A stretch of DNA of 64,000 nt from an uncultured Veillonellaceae bacterium (GCA_963805085.1 CAWDTA010000002.1:768001-832000), one strand, 5' to 3'. Positions 1 through 64,000 are shown, counted from the stretch's first letter. Notes: generated from the sequence alone by a model not told the origin. Program-made: numbers and translations.

Positions 1-1
1 T

Positions 2-568
2 CTTATAGTATCTTTTGTAGTTGTTGGTACTAAAGCATATGGAAGTAATATGGGCTTAGCTCCTCTAAACATCGTAGTAGAAAGAGCAATAGGCTCCTAT
101 GCTAGTGTAGTAACTACATTAATTGCTACTGGATGCTCGTTCGTAACTATTCATACTATCATTGCTGGATTCTCAAGAATACTATATGCCCAAGCACGCG
201 ATGGGGATCTTCCTAAATGGTTTTTAGAAATTCATCCCCGTTATAAAGTTCCTACCAATGCTATGTTCGGGCAATTACTAGCTTATAGTGCAGTTCTGTT
301 ATTTGTTTTTCTAACCAAAACGAATATAGAATATCTCATTAAATGGCCAAGCATTACTTTTCTTGCACTCTATAGTATTGCTATGGCTGCTACATCCAAG
401 CTATTACCACTAGGTAATTGGGGGCGTTGGACTGGCTATATTACTTTAATATCCTGTATCATATTGCTTTTAGCTAGCGGCTGGGCATGCTTATACCCCA
501 TATCGTTAATTTTCATATGCACTTTAATTTCAAAGAAATTTAAACGTTCACATAAAAGAAGTTTATAG
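2..568 (+). CDS. APC-family amino acid permease, 5' end outside window
   Basis: Frame open from base 2; hydrophobic helices and the APC-type motif SRILYAQARDGDLPKWFLEIHPRYKVPTNA. Confidence 0.8.
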   Translation, partial: LIVSFVVVGTKAYGSNMGLAPLNIVVERAIGSYASVVTTLIATGCSFVTIHTIIAGFSRILYAQARDGDLPKWFLEIHPRYKVPTNAMFGQLLAYSAVLLFVFLTKTNIEYLIKWPSITFLALYSIAMAATSKLLPLGNWGRWTGYITLISCIILLLASGWACLYPISLIFICTLISKKFKRSHKRSL

Positions 569-739
569 ATAGTAGCATAAAAAAAATATTGGTCAGGTAT
601 AATTCCGTTAAGAAATTAATTTGTTTTATGCTCAAACAAAGGTCCGTGATTAGCTGATTGTTATTACGCTCGCCGGAGTGCTACCGAAAGGACTGTGATA
701 GCTATTCCACCTAAATAAAATTAAAAGGAGTGCTTGATT

Positions 740-1129
740 ATGAGGGTAAGAGAGCATCTTATAGATTTTGAGAAAGTAGCTTTCCCATTTACAGTGACTA
801 ACTTGGCTCGTCAAGCTGTAATGTTAGCACTTAAGGATCAAAAATTTATTGATGATTCAATTAGAAAAACAAAAGATGCTAAAGATAAGCTAATTAAAGC
901 TTGCTCTAAAATAATAGTTTGGAATACTAGCCTCGAAGTTCCCATTATGGTATTACAACATCCAGATACTAAAATCGATTTATATAAGTTATTTCTAGAA
1001 AAAAAGATAATTACAGAGTCTGGCAAAGGATTTCCGGAATTGGGTAAAAATGCAGTAAGATTTAGAATAACAACTAATAATATAGAAAGAATAATAGAAG
1101 CTATAAAAAGCATAGAGCAAGAAATGTAA
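740..1129 (+). pseudogene. C-terminal fragment of a class I/II PLP aminotransferase (HisC-like)
   Basis: FPFTVTNLARQAVMLALKD...LLEKKII-like...AVRFRIT resembles only the C-terminal third; the PLP-lysine region is absent. Confidence 0.55.
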
Positions 1130-1165
1130 GGAGACTATCCCGAGATCCGTGTAAACCTCCAAGTT

Positions 1166-1211
1166 GGGACTGTCGCACAAGCGATATAAATTTATCGTTA
1201 GCGACAGCCCC
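1166..1211. repeat. GGGRCTGTYGCA...GCRRCAGCCCC hairpin (terminator/MITE-like family)
   Basis: gggactgtcgca...tagcgacagcccc; related hairpins at 35448-35483 and 37902-37937. Confidence 0.55.
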
Positions 1212-1410
1212 CTTTTAATAGAGATATTCCCTAATAAGCTCTTAACCCCATAGAAAAATTTAATCAATTAATGATATTAAAAAACAACAAAAGCCTACAG
1301 CCAAATAAAATTTATTGGATGTAAGCTTTTCCTATATTTGAAATAAAAGCATTGCTATATCTGTTAACTAAAAAACAAAGGGTTGCTATTGTATCACAAA
1401 TAAAAACTCT

Positions 1411-1869
1411 TTAATTAGAATGGTTACTTTTTTCATTCAAAAACTGTTTAAACTCTACATGAATATTTGGATTTGATTTCATGAAATTTACCAAGGATTG
1501 AATGGAATATATGGTTGTCCTTGATAAATAATGTTCCATAGCTTCGGCTTCTTCACTAAAATTGCAATCGGCTTCAATTAAATATAAAAAATCTTGTAAG
1601 ATTCGATTCCGCTCGACCAAGAATCGTCCAACCACCCGTCCCCAATCCGTCAGATAAATATCACCATATTTCCGATAAATAATATATTCTTTACTTTTCA
1701 GCTTTCTAAGTGCCTTACTAACAGAAGGTGCCGATACTTTCAATTTTCCACCAATATCTGAGACTCTCACACTTGGTTGCGTAAGTGAAAAGCGATAAAT
1801 TTCTTCCAAATAATCTTCTAAACTTGGTGACAAGTCATATTCTAAGTAAACCTTATCATCACTCAGCAC
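1411..1869 (-). CDS. DtxR/MntR-family metal-dependent transcriptional regulator
   Basis: LSPSLEDYLEEIY, VSAPSVSKALRKL, EAEAMEHYLS; GTG at 1869 follows a GAGGGG RBS. Confidence 0.85.
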   Translation of the reverse strand: MLSDDKVYLEYDLSPSLEDYLEEIYRFSLTQPSVRVSDIGGKLKVSAPSVSKALRKLKSKEYIIYRKYGDIYLTDWGRVVGRFLVERNRILQDFLYLIEADCNFSEEAEAMEHYLSRTTIYSIQSLVNFMKSNPNIHVEFKQFLNEKSNHSN

Positions 1870-1946
1870 GCTCAATCCCCTCGCACAATCCCTTTGATAT
1901 AGCATATATATGCAGGGCATCTGAGCAGTATGACAACTATTTCTAC

Positions 1947-3833
1947 TTAATCAAGTTCAATTACCCCTTGGTATAGATCATAATATCGTCCCCTCATTTG
2001 CAATAATGCTGTATGATTACCCCGTTCGATAATTTTTCCTTGATCCATAACGATAATCATATCGGCATTACGTACCGTCGACAAACGATGGGCAACAATA
2101 AAGGTCGTAGAATATTGCATCAAATGTTTTAAACCTTGTTCAATGTGCATTTCTGTTCTCGTATCAACAGAACTAGTCGCTTCATCGAGAATGAGAATCG
2201 GTGTTTTGGCAATTGCAGCACGGGCAATATTTAAGAGCTGTCTTTGCCCTTGGCTTAAATTAGCCCCGTCCCCTTCAATGACCGTATCATAACATTTGGC
2301 AAGTTTCTTAATAAACAAATGTGCATTTGCAAGTTTCGCCGCTTCTTCTACCTCTTGATCGGTAGCACTGCGTTTTCCATAACGAATATTTTCCCGAATC
2401 GTTCCCGTAAATAAATGCGTATCTTGCAATACGACAGCAATCGCTTTTCGTAAACTTGATTTTTCGATGTTACGAATATCGATCCCATCAATTGCAATCG
2501 TACCTTCATCAATATCATAAAACCGCGTGATTAAATTTAAAATTGTCGTTTTACCAGCCCCAGTTGCGCCAACGAAGGCAATTTTTTGTCCAACTTTGGC
2601 TTTCAAGGAAATATCAGTTAACGTCTTCTTTGCTGCTGTATACCCAAAACTTACATCTTTAAATTCTATGTCGCCATTGACCGCAATTACTTCTTCTTGC
2701 TCATTACTCTTTCTCTGCCAGATCAAATTCCCCGATTGATCATTTTTCAAAACAAATAAATGTTCCTCACGAATTGTTTCCGTCTTTTCATCCAACACTT
2801 CAACGATCCGCTCAGCCCCAGCCAGCGCAGTGACAACGGTATTATATTGATTGGATGCCTCATTTACTGGTCTACCAAACATCAATGTCAATTGCAAAAA
2901 TACCACCAATGCGCCCACTGACATCAGACCATTGACCACTAAAATACCACCAACCATAACAACGATCGCATAAATAACATTATTACTATTGCGCGCGAGT
3001 GGCATCATCATCCCCGCATAGGATTGTGCCGACATCGCGGCTTCACAAAGCTCCTTATTCCGTTTTGAAAACTCTTGCTTGGCTTTCTCCTCGTAACCAA
3101 AAACCTTAACCACTTTTTGCCCACTGATGATTTCTTCTACATACCCATTGACATGGCCTAAATTTGCCTGTTGCTGTTTAAAATATTTACCACTAATTTT
3201 CATCAATCGACTCACTAAAAATATGGTGATTGGCACGACTAAAATTGTGATCATTGTTAATATTAAGCTGCGATATACCATCATCCCAAAGATCCCAACA
3301 ATTGTAATCACACTACTAAAAAACATGAGCATACTATTTTGCAATGCATCATTGAGTGTATCGACATCATTGCTGAATCGGCTCATCATTTCACCCGTTG
3401 TGTGCGTATCATGATAATGGACTGAAAGAGCTTGTACATGTTCAAATAAATGTGTGCGAATATCATAAATTGTCTGCTGGGCAATATGAAGCATGATTTT
3501 ACTTTGCCCATAAGCCGCCACCACCGATACAAAATAAATAAGCGATAATACGATCGTTCCATGAGCCAGTCCAGTAAAACGCTCTTCTACTGTTAATACA
3601 TTGCTGCTCGGTTGTAAAAAGTTATCAATCAACGGCTGCAAATAAGCAGTTGCACCCAAAGAGGTCGCGATATTGACCAATACCAACAAAAACGCTAGTA
3701 CTAGCGAAAATTTTTTAGGTGCTAAGTATCGCCACAAATAGGTTAGCGTTCGTTTCCATTGCTTTGGTTTTTGTACAGTCATCACACGATTATGACCAAT
3801 TGGCGGTTCTATCGGTTTTCTTTGTTTTTCCAT
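1947..3833 (-). CDS. ABC exporter, TMD+NBD subunit (TM288-like)
   Basis: Walker A GATGAGKT, signature LSQGQ, Walker B ILDEATS, switch IVAHR. Confidence 0.92.
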   Translation of the reverse strand: MEKQRKPIEPPIGHNRVMTVQKPKQWKRTLTYLWRYLAPKKFSLVLAFLLVLVNIATSLGATAYLQPLIDNFLQPSSNVLTVEERFTGLAHGTIVLSLIYFVSVVAAYGQSKIMLHIAQQTIYDIRTHLFEHVQALSVHYHDTHTTGEMMSRFSNDVDTLNDALQNSMLMFFSSVITIVGIFGMMVYRSLILTMITILVVPITIFLVSRLMKISGKYFKQQQANLGHVNGYVEEIISGQKVVKVFGYEEKAKQEFSKRNKELCEAAMSAQSYAGMMMPLARNSNNVIYAIVVMVGGILVVNGLMSVGALVVFLQLTLMFGRPVNEASNQYNTVVTALAGAERIVEVLDEKTETIREEHLFVLKNDQSGNLIWQRKSNEQEEVIAVNGDIEFKDVSFGYTAAKKTLTDISLKAKVGQKIAFVGATGAGKTTILNLITRFYDIDEGTIAIDGIDIRNIEKSSLRKAIAVVLQDTHLFTGTIRENIRYGKRSATDQEVEEAAKLANAHLFIKKLAKCYDTVIEGDGANLSQGQRQLLNIARAAIAKTPILILDEATSSVDTRTEMHIEQGLKHLMQYSTTFIVAHRLSTVRNADMIIVMDQGKIIERGNHTALLQMRGRYYDLYQGVIELD

Positions 3834-5572
3834 TAAGCTTCCTCCGCCTTTTGATTCTGTGAATAATAAATTTCTTGATATTCTAAACTATTTTTCATGA
3901 GTTCATCATGGGTTCCGCTCGCCATGATCTTACCTTCACTGAGAACCAAAATTTTATTAACATCACGAACAGAACTAATCCTTTGCGCGATGATAAAAAT
4001 TGTCGTATTATTTAACACCTCGGTTAAACCGCCACGAATCTTGCGTTCCGTTACGGTATCAACCGCACTCGTACTATCATCTAAAATTAAAACAGCTGGT
4101 TTTTTCAGGATTGCCCGCGCAATACACAGCCGTTGTTTTTGACCACCAGATAGATTCGATCCCCCTTGCTCTAGATATGTATCATAGCCCTCAGGGAAGC
4201 TTGATATGAAATCATGCGCCTGGGCAACTTTTGCTGCAGAGATAATTTCGGTTTCCGTAGCATCGGTGTACCCCCACTTTAAATTTTCACGAATGGTTCC
4301 AGAAAACAACGTGTTTTTTTGCAAGACCATCCCGATGTTTTTTCTTAAAGAGGTTAGTGTATACTTAGCAATATCCCTGCCATCTAACAATATTTTTCCC
4401 TCAGCAACATCATATAACCGAGGTAATAATTGCACCAAGGAACTCTTACCAGCTCCCGTACTGCCAATAATCGCGATGACTTCCCCTGGTTTTACAGTGA
4501 AATCAATATCCTTTAAAATATAGTCCACCGAAGAACCAGCATAACGAAAGGCAACATGCTCAAAAACTACTTCGCCATTAACAACTTCAATAGATTCTGC
4601 CCCTTGACGATCAAACAAATCAACGCGCATATCGAGTACTTCACAAATTCTTTTATAAGAAGCGCTCGATCGCGCTAACATAATAAGCATCAACGACAAC
4701 ATCATTAAAGACATCAACACAATAAAAATATAATTGATAAAAGCCGTGATCTGGGCAATATCGGTGATCCCAGTTAAGACCATGTTCCCACCAAAATAGA
4801 CCACAGCCACGATAGCCGCATTCATCATAAACATCAGCAACGGCATATTTAAAATGACGATATTCATTGCTTTGATTGACGAATCTAGTAAATGATGATT
4901 TGCTGCTTCAAACTTTTCTATTTCAAACGCTTCTCGCACAAACGACTTTACCACTCTGACGTTGGTCAAATTTTCTTGCACATTAGAATTCAACTCATCT
5001 AGATTCCGTTGCATTTGCCTAAACAAAGGAACGGCAAGATAAATAATCATCGTTAACGCAATCACTAAAACCGGCATAACCACCGCTAAAATAAGTGACA
5101 GCTCCAAGTTGATCCGAATCGCCATGATCAATGAAAAACAAAGCAAAATTGGGCCACGCACTAAAATACGCATGCCAGCCATGATGGCATTTTGCATTTG
5201 GGTAATATCGTTGGTAAGCCTTGTCGTTAGAGAACCAACAGAAAATGCATCAATATTCTCAAAGGAAAACGTCTGCACCTTATCAAATAAAACCTGCCTT
5301 AAATCCGAGGCAACCCCAACCCCCGTCCGTGCCGAATAGCGCGCATTGCCAATCCCACTAATCAAAGCCAGCATTGCTATACCAACCATCACCAGTCCGA
5401 TTTGCGAAATGTAAAAAACATCTCCCGACGCAATCCCCCATCCCACAATCTTCGCCATCAGATTTGGATAAGCCATTTCTGCTAATGATTCAAGCAATAA
5501 AAATACTAATGAAAATGCGATATCTTTTTGATACTTCTTTATATATGGATACATTCTAAACAATGAATTCAC
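3833..5572 (-). CDS. ABC exporter, TMD+NBD subunit with degenerate site (TM287-like)
   Basis: GSTGAGKS, LSGGQ, degenerate ILDDSTS and IIAQR; coupled to the partner gene at 3833. Confidence 0.92.
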   Translation of the reverse strand: MNSLFRMYPYIKKYQKDIAFSLVFLLLESLAEMAYPNLMAKIVGWGIASGDVFYISQIGLVMVGIAMLALISGIGNARYSARTGVGVASDLRQVLFDKVQTFSFENIDAFSVGSLTTRLTNDITQMQNAIMAGMRILVRGPILLCFSLIMAIRINLELSLILAVVMPVLVIALTMIIYLAVPLFRQMQRNLDELNSNVQENLTNVRVVKSFVREAFEIEKFEAANHHLLDSSIKAMNIVILNMPLLMFMMNAAIVAVVYFGGNMVLTGITDIAQITAFINYIFIVLMSLMMLSLMLIMLARSSASYKRICEVLDMRVDLFDRQGAESIEVVNGEVVFEHVAFRYAGSSVDYILKDIDFTVKPGEVIAIIGSTGAGKSSLVQLLPRLYDVAEGKILLDGRDIAKYTLTSLRKNIGMVLQKNTLFSGTIRENLKWGYTDATETEIISAAKVAQAHDFISSFPEGYDTYLEQGGSNLSGGQKQRLCIARAILKKPAVLILDDSTSAVDTVTERKIRGGLTEVLNNTTIFIIAQRISSVRDVNKILVLSEGKIMASGTHDELMKNSLEYQEIYYSQNQKAEEA

Positions 5573-5617
5573 TCCTGAAAAAACTACTTTCTCTTATTAT
5601 AAATCATTTTAACAAAA

Positions 5618-5659
5618 CAAACCCCTAGTTTACTAAATTTATTGCAAACTAGGGGTTAT
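5618..5659. terminator. Rho-independent terminator after the antiterminator gene
   Basis: aacccctagttt...aaactaggggtt inverted repeat. Confidence 0.7.
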
Positions 5660-6493
5660 TTATTTAACTATTCTTTTAATATAAATCGTTAAATAAACCA
5701 ATTCATCATCTGAAAGGTCTACTTGCATCGTTTTTTTTATATACGCTTCAATTTTCTTTGCACATTCATATTCTTTTTTATACTTGTTAATCACTTGTAA
5801 AAGTAAAAATTCTTCTTGTGATTCCATTAATTTATTTTCAATTAACCTGTGCACAAAAAATTGTAAATGAGTTATAAATCTAGTGTAATCTAATGAATTC
5901 TTATCAATTATTGTACTTGCAAATTGATATTCTACAATAGCCAAAATATCTTTTACTATTTTTACCGTTTTAATTGTTTGATTCATGTTTTGCTCATCTG
6001 ATTGTGCATTTACTAAGTGGAATGCAATATTACCAGCTTCTTCTTCTGGTAATTCAATTTGAAGCATATGATTAATATAGTCGACGGCTTCTTTGCCGAT
6101 GCAAAACTCTTTCGGATAGAATTTTTTCACTTCCCATAAAAGATGATTTTGTATCACGATATTTTCATTATATCTTTTAATAGCAAAACTAATATGGTCT
6201 ATTAAGGTAATAAATAATTGTGTATGCAATTCTACTTTCAAAACTTCATTTGCTTGTTTAATAATATAATGCGTAATATCAACATAACTTTCCGGCATAT
6301 TTTCAATTAAATTTATATATTCATTCGTAGATTTTTTATTATCTAATATATATATCTTTTCAATTTGATCTTCCGATATTATATTCCCAACTTTTCCATT
6401 ATAACCAATCGCTTTTCCACTAACAATCACTTCATTTTCTTGATCATCTTTACCTAAAATTAAATTGTTATTCAAAATTTTAATTATCTTCAT
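5660..6493 (-). CDS. licT: BglG/LicT-family transcriptional antiterminator
   Basis: N-terminal CAT domain MKIIKILNNN...VIVSGKAIGY and two PRD domains. Confidence 0.9.
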   Translation of the reverse strand: MKIIKILNNNLILGKDDQENEVIVSGKAIGYNGKVGNIISEDQIEKIYILDNKKSTNEYINLIENMPESYVDITHYIIKQANEVLKVELHTQLFITLIDHISFAIKRYNENIVIQNHLLWEVKKFYPKEFCIGKEAVDYINHMLQIELPEEEAGNIAFHLVNAQSDEQNMNQTIKTVKIVKDILAIVEYQFASTIIDKNSLDYTRFITHLQFFVHRLIENKLMESQEEFLLLQVINKYKKEYECAKKIEAYIKKTMQVDLSDDELVYLTIYIKRIVK

Positions 6494-6566
6494 TGAATAA
6501 AAATAACCTCCTACAAAATATATTATTGTTAGTATCTAGGAATGGCTTAAGAAAAAATTTTAACAA

Positions 6567-8048
<1,482 letters not shown>

Positions 8049-8113
8049 TTACCTTATAAAATTCATTTACTATGCTCATAATTTATAATTTTCATCTATA
8101 TAATAATTTATCT

Positions 8114-9997
8114 TTATTTTATTACTGTAAACAAAATATCCTCTTTTGATACGGCTGTATTCTCCGTTCCTAATACGTCCAAGTACTTTTCCGTATTCGT
8201 TGCAACTACCATGGTTGTTATTTCATAACCCGATTTTTTAATATTATCTTTGTCAAATTGAATCAATAGCTGACCTTTTTTTATATTTTCTCCATTTTTG
8301 ACTTTTGCTGCAAAATATTTTCCTTCTAGTTGTACCGTATCAATACCGATATGAATCATAATTTCCAATCCATTATCGGCAGTTATGCCAAGCGCATGTC
8401 CAGTTGGAAATACTGCTGTCACTACCCCATCGACTGGCGCATAAACATTACCGTCAGCAGGTTCAATTGCCATTCCCTTGCCTACTGATTCTGTTGAAAA
8501 AACAGAATCATTTACTTTCGCTAATGGAATTGCATTCCCTTTTACAGGTGCTAGTACTTCATATATTTTAATACCTTCACAAAAATCAGTTTTCTTTTTT
8601 TCCTTCACAAATTCCTTTTTAGTTTCTTCTTTTTCTGTTGGTACATCATCTTCTTCAATACCTAAGAAGTACGTAATACCTGTTGTTAAGAAAAATGCCG
8701 CTGAAATCCCAATAATATAAAATAAAAATGTATCAGTCATAAATGCTGGTAACGTTGTTAATGCTGGGAACACATACACCATAACCGTTGTTTTCATACT
8801 GCCAACAAAACCACCTGCGATTGCGCCACTAATAACGGCGGCATACATTGGTGTTTTATATTTCACCGAAATACCATATACAATCGGCTCTGTAATTCCG
8901 CCTAAAAGTGCTGGTAACATTGCTGAAAAAGCAAAAGTTTTATTCTTTTTTTGCTTTGCCTTTAAAAATACCCCAAATGCTGCACCAGCTTGTGCAAATG
9001 TCGCTGTCGCAACAGCTGGACGAATCGTATCAAAACCATAAAGCGCTATATTGTTAATCATGATTGGTACAACGCCCCAATGAATCCCAAACATAACAAG
9101 AAAAGTCCAACCTGCGCCAATGATAGCACCAGTTAATACTCCACTTTTTGCACTTAAGAATCCAATTGCCGCACCAAGACTATTCCCTAAAGTTACACCA
9201 ACTGGTCCAATCACCATCATAGTAAGTGGAACCATAATTAAAAGTGCTAAAAAAGAAATCATAAATATTTCGATGTTCTTCGGAATAATTTTCTTTAACA
9301 ATCTTTCTACATAAGAATATACCCATACAGATAAAATTGCTGGAAAAATGGTAGAAGTATAAGACATTAATACAACGGGAATTCCAGCAAAACTTGTAAT
9401 ATCACCGACTTTTTTCATTAGTGAAGTAAAGTTCGGTTCAATCAACGCCCCCATGATACCTGCTGCAATATAAATATTTACCCCAAATGTTTTTGCTGCT
9501 GAAAACGCAATCATTATCGGGAATAAATAAAATACGCTATTGCCAGCTGCCGCTAAAATTTTATAGGTACTGCTTGAATTTTCCATGCCGCAATAAGTCG
9601 TGAAGATGACAAGCAATGCCTTAATCATCCCAGAACCTGCTAGTAATGGAACGATTGGGGCTAAAATAGAAGACATCATATTGAATAATTTTACAATAGG
9701 ATTACTTGTACTTATTTTTGTTTCTTCTTGTTTTTCTATTGAATTTTCTTTTATTGAATATAAAGATAAAATGGTATCACATACTTCTTCGACGTGATTA
9801 CCAATAACTACTTGATATTGTCCATTACTAATAATTAAACTAATAACCCCTTCGATTACTTCTACTTCTTTTTTATTAACGAGACTTTCATCTTTTACTT
9901 TAAATCTTAGTCTTGTCATACAATGATACAGATTTAATACGTTTTTTTCTCCACCAACAGCATTGATAATGTTTTCTGCTAAACTTTCATATTTCAT
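8114..9997 (-). CDS. PTS beta-glucoside transporter EIIBCA
   Basis: HCMTRLRF (EIIB Cys), GITEP (EIIC), IHIGIDTV (EIIA His). Confidence 0.93.
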   Translation of the reverse strand: MKYESLAENIINAVGGEKNVLNLYHCMTRLRFKVKDESLVNKKEVEVIEGVISLIISNGQYQVVIGNHVEEVCDTILSLYSIKENSIEKQEETKISTSNPIVKLFNMMSSILAPIVPLLAGSGMIKALLVIFTTYCGMENSSSTYKILAAAGNSVFYLFPIMIAFSAAKTFGVNIYIAAGIMGALIEPNFTSLMKKVGDITSFAGIPVVLMSYTSTIFPAILSVWVYSYVERLLKKIIPKNIEIFMISFLALLIMVPLTMMVIGPVGVTLGNSLGAAIGFLSAKSGVLTGAIIGAGWTFLVMFGIHWGVVPIMINNIALYGFDTIRPAVATATFAQAGAAFGVFLKAKQKKNKTFAFSAMLPALLGGITEPIVYGISVKYKTPMYAAVISGAIAGGFVGSMKTTVMVYVFPALTTLPAFMTDTFLFYIIGISAAFFLTTGITYFLGIEEDDVPTEKEETKKEFVKEKKKTDFCEGIKIYEVLAPVKGNAIPLAKVNDSVFSTESVGKGMAIEPADGNVYAPVDGVVTAVFPTGHALGITADNGLEIMIHIGIDTVQLEGKYFAAKVKNGENIKKGQLLIQFDKDNIKKSGYEITTMVVATNTEKYLDVLGTENTAVSKEDILFTVIK

Positions 9998-10051
9998 GTC
10001 AATTCTTCCTTTCTTTTTTGGCCATTGTTTTTCTTGCTAGTATCGAAAAAC

Positions 10052-10807
10052 AATCAAAACCACCCGTCCAACGGGTGGTTTGAACTGAGGCTGTAAGCCT
10101 CTATTACTAGCCAGCGTCTAAAGGCGCTGGCTTTCACTTTGTTCAAGCCACTGTGGTTTTGTCATTTTTACTATCCCTCAAGGGATATTTGTACTATTTT
10201 ACTTTTTACCCTTAAAAGGGTCTTCATATTCTCTAACACTTAATTTATCTAGTGCCTGATCATGTTTTTCTTGCTCTTGTATATATTTTTTTATAGTGGC
10301 TTCATTCAATCCTACTGTACTTACATAATATCCTTCTGCCCAAAAATGTCTGTTCCCATATTTATACTTTAGGTTACTATGCTTTTCGAATATCATCAGT
10401 GCACTTTTTCCTTTTAAGTATCCCATAAATGCAGATACACTAATTTTCGGTGGTATTGACACTAACATATGCACATGGTCTACCATCAAATGCCCCTCTA
10501 ATATTTCTACCCCCTTGTAACTACATAATCTCCTTAATATTTCCCCTATACTTTCTCTGTATTGCCCATATATTATTTTTCTTCTATACTTCGGCGTAAA
10601 TACTATATGATACTTGCACATCCATTTGGTATGTGCTAAACTTTGAGCCATAAACTCACCGATCCTTTCTTGTAATAGTGGCCTGAACACCCTCTATTAT
10701 AAGAATCCGGTGAGTTTTTGTATAACTTCTGTCGCGCACCTGCATAGCAGGTGGTTTTTTGTTTCGTTCGCTTCGCTACCTCAACAGACTAAAGTCTAAA
10801 ATAAAAA
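10052..10807 (-). mobile_element. IS200/IS605-family element (tnpA only), copy 1
   Basis: Matches 47598-48353 at constant offset; subterminal hairpins aaaccacccgt/acgggtggttt and cacctgc/gcaggtg; exact ends uncertain by a few bases. Confidence 0.92.
10199..10651 (-). CDS. tnpA: IS200 Y1 (HUH) transposase
   Basis: YHIVFTPKYR, DHVHML (HUH), KKYIQEQ catalytic Tyr. Confidence 0.95.
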   Translation of the reverse strand: MAQSLAHTKWMCKYHIVFTPKYRRKIIYGQYRESIGEILRRLCSYKGVEILEGHLMVDHVHMLVSIPPKISVSAFMGYLKGKSALMIFEKHSNLKYKYGNRHFWAEGYYVSTVGLNEATIKKYIQEQEKHDQALDKLSVREYEDPFKGKK

Positions 10808-10874
10808 AGGCCTTTCCCAAGACGTATAAAATACATCTTAGAAAAGGCCTTGCCTGCATTACCAGTAACACACC
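10802..10874 (-). promoter_or_regulatory. RAT (ribonucleic antiterminator) overlapping the bgl leader terminator
   Basis: Minus strand GGTGTGTTACTGGTAATGCAGGCAAGGCC matches the BglG/LicT RAT; terminator stem 10808-10827/10831-10850 then a U-tract. Confidence 0.88.
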
Positions 10875-10923
10875 TTAAGTAAAATTTTTAAATATTTTAC
10901 TTATATTAATTTTTATTAGGTTG

Positions 10924-10952
10924 ATTATATCTTTATTTTCAGATAATTGCAA
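10924..10952 (-). promoter_or_regulatory. sigma-A promoter of the bgl operon
   Basis: TTGCAA-17 nt-TATAAT on the minus strand. Confidence 0.7.
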
Positions 10953-10974
10953 TAGATTTATTATTAAAAATATT

Positions 10975-11073
10975 TATTCCCTAATTCAACACCTGTGGAC
11001 TAGTTGCTGTTTGGTTTATTTCCCGTTGCTTTGCAGTTCTCTACCCTTTTGATTATCCGCTAACATGATTTTT
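10975..11073 (-). pseudogene. Remnant of a ppk 3' end, internally deleted
   Basis: 10981-11013 matches 20422-20454 and 11013-11073 matches 20558-20617. Confidence 0.85.
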
Positions 11074-11133
11074 GAGTAATTAAATGTTAAAATGTTTTTA
11101 CGACAGTTGGCAGCAAGGACTTCCCCACATTTC

Positions 11134-11396
11134 AGCCACCTCGTCAAAGCCCCCACAGAAAATGCATCAATATTCTCAAAGGAAAAGGTCTGTACCTTAT
11201 CAAATAAAACCTGCCTTAAATCCTAGCCATCAAATTATGATAAGCCATTTCTGTTAACGATTCAAACAGTAAAAATAATGATGAAAATACGATATCTTTT
11301 TGATACTTCTTTATATACAGATACGTTCTTAACAATAAATTCACTCCTGAAAAACTACTTTTCCTTATTATAAATCATTTTGACAAAACAAAACCC
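11134..11396 (-). pseudogene. Remnant of the ABC exporter 5' end and upstream region, internally deleted
   Basis: 11134-11223 matches 5217-5306 and 11226-11396 matches 5454-5624. Confidence 0.9.
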
Positions 11397-11472
11397 GTTT
11401 TCGTGAAATTATGATGTTAAATATCGCTTTTAAACAATAAAACATTAAGAGGAACCATCCTTAAACTCCTAT

Positions 11473-12348
11473 TTACTCTATACACTGTAGCAATAAACGA
11501 TCAAGTTTATTTTGTAAGTTCTCAGAAATATGCATTAATGGTAGTCTTGTTTCGGCGGAATGAATAAGCCCTAATTTCTCTAAACAATACTTTATCGGCG
11601 ACGGATTCGGTTCTTCAAATAACAAAGGAATGATCGGTGCTATTTTTGCCCATATTGCTAGTGCCGCCTGATGATCATTTTTTTTGACTTTGTCATAGAT
11701 GCTAATAAATTTTCTGGTGTTCAAATGGGCAGATGCCAATATTCCTCCTTGCCCGCCCAGTACAAGGGTCAAATAGAAAAATATATCTTCACCCGTTAGA
11801 ATGGAAAAGTTAGCAGGGGGCTGACGTAGTAGTTCCATTGTCTGTTTGATATCTCCACTGGCGTCTTTCAAACCAACAATGTTTTTTAACCCCGCCAGGC
11901 GATAAAGAGTTTCATTTTCTACATTCCGGCCTGTACGATAGGGAATATTATAAAGAATGATATCCAGATCTGTAGCTTCAGAAATCCTTAGAAAATGCTC
12001 GTAAATTCCCCTCTGATCTGGCCTATTATAGTAAGGAGAGACAGAAAGAATTCCAGCAACCTGATACTGCTCTACAATTTTCAGTTTTTTCATGACTTTT
12101 TTAGTATCATTCCCACCAAGGCCAATAAAGACAGGCACACGATTATCCGCATACTCCATCGTCTTGGCAATAAGTTGTTCAAACTCCTCATCCGTAACAG
12201 TAGGACTTTCCCCAGTCGTTCCTAGTGGCATAAGACCACTAATGCCTTCTTCAATATAATGATTAATCATTTGTTGATATGATACCAAGTCAATTTTATC
12301 ATCTAAAAAAGGGGTAATAATGGGTAACCAAACTCCATCAATTTTCAT
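11473..12348 (-). CDS. dapA: 4-hydroxy-tetrahydrodipicolinate synthase
   Basis: GTTGES, SPYYNRP, LYNIPYRTG, GLKDASG, EPNPSPIK. Confidence 0.88.
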   Translation of the reverse strand: MKIDGVWLPIITPFLDDKIDLVSYQQMINHYIEEGISGLMPLGTTGESPTVTDEEFEQLIAKTMEYADNRVPVFIGLGGNDTKKVMKKLKIVEQYQVAGILSVSPYYNRPDQRGIYEHFLRISEATDLDIILYNIPYRTGRNVENETLYRLAGLKNIVGLKDASGDIKQTMELLRQPPANFSILTGEDIFFYLTLVLGGQGGILASAHLNTRKFISIYDKVKKNDHQAALAIWAKIAPIIPLLFEEPNPSPIKYCLEKLGLIHSAETRLPLMHISENLQNKLDRLLLQCIE

Positions 12349-12366
12349 ATCAATTCTCCTCTTTTA

Positions 12367-12468
12367 TTAGTAGTGACCCTTTATTCCTTCATCTCTTTTA
12401 AATCGATCTTGCGCCAACTGGATTAATCGATCAATTAGCTTGGAATAGAGAATCCCACTTGTTTCCTA
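12367..12468 (-). pseudogene. 3' remnant of a D-Ala-D-Ala ligase gene
   Basis: Hand translation *ETSGILYSKLIDRLIQLAQDRFKRDEGIKGHY* resembles the Ddl C-terminus W-x-x-SG-x-x-Y-x-x-LI-x-RLI-x-LA-x-x-R; the Trp codon reads TAG. Confidence 0.6.
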
Positions 12469-12592
12469 TTACATCCTATGTACTTATTATATTCATATTT
12501 TTCACTATTTTTGCTGTTTTAAATGCTTATTTTATTGCAAAAGTTGTTGTATAATCAAAAGATATAAAGATCAATGAAGAGAGGATACTCCT

Positions 12593-13501
12593 ATGGAAAT
12601 AGAAAATAAAACGATTTACTACAAAAGCGGCTACTTACTGAAAAACTTTGAACTTTTTCACTTAAGAGATAAAAAAAATATGCAATTCGAATTTCACTAC
12701 CATGATTTCAACAAGATTATCATTTTCATCTCTGGCAAGGTAACTTACTTAATTGAAGGAAAAGCATATCAATTAAAACCATGGGATATCCTCCTCGTAA
12801 ACAGTAACGAAATTCATAAACCCTTAATTGACGCTGGAGAAACCTATGAACGTATGGTAATTTGGGTCAACTCCTTTTTTTTAATGAAACAAGATAATGG
12901 AGAAAACACGTTATTGACTTGCTTTGCACTCGCGACCCAGCGGAAAATGAATTTGCTACGCTTAACCCCTGAACTACTTCCTATAATTAAGAATATCCTT
13001 TTTGAGCTAGAAGATACAGATATAAACCAAGAATTTGGTAGTACAATTCTTAAAAACTCTTTATTTTTACAATTAATTGTATACCTTAATCGCATCTCCT
13101 TGGGTATTGAAAACGACAAAGAACAACCTGATATTCAATATGATAAAACCATCGCACGGATATTGCATTATGTGAATGAAAATCTAAGTGAGGATCTATC
13201 TATGGATAAATTGTCCAGCGTATTTTTTCTGAGTAAATATTACCTGATGCATAAATTCAAACAGCATACAGGATATACTCTTCATAATTACATATTGCAA
13301 AAACGATTGATTGCTGCTAGCGCTCTGATTAAGGAAGGAAAATCAATCACCACCGCCTGCACTGAATCAGGGTTTAGTGATTATTCAAATTTTCTTAGAG
13401 CCTTTAAAAAAATGTTTGGTCTCCCACCCAAAAAGCATGTCCAACTACTACATGAACAAGAAAAAATAAGTGGTCACAATGGCCGCAATTTAGTTTTGTA
13501 G
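12593..13501 (+). CDS. AraC-family transcriptional regulator
   Basis: Cupin N-terminus (FHYHDF) and C-terminal HTH ESGFSDYSNFLRAFKKMFG. Confidence 0.92.
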   Translation: MEIENKTIYYKSGYLLKNFELFHLRDKKNMQFEFHYHDFNKIIIFISGKVTYLIEGKAYQLKPWDILLVNSNEIHKPLIDAGETYERMVIWVNSFFLMKQDNGENTLLTCFALATQRKMNLLRLTPELLPIIKNILFELEDTDINQEFGSTILKNSLFLQLIVYLNRISLGIENDKEQPDIQYDKTIARILHYVNENLSEDLSMDKLSSVFFLSKYYLMHKFKQHTGYTLHNYILQKRLIAASALIKEGKSITTACTESGFSDYSNFLRAFKKMFGLPPKKHVQLLHEQEKISGHNGRNLVL

Positions 13502-13553
13502 TTCTCTGCCTATTTACTTAGATTCACTACTTTTGAACCGCTGGAACAAAAAA

Positions 13554-13707
13554 AAATAAAGAAATCAGCAATGAAGCTAATTTCTTTATTTTAATAGTTA
13601 TCATGTATATGAAATTGTGCAGTAACTGCGATTCATCAGAATCCAACTTTTTTTCTACCGAAGCGAGCGAAGTAATTTTGTCATTTTAACTGTTTTCTGT
13701 AACACCT
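13554..13707 (-). pseudogene. Remnant of a gyrA 3' end plus its terminator
   Basis: Matches 23901-24060, including aaataaagaaatcagcaatgaagctaatttctttattt. Confidence 0.9.
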
Positions 13708-13785
13708 CTATATCTTTTCTCTAAAGATATATGATCCCATAGTCATTTCTTATCACAGCACTAAAAAGAGAGCTTTCTTTAGCCT

Positions 13786-14865
13786 TTAATATTCATTAAA
13801 CATACGCTGAATTTCTTTTGGGTCATTTGTTTTTGTCAGTGCCAGTTGCAATAATACTCTTGCTTTCTGCGGATTCAGAGTATCTCCATCTAAAAAACCT
13901 TCTGCAGTCCATTGCTCAGAGGAAGGCAGTACCAGACCATTGCCGGTACGAGAGCTGCGTACAACGACAATACCTTTCTTCTGCGCTTCAACCAAAGCAG
14001 GTTCTGCATTTTTATGAATGCTTCCCATCCCGCTGCCAGCATATACAATTCCCTTTGCTCCTTCTGCAATAACTGCATCTACCAACGCTCTACCTTCGTT
14101 TACATGTGTATAAATTATTTCTACATTCGGCAAATCCGTCAATCCAGATACATCAAATTCCGTTTGTCTTGTGTGCTTCCTTGTAGATTCTTTATAAAAA
14201 TATGGTCTTTCAGCACCAATATAGCCTAGGCAGCCTAGTTCCGGTGCTTTAAATGTACTTACTGTTGATGTGTTCGTCTTTGTAACATCGCGTGCGCCAT
14301 TAATCTCATCATTCATCACAACCAGTACACCTCTTCCCTTCGAAGATTTATCACCAGCTACTCTGACCGCATTCAACAGATTGATTGGCCCGTCCGCACT
14401 GATTGCTGTTGCCGGACGCATTGCACCGACAATAACAACAGGCTTATCACTTTTTACAACAAGATTCAGAAAATACGCCGTTTCCTCCAATGTGTCTGTA
14501 CCATGGGTAATTACAATACCATCAACATCATTGCTCGCAAGTAGTTCATTACACCTCGTCGCCAATTTCAGCCAAACATCATTTGTCATATCATTGCTAC
14601 CAATACTTGCAACCTGCTCACCGCTGACATTAGCATATTTTTTCATCTCTGGTACAGCATTTATCAAAGTTTCAATACCGATAGCGCCGGCTTTATACCC
14701 TGTTACTTTAGTGTTTGAATCCGCACTGCCGGCGATTGTTCCACCAGTTGCCAAAATTTTAATATTTGGCAACTCATTTTTCTCATTTGCGAAACCGATT
14801 GAACTCACCCCTAGAAAAAAAACACACAACAATACCGAAACAAGAATTCCTGCTTTCTTTTTCAT
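13786..14865 (-). CDS. Exported type II asparaginase, FraE-like
   Basis: Signal peptide from MKKKAG; ATGGTIAG and THGTDTLEET motifs; fra context. Confidence 0.88.
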   Translation of the reverse strand: MKKKAGILVSVLLCVFFLGVSSIGFANEKNELPNIKILATGGTIAGSADSNTKVTGYKAGAIGIETLINAVPEMKKYANVSGEQVASIGSNDMTNDVWLKLATRCNELLASNDVDGIVITHGTDTLEETAYFLNLVVKSDKPVVIVGAMRPATAISADGPINLLNAVRVAGDKSSKGRGVLVVMNDEINGARDVTKTNTSTVSTFKAPELGCLGYIGAERPYFYKESTRKHTRQTEFDVSGLTDLPNVEIIYTHVNEGRALVDAVIAEGAKGIVYAGSGMGSIHKNAEPALVEAQKKGIVVVRSSRTGNGLVLPSSEQWTAEGFLDGDTLNPQKARVLLQLALTKTNDPKEIQRMFNEY

Positions 14866-14923
14866 ATTTATTTCTCTCCCCTCTATATTTTCCTTGTATT
14901 TTTCAACCATATGGGTACTTCCA

Positions 14924-15340
14924 TTATTCCAAAAGTTCTGCCGCTTTTTTTCTGACCATAACAAGCTCATCCTCTGTCATATCAATGTATTTACTATTCT
15001 CAGCTGTAGTATCTGCAGCTTGAATATACATCATTTTGGTATCCGATTGAGTAATCGTATTAAACCAAGTATTTTTAGGGATATGATATATTTTATTTGG
15101 CTCCATCTTAATTAAATCAATATCAAAACCATTTTTATTTCTAGATGCCGAAAGCAACACTGCCCGTCCCTGCATCAAAACAAATTCCTCATCAGATTCG
15201 TAGTGTGTTTCCAGTGCTTTTATATATCTGATATCGTTATTCGGCTTCCAATTCTTTATACATAAAAGCCAGCCTTCATTTTTAAAAACACATTCTATTC
15301 CTTCATCATCATATTCAAATATCTTTGCAATTTTCGGCAT
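14924..15340 (-). CDS. Hypothetical protein, probable cupin-like beta-barrel
   Basis: LETHYESDEEFVL...YHIPKNTWFNTI pattern; good RBS; inside the fra operon. Confidence 0.65.
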   Translation of the reverse strand: MPKIAKIFEYDDEGIECVFKNEGWLLCIKNWKPNNDIRYIKALETHYESDEEFVLMQGRAVLLSASRNKNGFDIDLIKMEPNKIYHIPKNTWFNTITQSDTKMMYIQAADTTAENSKYIDMTEDELVMVRKKAAELLE

Positions 15341-15368
15341 ATTCGATTTCTCCTTTATTTTTGCTTAA

Positions 15369-16238
15369 TTAATCACTAAATTTTTTACCATAACCAAAGC
15401 CACCGTGAAGCATTACTGTTCTAGCTGCAGATTCACTGCCCTTTTTCATAGCTGCAAGAACAGCATCGTATTTTTTAACAGCAGCAGATTCTCCATTGAC
15501 ACAGTTCTTTTGCCACTGGACAATACAGAGCAGAAACCCTGTCAAAAAGGAATCTCCTGCTCCCATGGTATCAAGTGCATCAATATATGGTGGTTTATAC
15601 GCAATTTTCTCTTTATCATCATAATAAAAAGCTCCTTCAGAACCGCGTGTTGTGATAACAATATTGCAGTCCATGCCCAACAATTTTTTTGCTTTTTCAT
15701 CCATTTCAGCTACCGTGATATCTCCGCAGGAAACAAAACCGTAATCCACGTACGGACATACCTGCTGAAAATATCCATCTGTTCCTCTTACAGAAAAATC
15801 AAAAGATAACGTTACCCCTGTACTCTTTATCTTTTCCAGTTCCGGTTCCAAGTAGCTATTCAAACTGGTATGAACTAAATCGAAGCCCCCGATATATTCC
15901 AAATCTTCTCCGCTCAGCTTCATTGGATTTTCGCGCAAAATGCCACCTTTATTACTGCCCAGAAATATACGATCGCCATTTTCTAGTTTCACTCTGGCAG
16001 CGCCGTTTTCACCAGAAGCAACTTTACAATGGCTCATTTCTATGTTTAATTTTTTAATGGTATTCTGTACATGATTCGCCGCTTCATCTGTGCCAAAAAA
16101 ACCCATATATGATGCAGCAACACCTAAAATTTTTGCATTTGCTGCAAAATTCAATGCATTACCACCAGGATACATAATTTTACTGTGCATATATTTATCG
16201 ACAACGTTATCACCTAGGCCAAGCACTTTTAAGGACAT
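15369..16238 (-). CDS. PfkB-family fructosamine kinase (FrlD/FraD-like)
   Basis: LGDNVVDKY, YPGGNALN, DTMGAGDSF. Confidence 0.88.
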   Translation of the reverse strand: MSLKVLGLGDNVVDKYMHSKIMYPGGNALNFAANAKILGVAASYMGFFGTDEAANHVQNTIKKLNIEMSHCKVASGENGAARVKLENGDRIFLGSNKGGILRENPMKLSGEDLEYIGGFDLVHTSLNSYLEPELEKIKSTGVTLSFDFSVRGTDGYFQQVCPYVDYGFVSCGDITVAEMDEKAKKLLGMDCNIVITTRGSEGAFYYDDKEKIAYKPPYIDALDTMGAGDSFLTGFLLCIVQWQKNCVNGESAAVKKYDAVLAAMKKGSESAARTVMLHGGFGYGKKFSD

Positions 16239-16308
16239 TTCTAACACCTCTTATAAAGAATCACATTTTTTATATTGACAATATTTATAATATTCAGATA
16301 ATTATAAT

Positions 16309-16369
16309 ATGAATGACCTAGTATTAATTTCGTCATTCTGTCCAACGAAATCAATACTAGGTTCATCAT
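16309..16369. repeat. Long imperfect inverted repeat between deglycase and kinase genes
   Basis: acctagtattaatttcgt...acgaaatcaatactaggt. Confidence 0.65.
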
Positions 16370-16406
16370 TGAATCCTTAATCCCAACATAAATTTGCTAA
16401 AATAAA

Positions 16407-17381
16407 TTAATATTCAACTTTCCACATGTAACGTCTGGTCGTCAAAGGATGCTGGCGGACATCAGCAAGGGCTTTGTTATATACGGCATAAACGTTATTA
16501 AAAAGAGAATGATTGAAGTAATCTACAACAGCTACATCAATTGTAGACAACCCTAGATCCTTGGCATCCAAAATTTCAACGCGTTTTGCATATTTGTCTA
16601 GAAAGGCAACCGCACGTTCATCAAGTGCACGAGTAGATCCCTCCGAAAGTTGCAAAATAAAAGGAATCTCCTTATCTATAATTTCAAACGGTCCATGGAA
16701 GAATTCACCTGTATGGATGCAAGCTGAGTTGATCCATTGCATTTCCAAAAAGATGCAGATACTTTCAATATAAGCAGCACCCCAGCCAGCACCGCTGGCC
16801 ATCGTATAAATAACCTTATCATTTTTATATTCTTGCGCAAAATTTAGCGCACGCTTTTCAACATGTTTGCATGCATTTTTAGTAATTAAGTCAATTTTGC
16901 CTACACCTGCCATCAGCTTGTCATAGTTTTCGTACCCTTCCGTCTGATTGACAATTTCTACCGCAGTCAACAATCCGATAATCGCTTTTTCTCCACCAAT
17001 ATCCTTATTGTCTCCAAAAGTATAGGTAAGTACATAATCACAATATTGAACCAATTCAGAATCCGTAATCCATGTAAGACCGATTACCGTAACGCCAGAC
17101 TTTTTCGCAATTTCTGCAGCCTTTATTGTTTCCGGTGTATTCCCTTTATGCGATGCTACGATTACAACCGTATTTTTGCCAAAAGCGTTAGGCAGGCTAT
17201 GCACAAATTCATTGCTCGTATACAGGCCAACTTTTATTGTAACCGCTTCTTTTTCCACAAATGTTTTTGCTGGATAAAATGCCCCAAAAGAGCCTCCGCA
17301 GCCAATATAATAAACCTGTTTAATGCCACCAACTTCGGCCTTTTCCTCAACAATTTTTTGAATAACTTCTTTTACATCCAT
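16407..17381 (-). CDS. SIS-domain fructosamine-6-phosphate deglycase (FrlB/FraB-like)
   Basis: GCGGS, SHKGNTPET, LEMQW, GEFFHGPFE, RRYMWKVEY. Confidence 0.9.
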   Translation of the reverse strand: MDVKEVIQKIVEEKAEVGGIKQVYYIGCGGSFGAFYPAKTFVEKEAVTIKVGLYTSNEFVHSLPNAFGKNTVVIVASHKGNTPETIKAAEIAKKSGVTVIGLTWITDSELVQYCDYVLTYTFGDNKDIGGEKAIIGLLTAVEIVNQTEGYENYDKLMAGVGKIDLITKNACKHVEKRALNFAQEYKNDKVIYTMASGAGWGAAYIESICIFLEMQWINSACIHTGEFFHGPFEIIDKEIPFILQLSEGSTRALDERAVAFLDKYAKRVEILDAKDLGLSTIDVAVVDYFNHSLFNNVYAVYNKALADVRQHPLTTRRYMWKVEY

Positions 17382-17407
17382 GAAAATTCCTCCTTAAAAA
17401 TTAAATA

Positions 17408-18754
17408 TTAAAATAAGCTGCTGCCAATTAATGTAGCAACTATTACTGAAACAACAACATTAATAATTCCTGGTCTCATATAGCTATGATTTAAGACATA
17501 TTTCCCTATATGAGTAGTTCCTGTATCGTCAAACGATATCCCTGCGATGCACTGCCCTGCAACTGGAAAAAAGAAATATCCGTTTACAGCAGGCCATGCA
17601 CCAATCATAATATACGCTGGCAAACCAAAAGCCAGTGCCAACGGCATCAAGATCATTGTCGTAGCTGCCTGACTCGTTACCAGAGCAGATACAATAAACA
17701 TTAATATTGGGAAAATTACGATATTCCCATTCATGTATGCCGAAACATTTTCTTTAATAAATGCCATTTGCCCATTTACAAAAGTATCACTCATCCAACA
17801 TAAACCAAATGCACAAACAACTGCTAATATGCCGGAGCGAAAAACAGAGCAGTCTAATATGGATGAAATCTTTGGCTTGCAAGCAATAACAATAATAGCA
17901 GAAAAGGTCAGCATAACAATTTGTATAGTCTGAGACATTGAAATAGCTTTTACTATCCCTTTTGCATCAGCAAAAGCAGGACGTAATTCTGGGAATGTCC
18001 CCATTAACACGATGGCAACTGTACCAATTAAAAACAATACAACAGATAATTTTTCTTTAAATCCAAAAGTACGATTCTCTCTCTTTTCTAAATTTGCGAC
18101 TTTTATCAGACCTTCTTGCAGACGGCGCTGATATTCAGGATCATCCTTAAGCTCCGCACCTTTTCGATAAACAGATGCAGCTCCAACAAGTACCCCTACA
18201 AACGTTGCCGGAACACAGATTGCCATAATAGTCCCCATGCCTATACCAAGCGGAGTCAAAAAACCAACCATAGCTGCCATAGCAGCTGATATTGGCGATG
18301 CTGTAATTGCCTGCTGAGACGCTACAACTGCAATAGATATCGGCCTTTCAGGTCTAACGCCATATCCTTTAGCGACTTCCTGTATTACTGGCAGTAAACT
18401 ATATATGACATGGCCTGTACCTGCCAAAAAAGTAAATACGTATGTTACGATAGGAGCCAATATGGTAATGTGTGAAGGATACTTACGAAGTATTTTTTCC
18501 GCCAAAGACACCAAAAAATCTAATCCGCCACAAACCTGTAATGACGAAGCAGCCAAAACTACTGCCATAATAATTAACATAACATCAATCGGAGCTGAAG
18601 TCGGTGGTATGTGGAACAAGAAAACCAATATTCCTACACCAAGACCGCCAGCCAATCCCAAGAACACATCGCCTACGCGAGCACCATAGTAAAGAATAAC
18701 TAATACAAGAAGCAGCTCAAGCCAAAATATGATAAAACCCTTCTTTCTATCCAT
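17408..18754 (-). CDS. DcuA/DcuB-family transporter (FraA-like)
   Basis: AGTGH, RPERP, ITASPISAA, FDDTGTTHIGKYVLNHSYMRPG. Confidence 0.9.
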   Translation of the reverse strand: MDRKKGFIIFWLELLLVLVILYYGARVGDVFLGLAGGLGVGILVFLFHIPPTSAPIDVMLIIMAVVLAASSLQVCGGLDFLVSLAEKILRKYPSHITILAPIVTYVFTFLAGTGHVIYSLLPVIQEVAKGYGVRPERPISIAVVASQQAITASPISAAMAAMVGFLTPLGIGMGTIMAICVPATFVGVLVGAASVYRKGAELKDDPEYQRRLQEGLIKVANLEKRENRTFGFKEKLSVVLFLIGTVAIVLMGTFPELRPAFADAKGIVKAISMSQTIQIVMLTFSAIIVIACKPKISSILDCSVFRSGILAVVCAFGLCWMSDTFVNGQMAFIKENVSAYMNGNIVIFPILMFIVSALVTSQAATTMILMPLALAFGLPAYIMIGAWPAVNGYFFFPVAGQCIAGISFDDTGTTHIGKYVLNHSYMRPGIINVVVSVIVATLIGSSLF

Positions 18755-18897
18755 ATTTACTATTCAAAACAAGAAACCAATCAGATGCACTTCTCCAACA
18801 ACTGCTTATTTGAGCTATCTAGAATTCAAATTCACTTCTACTAAAATCCTTTCAGTTAAATAAATCTCTTTCAAAAAGCTACTATTTTTGCGTGCAT

Positions 18898-18935
18898 ATA
18901 GATTACAATATATTTGTAATCTATTGTTATGATAA
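18898..18935. promoter_or_regulatory. Palindromic operator candidates upstream of the fra operon
   Basis: atagattacaa-tatat-ttgtaatctat and tgttat-g-ataaca; probable GntR sites (inference). Confidence 0.45.
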
Positions 18936-19019
18936 CATTATAGTACAAATATAACAATAGAATTTTACAAAAAAAATTTGCGGCAGAAGAAGATCTTCTA
19001 CCGCAACATCATTGTCGCT

Positions 19020-19368
19020 TTATCTATTTAATTTTAAAATATTTTTTCGTATCCAAAAACTATTTAAAATCAGCACCAATCCTGAAAAAACAGACACATA
19101 TTTTATATTGAAACAAGCGCTCATAGCTCCGCCAAGAAGTGGACCAATTCCCTTTCCTATCCGCAATTCGTCCCCATACTGGTGCCATGAAAGCTCCGAC
19201 AATAAATCTGACAGAAAATATAGCACCGGACCATAAACTCACTTCAGAAAAAGAAACTCCCAATTCATTTACCAGATATAACGGCAAAAATGGTATAAGC
19301 ATTGTGTAACTTGCTGAGGTAAATACTACATTACAAGACAATATCGCCAAAACTATTTTCCAGTTCAA
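19020..19368 (-). pseudogene. MFS transporter (MdtG-like) with a large internal deletion
   Basis: N-terminus up to motif A (WGRIADRKG) is joined out of frame to C-terminal IGPLLGG... Confidence 0.8.
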
Positions 19369-19557
19369 AAAATCTCCTCGATTTCTTTACCTTGTTTTTA
19401 AAGATTTACACAATTAATATAACATTACAGTACATTTGCTGTCAATTTTACTTAGAATAGTACATTATTAAGCTTTCATTTGTATATAATTGTATTGTAC
19501 TATATAATACAATTATACTATTGTAAAATGCTACTTTAAAGGAGTCCTTAATATAAT

Positions 19558-20271
19558 ATGAAACTTGACGAAAATAGCTCTGACCCTTTATACCTTCAAT
19601 TAGAAAATATCGTAAAAAATGAAATTGACTGCGGCAAATGGAAAAAAGGCGAAAAAATTTCTACCGAGGTCGAGCTCAGCAAAATGTATAATGTCAGCCG
19701 TATTACGGTTCGAAAAGCACTTAATTCGTTGACACAAAAAAATTACCTGATTCGCCGTACCGGAAAGGGCACTTTTGTTTCAAATGACAAAATTCAGCGT
19801 CCTGTCTCCGGTGTTATCAGCTTTTCCAAGGTTTGCGAAACCTTCGGCCTTAAGTCGGGCGCTAAAACTATAAAATCAGTTATCGAACCAGCAAATGAAG
19901 AGGACCAGCAAAAGCTTAACCTTACAGCAGCGGAAAGTGTCATCGTTATCGAAAGGATCCGTTATGCGGATGATATACCTGTATCTGTTGAAACTTCACG
20001 CTTTCTGGAGGATTTTTCTTTTCTTCTTGACGAAGATCTCAACAATATCTCAATGTATAAGCTTATTGATAACAAATATCATCTTACTTTCAACAACTCA
20101 AAAAAATTTATTGAAATTGTATTTGCCTCCTACGAGCTTTCGAAATATCTTAACGTACCCAAAAATTATCCACTGCTTTTTATTGAAAGCACTCTTTTTG
20201 ATCCATTCAATAAAAAATTATGCCTAAATAAACAATATATTTTAGGCGACCGTTTTCAACTCATCGTCTAA
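19558..20271 (+). CDS. GntR/HutC-family regulator (FrlR/FraR-like)
   Basis: PLYLQL, VSRITVRKAL, GKGTFV and a UTRA domain. Confidence 0.9.
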   Translation: MKLDENSSDPLYLQLENIVKNEIDCGKWKKGEKISTEVELSKMYNVSRITVRKALNSLTQKNYLIRRTGKGTFVSNDKIQRPVSGVISFSKVCETFGLKSGAKTIKSVIEPANEEDQQKLNLTAAESVIVIERIRYADDIPVSVETSRFLEDFSFLLDEDLNNISMYKLIDNKYHLTFNNSKKFIEIVFASYELSKYLNVPKNYPLLFIESTLFDPFNKKLCLNKQYILGDRFQLIV

Positions 20272-20350
20272 TAAAAGGCCTCACCAATGATATACTCCTC
20301 TGTAATAGATAGGTAAAACCCCTAGACCTCTGGTTTTCTTTATATAATAC

Positions 20351-20388
20351 AACAAACCTGGCATCGTAAAAACGATGCCAGGTTTGTT
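20351..20388. terminator. Bidirectional terminator between the GntR gene and ppk
   Basis: 17-bp perfect stem aacaaacctggcatcgt/acgatgccaggtttgtt. Confidence 0.8.
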
Positions 20389-20421
20389 ATTAAAGCCTTC
20401 TCTTTTTTCAACTATATTCTC

Positions 20422-22551
20422 CTAATTCAATACCTGCGGACTAGTTGCTGTTTGTGTTTGCTGGGCTTTTCTGATCAGTTTTTCGTTGGCAAACTCGGTA
20501 TATTCCTTGATAAAATATTGTTGACTATCCATTGGTTTCTGCGACAGTAGCCGTTTGGTATATTTACCGTTATTTTGTAGTTCTCTACCTTTTTGATTAT
20601 CCGCTAACATGATTTTTAGGTCAGCATATATCTTTCTTTTGATCTGCTTGTCCAAAATCGGGCAAGCAATCTCTACTCTTTTTTCCGTATTTCTCGTCAT
20701 CAAATCTGCCGATGAGATGAACATTTTCATTTGCGACTCCGCCCCAAAGCAGAAGACTCGCGAATGTTCTAAGAATCGACCAACGATACTAATGATCGTA
20801 ACATTGTCTGTCTTCCCTGGCACATTTGGCACCAAGCAGCAGATTCCCCGAATAATCATCGTGATCTTCACACCTGCTTGTGCTGCCATTACCAACTGAT
20901 CAATGATTTGCCGATCGGTAAGCGAATTCATCTTGAGCAGAATCGCACTTCTTTTACCCTGCTGAGCCTTCAACATTTCTTTCTTTATCAACGCTAATAT
21001 TTGCTCTTTTAAGTTCACGGGGGCAACCATTAATGTATCATACTGCCCTTTGAGATTCCCAATACACATGTTTTTAAAGAAGGCTGCCGCATCTTTACCA
21101 ACCTTTTGATTTGCCGTAATCAACGATAGATCCGTATAGATCGCCGCTGTCTGTGCATTGTAATTGCCTGTGCCAATCTGCGTAATGTACTGTACCTTAT
21201 CTTGTTCACATCTAGTAATCAAGCAGATCTTTGAATGCACCTTATAGCCCTCGAAGCCATAAAGAATATTGCAGCCTGCTTCACTTAAATTTTCCGCCCA
21301 GTTAATATTGTTTTGCTCATCAAAACGTGCCCGAAGTTCCATAAGAACAGTAACTTCTTTGCCCATTTCCGCCGCGATAATCAGGTAGTTCATTAATTTA
21401 GCTTTATGATTTCCCATACGATAAATGGTAATTTTTATCGATACTACTTTTTCATCGTAAGCCGCTTCTTTGATTAATTTTAAAAATAAGTCAAAATTTT
21501 GATAAGGATAGGTCAGCAAAACATCTTTTTCTAAAACATAATCGATCATTCGCTGCTCTGCATCAACTTCACAAACAGACACTGGTTTAAATGGTTCATA
21601 TTGCAAGCGTTGTCGTTGCTGATATGCAAGCTTTTCCGCTAAAGAAAATACGTAGGATAAACGGATCGGTGCCTTTGTCTTGTAAATTTGCTTTCGCTCA
21701 ATGTTTAACCGTGTGCAGAGATAATCTACCATCAAGGAATCGCCACTCGTTTCCATTTCTAAACGGACTGGCGCTAATCGCAAGCGCTTTTTTAACGTCT
21801 TTTTCACGTGATGGAGATAATCCTCGCCCTCTTCAATATCCTCATCATCGGGACTAATATCGGCATTTCGCGTAACACAAATCACGGATTTATCGACGAT
21901 AGAATACATGTCAAACACCTTATCTACATAGGCCAAGATGATTTCCTCTAGCAATATATAACGAATGGATTTTCCCGGTAAAAAAATCTGTTTTGGTAGA
22001 GAAACCGGCACTGGAATGATTCCTAGCGTAATCTTTTTCTTCCGTTTCAGTAAGATGGCAATATGTAAGACTTGATTCGCTAGGTGAGGAAACGGATGTT
22101 GAAAATCAATGATCTGCGGTGACAGCAATGGAGCAACATAATTGTCAAAATACTGCACAATCTCATTTGTTTCATCGATATTCAACTGATTAATTGCTGC
22201 TCGTTCGATACCCTCAGCACGCAAATTTTCTTCAATCCTGGCGAGAACATCATCCCGTTTTTTATATAATTTATTAGTAACACTAAAAATTTTTTCTAAC
22301 TGCTCTGTTGGCGTCAGCAAAGATTTATTATCCAGAGCATCTTTTTTCAATAAGGACAAATCAAATAAACTTCCCACCCGAATCATAAAAAATTCATCTA
22401 AATTATTTGTGAAAATCGCTACGAATTTTAATCGTTCATATAAAGGAACCTGTTCATCATTGGCTTCTTCTAATACTCGTTCATTAAATCTCAGCCATGA
22501 TAACTCCCTATTTTGCGTATAACTAATATCAAGACTTTTTGCTTTCCCCAT
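20422..22551 (-). CDS. ppk1: Polyphosphate kinase 1
   Basis: NRELSWLRFNERVL, NLDEFFMIRV, ELRARFDE, KVHSK, VGRFLEHSR. Confidence 0.96.
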   Translation of the reverse strand: MGKAKSLDISYTQNRELSWLRFNERVLEEANDEQVPLYERLKFVAIFTNNLDEFFMIRVGSLFDLSLLKKDALDNKSLLTPTEQLEKIFSVTNKLYKKRDDVLARIEENLRAEGIERAAINQLNIDETNEIVQYFDNYVAPLLSPQIIDFQHPFPHLANQVLHIAILLKRKKKITLGIIPVPVSLPKQIFLPGKSIRYILLEEIILAYVDKVFDMYSIVDKSVICVTRNADISPDDEDIEEGEDYLHHVKKTLKKRLRLAPVRLEMETSGDSLMVDYLCTRLNIERKQIYKTKAPIRLSYVFSLAEKLAYQQRQRLQYEPFKPVSVCEVDAEQRMIDYVLEKDVLLTYPYQNFDLFLKLIKEAAYDEKVVSIKITIYRMGNHKAKLMNYLIIAAEMGKEVTVLMELRARFDEQNNINWAENLSEAGCNILYGFEGYKVHSKICLITRCEQDKVQYITQIGTGNYNAQTAAIYTDLSLITANQKVGKDAAAFFKNMCIGNLKGQYDTLMVAPVNLKEQILALIKKEMLKAQQGKRSAILLKMNSLTDRQIIDQLVMAAQAGVKITMIIRGICCLVPNVPGKTDNVTIISIVGRFLEHSRVFCFGAESQMKMFISSADLMTRNTEKRVEIACPILDKQIKRKIYADLKIMLADNQKGRELQNNGKYTKRLLSQKPMDSQQYFIKEYTEFANEKLIRKAQQTQTATSPQVLN

Positions 22552-23638
22552 CTTTTACCTCTATAGCAACTTTTTCATTTTGTTTACTTTGATTATTTTT
22601 ATTCGTAGCAACTTTTTTTACTATCTTACTATCAGCTTTTTCATCTATTACTTGAGGTTCTTTCTTCGCTGGCGCTTTATTTTCTAGTAGCACTGCTGCA
22701 TCATTCTTTTTTAAAGCTTTCGGTGTTTTCAGCACTTTGCTATATATATAGCCTTCTCGCACTCCAAAATTGCTGACAACAATCGTTTCACTTTTAAAAT
22801 ATTTGATTAGAGTATGGAGAATAATCATGCCGGGTAAAATTGTTCCGATTCTATCTGGTACTGTTTTTAGTAAAATATCTAACGTCTCACTAGAAATAAG
22901 GTTATCATCTTCATCATTTTCTAGTAGCTTAATCATTTTTTTCACATTAGGCGCTTTTATTTCACAATTATCAGTAGGTAAATTAAATAAAAAATTATTA
23001 ATCTTGCTCGCTGCCCGAATCGTTCCACCAACCCCACAAACAACCGTCTGTTTTTCAGCATCTAGGTCCATATAATCCTCTAACTCAGATAATACAGCCT
23101 CCTTGATGGATCTTCGTTCGTTCTTATCTGGCAATAAGCCCTCTACATATTGGCTGTATGCATTCAAAGAACCAAGCGGTATACTGATTGCATTCACAAT
23201 CGTTGAATTTTTATAAATAACAAGTTCCGTACTGGCTCCACCGATATCAATGAGTAGTCCATCTTGCGCTTGCATCGCATGAGTAGCCCCAACAAAGTCC
23301 AGTGTTGCTTCTTCACTACCAGAAAGCACCGTAATTGGTACGCCAGTTCTTTCCGTGATTTCAACTACTGCCTCAGCACTATTTGACACGTTACGTAAAG
23401 CTGCTGTTGCAAACGCAGCTACATTGGTGATATTAAAGTTATCTAATAATATTTTAAAATCGTCCAAAGCTAGACAAGCTTTGTCTATTCCTTCTGGCAT
23501 CATCTTGCCTTTTTTCATATGAGAAGCCAAACCCGCAGTATGTTTTTTGTTTAATAACACCGTTAATTTATCAGCTTCTACTTTATAGATAGCCAAACGT
23601 ATCGTATTCGAGCCAATATCAATAATTGCTTGTACCAT
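22529..23638 (-). CDS. ppx: Ppx/GppA exopolyphosphatase with a Lys-rich C-terminal tail
   Basis: IDIGSNTIRL, ATAALRN, DIGGASTE, GVREG; an alternative start near 23740 also has an RBS. Confidence 0.88.
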   Translation of the reverse strand: MVQAIIDIGSNTIRLAIYKVEADKLTVLLNKKHTAGLASHMKKGKMMPEGIDKACLALDDFKILLDNFNITNVAAFATAALRNVSNSAEAVVEITERTGVPITVLSGSEEATLDFVGATHAMQAQDGLLIDIGGASTELVIYKNSTIVNAISIPLGSLNAYSQYVEGLLPDKNERRSIKEAVLSELEDYMDLDAEKQTVVCGVGGTIRAASKINNFLFNLPTDNCEIKAPNVKKMIKLLENDEDDNLISSETLDILLKTVPDRIGTILPGMIILHTLIKYFKSETIVVSNFGVREGYIYSKVLKTPKALKKNDAAVLLENKAPAKKEPQVIDEKADSKIVKKVATNKNNQSKQNEKVAIEVKDGESKKS

Positions 23639-23827
23639 GTTTATCTCACTCCATCTATGCCTAAATATTTTATTTTCGCTTCCAGATACCTTTGCTAACC
23701 GAGATTTTCCAAGGATTGCTGTTTTGTATTTTTCCATCATCCCTCCTAGATTCGTTACTTTTGAAGCGATGGAAATATTTATTTATATTCCTATATAATT
23801 TATCATAGTATATTTCCCACAGAGTCG

Positions 23828-23866
23828 TGTTAATTGTTTGTTAAATTATTATTAATATTATGTTAA
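23828..23866 (-). promoter_or_regulatory. Pho-box-like array upstream of ppx-ppk
   Basis: Minus strand TTAACA-N5-TTAATA-N5-TTAACA-N5-TTAACA, exact 11-bp period. Confidence 0.65.
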
Positions 23867-23900
23867 TTTTACAAATTTCTTTAATAAAAAACAAAAATAA

Positions 23901-23939
23901 AAATAAAGAAATCAGCAATGAAGCTAATTTCTTTATTTT
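23901..23939 (-). terminator. gyrA terminator
   Basis: aaataaagaaatcagc...gctaatttctttattt. Confidence 0.75.
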
Positions 23940-23978
23940 AATAGTCATTTTGTATCTGAAATTGTGCAGTAACTGTGA

Positions 23979-26414
23979 TTAATCAGAGTCCGACTTTTTT
24001 TCTACCGCAGCAAGTGAAGCAACCTTGTCATTTTTAGCTGTCTTCATCAATGTAACACCTTGGGTATTACGGCTGATTACTGAAATATCATCGATGTCAA
24101 TACGGATAACGATACCTTCAGTAGATATTAAAATCAATTCTTGACCTGGTTTTACGACTTTAATACCAATTACTTGGCCTGTTTTATCCGTTACTTTCAT
24201 GTTGATGATACCTTTACCACCACGTGTTTGCAAGCGATACTCAGTCGTAAATGTACGTTTACCGAAACCTTCTTCCGTTACAGTAAGTACTTCTGCATCG
24301 CGAGTTAGTGTCTCCATGCCGATAACGAGATCGTCTTCTTTTAAACGGATACCACGAACCCCATGCGCAGTTCTACCCATTGAGCGAACATCTTTTTCTG
24401 AGAAGGTAATCGCCATACCACTACGAGTACCCATGATGATATGTTGTTCACCATTGGTTAATTTTACCCCAATCAAGTCATCATCATCATCTAAGGAAAT
24501 CGCAATTAGGCCGCCCTTACGCGCTGTATCGAAATCCATAAGTTCTGTCTTTTTCACGATACCTTTTTGGGTTGCCATGAATAAGAATCTGTTATTAGAA
24601 AATTCTCTGACTGGAATAACTGCCGTAATTTTTTCATTCTTTTCAAGCGGTAATAGATTGACGATCGCAGTACCTTTTGCAGTACGACTTGCTTCGGCAA
24701 TTTCATAGCCCTTCAAACGATATACTCGACCACGACTCGTGAAGAATAAGATATTATGATGCGTCGTTGTAACAAATAAATGTTCAACGAAATCTTCTTC
24801 TTTTGTTCCCATACCAGCTACGCCACGACCACCACGTTTTTGATTACGATACGTATCAACTGGTAAGCGTTTAATATAGCTGCCATGTGTCAAAGTAATA
24901 ACGATATCTTCTTCCGCAATTAAATCTTCCATATCTAATTTAGATACATCCGTTGTAATCACAGTACGTCTATTATCACTGAATCTACGTCTTACTTCAG
25001 TAAGTTCTTCTTTAATAATATTAAGCACTTTTTGCTCATCAGCTAGCACTGATTCTAACCACTCAATCGTTTTCAATAATGCTTGATATTCATCTTCAAT
25101 TTTTTCACGTTCCAAACCAGTTAAGCGTTGTAAACGTAAATCTAAAATTGCTTGGGCTTGTTTCTCGGATAAAGAGAAACCTTCCATTAAAGCATTACGA
25201 GCAATATCTGCCGTTTGTGATTGACGAATGGTCTTAATTACTGCTTCGATATGATCAAGTGCAATTTTCAAACCTTCTAAGATATGGGCTCTTGCTTGTG
25301 CTTTCGCAAGTTCATATCTTGTCCGTCTCGTAATGATTTCTTTCTGATGTTCTACATAGTAATACAAAACTTCACGAAGGTTTAATACCCTCGGTCTACC
25401 ATCCACAAGTGCAAGCATGATGATACCAAAACTTTCTTGCATTTGAGTATGTTTATAAAGTTGGTTTAATATAACATCTGGATTGGTATCGCGGCGCAAT
25501 TCAATAACGACGCGCATCCCTTTACGGTCACTTTCATCACGAAGATCAGTAATACCGTCAATGGATTTTTCACGAACCAATTCCGCAATTTTTTCTACTA
25601 AACGAGCTTTATTTACTTGATATGGCAATTCTGTTACTAAAATTCTTGGTTTACCATTCGACATCTTCTCAATACGAGCTTGCGCACGCATTTTTACTAC
25701 CCCACGACCAGTCGTATAAGCAGAATGAATGCCCTCTCTACCAAGAATCAAACCAGCAGTTGGGAAATCAGGGCCTTTGATTACCATCATTAATTCTGGC
25801 ACAGTTACCTCTGGATTATCAATTAACATCAATACACCATCAATAACTTCACCTAAATTATGGGGAGGAATATTCGTTGCCATACCTACAGCAATCCCAG
25901 AAGAACCATTGACTAATAAGTTTGGTAATTTTGCTGGTAATACTGATGGCTCTTTTAAAGATTCATCATAGTTGGGTACAAAGTTAACCGTTTCTTTTTC
26001 AATGTCTTGCAACATCGCTTCGGCAACACGGGACATACGAACTTCTGTATAACGCATTGCTGCTGCCGAGTCACCATCGATCGAACCGAAGTTACCATGA
26101 CCATCGACTAATAAATACCTTGTCGAGAACTCCTGTGCCATCCGCACGGTAGCTTCATAAACTGAACTATCGCCATGTGGATGATACTTACCTAGTACTT
26201 CCCCGACTATACGTGCCGATTTTTTGTATGGCTTATTTGGCGCCATTCCAGCTTCATGCATTGCATACAAAATACGTCTATGTACCGGTTTTAACCCATC
26301 GCGAACATCTGGCAAAGCACGCATGACGATAACGCTCATCGCGTAATCGATATAAGAATTTTTCATTTCATCTTCAATGCGTACAGGCAAGACTTTACCT
26401 AAACCAAAATCCAC
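23979..26414 (-). CDS. gyrA: DNA gyrase subunit A
   Basis: YHPHGDS, AAMRYTE, GyrA-box QKRGGRG, C-terminal pinwheel repeats. Confidence 0.98.
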
Positions 26415-26668
26415 ATTCTCACCTCAAATAATATTATTTCTTAGCTTTATGTATAAAATCTAAATTGATTTCAATCCCCTATATTTATTCCGTATATTGC
26501 TATATACAACTCCTAATTATAGCATAGAAAGCGATTTATGTAAAAAATTTTAACGAACCTGCATTTCCTTGTCATTTGTTATTATTCTTGCCGAAAATCA
26601 TCAATAGTAACCAATTCTTTTCACCGTCCATATACTATAGCAAACTATGATGCTAGGGAGGTCATTAG

Positions 26669-27304
26669 ATGGATTTATCCTATGTGATTTTACTTGGAAT
26701 CGCGGTAAGTATTGATGGATTTTTTGCCGGTATCGCTTATGGCCTAAAAAATATTAGAGTCTCCTTCTTAGCGCTATCGTTAATTGGCTTTGTAACCTTC
26801 GTTTGCACGACGCTGGCAATGAGCTCTGCTAGTCTCCTATTGGAGTTTATCAATCCTTCCATTGCAACACTCTTTGGAGGCTTCTTACTGATTTTGATTG
26901 GATCAATGAGTCTTTTACACCAGTACCTATTAAAAGCACCAGTAAATGAAAACGTAGCTAAAAGCCAAACACCAACGAAGATTACGATCTCGTTAGGTAG
27001 GCTGGTAATCAGTATCATGGCAAAGCCAGAATGCGCTGATATGGACTGCTCTAATCATCTAAATAAGACTGAAGCATTGCTCCTTGGTCTTGCACTTGGC
27101 ATAGATAATATGATTGCTACCTTTGCCGTTGGGCTCACCACTTCCTTGCAGCTTTATACTCCGATCGTGATGTGTATCATTCAAAGCAGTATTGTATGGA
27201 GCGGAATCTACCTTGCAAAAAAAATGATTTCTCCTCATATGAAACATAGGATTGCCTATGCGCCTGGTTGCGTCCTAATCTTACTCGGACTCATCAGACT
27301 ATAA
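26669..27304 (+). CDS. YtaF/MntP-family membrane protein
   Basis: AVSIDGFFAGIAYG and ALGIDNM repeats. Confidence 0.8.
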   Translation: MDLSYVILLGIAVSIDGFFAGIAYGLKNIRVSFLALSLIGFVTFVCTTLAMSSASLLLEFINPSIATLFGGFLLILIGSMSLLHQYLLKAPVNENVAKSQTPTKITISLGRLVISIMAKPECADMDCSNHLNKTEALLLGLALGIDNMIATFAVGLTTSLQLYTPIVMCIIQSSIVWSGIYLAKKMISPHMKHRIAYAPGCVLILLGLIRL

Positions 27305-27364
27305 AGAAAAGCTTCCTTCCACGATAAGAATTTGGTCCAATTCAAAATTGAAAGGAAGCTTTTT

Positions 27365-28297
27365 TTATTTGATTGCCTTTATTACTTTTTTCTTTAAAAC
27401 CTTATCGTATAAATACCCTTCACGTACACCAGACTTACTGACAATAATCGTCTCACTCTGAAACTGACTAGCCAGCGTATCCAAAATGATTAAACCCGGA
27501 ATAATCGTCTTAATCCGTTCTGGTACAACTTTAAGTAAAAGCTCTAAATTATCTTTGGAAATTATCTCAGCATCATGTTCGAACTTATTGATCATCTTGC
27601 GAATGCATGGCACCTCAATTTTATCATTGCTTTCTGATAAAGAAAACAGTTCATTATTGAGCTTTACAGCACCATTAAAAGTCCCACCAATTCCACAAAT
27701 ATCCTTATAAATTCCGTTCTTAAATTCTACTGCCGACTCTAGTTCTAACAACACTTCATTTTTGATCGTTGCCTCTTCTTCTTTGCTTGGGAATAACCCT
27801 TTTATATGCTTTGTATGCATCGCAAGTGAACCAATTGGCATGCTGATCATGCTTAAAATAGCTCCCTCTTTATAACTGACCAGTTCCGTACTGGCTCCGC
27901 CGATATCAATTAAAATTCCATCTTTCGTTTCCATGGCATGCGTTGCCCCAATAAAATCAAATGCAGCTTCTTCATTTCCCGAAATAACTATAATTTCAAT
28001 ACCGGTATGTTGTATGATCTGAGCCACTGCTTCTTTACTATTTTCCACATTACGTAATGCCGCTGTCGTAAAAGCTACCACATTGGTTATATTAAAATTG
28101 CTTAGAAATACTTTGAATTCTGCTAAGACCTCACAAGCTTTTTGAATCCCCTCTGGTTGCATAACATTATTTTGAATATAAGCAGCCAAACCTACTGTAT
28201 GCTTCTTTTTTATTAGCAATTCCAACTTTCCATTGTCAACCTTATAAATTGCTAATCTAATTGTACTCGAACCAATATCAATAATCCCGTGAATCAT
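27365..28297 (-). CDS. ppx: Second Ppx/GppA exopolyphosphatase
   Basis: IDIGSSTIRL, TAALRN, DIGGASTE, GVREGY; clear paralogue of 22529-23638. Confidence 0.88.
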   Translation of the reverse strand: MIHGIIDIGSSTIRLAIYKVDNGKLELLIKKKHTVGLAAYIQNNVMQPEGIQKACEVLAEFKVFLSNFNITNVVAFTTAALRNVENSKEAVAQIIQHTGIEIIVISGNEEAAFDFIGATHAMETKDGILIDIGGASTELVSYKEGAILSMISMPIGSLAMHTKHIKGLFPSKEEEATIKNEVLLELESAVEFKNGIYKDICGIGGTFNGAVKLNNELFSLSESNDKIEVPCIRKMINKFEHDAEIISKDNLELLLKVVPERIKTIIPGLIILDTLASQFQSETIIVSKSGVREGYLYDKVLKKKVIKAIK

Positions 28298-28495
28298 AGC
28301 TGCAAACTCCTCATACTTTTCTTTCCTAACAAGTTTACCCTCTAGTTTACTCCCACATACTTATATAACGTTATTTTACCAGCAATTATAACATGAAAAA
28401 TAATAAAAAATACATTAAATCTTTGTTAAGATGGCAATATACAAAAAGGATAGAAAATCAAAATGATTTTCTATCCTTTTCCTATGACCAAGCAG

Positions 28496-28927
28496 TTAGT
28501 CTTCGACAACTGTAACGTTTTGCATTAAATCGCCTTGTTTAATATTATCCATAACATCAAGACCTTCAATTACTTGTCCAAATACTGTATGTACACCATC
28601 CAAATGTGGTTGTGCTTCAAGTACAAGGAAAAATTGGCTGCCGCCAGTATCTTTACCACGATGTGCCATAGATAAAGCACCTTTATCATGGATATGCGGA
28701 TTGCCTTTTGTTTCACACTTGATGCTGTAACCGGGGCCACCTGTCCCATTACCATTTGGACAACCAGCTTGCGCTACAAATTCAGGAATTACACGGTGAA
28801 ATTTTAGCCCATTATAAAACCCTTCTTTAATTAATTTTTCAAAATTAGCAACCGTACCAGGCGCTTCTTTTTCAAATAGTTCAATCACAATATTGCCATG
28901 TGCCATTTCAATAATCGCTTTTTTCAT
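28496..28927 (-). CDS. Cyclophilin-type peptidyl-prolyl isomerase
   Basis: [33 protein letters not shown]. Confidence 0.95.
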
Positions 28928-28995
28928 TCAATAAAAACCTCACTTTTGTCATAATTATGTTATAGTATACCACAGCTTTGTTTACGTTATCAATT

Positions 28996-29760
28996 TTACT
29001 TAAACATATCCCATAATTGCTTACCAATCAGGATTGTACTCATACAAATAAAAAGTGGTTTCACATAACTTGCACCTTTTGTTATTGCCATTTTTGTACC
29101 AAGTAAAGCCCCACAAATCATCGCCAGCCCCATCGGAATTGCATAATAATAGTTTACAACGCCTAAATACGCAAAGGAAAGCGCGCCAGCAATATTACTC
29201 GCAAAATTTAAAGCACGCGCATTTGCTGCCGCGCCAACAAATTCAAAACCAATACAAAGAAAACCAAATAACATAAAAGAACCCGCCCCCGGGCCAAAAA
29301 AACCATCATAAAACCCCATAGCGATAGCAACGCTGCCGCTTAGCAGTGCCTTTTCCTTGCTCATCCCTGTATAAGTAGAAGTTTTGCCCCAATCTTTACG
29401 GAATAAGCTATAAATCGTCACCAAAATCAGCATGACCACGACCATCGGTTTTAAAAAGTCCGATGGAATCAGCTGCACGACATAAACCCCGCAAGCTGAG
29501 CCTAAAAAGCCCAAGGGAAATAAATACTTCATCACACTAAAATCAACTTTTCCTGACCGCATAAAAGATAGTACGCTACTGAGTGCTCCCATCGAAGCAC
29601 CGACTTTATTTGTTCCTAGCACTTGTACCATCGGCATTCCCGTAAGCATTAATGCTGGCATCGAGATTAAGCCACCCCCGCCCACAACGGAATCAATAAA
29701 TGCTGCTATAAATCCAGCTGCCATAATAAATAATAAGATTTCTAGACTAATATCTTCCAC
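28996..29760 (-). CDS. TSUP/TauE-family transporter
   Basis: DSVVGGGGLI, GTNK, GFYDGFFGPGAG. Confidence 0.9.
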   Translation of the reverse strand: MEDISLEILLFIMAAGFIAAFIDSVVGGGGLISMPALMLTGMPMVQVLGTNKVGASMGALSSVLSFMRSGKVDFSVMKYLFPLGFLGSACGVYVVQLIPSDFLKPMVVVMLILVTIYSLFRKDWGKTSTYTGMSKEKALLSGSVAIAMGFYDGFFGPGAGSFMLFGFLCIGFEFVGAAANARALNFASNIAGALSFAYLGVVNYYYAIPMGLAMICGALLGTKMAITKGASYVKPLFICMSTILIGKQLWDMFK

Positions 29761-29923
29761 AAAACCGCTCCTTTTAACCGAACTCCTCTTACTTTTTATA
29801 TTTTAGCATATTATTCTGTGCAAAACCTTGTATATTACTGTATTTTTCTATTTATGCTATAATCATAGTAAACATACACTACCCTATAATTATAGTAATT
29901 TAATATATTTAGGAGGAATACTC

Positions 29924-30766
29924 ATGGGAAATGCCGATATCATTGATTACAAAATTTTAGGTAATGAAATGCAATTTGTCGAGATTGGACTCGATCCAGA
30001 GGAAAGCGTCATCGCAGAGGTAGGTTGCATGATGTACAAGGACAGCTCCATCGTGATGGATACTCTTTTTGGTGATGGCTCAGGAAAAGAAGGTAATGGC
30101 TTTTTTAATAAATTACTCGGTGCGGGAAAACGTGTCTTATCCGGCGAAAATTTATTCATTACCCTTTTTACTCATAAAGGGCAAGGCAAGGCGAAAATAG
30201 CATTTGCTGCACCTTATCCAGGAAATATCATTCCCATGAATTTAGGTGAAATGGGTGGAACACTGATTTGTCAAAAAGATAGTTTTCTCTGCGCAGCCAA
30301 AGGTGTCTCAGTCAGCATTTACCTACAGAGAAAAATCATGACTGGACTATTTGGCGGTGAAGGGTTTATTATGCAAAAACTCGAAGGCGATGGCTTGGCC
30401 TTCGTTCATGCTGGTGGTACCGTCGTAGAAAAAACATTGCAGCCAGGTGAAATACTTCATGTAGATACTGGCTGCGTCGTTGCTTTTGAACCAAACGTTC
30501 AATTTGACATCGAACGCGTTGGCAATATCAAAACTTCGCTACTCGGTGGTGAAGGGTTCTTCGTTGCAGCGATGGAAGGCCCGGGTAAAATCTGGTTGCA
30601 ATCACTACCATTCACCCGCCTCGCTGGTAGAATCCACAATGCAATGCCATCACGTGGTGGTTCCGCTGATGAATCCAGCTTTGCCGATACAGCAAAAACA
30701 GTCGTAACTGGTGGCGCCATCCTCGGTGGAATTGGCTCCCTCTTTAGCGGCGATGACGAAGACTAA
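29924..30766 (+). CDS. TIGR00266/AIM24-family protein
   Basis: QKDSFLC, LFGGEGF, GPGKIWLQSLP; AGGAGG RBS before ATG 29924. Confidence 0.9.
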   Translation: MGNADIIDYKILGNEMQFVEIGLDPEESVIAEVGCMMYKDSSIVMDTLFGDGSGKEGNGFFNKLLGAGKRVLSGENLFITLFTHKGQGKAKIAFAAPYPGNIIPMNLGEMGGTLICQKDSFLCAAKGVSVSIYLQRKIMTGLFGGEGFIMQKLEGDGLAFVHAGGTVVEKTLQPGEILHVDTGCVVAFEPNVQFDIERVGNIKTSLLGGEGFFVAAMEGPGKIWLQSLPFTRLAGRIHNAMPSRGGSADESSFADTAKTVVTGGAILGGIGSLFSGDDED

Positions 30767-30802
30767 AAAATAGAATCAAAAATAATATGGCTGTTTTAAA
30801 AA

Positions 30803-30889
30803 TGTACCCTAGGCACTCTTTTTTAGTGACTAGGGTATATTTCATAGAAGAAGACTCAACTGTCAGTTGAGTCTTCTTCTATGAAATAT
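30803..30889. repeat. Two adjacent inverted repeats, the second a near-perfect 53-bp palindrome
   Basis: taccctaggcact...agtgactagggta, then atatttcatagaagaagactcaac-tgtca-gttgagtcttcttctatgaaatat (30837-30889). Confidence 0.85.
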
Positions 30890-31326
30890 TTCCGATCAAA
30901 TCTTAGCGAATTTATTTTCCTGGGTTTGATTCCCTGCTCTAATAATTCCTTGTCTAATCTTGCATAGGTAACCTCTCTATACTCTTCGAACGAAACATCG
31001 TTAACTATTTCAGTGACATAACCAACTAGTGAAAGATCATATATCGCAATTTTCTCTTGCCGCTCAACCATCAAATATGCTTTGTTTTGCAAGTCTATAA
31101 TTATTTTAAGTTTAATGTCAGTGTTTTCTATTTCCCCAGCCATAATTGTGTCATCCGTTGTTCTGAAGGTCTTATACATTTCCGGAACCTCTGTTTTTCC
31201 AGAAACCAAGCCCTGTTCCTCGTAAATAGATCCGATATCTCCCATTTTTTGTGGCGAGACTGACTCCTCGCCACATGCTGGTACGATACTTGACCCCAGT
31301 TTTTTACTGTCTTGTACTGATACCAA
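30856..31326 (-). CDS. Hypothetical acidic protein
   Basis: Open frame; GGGGGA RBS before TTG at 31326; no family recognised. Confidence 0.55.
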   Translation of the reverse strand: MVSVQDSKKLGSSIVPACGEESVSPQKMGDIGSIYEEQGLVSGKTEVPEMYKTFRTTDDTIMAGEIENTDIKLKIIIDLQNKAYLMVERQEKIAIYDLSLVGYVTEIVNDVSFEEYREVTYARLDKELLEQGIKPRKINSLRFDRKYFIEEDSTDS

Positions 31327-31348
31327 TTTATATCCCCCCATCAGCATT

Positions 31349-33218
31349 CTGTATGAGGTTTTACCTCATACGGCTTTCCGACATTCTTCTTCCTTCAGCG
31401 TTCGTTATCCAGCAAGTTTTAATAAACCAAGCTTGCTAGACATCTTCCGGACATCTTTGATGCCAGCTAGGTGTCTTCTCTTTTGCCGTTTCTTGTTCCA
31501 CCATATTGTAAACCGCAATAATATGTACCAATCTATTTTATTGAGCCATTTAGTTGCTGTTTTTACTCCATAGTAGTTACGCCATCCTCATATTTTGGGA
31601 TTTAATCTTTCAATCAAGGTTTTTGCGTCCAGCACCAACGTTGTTCTGCTGGCTAGCACTTCCTTAATTTTCTCCCGCATTTTCTTCATGGATTTCTTGC
31701 TCGGTAGCTGGTGTGTTTGGGTATATTTTTGACCTTTTCCTGTTTCCGCTACTATTCTCCGGTGGTGCATCCCAAGAAAGTCAAATCCTTCTTTTCCGTC
31801 CCACATGGATACTAGCTTTGTTTTCTCCGGATGAAGCATCAATTCTAACCATAATCGCACTGACCAGTTTTAGGGCATGTTCGGCTTCTTTCTTGGTTCT
31901 ACAGATGACTACACTATCATCTGCATATCTTACGAGTTTCCCTAAATGGCTTCCATGCTTTTCCCACATGGTATCTAGATAGTTAAGGTATATATTAGCT
32001 AACAACGGCGATATAACTCCTCCCTGAGGACTTCCGTTTTCACTTCTTTGATAGTTACCTTCACTAATGATTCCAGCCTCTAGCCATTGTCTCAATAGCT
32101 TTAATATCCGGCGGTCGCTCACTCGCATTTCCACTAATTTCATGAGTTTGTCATGATTGATCGCATCAAAATATCCTTTAATGTCTGCATCAAGTACGCA
32201 CCAACCTTTGTTATTGCACGCTTTTCGTACCACTTCTAATGCTTGATGTGCATTTCGTTTTGGTCGAAATCCGTAAGAGCTTTCTTTAAAGTCTGCTTCG
32301 AATACCGGCTCTACGACAATTTTAACTGCCATTTGCACGATTCGGTCTTTTATTGTAGGTATTCCTAGTGGTCTTTTAGTTCCATCCGCTTTTGGGATAT
32401 ACACTCTTTTCACTGGCTGTGGATGATATTTTCCTTGCATTAGCGTTTGCTGTAGCTCATTGAGAAGTTTTCCTACTCCATAGGCTTCAACCCATTCGAT
32501 GCTAATGCCGTCAATCCCCCCGGTTCCGCCATTGGTTCTTACTCGTTTCCATGCCTCGGTTAATATATCTTCACGATATATTTTGTCGTAGAATGCATGA
32601 AATTTTCTTTTGCTGTTTATCTTGGCTGCAAGGTATATCTTTCTTTGGAGTTGTCGAACTTTTTCTTTGGTGTTATTAGCCTTTTGGGCATTCACTCACT
32701 CTTACCTCCTTTGAAAGCCTGAATGAAGCAGGGTTCCTTTCCTCACTATGGTTTTGTTGTCCATAGTGTTAATGGTACTATGAACCCCTCTGACTCCCTT
32801 CCTACAGATTCGCAATTTCACCTTTTGGCTTATATGCTTTCTTTTTACGGTTTCCCGTGCAGGGGAGGGTCTCTCCAGTTCCGAACTGTACTTTCGATAC
32901 ATGCCATCTTCTCTACACCGAAGGGTTCCTTGACGGTGCTTTCCAAGATCTTCCCGTCTTCCATGGCCTTCGCCTAAATTCCCCAGGCTCGGCTCCCTCT
33001 TGCTTCCTCGTTTACCGAGGCCCTTTTTAACGATGCGGCAAAGTTCACTTAATGTTACAGCCTATATCTTTGCTCGCCCTGCTTTTTAGACAGGTACTTT
33101 ATCCTCCCGCTTAGCACCCCGCATTTCGGCGACGCACCGGGATTTGCTACCCAGCCTCTTGGTAGTTACCGGGATGGGACTTTCACCCACTAGCACAGTC
33201 CAGCTTCGCTGGACGCGC
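31349..33218 (-). mobile_element. Group II intron, degenerate (3' end damaged)
   Basis: 5' end GCGCGTCCAGCGAAGCTGGAC at 33218; domain V 5' half GAAAGCCGTATGAGGTAAAACCTCAT at 31378-31353; RT ORF inside. Confidence 0.88.
31405..32695 (-). pseudogene. ltrA: Intron reverse transcriptase/maturase, frameshift plus nonsense
   Basis: RPLGIPTIKDR, SYGFRP, GSPQGGVISPLLANIYL, RYADD; frameshift near 31850; LNPKI*GWRNYY has an in-frame TGA at 31588-31590; no endonuclease domain. Confidence 0.92.
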
Positions 33219-33224
33219 GAAATC

Positions 33225-33266
33225 AAAAAAGCGCATGCGCGGGTTTTCCAACCTACACATGCGCTA
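33225..33266 (-). terminator. Intrinsic terminator directly upstream of the intron 5' end
   Basis: AGCGCATGTGTAGGTT-GGAA-AACCCGCGCATGCGCT then a T-tract. Confidence 0.8.
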
Positions 33267-33351
33267 TACTTCATCTTGATTGCATGCAGACGCTAAGCCT
33301 CTGCCAAAACTTCAATCGTATTATACCAAGCGAACGGACTATCTCCCTTGT

Positions 33352-33378
33352 GGGACAGAGGGACAGGTTCACTGTCCC
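33352..33378 (+). repeat. REP-like element left of the RAYT
   Basis: GGGACAGAGGGACAGGTTCACTGTCCC; inverted partner at 34178-34204. Confidence 0.8.
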
Positions 33379-33379
33379 T

Positions 33380-34138
33380 CTACAATCTATCAATTACACT
33401 TTTAGAAATTCCAGTTATCCTTGCTAATTGCCTTATCGTAATGCCATCCTTTTCTTTCATCTTTCGGATTACATTATCCCGTTGCTCTTTATTTAATCGT
33501 TGCAATTGACTAATCGTTGTTATTCCCATTTCACTTAAATATTTCATTATTTCTTGATCGGATACAATCACTTTTTCTCTACAATCCAAACACTCATCTG
33601 CATTGTTTTCATTTGTATACTCTATAAATAATTTTGTCGCCGCTGCTTTGTCACTCGAAAAATTTTCTAACGCAAGCTCTATATCTGTAATACCTGGTAT
33701 ACCGACGTAATTATGATAACTACTCCACAAATATTTACTTGCATTTTGCGTAATTCTTGCTTTTACTGGATTCTGATGGATGTACCTTAAGACCATAAGA
33801 AAATACGCCTCGGTCTCTACTACTTCACTTTTATATCTTTCTTGAAACAGATGTCCACGTCGTTCATATTTTTGATTGTACCAATATACATAGCTACTAC
33901 TAATTCGTTTTATCACTTGGTCTATTGATTCTTTATTCTCTTTTATCAGCAAATGAATATGGTTATCCATCAAACAATATCCATATAGCAAATAACCGCT
34001 CAACTTCTTATAATATGCAAGCGTTTCTAAAAATCTTTGTTTGTCTTCTTCATCTTCAAATATATTTTGTTTATTGATTCCCCTACATATCAGATGATAG
34101 ATTCCCGTTTGACTTTTTACCCGAGCTTTTCTTGGCAT
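33380..34138 (-). CDS. REP-associated tyrosine transposase (RAYT, Y1) with C-terminal HTH
   Basis: YHLICRG, CLMDNHIHLL (HUH), GHLFQERY, YIHQNPVKA, WSSY; TIRQLARITGISKS HTH. Confidence 0.9.
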   Translation of the reverse strand: MPRKARVKSQTGIYHLICRGINKQNIFEDEEDKQRFLETLAYYKKLSGYLLYGYCLMDNHIHLLIKENKESIDQVIKRISSSYVYWYNQKYERRGHLFQERYKSEVVETEAYFLMVLRYIHQNPVKARITQNASKYLWSSYHNYVGIPGITDIELALENFSSDKAAATKLFIEYTNENNADECLDCREKVIVSDQEIMKYLSEMGITTISQLQRLNKEQRDNVIRKMKEKDGITIRQLARITGISKSVIDRL

Positions 34139-34177
34139 AGTATCACCTCAATATTAGTATAACATCTTTTTATTAGT

Positions 34178-34204
34178 GGGACAACGAACCTGTCCCCTTG
34201 TCCC
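34178..34204 (-). repeat. REP-like element right of the RAYT
   Basis: Reverse complement reads GGGACAAGGGGACAGGTTCGTTGTCCC. Confidence 0.8.
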
Positions 34205-34338
34205 TCTGGTCAAACATTTTAAATATTTGGAAGGATTTTGATATTCATTAGCGAAACTCTCTAATACGAATAGAAACAATTAACATTATTGGATTTTTAT
34301 GTCGTTAATTGTCAAATGATAGACAAAGAGGTGTTGTC

Positions 34339-35358
34339 GTGCGAAAAAAATTTTTAATATTGTTAACAGTATGTTTATTACTTATTTCAATTACAATGGG
34401 AGGCTGCAGCGATATGCAAAGCAAAACAATAACTGCCACAAAAAGTTACCCCAATAGACCTATTACTGTCATTGTACCTTTTAGTGCGGGAGGTGGCTTG
34501 GATCTTCTAGCCCGGTCATGGGAAAAAATGACACCTAAATATCTAGGACAACCTTTAGTTGTTGTCAACAAACCAGGCGGAGGTGGCACCATCGGTTGGA
34601 ACGAACTAGTGAACGCTAGTCCAGATGGTTATACGCTTGGTATTAGTACCGTTGACGTACTTATCCAACCCTTATATGGAACAACGAAATATCACTACCC
34701 CACTGCCTTAGAGCCTATTGCTCAAGCTACAACTTCATCATTTATAATGGTAGTCCCAGCCGAACAGCCTTGGCAAGACCTTGATGCTCTAATTAGATAT
34801 GCCAAGCAGCATCCAGGACAATTGAAATGCGGTCATGCAGGAATAGGCGGAACAGTACATATTATTGGCGAAACATTCGCCAAAATTAATGACATTACTC
34901 TTGAGCAAGTTCCCTTTCATGGCGCTAATGACGCAATGATTGCTTTGTTAGGTAACCATATTCAAATTGCTTTTGTTAATTCATCAACAGCCAAAGAACA
35001 AATAAAAAATGGTACCCTAAGAGCACTAGCAACGACAGGCGAACAGCGACTTACTGACCCAGACTTAGCACAGATACCAACATTTAAGGAGCAGGGACTT
35101 GATATTGTATTAAACAATTGGTATGGAGTAGTAGCGCCTAAAGAGCTATCGCCTGAAATCAAAACTAAGCTAGAGGAAGGATTCAAAGCAATCATTGCCG
35201 ACCCAGAATTCAAAGCTAATATGGAAAATTTAGGATTGCAAGTTGAATATTTAAGTTCCGATGACTCCAAAGAAAAATGGATCTCCGATGGTGATGAATT
35301 GGCTAAGACCATACAAGAAACTGGAATCTTAGAGCAAATCAAAGCTCAAAAAAATTAA
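34339..35358 (+). CDS. Tripartite tricarboxylate transporter substrate-binding protein (TctC/Bug), lipoprotein
   Basis: YPNRPITVIVPFSAGGGLD, VVNKPGGGG, PDGYTL, IPTFKEQG; lipobox-like GGC. Confidence 0.92.
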   Translation: MRKKFLILLTVCLLLISITMGGCSDMQSKTITATKSYPNRPITVIVPFSAGGGLDLLARSWEKMTPKYLGQPLVVVNKPGGGGTIGWNELVNASPDGYTLGISTVDVLIQPLYGTTKYHYPTALEPIAQATTSSFIMVVPAEQPWQDLDALIRYAKQHPGQLKCGHAGIGGTVHIIGETFAKINDITLEQVPFHGANDAMIALLGNHIQIAFVNSSTAKEQIKNGTLRALATTGEQRLTDPDLAQIPTFKEQGLDIVLNNWYGVVAPKELSPEIKTKLEEGFKAIIADPEFKANMENLGLQVEYLSSDDSKEKWISDGDELAKTIQETGILEQIKAQKN

Positions 35359-35484
35359 TACTGCTATGTCCAAGGGACGGGGTTGTTGACAAGAGATAAG
35401 GTGGCGCGTACTTTTATCTCAACTAAATTGTATTTAAAAACTAAAACGGGGCTGTTGCACTAAGAAATTAGTATAGCAGCCCCT

Positions 35485-35670
35485 TAGAATGTAGACCTAT
35501 ACAGATAGTTGACATAAGAAAATCGTTGAATCAAAGCAACCCAGGCGAATCTTACTACCACTTAGCTTTGAAGACTTTTTGTCTGACCGCAGGGAGGTTG
35601 AAAGATTCGTCTTTTGCCGACTTGTTATTTTTGTTGTAAGTCATTTGTTTTTCTACTTTACTATAGAATC
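35485..35670. repeat. Degenerate MITE-like intergenic repeat
   Basis: Starts TAGAATGTAGAC, contains tgtctgaccgcagg; longer copy at 37939-38163. Confidence 0.5.
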
Positions 35671-35706
35671 TTAGAAATGCGCCCCACCGCCACTAGAAGA
35701 CAATTT
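35671..35706 (-). pseudogene. Remnant of a bioA 3' end
   Basis: Translates ...SSSGGGAHF* versus intact BioA ...AANGGGAHF*. Confidence 0.75.
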
Positions 35707-35755
35707 CTCCGTCCCCTCAACAAAAAAACACATTGTAGCCAAGAACTCACCTTAA

Positions 35756-36385
35756 TTAGGCATTATTTAAAGGAAATGTCTGCGATTGAAATGCCAAAAA
35801 TATAGCGATCCATTGATCTTTTGCAGGAAAGTGAATGAAAAGTGCGCCGTCTTGATAAGGACCATTGTCTTTTTCAAATTCCCCTGTATTTCCCTGATTC
35901 ATATGAATATCGTGTATACCATTTCCGGGTTTGAAGCCGAAATATTGATCGCGAAGTTTTTCCTCTGTATCCCATCTTTGACCGAAGGCGTATACTGTTG
36001 CATCACTTGTCCGAATTGCTAAATCGATGTATTTTTCAATCAGTTCGGCCAATTCATTGTCCTCCCCTGTAATGTGGTGGGCAGTTTTCATTTTGTGGTA
36101 ATCAAAAAGATCCTTCTTGATATAGTCTAAAGCGATACTGCTTGCCTTACTTTGTAGTGCTGTAAACCCCAAAGCAAGGTCTTTAAAGTTTGCTAAAATA
36201 TCATGGCTGTAATTTTCATCAATATAGTAGAGCAACTCTGGTGGAGATTTTACTGATTTAACATTGATTGCAAGTCGATAGTCGAATTCACTATCTACAA
36301 CATGAACCTCATAGTGGGATGAATCAGCGGCATGCATTCCTTGAATAGGTTGACATTTTAACACTCCATACGATGCTATTGGCAC
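35756..36385 (-). CDS. YukJ/DUF2278-family protein
   Basis: YGVLK, YRLAINVKS, GIHDIHMNQGN, YQDGAL, AIFLAFQSQ. Confidence 0.85.
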   Translation of the reverse strand: MPIASYGVLKCQPIQGMHAADSSHYEVHVVDSEFDYRLAINVKSVKSPPELLYYIDENYSHDILANFKDLALGFTALQSKASSIALDYIKKDLFDYHKMKTAHHITGEDNELAELIEKYIDLAIRTSDATVYAFGQRWDTEEKLRDQYFGFKPGNGIHDIHMNQGNTGEFEKDNGPYQDGALFIHFPAKDQWIAIFLAFQSQTFPLNNA

Positions 36386-36720
36386 AGTAATCCCTCTCCT
36401 TTATATCATATTATAATATTAAAGATTTATAACTGCTTACAATAAAATAATTACTTATATTTCCATTTTATTAGAAAACCGAAAAACAGTCAACGTAAAT
36501 AATATATAAATTATGGTATGTATTAATAAAGAGTGAATTACTCTGGGTTGTTATAGCAATTCGTCTATTTCTATACCTTATTAATTTCCTTTCGGGAAGA
36601 AGATTGGGACGTTATTGTGTCCTCCCCAAATTGCTCTATGATGATAGAACATATGTACAAATGTTGCTTTGATGCATATGTTCATAAAAATACAATCTTG
36701 AACAAGTGTGAAAATAATCG

Positions 36721-38200
36721 AATATTTGGAAGGATTTTGATATTTATTGGCGAAGTTAGATATATAAATAGGAACAATTAACATTATTGGATTATTGTGT
36801 GGTTAATTGTCAAATAGTAGACAATGAGGTGTTGTCGTGCAAAAAAAATTTTTAGTGTTGTTAACAGTATGTCTATTACTTATTTCACTTATAATTGGTG
36901 GCTGCAACGATATGCAAAGCAAAACAATAACTGCCACAAAAAATTACCCCAATAAACCTATTACTGTCATTGTACCTTCTAGTGCGGGAGGTGGCTTAGA
37001 TCTTCTCGCGCGGTCATTGGAAGAAATGGCACCTAAATATCTAGGACAACCATTAGTTGTTGTCAATAAACCAGGCGGAGGTGGCACCAACGGTTGGAAT
37101 GAATTGGTTAGCGCAGATCCAGATGGTTATACGCTTGGTATTAGTACCGGTGACGTACTCATCCAAACCTTATATGGAACAGCGAAATATCACTACCCCA
37201 CTGCCTTAGAGCCTATTGCTCAAGCTACAACTTCATCATTTATAATGGTAGTCCCAGCCGAACAGCCTTGGCAAGACCTTGATGCTCTAATTAAATATGC
37301 CAAGCAGCATCCAGGACAATTGAAATGCGGTCATGCAGGAATAGGCGGACCAGCACATATTATTGGCACAACATTCGCCAAAATTAATAATATTACTCTT
37401 GAACAAATTCCTTTTCATGGTGCTAATGACGCGAAGGTTGCCTTGTTAAGTAACCATATTCAAATTGCTTTTATTAATTCATCAACAGCCAAAGAACAAA
37501 TTCAAAATGGTACCCTAAGAGCGCTAGCAACGACAGGCGAACAGCGACTTAATGACCCAGACTTAGCGCAGATACCAACTTTTAAAGAACTAGGCTTTGA
37601 TATTGTATTAGCTAATTGGTATGGAGTTGTAGCGCCCAAAGAACTACCGCCAGAGATCAAAACTAAGCTAGAAGAAGGGTTTAAAGCAATGATTGCCGAT
37701 CCTAAATTCAAAGTTAATATTGAAAATTTAGGCTTGCAAGTTGAATATTTAAATTCCGATGATTCCAAAGAAAAATGGATCTCCGATGGTAATAATTTGG
37801 CTAAAACAATGCAAGAAACTGGAATCTTAGAACAAATCAAAGCTCGAAAAAATTAATACTGCTATGTTAAAGGTATTAAATTGTAATTAAAGAATAAAAC
37901 TGGGGCTGTTGCACTAAGAAATTAGTGTAGCAGCCCCTTAGAATGTAGACCTATAAGAGATAAGTTGACATAAGAAAATCGTTCAATTAAGGCAACACAG
38001 ATGAATCTTACTACCACGTAGCTTTGAAAGCTTTTTGTCTGACCGCAGGAATTTTAGCCTTCATTGCGATTTTCAAATCACCACTACCTTGAGATTCGTC
38101 TCTTGCCGACTTGCTGATTTTCGTTGTCAATTTATCTGTTTTTCTACTATATACTATAGAATCTTAGAAATGCGCGCCCCCACCATTAGCAGCAGTTTGC
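36721..38200 (+). repeat. Diverged ~1.5 kb direct repeat, copy B
   Basis: Colinear with 34222-35706 and runs into the intact bioA 3' end. Confidence 0.9.
36837..37856 (+). CDS. TctC/Bug substrate-binding lipoprotein, paralogue 2
   Basis: Same length (339 aa) and motifs as 34339-35358. Confidence 0.92.
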   Translation: MQKKFLVLLTVCLLLISLIIGGCNDMQSKTITATKNYPNKPITVIVPSSAGGGLDLLARSLEEMAPKYLGQPLVVVNKPGGGGTNGWNELVSADPDGYTLGISTGDVLIQTLYGTAKYHYPTALEPIAQATTSSFIMVVPAEQPWQDLDALIKYAKQHPGQLKCGHAGIGGPAHIIGTTFAKINNITLEQIPFHGANDAKVALLSNHIQIAFINSSTAKEQIQNGTLRALATTGEQRLNDPDLAQIPTFKELGFDIVLANWYGVVAPKELPPEIKTKLEEGFKAMIADPKFKVNIENLGLQVEYLNSDDSKEKWISDGNNLAKTMQETGILEQIKARKN

Positions 38201-39540
38201 CCTTGGTTGGTGATTTCATCAATAGACTTATAAATAATATCAAGCATCACTTCTATTTCCTCCACACTTGAGCAAAGCGGTGGCATAAATACAACTACAT
38301 CCCCAACTGGGCGGATAAATAATCCATGTTCCCGGGCTTTCATACAGACAACAGCCCCCATACATTTATCCCATGCATAAGGAATATACTGCGCCTTCTC
38401 CTGCATCAATTCTATACCAACAATCATGCCCCGTTGCCGAGCCTCACCAACATGCGTAAGTTCTGCTATCTTAGTTAATTTTTCAGCAATCACTTGCATC
38501 TTTTCTTGCAATCCTTCGATCACGTGCTCATCTTTAAATATTTTTAAGCTGGCAACGCCCGCCGCGCAAGCAAGCTGATTCGCCGTATAGGAATGCCCAT
38601 GATAAAAGGTTTTCTTTTCTTCCATATCACCTAAAAAGGTATCATAAATTTCATCTGTCGTCATTGTCGCGGCAAGTGGCATATATCCGCCCGTAATTCC
38701 CTTGGATATACACATTAAATCAGGACTGACACATTCATTATCACAAGCAAACATCCTGCCTGTCCTGCCAAAACCTGTTGCTACTTCATCCGCGATTAAG
38801 AGTACATTATATTTTTTCGTTAGTTCACGTACACGTTTTAAATAGCCTGCTGGAGCCATTAGCATGCCTGCGGCTGCCTGCACCATTGGCTCGATGATGA
38901 GCCCTGCGATTTTGTCATGATTTTCTTTCAATACCACTTCTAAAATCGCTGCGCATTGCATATGACAATCGCAGTTTTGCGTTAATTTACAATGATAACA
39001 CGATGGCGATGGCACATGATATGGTTCAAATAATAAAGGCTTAAATACGCGATGAAATAGATCAATGCCCCCTACACTCACAGTACCAATTGTATCGCCA
39101 TGATAGGCATTGCTTAAGGCAATAAATTTTGTTTTTTCGCTTTTTCCTTTATGCTGCCAATATTGAAATGCCATTTTAATTGCCACTTCAACGGCAGTTG
39201 AGCCATCATCAGAATAAAAAACTTTGTTTAATCCCTCTGGTGATACCTCAACCAACATTTCTGCAAACTCTGTTGCTGGTACATTCGCCAGACCCAATGC
39301 TGTACTATGGGCAACTTTACCTAATTGGTCAATAATAGCTTGGTCAATTTTCGGATGACGATGTCCATGAATATTTACCCAAAGTGAAGATACCCCATCG
39401 TAATATTCCTTGCCTTCACTATCGATCAATTTGATTCCTTTTGCTTCAGTAATCACTGTTTGATCATTCTCTAACCACCCCTTCATTTGTGTAAAAGGAT
39501 GCCAAATATACTCTTTATCTTTTTGTTCGATTGTAGCCAT
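38164..39540 (-). CDS. bioA: Adenosylmethionine-8-amino-7-oxononanoate transaminase
   Basis: IWHPFTQ, SSLWVNIHGH, IADEVATGFGRTG, SKGITGGY, HGHSY. Confidence 0.95.
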   Translation of the reverse strand: MATIEQKDKEYIWHPFTQMKGWLENDQTVITEAKGIKLIDSEGKEYYDGVSSLWVNIHGHRHPKIDQAIIDQLGKVAHSTALGLANVPATEFAEMLVEVSPEGLNKVFYSDDGSTAVEVAIKMAFQYWQHKGKSEKTKFIALSNAYHGDTIGTVSVGGIDLFHRVFKPLLFEPYHVPSPSCYHCKLTQNCDCHMQCAAILEVVLKENHDKIAGLIIEPMVQAAAGMLMAPAGYLKRVRELTKKYNVLLIADEVATGFGRTGRMFACDNECVSPDLMCISKGITGGYMPLAATMTTDEIYDTFLGDMEEKKTFYHGHSYTANQLACAAGVASLKIFKDEHVIEGLQEKMQVIAEKLTKIAELTHVGEARQRGMIVGIELMQEKAQYIPYAWDKCMGAVVCMKAREHGLFIRPVGDVVVFMPPLCSSVEEIEVMLDIIYKSIDEITNQGQTAANGGGAHF

Positions 39541-39544
39541 GTTT

Positions 39545-40273
<729 letters not shown>

Positions 40274-41440
40274 CTATTCCATCCCCTCATCTTGTAGTGC
40301 TTTTGCTATTTTCTTAGCTGCCTTAGCTAACTCTGCTTTATCGTGCACCGCAGACACAGTTAAGCGTAAACGACTCTCGCCAACTGGTACCGTGGGTGGA
40401 CGAATGGCGCTCAAAATAATACCTTTCTCACTTAATATATTGGCTATTGTTGTTGCCTTTTGGGCACTGCCAACGATAATCGGAATAATTGGTGTCTCTA
40501 CCCGATTGACATTCACGCCATATTTTATTAATTCCACCCGCATAAAATAAGCATTTTCAGCCAATCGTTCTACTAACTCAGAACTGTTTATCACTTCTTT
40601 TAATGCTGCATGAGCCGCTGCAATCGTAGCTGGTGCTAGTGCTGTAGAAAAAATATAGCTACGCGCTTTGTTGATTAAAAAGTCAATCAACTCTTTTTTG
40701 CCTGCAACATAGGCCCCTTCAGCCCCCAAAGCCTTACTTAATGTACCCATTTGAATCGTAACCTCGTCCTCTACACCAAAGTGTGCTGCAGTGCCCCGAC
40801 CACGCCCAAGCACCCCCGTTGCATGTGCATCATCTACCATTACGAGCGCTTGATATTTTTTTGCAATGTTAACTATTTTGTTAAGTGGGGCAATATCACC
40901 ATCCATACTGAAAACGCCATCTACGATGATCATTCGTTTTCCCTTACAAGGCGTATTTTGGATAAGCTCCTCTAATTTAGCCATATCAGAATGAGGGAAA
41001 ATTACCCGCGTTGATCCTGATAATCGACAGCCATCAATAATACTAGCATGGTTTAGTACATCGCTAAAAATAACATCCTCTTTCCCCATGACCGCACTAA
41101 TTGTTCCTAGATTCGCCATATACCCAGTATTAAATACTACCGCTGCTTCGGTGCCTTTAAAGCCTGCAATATCTTTTTCCAAAGCCTCATATAAAGGATG
41201 TGTACCTGTCGTAAGCCTCGCACCGCCAGAACCAGTACCATATCTTTCAATTGCTGTAATCGCTGCCGCTTTTACCTTAGCATGATGCGTCAAACCCAAA
41301 TAATTATTAGAAGCTAGCATCAGATATTCAGTGCCAGCAACTTCAACATGGCTCGCACTGATCGGGTTATAGACTCGGTTTTGTCGATAGAGACCATGCT
41401 CTTTCATCGTTGTTATATATTCTCTAAAAAAATTTATCAT
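40274..41440 (-). CDS. bioF: 8-amino-7-oxononanoate synthase
   Basis: SNNYLGL, LNHASIIDG, VFSMDGD, DDAH, GTLSKA, IRPPTVP. Confidence 0.93.
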   Translation of the reverse strand: MINFFREYITTMKEHGLYRQNRVYNPISASHVEVAGTEYLMLASNNYLGLTHHAKVKAAAITAIERYGTGSGGARLTTGTHPLYEALEKDIAGFKGTEAAVVFNTGYMANLGTISAVMGKEDVIFSDVLNHASIIDGCRLSGSTRVIFPHSDMAKLEELIQNTPCKGKRMIIVDGVFSMDGDIAPLNKIVNIAKKYQALVMVDDAHATGVLGRGRGTAAHFGVEDEVTIQMGTLSKALGAEGAYVAGKKELIDFLINKARSYIFSTALAPATIAAAHAALKEVINSSELVERLAENAYFMRVELIKYGVNVNRVETPIIPIIVGSAQKATTIANILSEKGIILSAIRPPTVPVGESRLRLTVSAVHDKAELAKAAKKIAKALQDEGME

Positions 41441-42201
41441 ACTGTTTCCTCATTTATGCCTACTAAAACAGGCTGATATTGAAGATACTGGATCAATTCT
41501 GCTATATCACTATCATGTTTCACAAAAAAAACCCGCCCCCCTTGCCAATCACCAGCTTCTTTTAATTGTGTAATCCGATGATATTGTCGTCTCGCTGCTA
41601 CATACCCTGTCACATAATCAGGATCATCCGACCAGCAAAGTTCAGCGACTATTTGCGGAGCAGCTGCTACTTTTGCCGCCAGCACGAGTGCTTCCCTGAC
41701 ATGAATATTTTCTAGACCTTGCTTAGTCAGCCAAGAACAGAAATTTTTTTCGTTATAAATATCCATTCTAGAAACACGAACGCCACGCTGCGCTAAGGAA
41801 TCCAAACGTTTTCCAGTTACCATATCCAATAGCATCGCACCGCGCATACTTGTTTGTAAATGATCAAGTTCATAAAACGCCTGCTCCACTGCCGTTTGTG
41901 TAATCGCTGCTGATAGCAGCAATTTTTTAGCAGCAGTTCGTCCACTTTGTACTGAATCAACAAGATAGGTTGCAATTGGTAATAGCGGCACTTGCTTGAT
42001 CGTTTCCTCTGCCACTGTTTCAATCGTTAAGTTAATAAAATCAGCTTTACCACGACTATGCGTTAATGCCCGCTGGATCATTTTTTTTGCGATATCTTCT
42101 AAGTTTTCTTCACGAAGTAAACGCTCTGCTCCTGAAATATGTTGCCCACCACATTCATGAGCGCCACCTTCTGCCGCTCGCATTCTAATACTATACAGCA
42201 T
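41437..42201 (-). CDS. bioW: Pimeloyl-CoA synthetase
   Basis: YSIRMRA, HISGAER, ELCWSDDPDYVTGYVA, GGRVFF. Confidence 0.93.
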   Translation of the reverse strand: MLYSIRMRAAEGGAHECGGQHISGAERLLREENLEDIAKKMIQRALTHSRGKADFINLTIETVAEETIKQVPLLPIATYLVDSVQSGRTAAKKLLLSAAITQTAVEQAFYELDHLQTSMRGAMLLDMVTGKRLDSLAQRGVRVSRMDIYNEKNFCSWLTKQGLENIHVREALVLAAKVAAAPQIVAELCWSDDPDYVTGYVAARRQYHRITQLKEAGDWQGGRVFFVKHDSDIAELIQYLQYQPVLVGINEETV

Positions 42202-42682
42202 TTATTTTTTTCGCCCCTTTTGGCAATCTAACTCTGCTTAACACTTTCGTTAATGGATACGCCAATACTGCCGTATAAATCATACCTGGAACTGCCGCCA
42301 ACAATAACGGTATAACCGCTTTTCCTAAAAACAGCCCCATACTCAGTCTTGACACTGCTGATCCTATTGGTCCAGCAATAGAAAGTATCCAAATATTTTT
42401 TCCACCCAAACTCACCAGACCGCCTGCTACAATACGAAAAATACAAGCGATGAAAACATTAAATACGTTTTGCGTTCCTAGCATTAAACCAATCAAACTA
42501 GAAAGAACGCCCGCTATGATATATTTTTTAAAACCAAAAACTGCACAGATTGCTACAGCTAGCGGTGCTGATAATTGAAATTCTGTCCCGGGAAATAATC
42601 CCGGTAATTTAATGGCTCCTGTAATAGTAATAAAAGCCGTAAGTAAACCAATTTCCGTGCTTATTTGGGTTTGTTTCCTCAC
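42191..42682 (-). CDS. bioX: BioX-like membrane protein
   Basis: PGTEFQLSAPLAVAICAVFGFKKY recalls Lysinibacillus sphaericus BioX; same bioX-bioW-bioF order. Confidence 0.7.
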   Translation of the reverse strand: MRKQTQISTEIGLLTAFITITGAIKLPGLFPGTEFQLSAPLAVAICAVFGFKKYIIAGVLSSLIGLMLGTQNVFNVFIACIFRIVAGGLVSLGGKNIWILSIAGPIGSAVSRLSMGLFLGKAVIPLLLAAVPGMIYTAVLAYPLTKVLSRVRLPKGAKKINAV

Positions 42683-43680
42683 TAGAAATTACCTGCTTTT
42701 GCTGCTGGTCTACCAAGATCTTTCAGCATTTTCCGATCATCTTCGTAGCCACGGCCACCAGTTGTCAAATAACCACCAACCATCATGCCACTAATACCAC
42801 CCATTAAAGAAGTCGCTTGCAAATCTCTAAGATTGACTTCACGGCCACCAGCAGTTCTAATCCCACAATTCGGTACAATAAAACGAAATAACGCAAACGT
42901 TTTTAATATTTCAATTGGCGCAAGCGGTGCTTGATGTTCAAAAACAGTACCTTTGATCGGATTTAAAATATTGAGCGGAATCGAATGAACGCCAAAACCT
43001 CTGATTTCAAAAGCCATATCAAGACGATCTTCCATCGTTTCATTCATCCCTAAAATACCACCAGAACAAACCTCTAGCCCAGCCTCTTTGGCAATTTCAA
43101 TTGTTGTCAAACGATCATCATAACTATGGGTACTACAAATGTTAGGATAATTACGACGACTCGTTTCAATATTATGGTGATATCGCGAAACCCCAGCTTC
43201 TTTTAATGCTTTGGCATTTTCTAACGTTAAGGCCCCCAAAGAGCAACAAACCTTTAAATTGGTTTCAGCTAGAATTCGCTTTAACGCTGTTAATATTTTA
43301 GGAAACTCTTTGTCGCCTTCCATCCCTTTCCCACTGGTAACAATCGCAAAACGATTTGCGCCACCAGCCTCTGCTTCTTTTGCTTTCGCAACAATTTCAT
43401 CTGCAGCCATCAAGGGGTAAACCGCAACATTGGTATCATGATATTTAGATTGTGCACAATATTTACAGTTTTCACTGCAGCGACCAGACCGTCCATTGAC
43501 GATCGCGCATAAATCTACCTCATCACCAACATATTTTTGTCTAATCTTATCTGCCATAGCGAGCAAAAACGGCACATCATTATCAGGAATAGCAGCCAAT
43601 TGACTTGCTTCTTCTCTACTGATTTCTGTTCCCGCTAAAACCTTTTCACCTAAACGCGTGATTACATGAATATGTTCCAT
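42682..43680 (-). CDS. bioB: Biotin synthase
   Basis: CSENCKYCAQS radical SAM motif, YHHNIET, VCSGGILG, GYLTT. Confidence 0.96.
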   Translation of the reverse strand: MEHIHVITRLGEKVLAGTEISREEASQLAAIPDNDVPFLLAMADKIRQKYVGDEVDLCAIVNGRSGRCSENCKYCAQSKYHDTNVAVYPLMAADEIVAKAKEAEAGGANRFAIVTSGKGMEGDKEFPKILTALKRILAETNLKVCCSLGALTLENAKALKEAGVSRYHHNIETSRRNYPNICSTHSYDDRLTTIEIAKEAGLEVCSGGILGMNETMEDRLDMAFEIRGFGVHSIPLNILNPIKGTVFEHQAPLAPIEILKTFALFRFIVPNCGIRTAGGREVNLRDLQATSLMGGISGMMVGGYLTTGGRGYEDDRKMLKDLGRPAAKAGNF

Positions 43681-43704
43681 TACTCAATACTCCTTTTTAT
43701 AATA

Positions 43705-43789
43705 GTTAACCATATTATTTTATTCAGTTAACCATTATGATAGATTTATTTCTTTATTGTAAACTTATTATAATATAACTGTTAACAAT
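43705..43789. promoter_or_regulatory. BirA-type operator(s) of the bio operon
   Basis: ATTGTAAAC-N16-GTTAACAAT at 43756-43789 and GTTAAC-N16-GTTAAC at 43705-43732. Confidence 0.75.
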
Positions 43790-43991
43790 AATATTATAAT
43801 CCTGATATTTTAATTAGTAAATATGTTTTTTCTATAGTTCTAGTAACTTATCTGCTGAAGTCGTATCATATAATATTTTATTCTAATACGACTTCCGATC
43901 TACTAAATCAAAAATTTTTATAATTTCTAAATAATTTATGCATTTAGGAATGATATCTCTTTCTATTTTCGGTTAACGAATCACCGCACAG

Positions 43992-44369
43992 TTAACCAAT
44001 CATTTTAAAAATGATTCCAGTCACCATGGGAATCAACCAAATCCCCCATACGACAATGCTAAATTTATGAAACTTTTGCTTCAATGCTAAATTATCTTTG
44101 ATCATGACCCAAGTTGCCCAAATGACATGAAATAACATTAAGAATAACGCAATCGCTCCTGTTATAGAATGGAAATTATATTGAAACATTCCACCAACCA
44201 TTTGTCCCATTGCATGCGTTCCTATTGAATCACAAACAAAGCCAAGCCAGAATACAATGACATGCCACCATTTCAACGTTAATTGATATTTTTCTACGAA
44301 TACACCAATACTATAAAAAATTACAGCAAAGTTCATGAATATCATTGCTGTACGCATATGTTCTTGCAT
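43992..44369 (-). CDS. Small four-helix membrane protein (HsmA/TIGR03987-like)
   Basis: FYSIGVFVEK, FWLGFVCDSIGT, HSITG, FHKFSIVVWGIWLIP. Confidence 0.65.
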   Translation of the reverse strand: MQEHMRTAMIFMNFAVIFYSIGVFVEKYQLTLKWWHVIVFWLGFVCDSIGTHAMGQMVGGMFQYNFHSITGAIALFLMLFHVIWATWVMIKDNLALKQKFHKFSIVVWGIWLIPMVTGIIFKMIG

Positions 44370-44473
44370 GCTAATAACCTCCTCTAACCACTACTCACCG
44401 TATCATAACGCATAATTCTATTGTAACTTACCTAATGTAAAAAGCAATTTAATTTTTAATTATTACCATCATC

Positions 44474-44593
44474 TTGACAGCTTCATCATTTAGCAATATA
44501 ATCATTAACAGTGAATGCCGATTAAAAACATTCCGTCAATAGATATTATATTCTATAATGTCTATTGACAAACCCTCACCTTTGATATATAAT
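44474..44593 (+). promoter_or_regulatory. Tandem consensus sigma-A promoters upstream of tRNA-Pro
   Basis: TTGACA-17-TATAAT at 44474-44502 and again at 44565-44593. Confidence 0.8.
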
Positions 44594-44622
44594 ATATTTT
44601 GTTAACGCTGTTAAAATGTTAA

Positions 44623-44699
44623 CGGGGCATGGCTCAGTTTGGTAGAGCACCTGGCTTGGGACCAGGGGGTCGCAGGTTCGAATCCTGCTGCTCCGACCA
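44623..44699 (+). tRNA. tRNA-Pro (TGG)
   Basis: Cloverleaf; anticodon arm CCTGG-CTTGGGA-CCAGG, GGTTCGAATCC T-arm, encoded CCA. Confidence 0.97.
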
Positions 44700-44709
44700 C
44701 TTTAAAAGT

Positions 44710-44739
44710 AAACATCTTCCTGTTGGAAGATGTTTTTTT
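44710..44739 (+). terminator. tRNA terminator
   Basis: aaacatcttcc-tgtt-ggaagatgttt plus T-tract. Confidence 0.85.
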
Positions 44740-44810
44740 ATTTTTTATAAATTTAATTTTTTTTATGTAAACACTATTGCAAAAACACATAAAAAGGTGT
44801 ATTCTATTTT

Positions 44811-44905
44811 ACGGGGAACTACTACGGTTATCTGTAGTAGATGGCAAAGGGTATAGAGGCGGCAGCAGCGAGAGTTTAACGGAAAAACTCTCGCTGTTGT
44901 TTTTT
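44811..44905 (+). ncRNA. Candidate ~95-nt small RNA
   Basis: TTGCAA-17-TATTCT promoter (44777-44805), hairpin ctactacgg/ctgtagtag, strong terminator cagcgagagttt/aaactctcgctg plus T-tract. Confidence 0.45.
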
Positions 44906-44915
44906 ATTTTAATTT

Positions 44916-45152
44916 TTAAATAGTAGAATTATTATCTATTTTATTTACTAATATATAGTTTTCTAATAAATTTCTTAAATCCGATGGAAGATTGATATTA
45001 TTTACATTATTTACTACCTCTGTATTAATAAAGTCTTGAAAGCCAAGTGGTACATTAACAAATTGTTCATTATTTGCAATCGCCGCTAAGTTTTGAATAA
45101 CAAATACATCTAAAATATCCCGCACATCCTTTGCAACCGCCACACTAATCAC
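44916..45152 (-). CDS. Small hypothetical protein
   Basis: Open frame with AGGTAGGTG RBS; start may be the GTG at 45143. Confidence 0.5.
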   Translation of the reverse strand: MISVAVAKDVRDILDVFVIQNLAAIANNEQFVNVPLGFQDFINTEVVNNVNNINLPSDLRNLLENYILVNKIDNNSTI

Positions 45153-45432
45153 CTACCTTACTGATTAGTTTATGATAAACAAATATATTTGTTCAAATTA
45201 TGTAAGAAATACTTTGACATTTTATTTTACATAATTTAAAATTATAGTAATATAAAGGTAAAAATTTAAGTAATGTATTATAAAATCCGATAATACAATA
45301 AGAAAACTTAGCCACCTATGATAAATTGCTGATTTATATAAAATGTTTTAGTATATGAGTTGCTAATTTAAACTATTTATTATAAAGTAATAGATAGATA
45401 TTGATAAAATTACGAGCATTGGAGTATTTGCT

Positions 45433-45978
45433 ATGAATAAGATATATGCCATCATTGGACCACACGCTGCTGGTAAAACTACTATCATATCAAAATTAAA
45501 AACACAAGGAATTCCAGCTATCATTAGTCATACAACAAGAAAACCTCGCCCGGATGAAAAAGAAGGGCGTGAATATTACTTTGTTGAAAAAGATGAATTT
45601 CTTAAATTAGATTTGATTGAGAAAGTAACTTATCAAGGAGAGTATTATGGAATTTCCAAGAATGAGTTGTTAACGAAAATGCAATCTAGCAAAATAGATA
45701 CTGTCATGATAGAACAAAGTGGCTATAAACAATTAAAAAAACTATTAGGTGATCGCTTAGAATCCATTTACATTATGGTAGATTACGTAACTATGGTGGA
45801 ACGAATGCTAAATGACAAAGAAACGAATGATCAGATAAAGAAACAACTTGAATATATCGAGACCAATGGTGAACTTGATGCTTGGAAAATTACGAATTAT
45901 GTTGTAAAAAACTCTAGTAATATAAATATTACAATTAACCAAATCCTAGCTATCATGGGTTTATTAGCCCGTAAATAA
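45433..45978 (+). CDS. Guanylate kinase-like protein
   Basis: P-loop GPHAAGKT, SHTTRKPRPDEKEGREYYFV, YYGI. Confidence 0.8.
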   Translation: MNKIYAIIGPHAAGKTTIISKLKTQGIPAIISHTTRKPRPDEKEGREYYFVEKDEFLKLDLIEKVTYQGEYYGISKNELLTKMQSSKIDTVMIEQSGYKQLKKLLGDRLESIYIMVDYVTMVERMLNDKETNDQIKKQLEYIETNGELDAWKITNYVVKNSSNINITINQILAIMGLLARK

Positions 45979-46015
45979 AAGATCAGCATATCAATTGATA
46001 TGCTGATCTTTTTAT

Positions 46016-46876
46016 TTAAGCGTGTCTTGCTTGTTCTTGTAATTTAGCAACACGTTTTGCAGTCTCTGGATGCGTACTAAATAAGCTCATGATCGATTTA
46101 CCTGTACCACTTAATGGATTGATGATAAACATGTGCGAAGTTGCTGGCGTTGCCTGCTCCATGACTGCATTTTTAGCATAATGCTCAATTTTTTGCAGTG
46201 CAGTTGCAAGTGCTAGCGGATTACCGCAAATTTTACCACCCGCTTCATCTGCTTCATATTCACGAGAACGAGAAATTCCCATTTGAATCAAAGTTGCAGT
46301 TAATGGTGCAATGATGATTGTAAACAACATCCCAGCCATACCACCGCCATTATCTTCTTCATCAGAACGTCCAGCCCCAAATATTGCTGCCCATTGTGCC
46401 ATAGAACCAATCCAAGAAATTACCCCAGCAATTGATGCAACTACGGTACTAATTAAAGTATCTCGATTTTTAATATGAGCAAGCTCGTGGGAAATAACGC
46501 CTTGTAACTCTTCAAATTGTAAGGTTCTCATAATCCCGGTGGTTACTGCAACCACACCATTTGCAGGATTACGACCTGTCGCAAAGGCATTTGGTACATC
46601 TGTATCGATAATATACACCCGTGGCATTGGAATATCTGCATTTTGTGCAAGCCCCTTTACCATATTATATAAATCAGGTGCTTGTGTATCACTTACTTCA
46701 CGTGCATCATACATTTTTAAAACGATAGAATCACTGTACCAGTAACTAAAGAAATTCATGCCAAAAGAGATAATGAGCATAACCGTTGCCCCTGATTTCC
46801 CTCCTACTGCTCCCCCTACTGCCACTAATACACCGGTCAGTAAAGCAAGCAATATTGTTGTTTTTAACGTATTCAT
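46016..46876 (-). CDS. htpX: Zinc metalloprotease HtpX
   Basis: PNAFATGR, HELAH, ISRSREYEAD, FSTHP. Confidence 0.95.
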   Translation of the reverse strand: MNTLKTTILLALLTGVLVAVGGAVGGKSGATVMLIISFGMNFFSYWYSDSIVLKMYDAREVSDTQAPDLYNMVKGLAQNADIPMPRVYIIDTDVPNAFATGRNPANGVVAVTTGIMRTLQFEELQGVISHELAHIKNRDTLISTVVASIAGVISWIGSMAQWAAIFGAGRSDEEDNGGGMAGMLFTIIIAPLTATLIQMGISRSREYEADEAGGKICGNPLALATALQKIEHYAKNAVMEQATPATSHMFIINPLSGTGKSIMSLFSTHPETAKRVAKLQEQARHA

Positions 46877-46903
46877 AAAAAAGCCTCCCTTTTTAATTCC
46901 AAA

Positions 46904-47575
46904 TCAATTATTTATTTGATGGCATTGTTTATTTTTTAGATACCCAATGCCTAGTACAACTATTACAAATAACCATTCAATATAACTGGCAAAATTGATA
47001 AAATATTTTCCCATTGCTTCATCTTCTACCATCAATTTACCAGCTGTAAATGCTAAAATACCAGCACCTAAATATATTATAATAGAAAATCGATTCATTA
47101 AAGTTAAGAATAACTGTGATCCACATAGAACAAGGGGAATACTTGCAAGTAATCCGCAAATAATCAAACTCCATTTACCACTGGGTACCGTCTGGGCAAC
47201 ACCTGCTAGTGCTAAAATATTATCTACACTCATAATAAGATCCGCCACTAAGATAGTTTTAATTGCCTTCATTAATGTTACTGGTTTATTACTTCGATTA
47301 TTTTCATCATCGTTAGGATGAATCAGTAAATTAATTGCAATATAAAGCAATACTAGCCCCCCAAAAAATTGCAAATAGGCAATTGAAAGTAAGTCGGTTG
47401 CAAACAATGTCAAACAAACACGAATAAATATAGCACCAAAGCAACCAATAAACATCGCTTTTTTACGTTTATCTACTGGTAAGTCTCTACAAGCAAGCGC
47501 AATTAAAATTGCATTGTCACCACTTAAAATTAAATCTAATAATAAAATACTGCCTAAAGCTAAAAACCATTCCAA
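46904..47575 (-). CDS. TerC-family (YjbE-like) metal transport membrane protein
   Basis: DLILSGDNAILIALA, ADLIMSVDNILA; preceded by a yybP-ykoY riboswitch. Confidence 0.9.
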   Translation of the reverse strand: MEWFLALGSILLLDLILSGDNAILIALACRDLPVDKRKKAMFIGCFGAIFIRVCLTLFATDLLSIAYLQFFGGLVLLYIAINLLIHPNDDENNRSNKPVTLMKAIKTILVADLIMSVDNILALAGVAQTVPSGKWSLIICGLLASIPLVLCGSQLFLTLMNRFSIIIYLGAGILAFTAGKLMVEDEAMGKYFINFASYIEWLFVIVVLGIGYLKNKQCHQINN

Positions 47576-47597
47576 CTTTATACTCTCCTTTTTCTTA

Positions 47598-48353
47598 AAT
47601 CAAAACCACCCGTCCAACGGGTGGTTTGAACTGAGGCTGTAAGCCTCTATTACTAGCCAGCGTCTAAAGGCGCTGGCTTTCACTTTGTTCAAGCCACTGT
47701 GGTTTTGTCATTTTTACTATCCCTCAAGGGATATTTGTACTATTTTACTTTTTACCCTTAAAAGGGTCTTCATATTCTCTAACACTTAATTTATCTAGTG
47801 CCTGATCATGTTTTTCTTGCTCTTGTATATATTTTTTTATAGTGGCTTCATTCAATCCTACTGTACTTACATAATATCCTTCTGCCCAAAAATGTCTGTT
47901 CCCATATTTATACTTTAGGTTACTATGCTTTTCGAATATCATCAGTGCACTTTTTCCTTTTAAGTATCCCATAAATGCAGATACACTAATTTTCGGTGGT
48001 ATTGACACTAACATATGCACATGGTCTACCATCAAATGCCCCTCTAATATTTCTACCCCCTTGTAACTACATAATCTCCTTAATATTTCCCCTATACTTT
48101 CTCTGTATTGCCCATATATTATTTTTCTTCTATACTTCGGCGTAAATACTATATGATACTTGCACATCCATTTGGTATGTGCTAAACTTTGAGCCATAAA
48201 CTCACCGATCCTTTCTTGTAATAGTGGCCTGAACACCCTCTATTATAAGAATCCGGTGAGTTTTTGTATAACTTCTGTCGCGCACCTGCATAGCAGGTGG
48301 TTTTTTGTTTCGTTCGCTTCGCTACCTCAACAGACTAAAGTCTAAAATAAAAA
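47598..48353 (-). mobile_element. IS200/IS605-family element, copy 2
   Basis: Matches 10052-10807; identical transposase translation. Confidence 0.92.
47745..48197 (-). CDS. tnpA: IS200 Y1 (HUH) transposase
   Basis: Same protein as 10199-10651. Confidence 0.95.
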   Translation of the reverse strand: MAQSLAHTKWMCKYHIVFTPKYRRKIIYGQYRESIGEILRRLCSYKGVEILEGHLMVDHVHMLVSIPPKISVSAFMGYLKGKSALMIFEKHSNLKYKYGNRHFWAEGYYVSTVGLNEATIKKYIQEQEKHDQALDKLSVREYEDPFKGKK

Positions 48354-48470
48354 GACCTTGTCTCATTCAGTAAGATTGAGACAAGGTCTTGCTTGCAATA
48401 TTAATTGCCAATAGCACCAGGGTTTTAAGACCCGCAATGATGATACTACTGTACAGCTACTCCCCTTGTT
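48350..48470 (-). ncRNA. yybP-ykoY (Mn2+) riboswitch with terminator
   Basis: Minus strand AAGGGGAGTAGC...ATCATCAT...CTGG...GCAAGACCTT; terminator AGACCTTGTCTCA/TGAGACAAGGTCT; TTGACA-17-TACTAT promoter at 48530-48502; TerC gene downstream. Confidence 0.85.
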
Positions 48471-48535
48471 AGGAATAAAATTGATTCATGAAATTGAATA
48501 TATAGTAACATTAAATAGATAGCTTGTCAACTGTA

Positions 48536-50503
<1,968 letters not shown>

Positions 50504-50537
50504 TTATTACCAATTTATCTTTACTCAAAATTTATGA

Positions 50538-50789
50538 CTAGTCTTCATTATAAAATAAATTATCAGCTCGCTTTTTTAAAGTTAAAGAAGATATTGCTGA
50601 TAAATAAACTTTTGATTTTGTAACAACAAAGGATTTTGGATCATTTTCTGATATATCAATAATAAAATTTTTGTTTTTCATTTTTTTTATAAATTCACGA
50701 TTTACGACAGATCGAAAACTCTTGTAATCGTTAATTGATACAATATCGATCAGTGCCACTACAATATCAGATCCTAGATGTAGAAACAT
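50538..50789 (-). CDS. remB: DUF370/RemB-family protein
   Basis: MFLHLG...KSFVVT...VYLSAISSLTLKKR; conserved recF-gyrB position. Confidence 0.85.
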   Translation of the reverse strand: MFLHLGSDIVVALIDIVSINDYKSFRSVVNREFIKKMKNKNFIIDISENDPKSFVVTKSKVYLSAISSLTLKKRADNLFYNED

Positions 50790-51643
50790 TAATATTTCCT
50801 CCTGAATTTAGCAATCGTTTTATTAATTAATTTTTCATTGACTTCATCATGTTTTGCTCCAGTAAATAACATCGTTAATGTCATTAAATTTATATTAACC
50901 TCGTTATCTTCACCTTTGTCTAGATTTAGATTACTTGCAAAAATACGAATTAAAGTAATTTTAGCATCAATATATTCATCAGCACTGCATGATACATAAC
51001 TATTTACTTCGGCATACGTTACCCAAGGAACTTCTAATAAAATTTTACGAATTGCTGCATGCCTTTCTTGCTTTAATTCAATTTTACAGACACTACAATA
51101 TTGGCTTTCTTTTGGGCAAAGTGTATCACATTTTTCACATTTATGCCATTCTTTCGCTTTTTTTAATTTATTAAAAGCTAAGTGCTTTTGATAAAGTTTT
51201 GCGATTTTATATTGTAGCTTTTCCTCTTCTACATTCTCTACAATTTGCTTGGCGCTATTAACCTCGTTTACATTGAGCTTTACTCTTCTAAGATCTCGAG
51301 CAATATTGATTTCTTCTACCCCTTGATCATCATCGATGACTTTATTTTTAAAAGATTCCGTGCGAAAACGAATATCTTTAATTAATGGTTCACCAACAAA
51401 TTGATTTACCTTAAAAATAATATCAGCTTTCATCATGGATAAATGATGACACCAGACAGAGTTATTTACTGAAATAAATAAGACATTATATTCAACACTA
51501 AGAGGCGAAGATTGCGCAGCAATATCCTTACCAACAATTTTTTCCCAATTAAATATGGCTAATTGCGTCTTATAGTTTTTGTCGATACCTAAACTACTAA
51601 CCATTTGGGGGAGTATTTCTTTTATCTGTTCCAAAAAAATCAC
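50789..51643 (-). CDS. DUF721 (DciA-like) protein with Zn-ribbon extension
   Basis: WEKIVGKDIA...VNNSVWCHHL...IKDIRF; CEKC...CSVC. Confidence 0.75.
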   Translation of the reverse strand: MIFLEQIKEILPQMVSSLGIDKNYKTQLAIFNWEKIVGKDIAAQSSPLSVEYNVLFISVNNSVWCHHLSMMKADIIFKVNQFVGEPLIKDIRFRTESFKNKVIDDDQGVEEINIARDLRRVKLNVNEVNSAKQIVENVEEEKLQYKIAKLYQKHLAFNKLKKAKEWHKCEKCDTLCPKESQYCSVCKIELKQERHAAIRKILLEVPWVTYAEVNSYVSCSADEYIDAKITLIRIFASNLNLDKGEDNEVNINLMTLTMLFTGAKHDEVNEKLINKTIAKFRRKY

Positions 51644-52740
51644 TCCACTATTTTACCAGCTACGACATGATAATATTTTCCTAAATTTTCTTTAGGAAAA
51701 TAATTTATATCGGTCGCTGTAATGAACGTTTGAATTCTATCTCTAATAAATAATAACAACTGTTCACGCCTATTTGCATCAAGTTCACTCATCACATCAT
51801 CTAATAACAAAACAGGGTATTCACCCGTTTCTGATTTAATAAATTCTAATTCAGCAAGTTTGAGAGCTAATACACCTGTGCGTTGTTGTCCTTGCGAACC
51901 AAAGGATCGTAAGTTTATATTATTCACTTTTAATATAATATCATCACGATGTGGCCCTACACTAGTATTCCCACGAATGATATCAATTTCACGAGATTCA
52001 CTTAATTTATTATTATACCATGTATTTAAATCTTCTGGAACTATATTATCTTCTAAACCAGAAATTATATAACTAATTTCCAAACTTTCTTTATTTTTTG
52101 AAATTCTCCGATGCATCAAATTAGCAAGCATATTCAGTTTTTTGATTGCGTCTAACCTTTTCATTACAAGGTCGCGCGCAATAACAGCTAATTGTGTATC
52201 CCAACTTTCTAGTAAATCTTTGCTACTTTTCCGTTCCTTAATTTTTTTCAGTAGCATATTTCGTTGGGCAACAATCCGATTATACTTACTAAGCTGCTTA
52301 TAATAAATAGGACTGGCTTGAGAAATTTCAATATCGATAAACCGTCTTCTACCTGCTGGTGCACCTTTAATTAATGACAAATCTTCTGGCGAAAAAAGAA
52401 CAACATTAATGACCCCAATTAAATCTTTTTGTTTTATTGGATGACCATTATATATAATTTCTTTATTTTTTTCTGTACTAAAATTAAAACTTAATTTATT
52501 TTCGACCATCATCCGATCAAAAACAAGAGTTACCTTTGCTTTTGATTGTTCCCATTGAATTAAATCATTGTCAATATTGCTGCGATGGGAATGCCCCATC
52601 GCAGCATAATAGATTGCTTCAATGATATTGGTTTTTCCTTGCGCATTTTGACCTAAAAATATATTCAAATTATGGGTGAATTCTAAGGATAAAGCATTAT
52701 AATTTCTATAGTTATGTAAACTAATTTGCTTTACGCGCAT
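51640..52740 (-). CDS. recF: DNA replication/repair protein RecF
   Basis: GQNAQGKTN, FSPEDL, GPHRDD, GSQGQQR, LLDDVMSELD. Confidence 0.97.
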   Translation of the reverse strand: MRVKQISLHNYRNYNALSLEFTHNLNIFLGQNAQGKTNIIEAIYYAAMGHSHRSNIDNDLIQWEQSKAKVTLVFDRMMVENKLSFNFSTEKNKEIIYNGHPIKQKDLIGVINVVLFSPEDLSLIKGAPAGRRRFIDIEISQASPIYYKQLSKYNRIVAQRNMLLKKIKERKSSKDLLESWDTQLAVIARDLVMKRLDAIKKLNMLANLMHRRISKNKESLEISYIISGLEDNIVPEDLNTWYNNKLSESREIDIIRGNTSVGPHRDDIILKVNNINLRSFGSQGQQRTGVLALKLAELEFIKSETGEYPVLLLDDVMSELDANRREQLLLFIRDRIQTFITATDINYFPKENLGKYYHVVAGKIVE

Positions 52741-52743
52741 CGT

Positions 52744-52968
52744 TTATTCACCTTGACTTTTAACAACTTTCCAGGTGCCAGTTCCCATAATTTCAACTAC
52801 GTCCCCAGGATAGACTTTTTTTCTTCGCTCTGTTAATAAAACACCATTTAATTTTATGATGTTATCATCTAGCATAAAACGAACTTGACCACCTGAATCG
52901 ACAATTCCAGCCCATTTTAATAGCTGATCAAGTTGGATTACATCACTATTGATTTCTATTGTTTCCAT
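52744..52968 (-). CDS. yaaA: S4-domain RNA-binding protein YaaA
   Basis: IQLDQLLKWAGIVDSGGQ...RRKKVYPGD; dnaN-recF position. Confidence 0.88.
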   Translation of the reverse strand: METIEINSDVIQLDQLLKWAGIVDSGGQVRFMLDDNIIKLNGVLLTERRKKVYPGDVVEIMGTGTWKVVKSQGE

Positions 52969-52992
52969 ATTGGTTCTCCTTTTAAACTAGCA

Positions 52993-54102
52993 TCAACTCG
53001 TACGCACTGGCGTAATAATATAGTTATAAGTATCATCATCACAAGGTCTGATACTAGCTGGACTAAGCGGTGTATTCAAAGAAAAATAAATTTTTTCACT
53101 ATCGATATTTTTAAGAATATCTGTTACATATTTTGCATTAAAGGCGATATCAAGCTCTTTACCAGATAACGTAATATCGACCGATTCTTCAGCTTTACCA
53201 ATATCAGGGTTATTAGAAGTTATCATGACTGATTTTTCATTAAAAGATAAACGAATTACATTATAATCTCCAGAACGTGATATCAATGAAACACGTTCGA
53301 CTGCTGAAGAGAATGCGTCAGTATTTAGGATAATTTCCGTGGTAAAAGCTTCGGGAATAACGCGTTTATAATCAGGGAATTGTCCTTCAATCAGCCTCGA
53401 TATTATGTAAACATTATCAAAGGTAAAACTGATTTGATTTCGCGTACAGTTAACGATGACATCGGAAGGGACTTCCGCGACCATAATACGAGCTAATTCC
53501 ATTAATATTTTTGAAGGAATAATAATTTTAATTTCACCATTGAATTCATCAAGATATTCTTTTTTGATAGCTAATCTATGAGTATTTGTTGCAACCATCA
53601 TAACATCACTGTTGGTAACTTCGAGTAATCCACCAGTAAAAACAGGTCTAGCTTCATCTTGTGAACAAGCAAATACTGTTTTCTTTATTAATTCTCTAAA
53701 GACATTATCACGAATTTTGAACGTTGTATTACCATCTAGCGGATGTAACACTGGGAATTCTGCTGCTGGTAAACTTAATAAATTAAATTGTGCAGTATTT
53801 GATGTAATTTTTAGTGTATGATCTTCGCGACTTGTTACAATCTCCACCATTTCCCCAGGTAATCTGCGTACAACTTCTTGAAAATAACGACCAGATAAGA
53901 CAATAGCGCCTGGTTCATCAATTTGTGCATCTATCTTACAGCTAATACCAAGTTCGTAATCTGTTGCTTGTAATTCTAGTGTGTTGTCGAAAGCATTTAA
54001 ATAAATACCAGATAGTATGGGCATTTGCGGTTTACTTGATACCGCTTTTTGAACAATTTGTACAGCATGTACAAGTTGTTCTTTTTTACAGGAAAATTTC
54101 AT
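52993..54102 (-). CDS. dnaN: DNA polymerase III beta clamp
   Basis: VATNTHRLA, SRLIEGQFPDY, IAFNAKY. Confidence 0.97.
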   Translation of the reverse strand: MKFSCKKEQLVHAVQIVQKAVSSKPQMPILSGIYLNAFDNTLELQATDYELGISCKIDAQIDEPGAIVLSGRYFQEVVRRLPGEMVEIVTSREDHTLKITSNTAQFNLLSLPAAEFPVLHPLDGNTTFKIRDNVFRELIKKTVFACSQDEARPVFTGGLLEVTNSDVMMVATNTHRLAIKKEYLDEFNGEIKIIIPSKILMELARIMVAEVPSDVIVNCTRNQISFTFDNVYIISRLIEGQFPDYKRVIPEAFTTEIILNTDAFSSAVERVSLISRSGDYNVIRLSFNEKSVMITSNNPDIGKAEESVDITLSGKELDIAFNAKYVTDILKNIDSEKIYFSLNTPLSPASIRPCDDDTYNYIITPVRTS

Positions 54103-54349
54103 TAAAAGTCCTCCTTGAGTATATTATGACTATTTTGCTTATATAATATAAAAAATAGTCGTATTAGTCGTAGGGGCTGTAGATATGTGGATAACTAAGA
54201 AATAAGCTTGTCGATGAAAGTAAAAGTGTGTGAATAAAATGTAGATAAATATATAGTGAGTTATCCACATATTCACATAAAAATCTGTATAAAAAGTTAC
54301 CCACAAAGAATATACAGCTAATGAGTTGACTTATAAACAGAGTTATACA
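54103..54349. other. oriC unwinding region (dnaA-dnaN spacer)
   Basis: AT-rich tract, trio array TAG TCG TAT TAG TCG TAG (54156-54173), GGGC, then DnaA boxes TGTGGATAA 54186 and TTATCCACA 54261 plus degenerate boxes. Confidence 0.92.
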
Positions 54350-55795
54350 CTACATACTTTCAATTCTCTTGATAAGTTCTTTGATTGTATTATTTAATTT
54401 CATATCTTCATTGCGTTCGCGACTAATTTTATCATGCGCATGAATAACTGTTGTATGATCACGGCCACCAAACATTTCACCAATGCGTGGTAATGAAGTG
54501 TCAGTAAGTTCACGACATAAATACATCGCGATTTGACGAGGAAAAGATAGATTACGCGTTCTTTTCTTCGCTAAAAGCTCATCAATTCTAAGTTTAAAAT
54601 AAGACGAGACAATTTCTTGAATTAGCTCTAATGTAATTTGTTTTGTTTTGCCTGTAGGAAAAATATCTTTTAAGGCTTCTGTTGCTAATTCATTACTAAC
54701 AACTTGTTTAGTTAAAGAAGCATAAGCCATCACACGAATTAGTGCTCCTTCAAGTTCACGAATATTATTATCAATACGGCTAGCAATATACACCATTACA
54801 TCATTGGGAACATTAAGATTTTCAAGTAAGGCCTTTTTACGCAAGATCGCAATACGGGTTTCAAGGTCAGGCGCTTGAATATCAGTAATAAGACCCCATT
54901 CAAAACGGGAACGAAGCCGATCTTCTAGTGTTTGAATTTCGCGTGGAGGACGGTCGCTAGATATAATAATTTGTTTATTTGCTTCATGCAAAGTGTTGAA
55001 TGTATGGAAAAATTCTTCTTGTGTATGCTCTTTTTTAGATAAAAATTGAATATCATCGACCAGTAAAACATCGATATTACGATATTTCTGTCGGAAACTT
55101 TCCGGATTACCATCACGAATAGAGTTAATCAGTTCATTTGTAAATTTTTCACTAGAAATATATAGCACACGAAGATTTGGATGATTTTTCAAAATACGAT
55201 GCCCAATGGCATGCATCAAATGTGTTTTACCAAGGCCAACACCGCCATACATAAAAAAAGGATTGTACACTTGCGCTGGAGATTCGGCTACAGCAAGCGA
55301 GGCAGCATGAGCAAAGCGGTTAGAATTACCAGTAACAAATGTTTCAAACACGTATTTTGGGTTTAAAGAAAGGGAATCCTCTAAAATGATCGAAGGATTG
55401 GTTTTGGCATCAATCAATCTTTGTTGCTGCCCTGGAATGTCATCCTCGATTAATGAAGTTTGAATCGAATTACTAAATTCTCTTCTTATTGGTTTGTTAT
55501 TTTGGGGAATTTGTGTTTCTGGGACAGGGGTATCGGTATCAATCGCAAGATTTGTGATGATGACTGATAATTTTTTATTGGTAACTTCATAACCAGCATC
55601 GACGATAAAAGGAATATAACGAGACTCAATCCATTCTTTCATAAATTTCTTTGGCGTACCAAGTTCAATAGTGGTATCTGTTAAAGAAATGGGAACGACT
55701 GGTTTTAACCAAGTATCACAAGTTAATTTTGATAGGGAAAGTTCTAATTTACTTAAAATCTGTTCCCAGGTTGCTTGTAATTGTATTGTATCCAT
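54350..55795 (-). CDS. dnaA: Chromosomal replication initiator DnaA
   Basis: [46 protein letters not shown]. Confidence 0.98.
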
Positions 55796-55849
55796 AAGAA
55801 AATCCTTTCTAAAAAGAAAAATATAAACATAATTTATTAACATCTTCAT

Positions 55850-56160
55850 AAGTTATCCACAATTTTATTCACAACTGTGAATATCTTTTTGAAATAAAAG
55901 TAAAAAAAGACGAAAAAAAATACAAAACCGGGAAAATATTATTCACCTAAAGTTTGTATTATCTATATCTGTCAGGTTACGCACTTATGTTGATAAATGT
56001 GTGTATAAGTAGCGCTTGCTGTTAATAAGATTGGAGTTTATTAACAAAATTTCGAGCTTTGTGGATAAGTAACTAACTTTATATTATCAAAATGAGTGTA
56101 AGTTATCAACATGTTTTTATAGGATGCGTCACAATTTTACAATAAATATCCACAACGTTA
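55850..56160. promoter_or_regulatory. DnaA-box cluster upstream of dnaA (bipartite oriC)
   Basis: TTATCCACA 55853, TGTGGATAA 56060 and several near-matches. Confidence 0.9.
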
Positions 56161-56290
56161 TACAATTATATTTAAGTAAACTGTGCAAAAATCTTGACAC
56201 TAGAGCGTGGCTAGTCTATAATTTTTATAGTTAAAATTGATGATTTTGACCGAGAATGTTTTCGTATTATTGCAAGGAGGTGTTGTAGAT

Positions 56291-56425
56291 ATGAAACGTA
56301 CTTATCAACCAAATACATTGTGGAAAAAAAGAACGCATGGCTTCCGTGAACGTATGAAGACCAAAGGTGGTCGTCTTGTTTTAAAAAGAAGACGTGCTAA
56401 AGGCAGAAGTAAATTGTCTGCTTAG
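56291..56425 (+). CDS. rpmH: 50S ribosomal protein L34
   Basis: MKRTYQPN...HGFRERM...RRRAKGR. Confidence 0.97.
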
Positions 56426-56474
56426 TAGGTCACTCATGTGACCTATTTTTTCCATATAGCAGGATGGTTAAACA

Positions 56475-56825
56475 ATGATGTATAAACTACCAAAGCAGAA
56501 TATTCTGCGCAAAAACAAACAATTTCAGAGTGTTTATCGGTATGGTAAGTCATATGCTAATCGTATGATGGTTATTTATGTATTATCAAACAAGGATACT
56601 CAAAGAAAAGTTGGCTTTGCAGCAGGCAAGCGCCTGGGCAATGCTGTGGTTAGAAATCGAGTAAAAAGGCTTCTTCGTGAAACTTATCGACTTAATCAAC
56701 ATAAGTTGAAACTCGGTTTTGATTTACTCCTAGTTGGGCGTAAACCAATGGTTGATGTAAAATACAAAGTTGTCAGTAAGGCTTTTGGAGATTTATGCAC
56801 TAAAGCTAGTATTTTGGATGAATAG
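56475..56825 (+). CDS. rnpA: RNase P protein component
   Basis: [18 protein letters not shown]. Confidence 0.96.
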
Positions 56826-56836
56826 GCGGCGATAGA

Positions 56837-57046
56837 ATGAAAAAGATTTTTATTTTATTGATAAGATTTTATCGGGTATTTTTATCACCGTTAAAGCCGC
56901 CTACTTGTCGTTTTGTGCCAACTTGTTCTGAGTATGCATTAATTGCTTTTGAAAAATATGGGGTTTGGCGTGGTGCCTATATGACGTTTCGACGAGTTTT
57001 AAAGTGTCATCCGTTTCATCGAGGCGGCTATGACCCTGTGAAATAA
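56837..57046 (+). CDS. yidD: Membrane protein insertion efficiency factor
   Basis: [23 protein letters not shown]. Confidence 0.95.
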
Positions 57047-57084
57047 ATAATAGAGATAAATATGTTCGAGGATGTGAAATTTTA

Positions 57085-57750
57085 GTGGATTTTTTTACAA
57101 ATCTATTTAATGCTTTAATTGGTTATTTACAGAGTTTCTTAACAATATTTTATAATCTAAGCGATGCCATTGGTTACGCCAATTATGGTGTAGCTATTAT
57201 TTTGATGACAATCGTCATTAAAATGTTACTTTATCCATTAACCGTAAAACAAGTAAGATCCATGAAGGCGATGCAAGACATGCAGCCAGAATTAAAGAAA
57301 ATACAAACCAAATATAAAGATAATCCAGCGGAATTACAAAAGGAAATGGCAGCCCTTTATAGTAAAGCCGGTGTTAACCCGCTTGCCGGATGCTTACCAT
57401 TGGTTGCGCAAATGCCAATTTTAATCGGTATCTTTTATGCCATTCGTGATTATGTTTATCAAGGCGCACCAGCATTCCTTTGGGTAACCAATCTATCGCA
57501 GGCTGATCCATATTATATTTTACCAGTAGTGTCAGCGGCGACTACTTATATTCAACAAAAGCAAACGTCAGCAGAAGCAAACCAACAAACGAAAATGATG
57601 ATGATTTTTATGCCTTTGTTCATTGGTTGGATTAGTCTAACATTCCCAGCTGGCTTAGTATTATATTGGGTTGTAAGTAATACAATGCAAATTTTACAAC
57701 AATGGTGGATGTCTCGTATTGATGATAAATTAAAAGGGGAGGCTGCTTAA
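57085..57750 (+). CDS. yidC: Membrane protein insertase YidC/SpoIIIJ
   Basis: YGVAII, NPLAGCLPLVAQMPI, PAGLVLYW. Confidence 0.95.
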   Translation: MDFFTNLFNALIGYLQSFLTIFYNLSDAIGYANYGVAIILMTIVIKMLLYPLTVKQVRSMKAMQDMQPELKKIQTKYKDNPAELQKEMAALYSKAGVNPLAGCLPLVAQMPILIGIFYAIRDYVYQGAPAFLWVTNLSQADPYYILPVVSAATTYIQQKQTSAEANQQTKMMMIFMPLFIGWISLTFPAGLVLYWVVSNTMQILQQWWMSRIDDKLKGEAA

Positions 57751-57751
57751 T

Positions 57752-58381
57752 ATGCTTACTGTAGTTGAAAAAACTGGTAAGTCTATTGAAGAAGCTCTAG
57801 CAGCAGCATTAACCGAACTGAATGTGAACGAAGATCGCGTTGAGTATGAAGTTATTGATATGCCTAAAAAGGGTTTTTTAGGATTTATCGGGAACAAACC
57901 TGCTAAAATAAAGGTAAGTGTAAAGAAAGTTCCCCAAATTGAAGTTGCCATCAAATTTCTAGAAGATATTTTTACAGCGATGAAAATTGTTGTTGCTATT
58001 GAAACAGTAAAAAATGTTGATGATTATGTTTGTGATTTACATGGCGAAGATCTTGGTATTTTAATTGGTAAACATGGACAAACTTTGGATGCTTTGCAAT
58101 ATTTAACGAATCTTGCGGCAAATAAGGATATGAGCGAAGCAAAAATAAGAATTACGCTTGACGTAGAGAACTATCGGAAAAGACGTCAAGAAACATTATG
58201 TAGATTGGCAAATCATCTAGCTGATAAAGTGAAAAGATTTGGTGATAAAATTGTTTTAGAGCCAATGAATCGGCATGAAAGAAAAATTATTCATACAGCA
58301 TTGCAAGATGACCGGCGGATTCTTACTTATAGTGATGGTGAAGAGCCATATCGTAAGGTTGTTATTGCATTAAAACGGTAA
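57752..58381 (+). CDS. jag: Jag/EloR/KhpB RNA-binding protein
   Basis: KH IGKHGQTLDALQYL and R3H ERKIIH. Confidence 0.95.
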   Translation: MLTVVEKTGKSIEEALAAALTELNVNEDRVEYEVIDMPKKGFLGFIGNKPAKIKVSVKKVPQIEVAIKFLEDIFTAMKIVVAIETVKNVDDYVCDLHGEDLGILIGKHGQTLDALQYLTNLAANKDMSEAKIRITLDVENYRKRRQETLCRLANHLADKVKRFGDKIVLEPMNRHERKIIHTALQDDRRILTYSDGEEPYRKVVIALKR

Positions 58382-58453
58382 TGAAGTAAAGAATAAAACC
58401 CAGTAATGAATATTACTGGGTTTTTGAATATTATATAGGTTGGAGGTAAATGA

Positions 58454-59842
58454 ATGCGGATGCATACGGAAACGATTAGTGCGATAGCAACAGCTGTCGG
58501 TGAAGGTGGAATCGGCATTGTTCGTTTAAGCGGAGATAGAGCACTAGAAATCGTAAAAAATATTTTTGTCCCTAAAAGTAATAAAAAAATAGAAGATATT
58601 CCTACTCACCATGTTACGTATGGACAAATTATTGATAAAAAAAATAAGGTTGTAGTTGATGAATGCTTACTATTAACCATGCATGGACCACACTCTTATA
58701 CTTGTGAGGACGTTGTGGAATTTCATTGTCATGGTGGAGCAACCCCTCTTGGTAATGTACTTAGCTTAACACTTCGTGAAGGGGCGAGACTTGCTGAACC
58801 TGGTGAGTTTACTAAACGTGCCTTTCTAAATGGTCGCTTAGATTTATCACAAGCACAAGCGGTTATTGACGTTATTCGTTCAAAGACAGATGCATCACTT
58901 CGTATGGCAATTGGTCATTTAGAAGGGCATTTTTCTGAAAAAATTCGTGACTATCGTCATGAGATTTTAAGTATGATCGCTCATTTAGAAGCAGCGATTG
59001 ATTTTCCCGAAGACGATATTGATGAAATTGCAACGGATGAAGTAAGAGAACAGGTTATGCACGTTAAAGCGGATATTGAAAAATTATTGGCAACGGCAAA
59101 GACTGGGCGCGTACTGCGTGAAGGATTAGAAACCGCAATTATCGGCAAGCCAAACGTTGGTAAATCAAGTCTTTTAAATGCATTATTAAATGAAAATCGT
59201 GCGATTGTTACGGATGTTCCTGGAACAACGCGTGATATTATCGAAGAATGTGCCAATATTGGTGGAATTCCACTTAAAATTATTGATACTGCAGGAATTC
59301 GCGAAACGGAAGATGTCGTTGAAAAAATCGGCGTAGAAAAATCCCGTAGCTATATTGAGCGGGCCGATTTGATCTTGGTGTTACTCGATATTGCCAATTC
59401 TTTATCGGCGGAAGATGAAGAAATCCTAAGTATCATTCAAGATCGCCAAGCGATTGTTCTAGTTAATAAAAGTGATTTACAGCCAAAACTAGATATTAAG
59501 TATCTTACAGAAAAATTACCGAGCCATAGCGTGATTAAGATTTCTACCATAGATGGCACTGGCTTAGAAGAACTAGAAACGACAATTGTCAATATGGTTT
59601 ATAGTGGGCAAGTGAAACAAGGGGAAGGTGCCTTTGTCAATAATGTTCGCCAAGCTGAAATTTTAAGGATGACTGAGCAGTATTTGCAAGAAGTATTATT
59701 CACGATTGATCGGGGAATGTCACCAGACTTTATTGTGATTGACTTACGTGCAGCGTGGGAAAAACTTGGCGAAATTACTGGTGATACGGTTGGTGAGGAT
59801 ATCATTGATCAAATTTTTAGCCAATTTTGTATCGGAAAGTAA
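58454..59842 (+). CDS. mnmE: tRNA modification GTPase MnmE
   Basis: GKPNVGKS, GTTRD, DTAG, NKSD, FCIGK. Confidence 0.97.
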   Translation: MRMHTETISAIATAVGEGGIGIVRLSGDRALEIVKNIFVPKSNKKIEDIPTHHVTYGQIIDKKNKVVVDECLLLTMHGPHSYTCEDVVEFHCHGGATPLGNVLSLTLREGARLAEPGEFTKRAFLNGRLDLSQAQAVIDVIRSKTDASLRMAIGHLEGHFSEKIRDYRHEILSMIAHLEAAIDFPEDDIDEIATDEVREQVMHVKADIEKLLATAKTGRVLREGLETAIIGKPNVGKSSLLNALLNENRAIVTDVPGTTRDIIEECANIGGIPLKIIDTAGIRETEDVVEKIGVEKSRSYIERADLILVLLDIANSLSAEDEEILSIIQDRQAIVLVNKSDLQPKLDIKYLTEKLPSHSVIKISTIDGTGLEELETTIVNMVYSGQVKQGEGAFVNNVRQAEILRMTEQYLQEVLFTIDRGMSPDFIVIDLRAAWEKLGEITGDTVGEDIIDQIFSQFCIGK

Positions 59843-59921
59843 AATTTTGTAGGGCGACTTACAAAAATAAAAAAGAATTGATTGACATAGTGTGCGATTT
59901 AAAAATAGGGAGATGTTTGTT

Positions 59922-61805
59922 TTGTTTGTTGCGGAAGAATTTGATGTAATTGTTATTGGAGCAGGACATGCTGGAGTGGAAGCAGCACTTGCATCAGCTC
60001 GCATGGGCTGTAAAACGATGCTTGCAACATTAAACATGGATAATATTGCGATGATGCCCTGCAATCCTTCGGTTGGTGGCCCAGCAAAAGGACATCTGGT
60101 TTGCGAACTCGATGCCTTAGGCGGAGAGATGGGAATCAATAGTGATAAAGCTTGCATTCAATTTAGAATGTTAAATACTGGTAAAGGACCGGCGGTACAC
60201 GCTTTGCGTGCGCAAGCCGACAAAAGGCTTTATCAATATACGATGAAAGAAACTTGTGAAAATCAGACAAATCTTGATGTTAAGCAATTATTAATAGAAA
60301 AATTAATTATAGAAGATAACGTAGTCAAAGGCGTGGAAATCGAAACTGGCGAAGTATACCATTGTAAATGTGCTGTTCTGGCATCGGGAACGTATTTAAA
60401 AGGAAAAATTGTCATTGGTGAAAATGCCTATTCGGGTGGACCAAACGGGCAAAGAGCAGCAGAAAAGCTGTCCGATTCCTTATTACAAGCTGGTGTGAAA
60501 TTGATGCGCTTTAAAACAGGGACACCAGCAAGAGTAGATGGTAGATCTCTGGATTATTCAAAGATGCTGATTCAACCAGGGGATGATGAGGTCCACAATT
60601 TTTCTTTTATGAGCGATGTAAAAACAAGAGAGCAAGTTCCTTGCTGGCTTACGTATACAAATGAGAAGACCCATGATATTATTCGAAATAATTTACATCG
60701 AGCACCGATGTATTCTGGCATGATTGAAGGGACGGGCCCTAGATATTGCCCATCAATTGAAACTAAAATTGTTCGATTTGCTGATAAAACAGCACATCAA
60801 TTATTTATTGAACCAGAAGGTTTAAATACAACTGAGATGTATGTGCAAGGAATGTCAACGAGTTTACCAATTGATGTGCAATATGAATTTTTAAAGACCA
60901 TTCCTGGACTTGAAAATGTAAAAATTATGCGGCCAGGATATGCCATTGAATATGATTGTGTAGACCCTTTACAGTTAAAATCATCTCTGGAATTTAAAGC
61001 GATTAAGGGATTATTTTCTGCTGGTCAAGCCAACGGCACTTCTGGATATGAAGAGGCGGCTGCACAAGGATTGATTGCAGGGATCAATGCGGCTTTAGTA
61101 ATAAAAAATAAAGACCCATTGATTCTTTCACGTTCAGACGCCTATATTGGGGTATTAATTGATGATCTTGTAACAAAAGGTACCAATGAGCCTTATCGGA
61201 TTATGACGTCACGGGCTGAATACCGTCTTATTTTAAGGCAAGATAATGCGGATTTACGTTTAACGGAAAAAGGTTATCAAATCGGCTTAGTAACTAAGGA
61301 ACGTTATGCTCGTTTTCAGGCAAAAAAACAAGGAATTGATGATACGCTGAAAATTCTAAGTGAAACAGTGATTACGCCAACCCCAGCAACACAAGCTAGA
61401 CTTGCCGCCATTGGAACAAGTGACATTAGAACAGGTACGACCCTCTATGATTTATTAAAACGCACTGGAATGGAATATGAAGCCCTTAGAAGCCAATTTG
61501 AATTACCAGAAGTAGCGCAAGAAGTTTGTACACAAGTAGAAATTACGGTGCGTTATGAAGGGTACATTAAAAAACAAATTGAGCAAGTGGAACGCGCTGA
61601 AAAGCTAGAGCAGAAGATCATTCCCGATGATATCGATTATGAAATAGTACCAAGTTTGCCGGGGGAAGCACGTCAGAAGCTGGCTGAAATAAGACCCCGT
61701 TCAATTGGCCAAGCAAGTCGTATTTCCGGCGTTTCACCAGCAGATATTTCGATTTTAATTGTTTATTTAGAACAAGAGCGTCGCAGAAAGGAAAGTAAGC
61801 AATGA
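59922..61805 (+). CDS. mnmG: tRNA uridine-5-carboxymethylaminomethyl modification enzyme MnmG
   Basis: [35 protein letters not shown]; start chosen by RBS spacing. Confidence 0.97.
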
Positions 61806-62518
61806 GTTTTGCAGACTATCTTAGAGCGGCGGCACAAACCTACAATGTCGCTTTATCAGATCAACAAGTAGAAGCATATCGTATCTATTACGAACTTTTG
61901 ATTGAGTGGAATGAAAAAATAAATTTAACTGCGATTACGCAGCCGGAGCAAGTGGCAGTTAAGCATATGATTGATTCTTTAAGTTGTCATAATGCAAACG
62001 TATTTTTTGAAGGCTGCTCGGTCATTGATGTGGGCACAGGCGCTGGTTTTCCGGGATTGCCACTGAAAATTTTCCAAGAGAATATACAATTAACGCTCTT
62101 AGATTCCTTAAATAAACGGGTGAAATTTTTGGCGACAATAGTGGAGACTTTGCAATTAAACAAGGTAGAAGTAATTCATAGTCGAGCTGAAGAAGGGGCA
62201 CGGCAAAAAGTACATCGTGAAAAATATGATGTAGCCGTTTCTCGTGCGGTAGCTCGCTTAAATGTGTTATGTGAACTTTGTATGCCTTATGTAAAAGTTG
62301 GTGGCTATTTTGTGGCGCTGAAAGGGGCACAGTATGTAGCAGAGGTTGATGAAGCAAAGCACGCGGTAGTGATACTGGGGGGGATTTTTGAGAAAATAGT
62401 TCCAGTGAAGTTACCTGGGATTGATGATGTTAGAGCAATTATTTATGTCAAGAAGATAAAGCCGACACCAGTGCTTTATCCGCGTAAAGCTGGTACGCCA
62501 GAAAAAGATCCTCTATAA
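61802..62518 (+). CDS. rsmG: 16S rRNA m7G527 methyltransferase
   Basis: [20 protein letters not shown]. Confidence 0.96.
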
Positions 62519-62533
62519 TTTACCAAAAGAATT

Positions 62534-62561
62534 AGAGGAGTTTGCTTATTATATGACGAAT
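62534..62561 (+). promoter_or_regulatory. sigma-H-like promoter of noc
   Basis: AGAGGAGTT-12 nt-GACGAAT. Confidence 0.5.
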
Positions 62562-62599
62562 AGTATTTTTATTAACGTAAGTAGGTAGGCGGTGGATGA

Positions 62600-63511
62600 A
62601 TGAAAAGTTTAGCCAGATTATTTGGGATCAGTTCTGATAGCCCCGAAACTCCGGCTGAAAGTACTGTAGCTATTCAAGTTCCAGTTGTAGCTGAGGATAT
62701 ACCAGTAGAAATTGTAAACAAGAATGATATTCAGTATTTAAAAATATGTGATATAGTTCCGAATCCTTTTCAACCAAGAAAAACCTTTCATGCCGAGGCT
62801 TTAAAAGATTTAGCAGCCTCCATTAAAGAATTTGGGGTAATTCAGCCACTATTGGTTAGAAGAGTAAGGGATAACTATGAATTAGTTGCTGGGGAACGTA
62901 GACTAAGAGCTTCAAAATTGGTTGGGTTAGAAGAAGTACCGGCGATTATTAAAGAGCTGAATGATAAAGAAATGGCAGAACTTGCAATGATTGAAAACTT
63001 GCAACGTGAAGATTTACATTTCTTAGAAGAAGCTGAAGGGTTTCACCAATTAATTTCCAATTTTGGTTTTACGCAAGAAGAATTGGCGAATCGTATGGGT
63101 AAAAGTCAATCGACAATAGCTAACAAATTGCGACTGTTAAAGCTCGGTGATGAAGTAAGAAAACAATTATATGAAGGCAGTTTAACTGAGCGTCATGCGA
63201 GAGCTTTACTGAAGCTAACAGAAGTAGTTCAGCAACTGGAAGCTCTTGTAATTATCAAAGAAAAAGGGCTGAATGTTCGCGAGAGTGAGATGTTGATTCA
63301 GGAAATTATTGACGAAATTTCCCGGGAAAAGGATAAAAAAGCACCGAAGCAAAATGTCGTGCGTGTGATTCGCGATGTTAGAATATTTCTAAATACAATC
63401 AATAATGTGGTTGGGCAAATGAAAAAGTCAGGGTTAAAAGTTAAAGTAAATCAAGAGCAAGATGATGATTATATCACTGTTAAAATGGTTATTCCAAAAC
63501 GAAAAAAATAG
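62600..63511 (+). CDS. noc: Nucleoid occlusion protein (ParB family)
   Basis: N-terminal amphipathic MKSLARLFG, NPFQPR, AGERRLRA, ENLQREDL; directly after rsmG. Confidence 0.88.
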   Translation: MKSLARLFGISSDSPETPAESTVAIQVPVVAEDIPVEIVNKNDIQYLKICDIVPNPFQPRKTFHAEALKDLAASIKEFGVIQPLLVRRVRDNYELVAGERRLRASKLVGLEEVPAIIKELNDKEMAELAMIENLQREDLHFLEEAEGFHQLISNFGFTQEELANRMGKSQSTIANKLRLLKLGDEVRKQLYEGSLTERHARALLKLTEVVQQLEALVIIKEKGLNVRESEMLIQEIIDEISREKDKKAPKQNVVRVIRDVRIFLNTINNVVGQMKKSGLKVKVNQEQDDDYITVKMVIPKRKK

Positions 63512-63598
63512 CAGGCAGATTACTGATTATATGCGCCGATAAAAAGGTTGTGTAAGGTTTACCCTTTTGCTATAGCTTAGGAATAGTAGGTGTAAAAA

Positions 63599-64000
63599 AT
63601 GAAAAAAATAACGCGATTAGTTCTATTGATGTTAACTGTATTCATGATGTTAGCTAGTATTTGTCAAGCAATGGGGCCGATTAATAGAGAAGAAAAAAGT
63701 CCTAAGAATGAACTACAGAATGTGACGACTGAAAGATTTGTTCAGATTTATAAAGATGATGATTCTACGTATTATCTGGATAAAGTAACCGCGAAAAAAA
63801 TCAAGCACCCATATTTAAACGAAGATATTCTTGACGTTTGGTTAAAGGTAGAAGTTAATGTAAATGGTGTGTATAATGATCCAGTAAGTTATACGATGAA
63901 GCATTATTATTTACGTTTGAAGGAAAAACAATTACAACTTATCAATAGTGTTGATTTTAATGGAGAAAGTCCTGTCTATACACCGGATGAGCCTTATCGG
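63599..64000 (+). CDS. Exported hypothetical protein, runs off the window
   Basis: MKKITRLVLLMLTVFMMLASICQA signal peptide; frame open to the end. Confidence 0.7.
   Translation, partial: MKKITRLVLLMLTVFMMLASICQAMGPINREEKSPKNELQNVTTERFVQIYKDDDSTYYLDKVTAKKIKHPYLNEDILDVWLKVEVNVNGVYNDPVSYTMKHYYLRLKEKQLQLINSVDFNGESPVYTPDEPYR

Follow-up and report, generated by a model that had tools for sequence, protein, structure and literature searches.

How does a bacterial chromosome come to carry, close to an intact gene, a second and decaying copy of that gene's own end? The question is raised by a 64,000-nt stretch of DNA from an uncultured Veillonellaceae bacterium (genome G000; the whole stretch is referred to as the window), in which intact gyrA, ppk, bioA, mntR and ABC exporter genes are each followed by a fragment of their own end in direct orientation. 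Self-BLAST combined with a repeat search of the window confirmed the four gene-end scars listed in an earlier note on this DNA (E = 1e-9 to 1e-58). The minus-strand gene order given there was correct and the quoted codon changes were present, among them those in the bioA tip, where each of the three Gly codons differs. The 3' end of mntR and its copy add a fifth such pair (Table 1).

Table 1. Anchor genes, scars (marked by a prime) and cassettes, with positions counted from the first letter of the window.
Feature	Coordinates	Strand	Description
mntR 3' end	1386..1452	-	67-nt copy, 95.5% identical, 3.6 kb downstream at G000:C2:765742-765808, just beyond the window
ABC exporter gene A, intact, anchor gene	3833..5572	-	5217-5625 (5' end + promoter) is the parent of the ABC' scar
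bgl cassette	5660..9997	-	licT antiterminator, 6-phospho-beta-glucosidase, beta-glucoside PTS IIABC
IS200/IS605-family element	10052..10814	-	99.7% identical to copy at 47598-48359
ppk' scar	10975..11073	-	last ~200 nt of ppk, 84-nt out-of-frame deletion, TAT>TAA stop
Filler between ABC' and ppk' scars	11074..11133	.	60 nt, unique in genome
ABC' scar	11134..11423	-	promoter + first ~400 nt of ABC gene, 145-nt deletion, TCG>TAG stop
dapA-like (-) + araC (+) cassette	11473..13501	.	also in G001
gyrA' scar	13545..13720	-	~last 20 codons of gyrA (TAA>GAA, small indels) + gyrA terminator
fra/ansB cassette	13786..20271	.	asparaginase II, 137-aa ORF, frlD-like kinase, frlB-like deglycase, Dcu transporter, truncated MFS gene (19060-19368), gntR (+)
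ppk, intact, anchor gene	20415..22551	-	20415-20617 is the parent of ppk'
gyrA, intact, anchor gene	23890..26414	-	23890-24060 is the parent of gyrA'
Repeat copy A	34222..35706	+	tctC-A (34309-35358), hairpin, ~185-nt dispersed element, bioA' scar at end (35655-35706, minus-strand reading)
DUF2278 (yukJ-like) cassette	35756..36385	-	
Repeat copy B	36721..38198	+	tctC-B (36837-37856), hairpin, dispersed element, runs into true bioA 3' end
bioA, intact, anchor gene	38164..39636	-	

In the window self-BLAST, the ABC 5' end matched in a longer part (5447-5625 with 11219-11396; 87.7% over 179 nt, E 1e-53) and a shorter one (5235-5306 with 11152-11223; 95.8% over 72 nt), and alignment with the intact gene showed that the scar lacks the ~145 nt between them. 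The ppk 3' end likewise matched in two parts (10998-11073 with 20543-20617, 88.2% over 76 nt; 10975-11017 with 20415-20459, 91.1% over 45 nt), with ~84 nt missing from the scar. For gyrA, the match (13545-13707 with 23890-24060; 86.6% over 171 nt, E 6e-46) contains only ~60-80 nt of coding sequence; the remainder is the gyrA terminator region, within which a 45-nt stretch is identical in both copies. The bioA scar (35603-35706 with 38092-38198; 84.3% over 108 nt) exists as described earlier, but not as a lone fragment: it is the terminal part of a repeat of 1.5 kb (34222-35706 with 36721-38198) that includes the whole tctC gene, a hairpin and a dispersed element present in at least 20 copies in the genome, with identities of 90.7% over 1150 nt, 90.2% over 173 nt and 84.3% over 108 nt along its length. 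Overall, the scar/gene repeats are 60-400 nt long and 5-18% diverged, and the scars carry stops, frameshifts or indels and larger deletions of their own.

To place the locus in context, we compared it with four related gyrA-ABC loci and one related bioA locus. The gyrA-ABC loci came from G001, the sole same-genus genome in the reference set and a fragmented assembly, and from the metagenome contigs L013, L014 and L015. The anchor genes are conserved in these relatives, and the contents between them differ in G001, L013/L014 and L015, in agreement with the earlier view of a locus with alternative contents. The order in G001 is gyrA-ppx-ppk-esterase-araC-ddl-dapA-ABC, with ddl, absent from G000, between dapA and araC; the ABC' scar stands in the same dapA-ABC context. 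In L013 and L014 the ppk-ABC interval is empty (ppk-0.5/0.7 kb-ABC), and in L015 the fra/ansB cassette sits directly upstream of ABC (gntR-MFS-dcu-frl-ansB-0.3 kb-ABC). This cassette is 91% identical between L015 and the window, while the adjacent ABC gene reaches only 80%, a difference that we count in support of a probable exchange of cassettes between lineages. Homology to the window stops at 20346-20350 on the ppk side (G001, L013, L014) and at 5625-5642 on the ABC side of the related loci; judged by these alignments, the ppk-ABC interval is a sharply bordered, variable hotspot.

The bgl cassette was found in none of the four related gyrA-ABC loci. Internal scars were likewise absent from all four, and among the compared gyrA-ABC loci only G000 has stacked contents with scars between them. 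In G001, the DUF2278 cassette has bioA tips on both flanks, the second of them 82% identical with frame and stop intact, and the segment corresponding to 36520-37876 of the window is absent. The simple layouts predicted in the earlier note (gyrA-araC/dapA-ABC, ppk-bgl-ABC and bioA-tctC) did not appear: 0/3 occurred in the four gyrA-ABC loci and the one bioA locus, which showed other layouts instead.

Codon differences between scars and genes bear on where the second copies came from. Pooled over 16 scars, we counted 97 synonymous and 85 non-synonymous differences (pN/pS 0.22). The resulting synonymous share of 53% compares with a random expectation of 20% and with at most 33% for an in-situ duplication in which one copy is neutral (p = 2e-8). 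By this measure, purifying selection was still acting on both copies when most of the scar/gene divergence arose. Informative sites per individual scar are few (5-17). Of the eight real differences between ppk' and the resident ppk, five show the G001 allele in the scar. In bioA the intact G000 tip is the odd one at 38179, 38182 and 38190, where the bioA of G001 agrees with the G000 scar; in the last ~30 nt, three of four informative sites of the intact gene are unlike both. For ppk and bioA, the imported copy looks to be the intact end. At polarised sites of ABC', differences off the scar branch comprise 8 synonymous and 2 non-synonymous changes, and the scar branch itself has 12 non-synonymous and 5 synonymous changes in addition to stops and frame-breaking deletions. 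The divergence of ABC' and gyrA' is mostly decay, or else would reflect a distant allele. The proposal that the scars are once-functional alleles and not simple decayed duplicates thus holds for the pooled codons and the polarised sites, but it underplayed plain decay, as the ABC' branch illustrates.

Self-BLAST of the whole genome turned up many more gene-end scars. The census covers one genome, with crude ORF calls (longest ORFs of at least 120 aa) and BLAST with 16-nt words. All 31 local genic-intergenic low-copy repeat pairs were direct and 0 were inverted; 23 of the 31 lay at an ORF end, and 20 of 27 end pairs were on the side expected for the order gene-insert-scar. Further anchors in the genome include argH, tex and rlmH. 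Two stacked tips were seen at bioA in G001 and at argH in G000, and a further full gene-insert-scar structure lies at another locus within a single G001 contig (98% identity). The scar-bounded cargo consists of metabolic and transport operons of 1-25 kb. From sequence comparison, these data suggest that short decayed ends of housekeeping genes mark additions of operon-sized cassettes from diverged relatives, made without an integrase at many sites of the genome.

We found no tyrosine or serine recombinase in the window, as had been noted before; the three tyrosine- and two serine-recombinase matches of a six-frame search of the genome all lie far from scar loci. In 11 other scar-bounded inserts, none of the 89 ORFs matched integrase, recombinase or transposase families at E ≤ 1e-8, and neither the window cassettes nor these inserts contained toxin or immunity families. 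The speculative link to RAYT or IS200 enzymes found no support: only 3 of the 19 scars have a repeat of at least five copies within 300 nt, compared with 9.9% of random windows, and the IS200/IS605 copy beside ppk' is far younger than the scars, given its near-identity to the second copy. At the ansB|gyrA' joint, microhomology amounts to at most 1-2 nt. The 60-nt filler at 11074-11133 has no other copy in the genome and would be the illegitimate joint of ABC'|ppk'; both joints look illegitimate. ComEC is present, with one full-length match above the cut-off, and Ku was not found in this genome, which scored 83% complete.

Our preferred explanation of the locus, held with moderate confidence, is sequential end displacement through recombination that is anchored in a conserved gene at its flank. 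DNA from a diverged relative would undergo one homologous crossover inside the conserved anchor gene (in the 3' end of gyrA, ppk or bioA, or in the 5' end of the ABC gene), and an illegitimate joint, placed within the recipient's own version of that gene end, would close the other side. A working gene end and a new cassette would thereby arrive together, while the old end would be pushed outward and decay as a scar, with the older cassettes behind it retained. Repetition would build up stacked cassettes in which the oldest scar lies furthest from the gene. The direction of events is ambiguous, as an ABC anchor with ppk' as hitch-hiker and a ppk anchor with ABC' as hitch-hiker both fit.

As the recombination route we infer, and lean towards, homology-facilitated illegitimate recombination (HFIR) of linear DNA via transformation, in which DNA enters as linear single strands. 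HFIR in transformable bacteria is the subject of work by de Vries and Wackernagel in 2002, Prudhomme et al. in 2002 and Meier and Wackernagel in 2003. Its reported hallmarks are one homologous anchor and an illegitimate joint with little or no microhomology, by which foreign DNA is trapped beside a conserved gene; here, too, a conserved anchor is found on one side, and the other joint has at most 1-2 nt of microhomology (ansB|gyrA') or the 60-nt filler (ABC'|ppk'). Laboratory HFIR reportedly gives mostly insertion with deletion of recipient DNA, and an additive outcome with a retained gene end is said not to be typical. The events in those papers are reportedly laboratory ones, without retained duplicated gene ends or repeated stacking in natural genomes.

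Cassette turnover between fixed genes has several precedents. In Neisseria, minimal mobile elements (MMEs) lie between conserved flanking genes. Integrase-free hotspots between conserved flanking genes were described by Oliveira et al. (2017, Nat Commun 8:841), and the term minimal mobile element is used in PMC3787668. Such loci share with ours alternative cassettes between the same two core genes across strains and the lack of mobility genes; there, cassettes are exchanged by homologous recombination in the flanks, and double crossovers replace content and leave no scar, whereas here new content joins the old and every event is marked by a gene-end scar. For T6SS effector-immunity arrays, Kirchberger et al. 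(2017, Sci Rep 7:45133) proposed HFIR and drew an analogy to integrons without an integrase. In these arrays, similarly, successive insertions beside a conserved anchor move the older modules, and the 3' ends of effector genes, further downstream; those arrays are polymorphic Vibrio toxin loci with retained immunity genes, not housekeeping anchors and not a genome-wide pattern. As in integron cassette arrays, new cassettes would enter beside a fixed point and push older ones outward, but IntI and attC sites are lacking here and what repeats is an end of the adjacent gene.

The earlier note had instead invoked circles, a possible but rather doubtful alternative to end displacement from linear DNA. 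A chromosomal fragment with a gene-end piece and a cassette would circularise, through an illegitimate joint or when a gene recombines with a scar that it already has, pass to a relative and integrate by a single RecA crossover of the Campbell type in the shared gene end, which leaves that end duplicated on both sides of the cassette. This predicts exactly the observed product, with direct repeats only (31/31), the expected side (20/27), diverged alleles and no integrase. Moreover, the ABC'|ppk' joint with its filler resembles the closure point of a ppk'-bgl-ABC' circle, and excision as a circle would be a natural step for a repeat-flanked cassette. However, being short and diverged, the repeats are poor RecA substrates now, and the compared loci showed neither a circle junction nor a cassette with an identical scar boundary in an unrelated host. 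The first circle would still require an illegitimate joint, and a homologous crossover of linear DNA combined with an illegitimate joint upstream of the gene's stop yields, with no circle involved, the same end product as single-crossover integration of a circle.

To account for C-terminal displacement in rhs genes, Jackson et al. (2009, BMC Genomics 10:584) proposed a circular intermediate that integrates through one homologous crossover, exactly as in the circle model above, and argued that only a circle explains shunting without deletion. Both systems show an intact gene followed by tandem displaced 3' fragments that include a conserved gene part, with new ends from other lineages and no integrase. 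In rhs, non-homologous toxin tips are displaced along with their immunity genes, under selection for toxin diversity, whereas the ends here are homologous (82-96%) and functionally the same. Furthermore, the cargo here consists of separate metabolic and transport operons (bgl, fra/ansB, araC-dapA, tctC, DUF2278), the anchors are the housekeeping genes gyrA, ppk, bioA, argH, tex and rlmH, and a 5' end can be displaced as well. It is conceivable, though unlikely, that gene ends act as portable RecA-dependent attachment sites, with scar-flanked cassettes looping out as circles and re-inserting behind the same housekeeping gene in relatives. If so, integron-like exchange without an integrase would operate genome-wide at ~15 or more housekeeping genes, and each stack would record the order of acquisition.

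We consider it very improbable that the cassettes are remnants of site-specific integrative elements that insert at the 3' ends of genes and supply a replacement for the end, so that the repeats would represent attL and attR and integrase-less cassettes would have been mobilised in trans (CIME-like tandem accretion). Elements integrating in the 3' ends of protein genes do leave a displaced, diverged end with mostly silent differences and do stack in tandem, and rlmH, found here among the other anchors, is where SCCmec integrates in staphylococci. The absence of a recombinase from the window cassettes and the 89 insert ORFs, the remote position of the five genomic matches and the cargo of ordinary metabolic and transport operons nevertheless speak against such elements. 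In addition, no att recombination joins a 5'-end scar to the 3' end of another gene via filler, and ppx-ppk, which such an element would have carried to gyrA, also comes after gyrA in G001 and L013, the two related loci that extend this far.

An old tandem duplication in situ, spanning the interval from gene end to gene end, after which one end decayed and the two units lost or gained content differently, is rejected by the synonymous share of the pooled codons and is extremely unlikely overall. The scars do show decay, the ABC 5'/ppk 3' join is the classic join point of a duplicated ppk-ABC interval, and the empty ppk-ABC layout exists, but ppk' and bioA' are closer to another lineage's functional allele than to the resident gene, no content except the tctC repeat is common to two units, and 4/4 related loci lack the duplication. 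Least credible is an assembly artefact that joined strain haplotypes in series: although a mixed-strain, metagenome-type assembly could place flank alleles with silent differences in tandem and the genome scored 6% contaminated, the copies are 5-16% diverged, and a co-occurring strain with intact alleles would not show the stops, frameshifts and 84-/145-nt deletions of the scars. Record 3 of run X1, an independent metagenome contig, extends from 13566 in gyrA' across the ansB junction as far as ppk. G001, an independent genome, shares the bioA' junction and has the single-contig structure at another locus; the repeats are real. The scar region lies 16-49 kb from the origin (GC-skew switch at ~53-54 kb; dnaA at 54362-55768), consistent with the placement near oriC proposed before.

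Self-BLAST and a repeat search of the window bore out the four displaced gene ends (scars, primed below) that the earlier note had described, each a copy of the end of an intact gene, its anchor. By pairwise alignment, the ABC transporter scar (ABC') lacks ~145 nt of its parent and ppk' lacks ~84 nt, and gyrA' consists of ~20 codons plus the gyrA terminator, the terminator being the larger share. According to NCBIfam and Pfam, the minus-strand order from gyrA is gyrA-ppx-ppk-[gntR(+), MFS fragment, dcu, frlB-like, frlD-like, ORF, asparaginase II]-gyrA'-[araC(+), dapA-like]-ABC'/ppk'-IS200-[bgl PTS, bglA, licT]-ABC-ABC-mntR; further right it is bioW-F-D-A-[tctC-B(+)]-[DUF2278]-bioA'-[tctC-A(+)]-RAYT-like ORF/group II intron. 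The region does lie near the origin, 16-49 kb away as judged from dnaA and the GC skew, which changes sign at ~53-54 kb, with dnaA at the switch.

Coordinates of scars, repeats and neighboring features (window positions unless a contig is given; window, G000:C2:768001-832000; G000, genome under study; L012, contig of the same-genus genome G001)
Feature	Copy 1 or position	Copy 2	Identity	Method
ABC 5' end	5447-5625	11219-11396	87.7%	self-BLAST, repeat search
ABC 5' end, second block	5235-5306	11152-11223	95.8%	self-BLAST, repeat search
ppk 3' end	10998-11073	20543-20617	88.2%	self-BLAST, repeat search
ppk 3' end, second block	10975-11017	20415-20459	91.1%	self-BLAST, repeat search
gyrA 3' end	13545-13707	23890-24060	86.6%	self-BLAST, repeat search
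bioA 3' end	35603-35706	38092-38198	84.3%	self-BLAST, repeat search
1.5 kb repeat	34222-35706	36721-38198	about 90%	
Dispersed element (~185 nt)	35500-35690	37958-38143		
Group II intron	30850-34207			
Intron D1-D4 match (minus strand)	33050-33192			Rfam
RT/maturase ORF	31781-32695			
251-aa ORF	33380-34138			
dnaA (minus strand)	54362-55768			
Second IS200 copy, near origin	47598-48359			
Truncated MFS gene	19060-19368			
ppx downstream of gyrA; second exopolyphosphatase gene upstream of gyrA	22529-23740	27365-28297	74% (DNA, over 228 nt)	
mntR 3' end (67 nt)	1386-1452	G000:C2:765742-765808	95.5%	
tex locus	G000:C2:27287-55191		91%	
rlmH locus	G000:C2:15364-21995		83%	
argH locus	G000:C4:27152-36232			
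G001 D-Ala-D-Ala ligase gene	L012:8228-9322			

Further gene-end scars, which the same note suggested looking for, emerged from a self-BLAST of the 4.2 Mb genome. With crude ORF calls in this one genome, we obtained 31 local low-copy pairs in which a genic copy has an intergenic partner less than 60 kb away; every one of the 31 is a direct repeat. Local pairs fell mostly at ORF ends (23, with 7 internal and 1 covering a whole ORF), compared with 11 at ends and 13 internal among distant pairs. The scar lay on the side expected for a gene-insert-scar order in 20 of 27 end-pair rows (binomial p = 0.02). Anchors include tex, rlmH, argH, an ABC permease (with a mannose PTS operon as its insert), galM, and mntR.

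At tex, a 25 kb polysaccharide/capsule locus is followed by a 209-nt copy of the tex 3' end (91% identity), and at rlmH a MarR-HlyD-MFS efflux cassette is followed by a 138-nt copy of the rlmH 3' end (83% identity). The latter is where SCCmec inserts in staphylococci; the G000 rlmH locus has no ccr-like recombinase. The 3' end of argH (argininosuccinate lyase) recurs twice in a stack downstream of the gene, at 1.7 kb (92.8%, 291 nt) and 7.6 kb (90.4%, 178 nt), with NUDIX, ThrE, and ion-channel genes in between.

The scars had been regarded as once-functional alleles rather than simple decayed duplicates. We polarized each difference with G001, the one genome of the genus that the reference set contains, and the related loci on metagenome contigs L013, L014, and L015, with few informative sites per scar; this upheld the allelic differences and revealed plain decay alongside them. 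Decay is seen as TCG>TAG and a 145-nt deletion in ABC', TAT>TAA and an out-of-frame deletion in ppk', and loss of the stop in gyrA'. Of the changes on the ABC' branch, 5 are synonymous and 12 non-synonymous, close to what random change would give. Outside that branch ABC' shows 8 synonymous and 2 non-synonymous differences, 7 of which fall at sites where the relatives' alleles have mixed states; in 6 of these the scar state recurs. ppk' has the G001 state at the 5 positions where the resident ppk stands apart; it has 3 changes of its own, and the deletion joint adds 2 more. The functional bioA of G001 matches the G000 scar at 3/4 informative coding sites. The outlier is gyrA', with 12/16 differences on its own branch.

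Judged from sequence, the most likely route is import by one crossover and an illegitimate joint. DNA of a diverged relative would recombine by one crossover inside a conserved gene, and the other side would be closed illegitimately inside the recipient's copy of the same gene end. The import would thereby bring a working gene end and a cassette, the resident end would turn into the scar, and older content would be retained. Microhomology of at most 1-2 nt at the ansB/gyrA' joint and a 60-nt unique filler at the ABC'/ppk' joint fit illegitimate closure. ComEC is present in the genome; Ku was not found in a genome search. The circle proposed earlier, inserted by a single crossover at the shared anchor gene, would give the same product as linear homology-facilitated illegitimate recombination (HFIR). 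For ppk and ABC, either a ppk'-bgl-ABC fragment would have been anchored in ABC, or the block from 20617 to 11134, anchored in ppk, would have entered a ppk-bgl-ABC already in place; the latter is mildly favored by the resemblance of ppk' to the G001 allele.

In-situ duplication is contradicted by the codon changes. We pooled 16 of the 27 end-pair rows, leaving out 7 opposite-side rows, ABC (analyzed separately), and the short or tandem-type rows C2:419795, C3:291250, and C5:319142. Between scar and gene, 97 of the pooled differences are synonymous and 85 non-synonymous (pN/pS 0.22). Random change predicts a synonymous share of 20%, and duplication with the extra copy neutral from the start at most 33%; the observed 53% (p = 2e-8) indicates that most divergence arose while both copies worked, i.e., in different lineages.

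An origin from decayed site-specific elements is likewise contradicted, as none of 89 ORFs in 11 scar-bounded inserts matched an integrase, recombinase, or transposase (Pfam, E <= 1e-8; one of the 90 ORFs, crossing a sequence border, was left out). A six-frame search of the genome gave 3 tyrosine- and 2 serine-recombinase matches, none near scar loci. The suggested RAYT/IS200 link gained no support, with 3/19 scars lying within 300 nt of a repeat of at least 5 copies versus 9.9% of random windows. The IS200 copy adjoining ppk' is recent, sharing 99.7% identity with a second copy. Misassembly is also contradicted, since the scars carry stops and deletions of their own and a contig from an independent run spans the ansB/gyrA' joint.

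At bioA, the scar proved to be no separate fragment: it forms the end of a 1.5 kb repeat in which a complete tctC gene, a hairpin, and a dispersed element of ~185 nt also lie. Both tctC-A and tctC-B are intact and have diverged under constraint (dS 0.22, dN/dS 0.29). The dispersed element has at least 20 copies in G000 at 78-87% identity and ~20 in G001; one copy lies within ~20 nt of the bioA stop codon. In G001 the locus reads bioA-element/hairpin-bioA''-DUF2278-bioA', without tctC-B. The second tip, bioA'', is 82% identical and keeps frame and stop, with mostly silent or conservative differences; a sensitive search of G000 upstream of its DUF2278 gene found no such tip. The tips may form a series in which bioA', adjoining tctC-A, came first, bioA'' arrived with the DUF2278 cassette, and the present tip arrived with the element/tctC-B unit, tctC-B later being lost from G001 and bioA'' from G000. 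The neighboring group II intron, the only Rfam match in window 1-42000, has 16-19 copies genome-wide; the abutting 251-aa ORF carries a Y1 transposase (IS200/RAYT-like) domain and is repeated together with it.

Layouts in relatives were compared in fragmented G001 and the three metagenome contigs. G001 reads gyrA-ppx-ppk-esterase-like ORF-araC-ddl-dapA-ABC-ABC-mntR at 93-97% identity to the window. Its D-Ala-D-Ala ligase gene, between dapA and araC, is missing from G000, and its esterase ORF, between araC and ppk, is PAF-acetylhydrolase/PETase-like. In L013 and L014, ABC follows ppk after 0.5-0.7 kb. L015 has gntR-MFS(intact)-dcu-frl-ansB, then ABC after 0.3 kb; it has a terminator of its own and lacks a gyrA scar. 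Identity to the window is 91% for the L015 cassette and only 80% for its ABC, indicating that the cassette moved between lineages. In all related layouts, homology ends at 20346-20350 behind ppk and at 5625-5642 before ABC, and none of the four loci holds an internal scar. None of the three simple layouts predicted earlier (gyrA-araC/dapA-ABC, ppk-bgl-ABC, and bioA-tctC) was seen in the related loci. G001 shows the gene-insert-scar structure at one other scar locus; three further searches were uninformative because it is fragmented. A scan of genome contigs with AraC gave no near relative besides G001, the next-best matches being 59-68% identical, in Clostridium and others. Sliding identity between G000 and G001 across mntR-ABC, tried as a pointer to an imported part of ABC, swings from 85% to 99% with no single breakpoint.

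The 8 public runs listed all contained only 5-8% of words, and four were mapped on the window. Record 3 of run X1 (9873 nt) joins the gyrA scar (from 13566) to ansB and on to ppk at ~95% identity. X8 contigs cover gyrA, araC, and dapA with ppk/ppx uncovered, and X1 contigs have almost no cover on araC/dapA; these gaps were set aside as layouts since missing contig cover is not evidence, and X8 at most hints at a gyrA-araC layout. The X2 joints 13588>23937 and 23867>13548 were rejected as a gyrA-araC junction, as a 41-nt patch flips between repeat copies, and the X1 joint 13557>10003 (depth 2.9) was set aside because it runs into the multi-copy IS200 region.

Most horizontally acquired genes lie in hotspots between core genes, many without mobility genes, and how such DNA is added, not swapped, is mostly inferred. 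Addition events here left readable footprints, one displaced, once-functional gene end per event, with about twenty such ends in one genome, all direct. With such scars, integrase-free acquisitions can be counted, put in order, and dated using only the sequence, and the scar alleles offer a route to partner lineages. The closest described system is C-terminal displacement in rhs genes, for which the mechanism of the earlier note was proposed (Jackson et al. 2009, BMC Genomics 10:584), followed by Vibrio T6SS arrays, with sequential displacement and HFIR proposed (Kirchberger et al. 2017, Sci Rep 7:45133). G000 differs in that its anchors are housekeeping genes with homologous ends, its cargo consists of metabolic and transport operons, a 5' end is displaced as well, and the scars are spread genome-wide. 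A narrow literature search found no published description of this housekeeping-gene version, whose novelty is provisional. The displacement model, until now confined to the polymorphic toxin loci rhs, CDI, and T6SS, would extend to ordinary housekeeping genes of a Negativicute and to metabolic operons as cargo.

Adjoining these loci, the mntR pair is a fifth scar pair, its copy lying 3.6 kb downstream and 2.2 kb left of the window, with two amino-acid permease ORFs (225 and 420 aa) and one 131-aa ORF in between. At position 19148, within the truncated MFS gene, L015 and the X1 contig are ~835 nt longer, so G000 carries a deletion inside a cassette gene.
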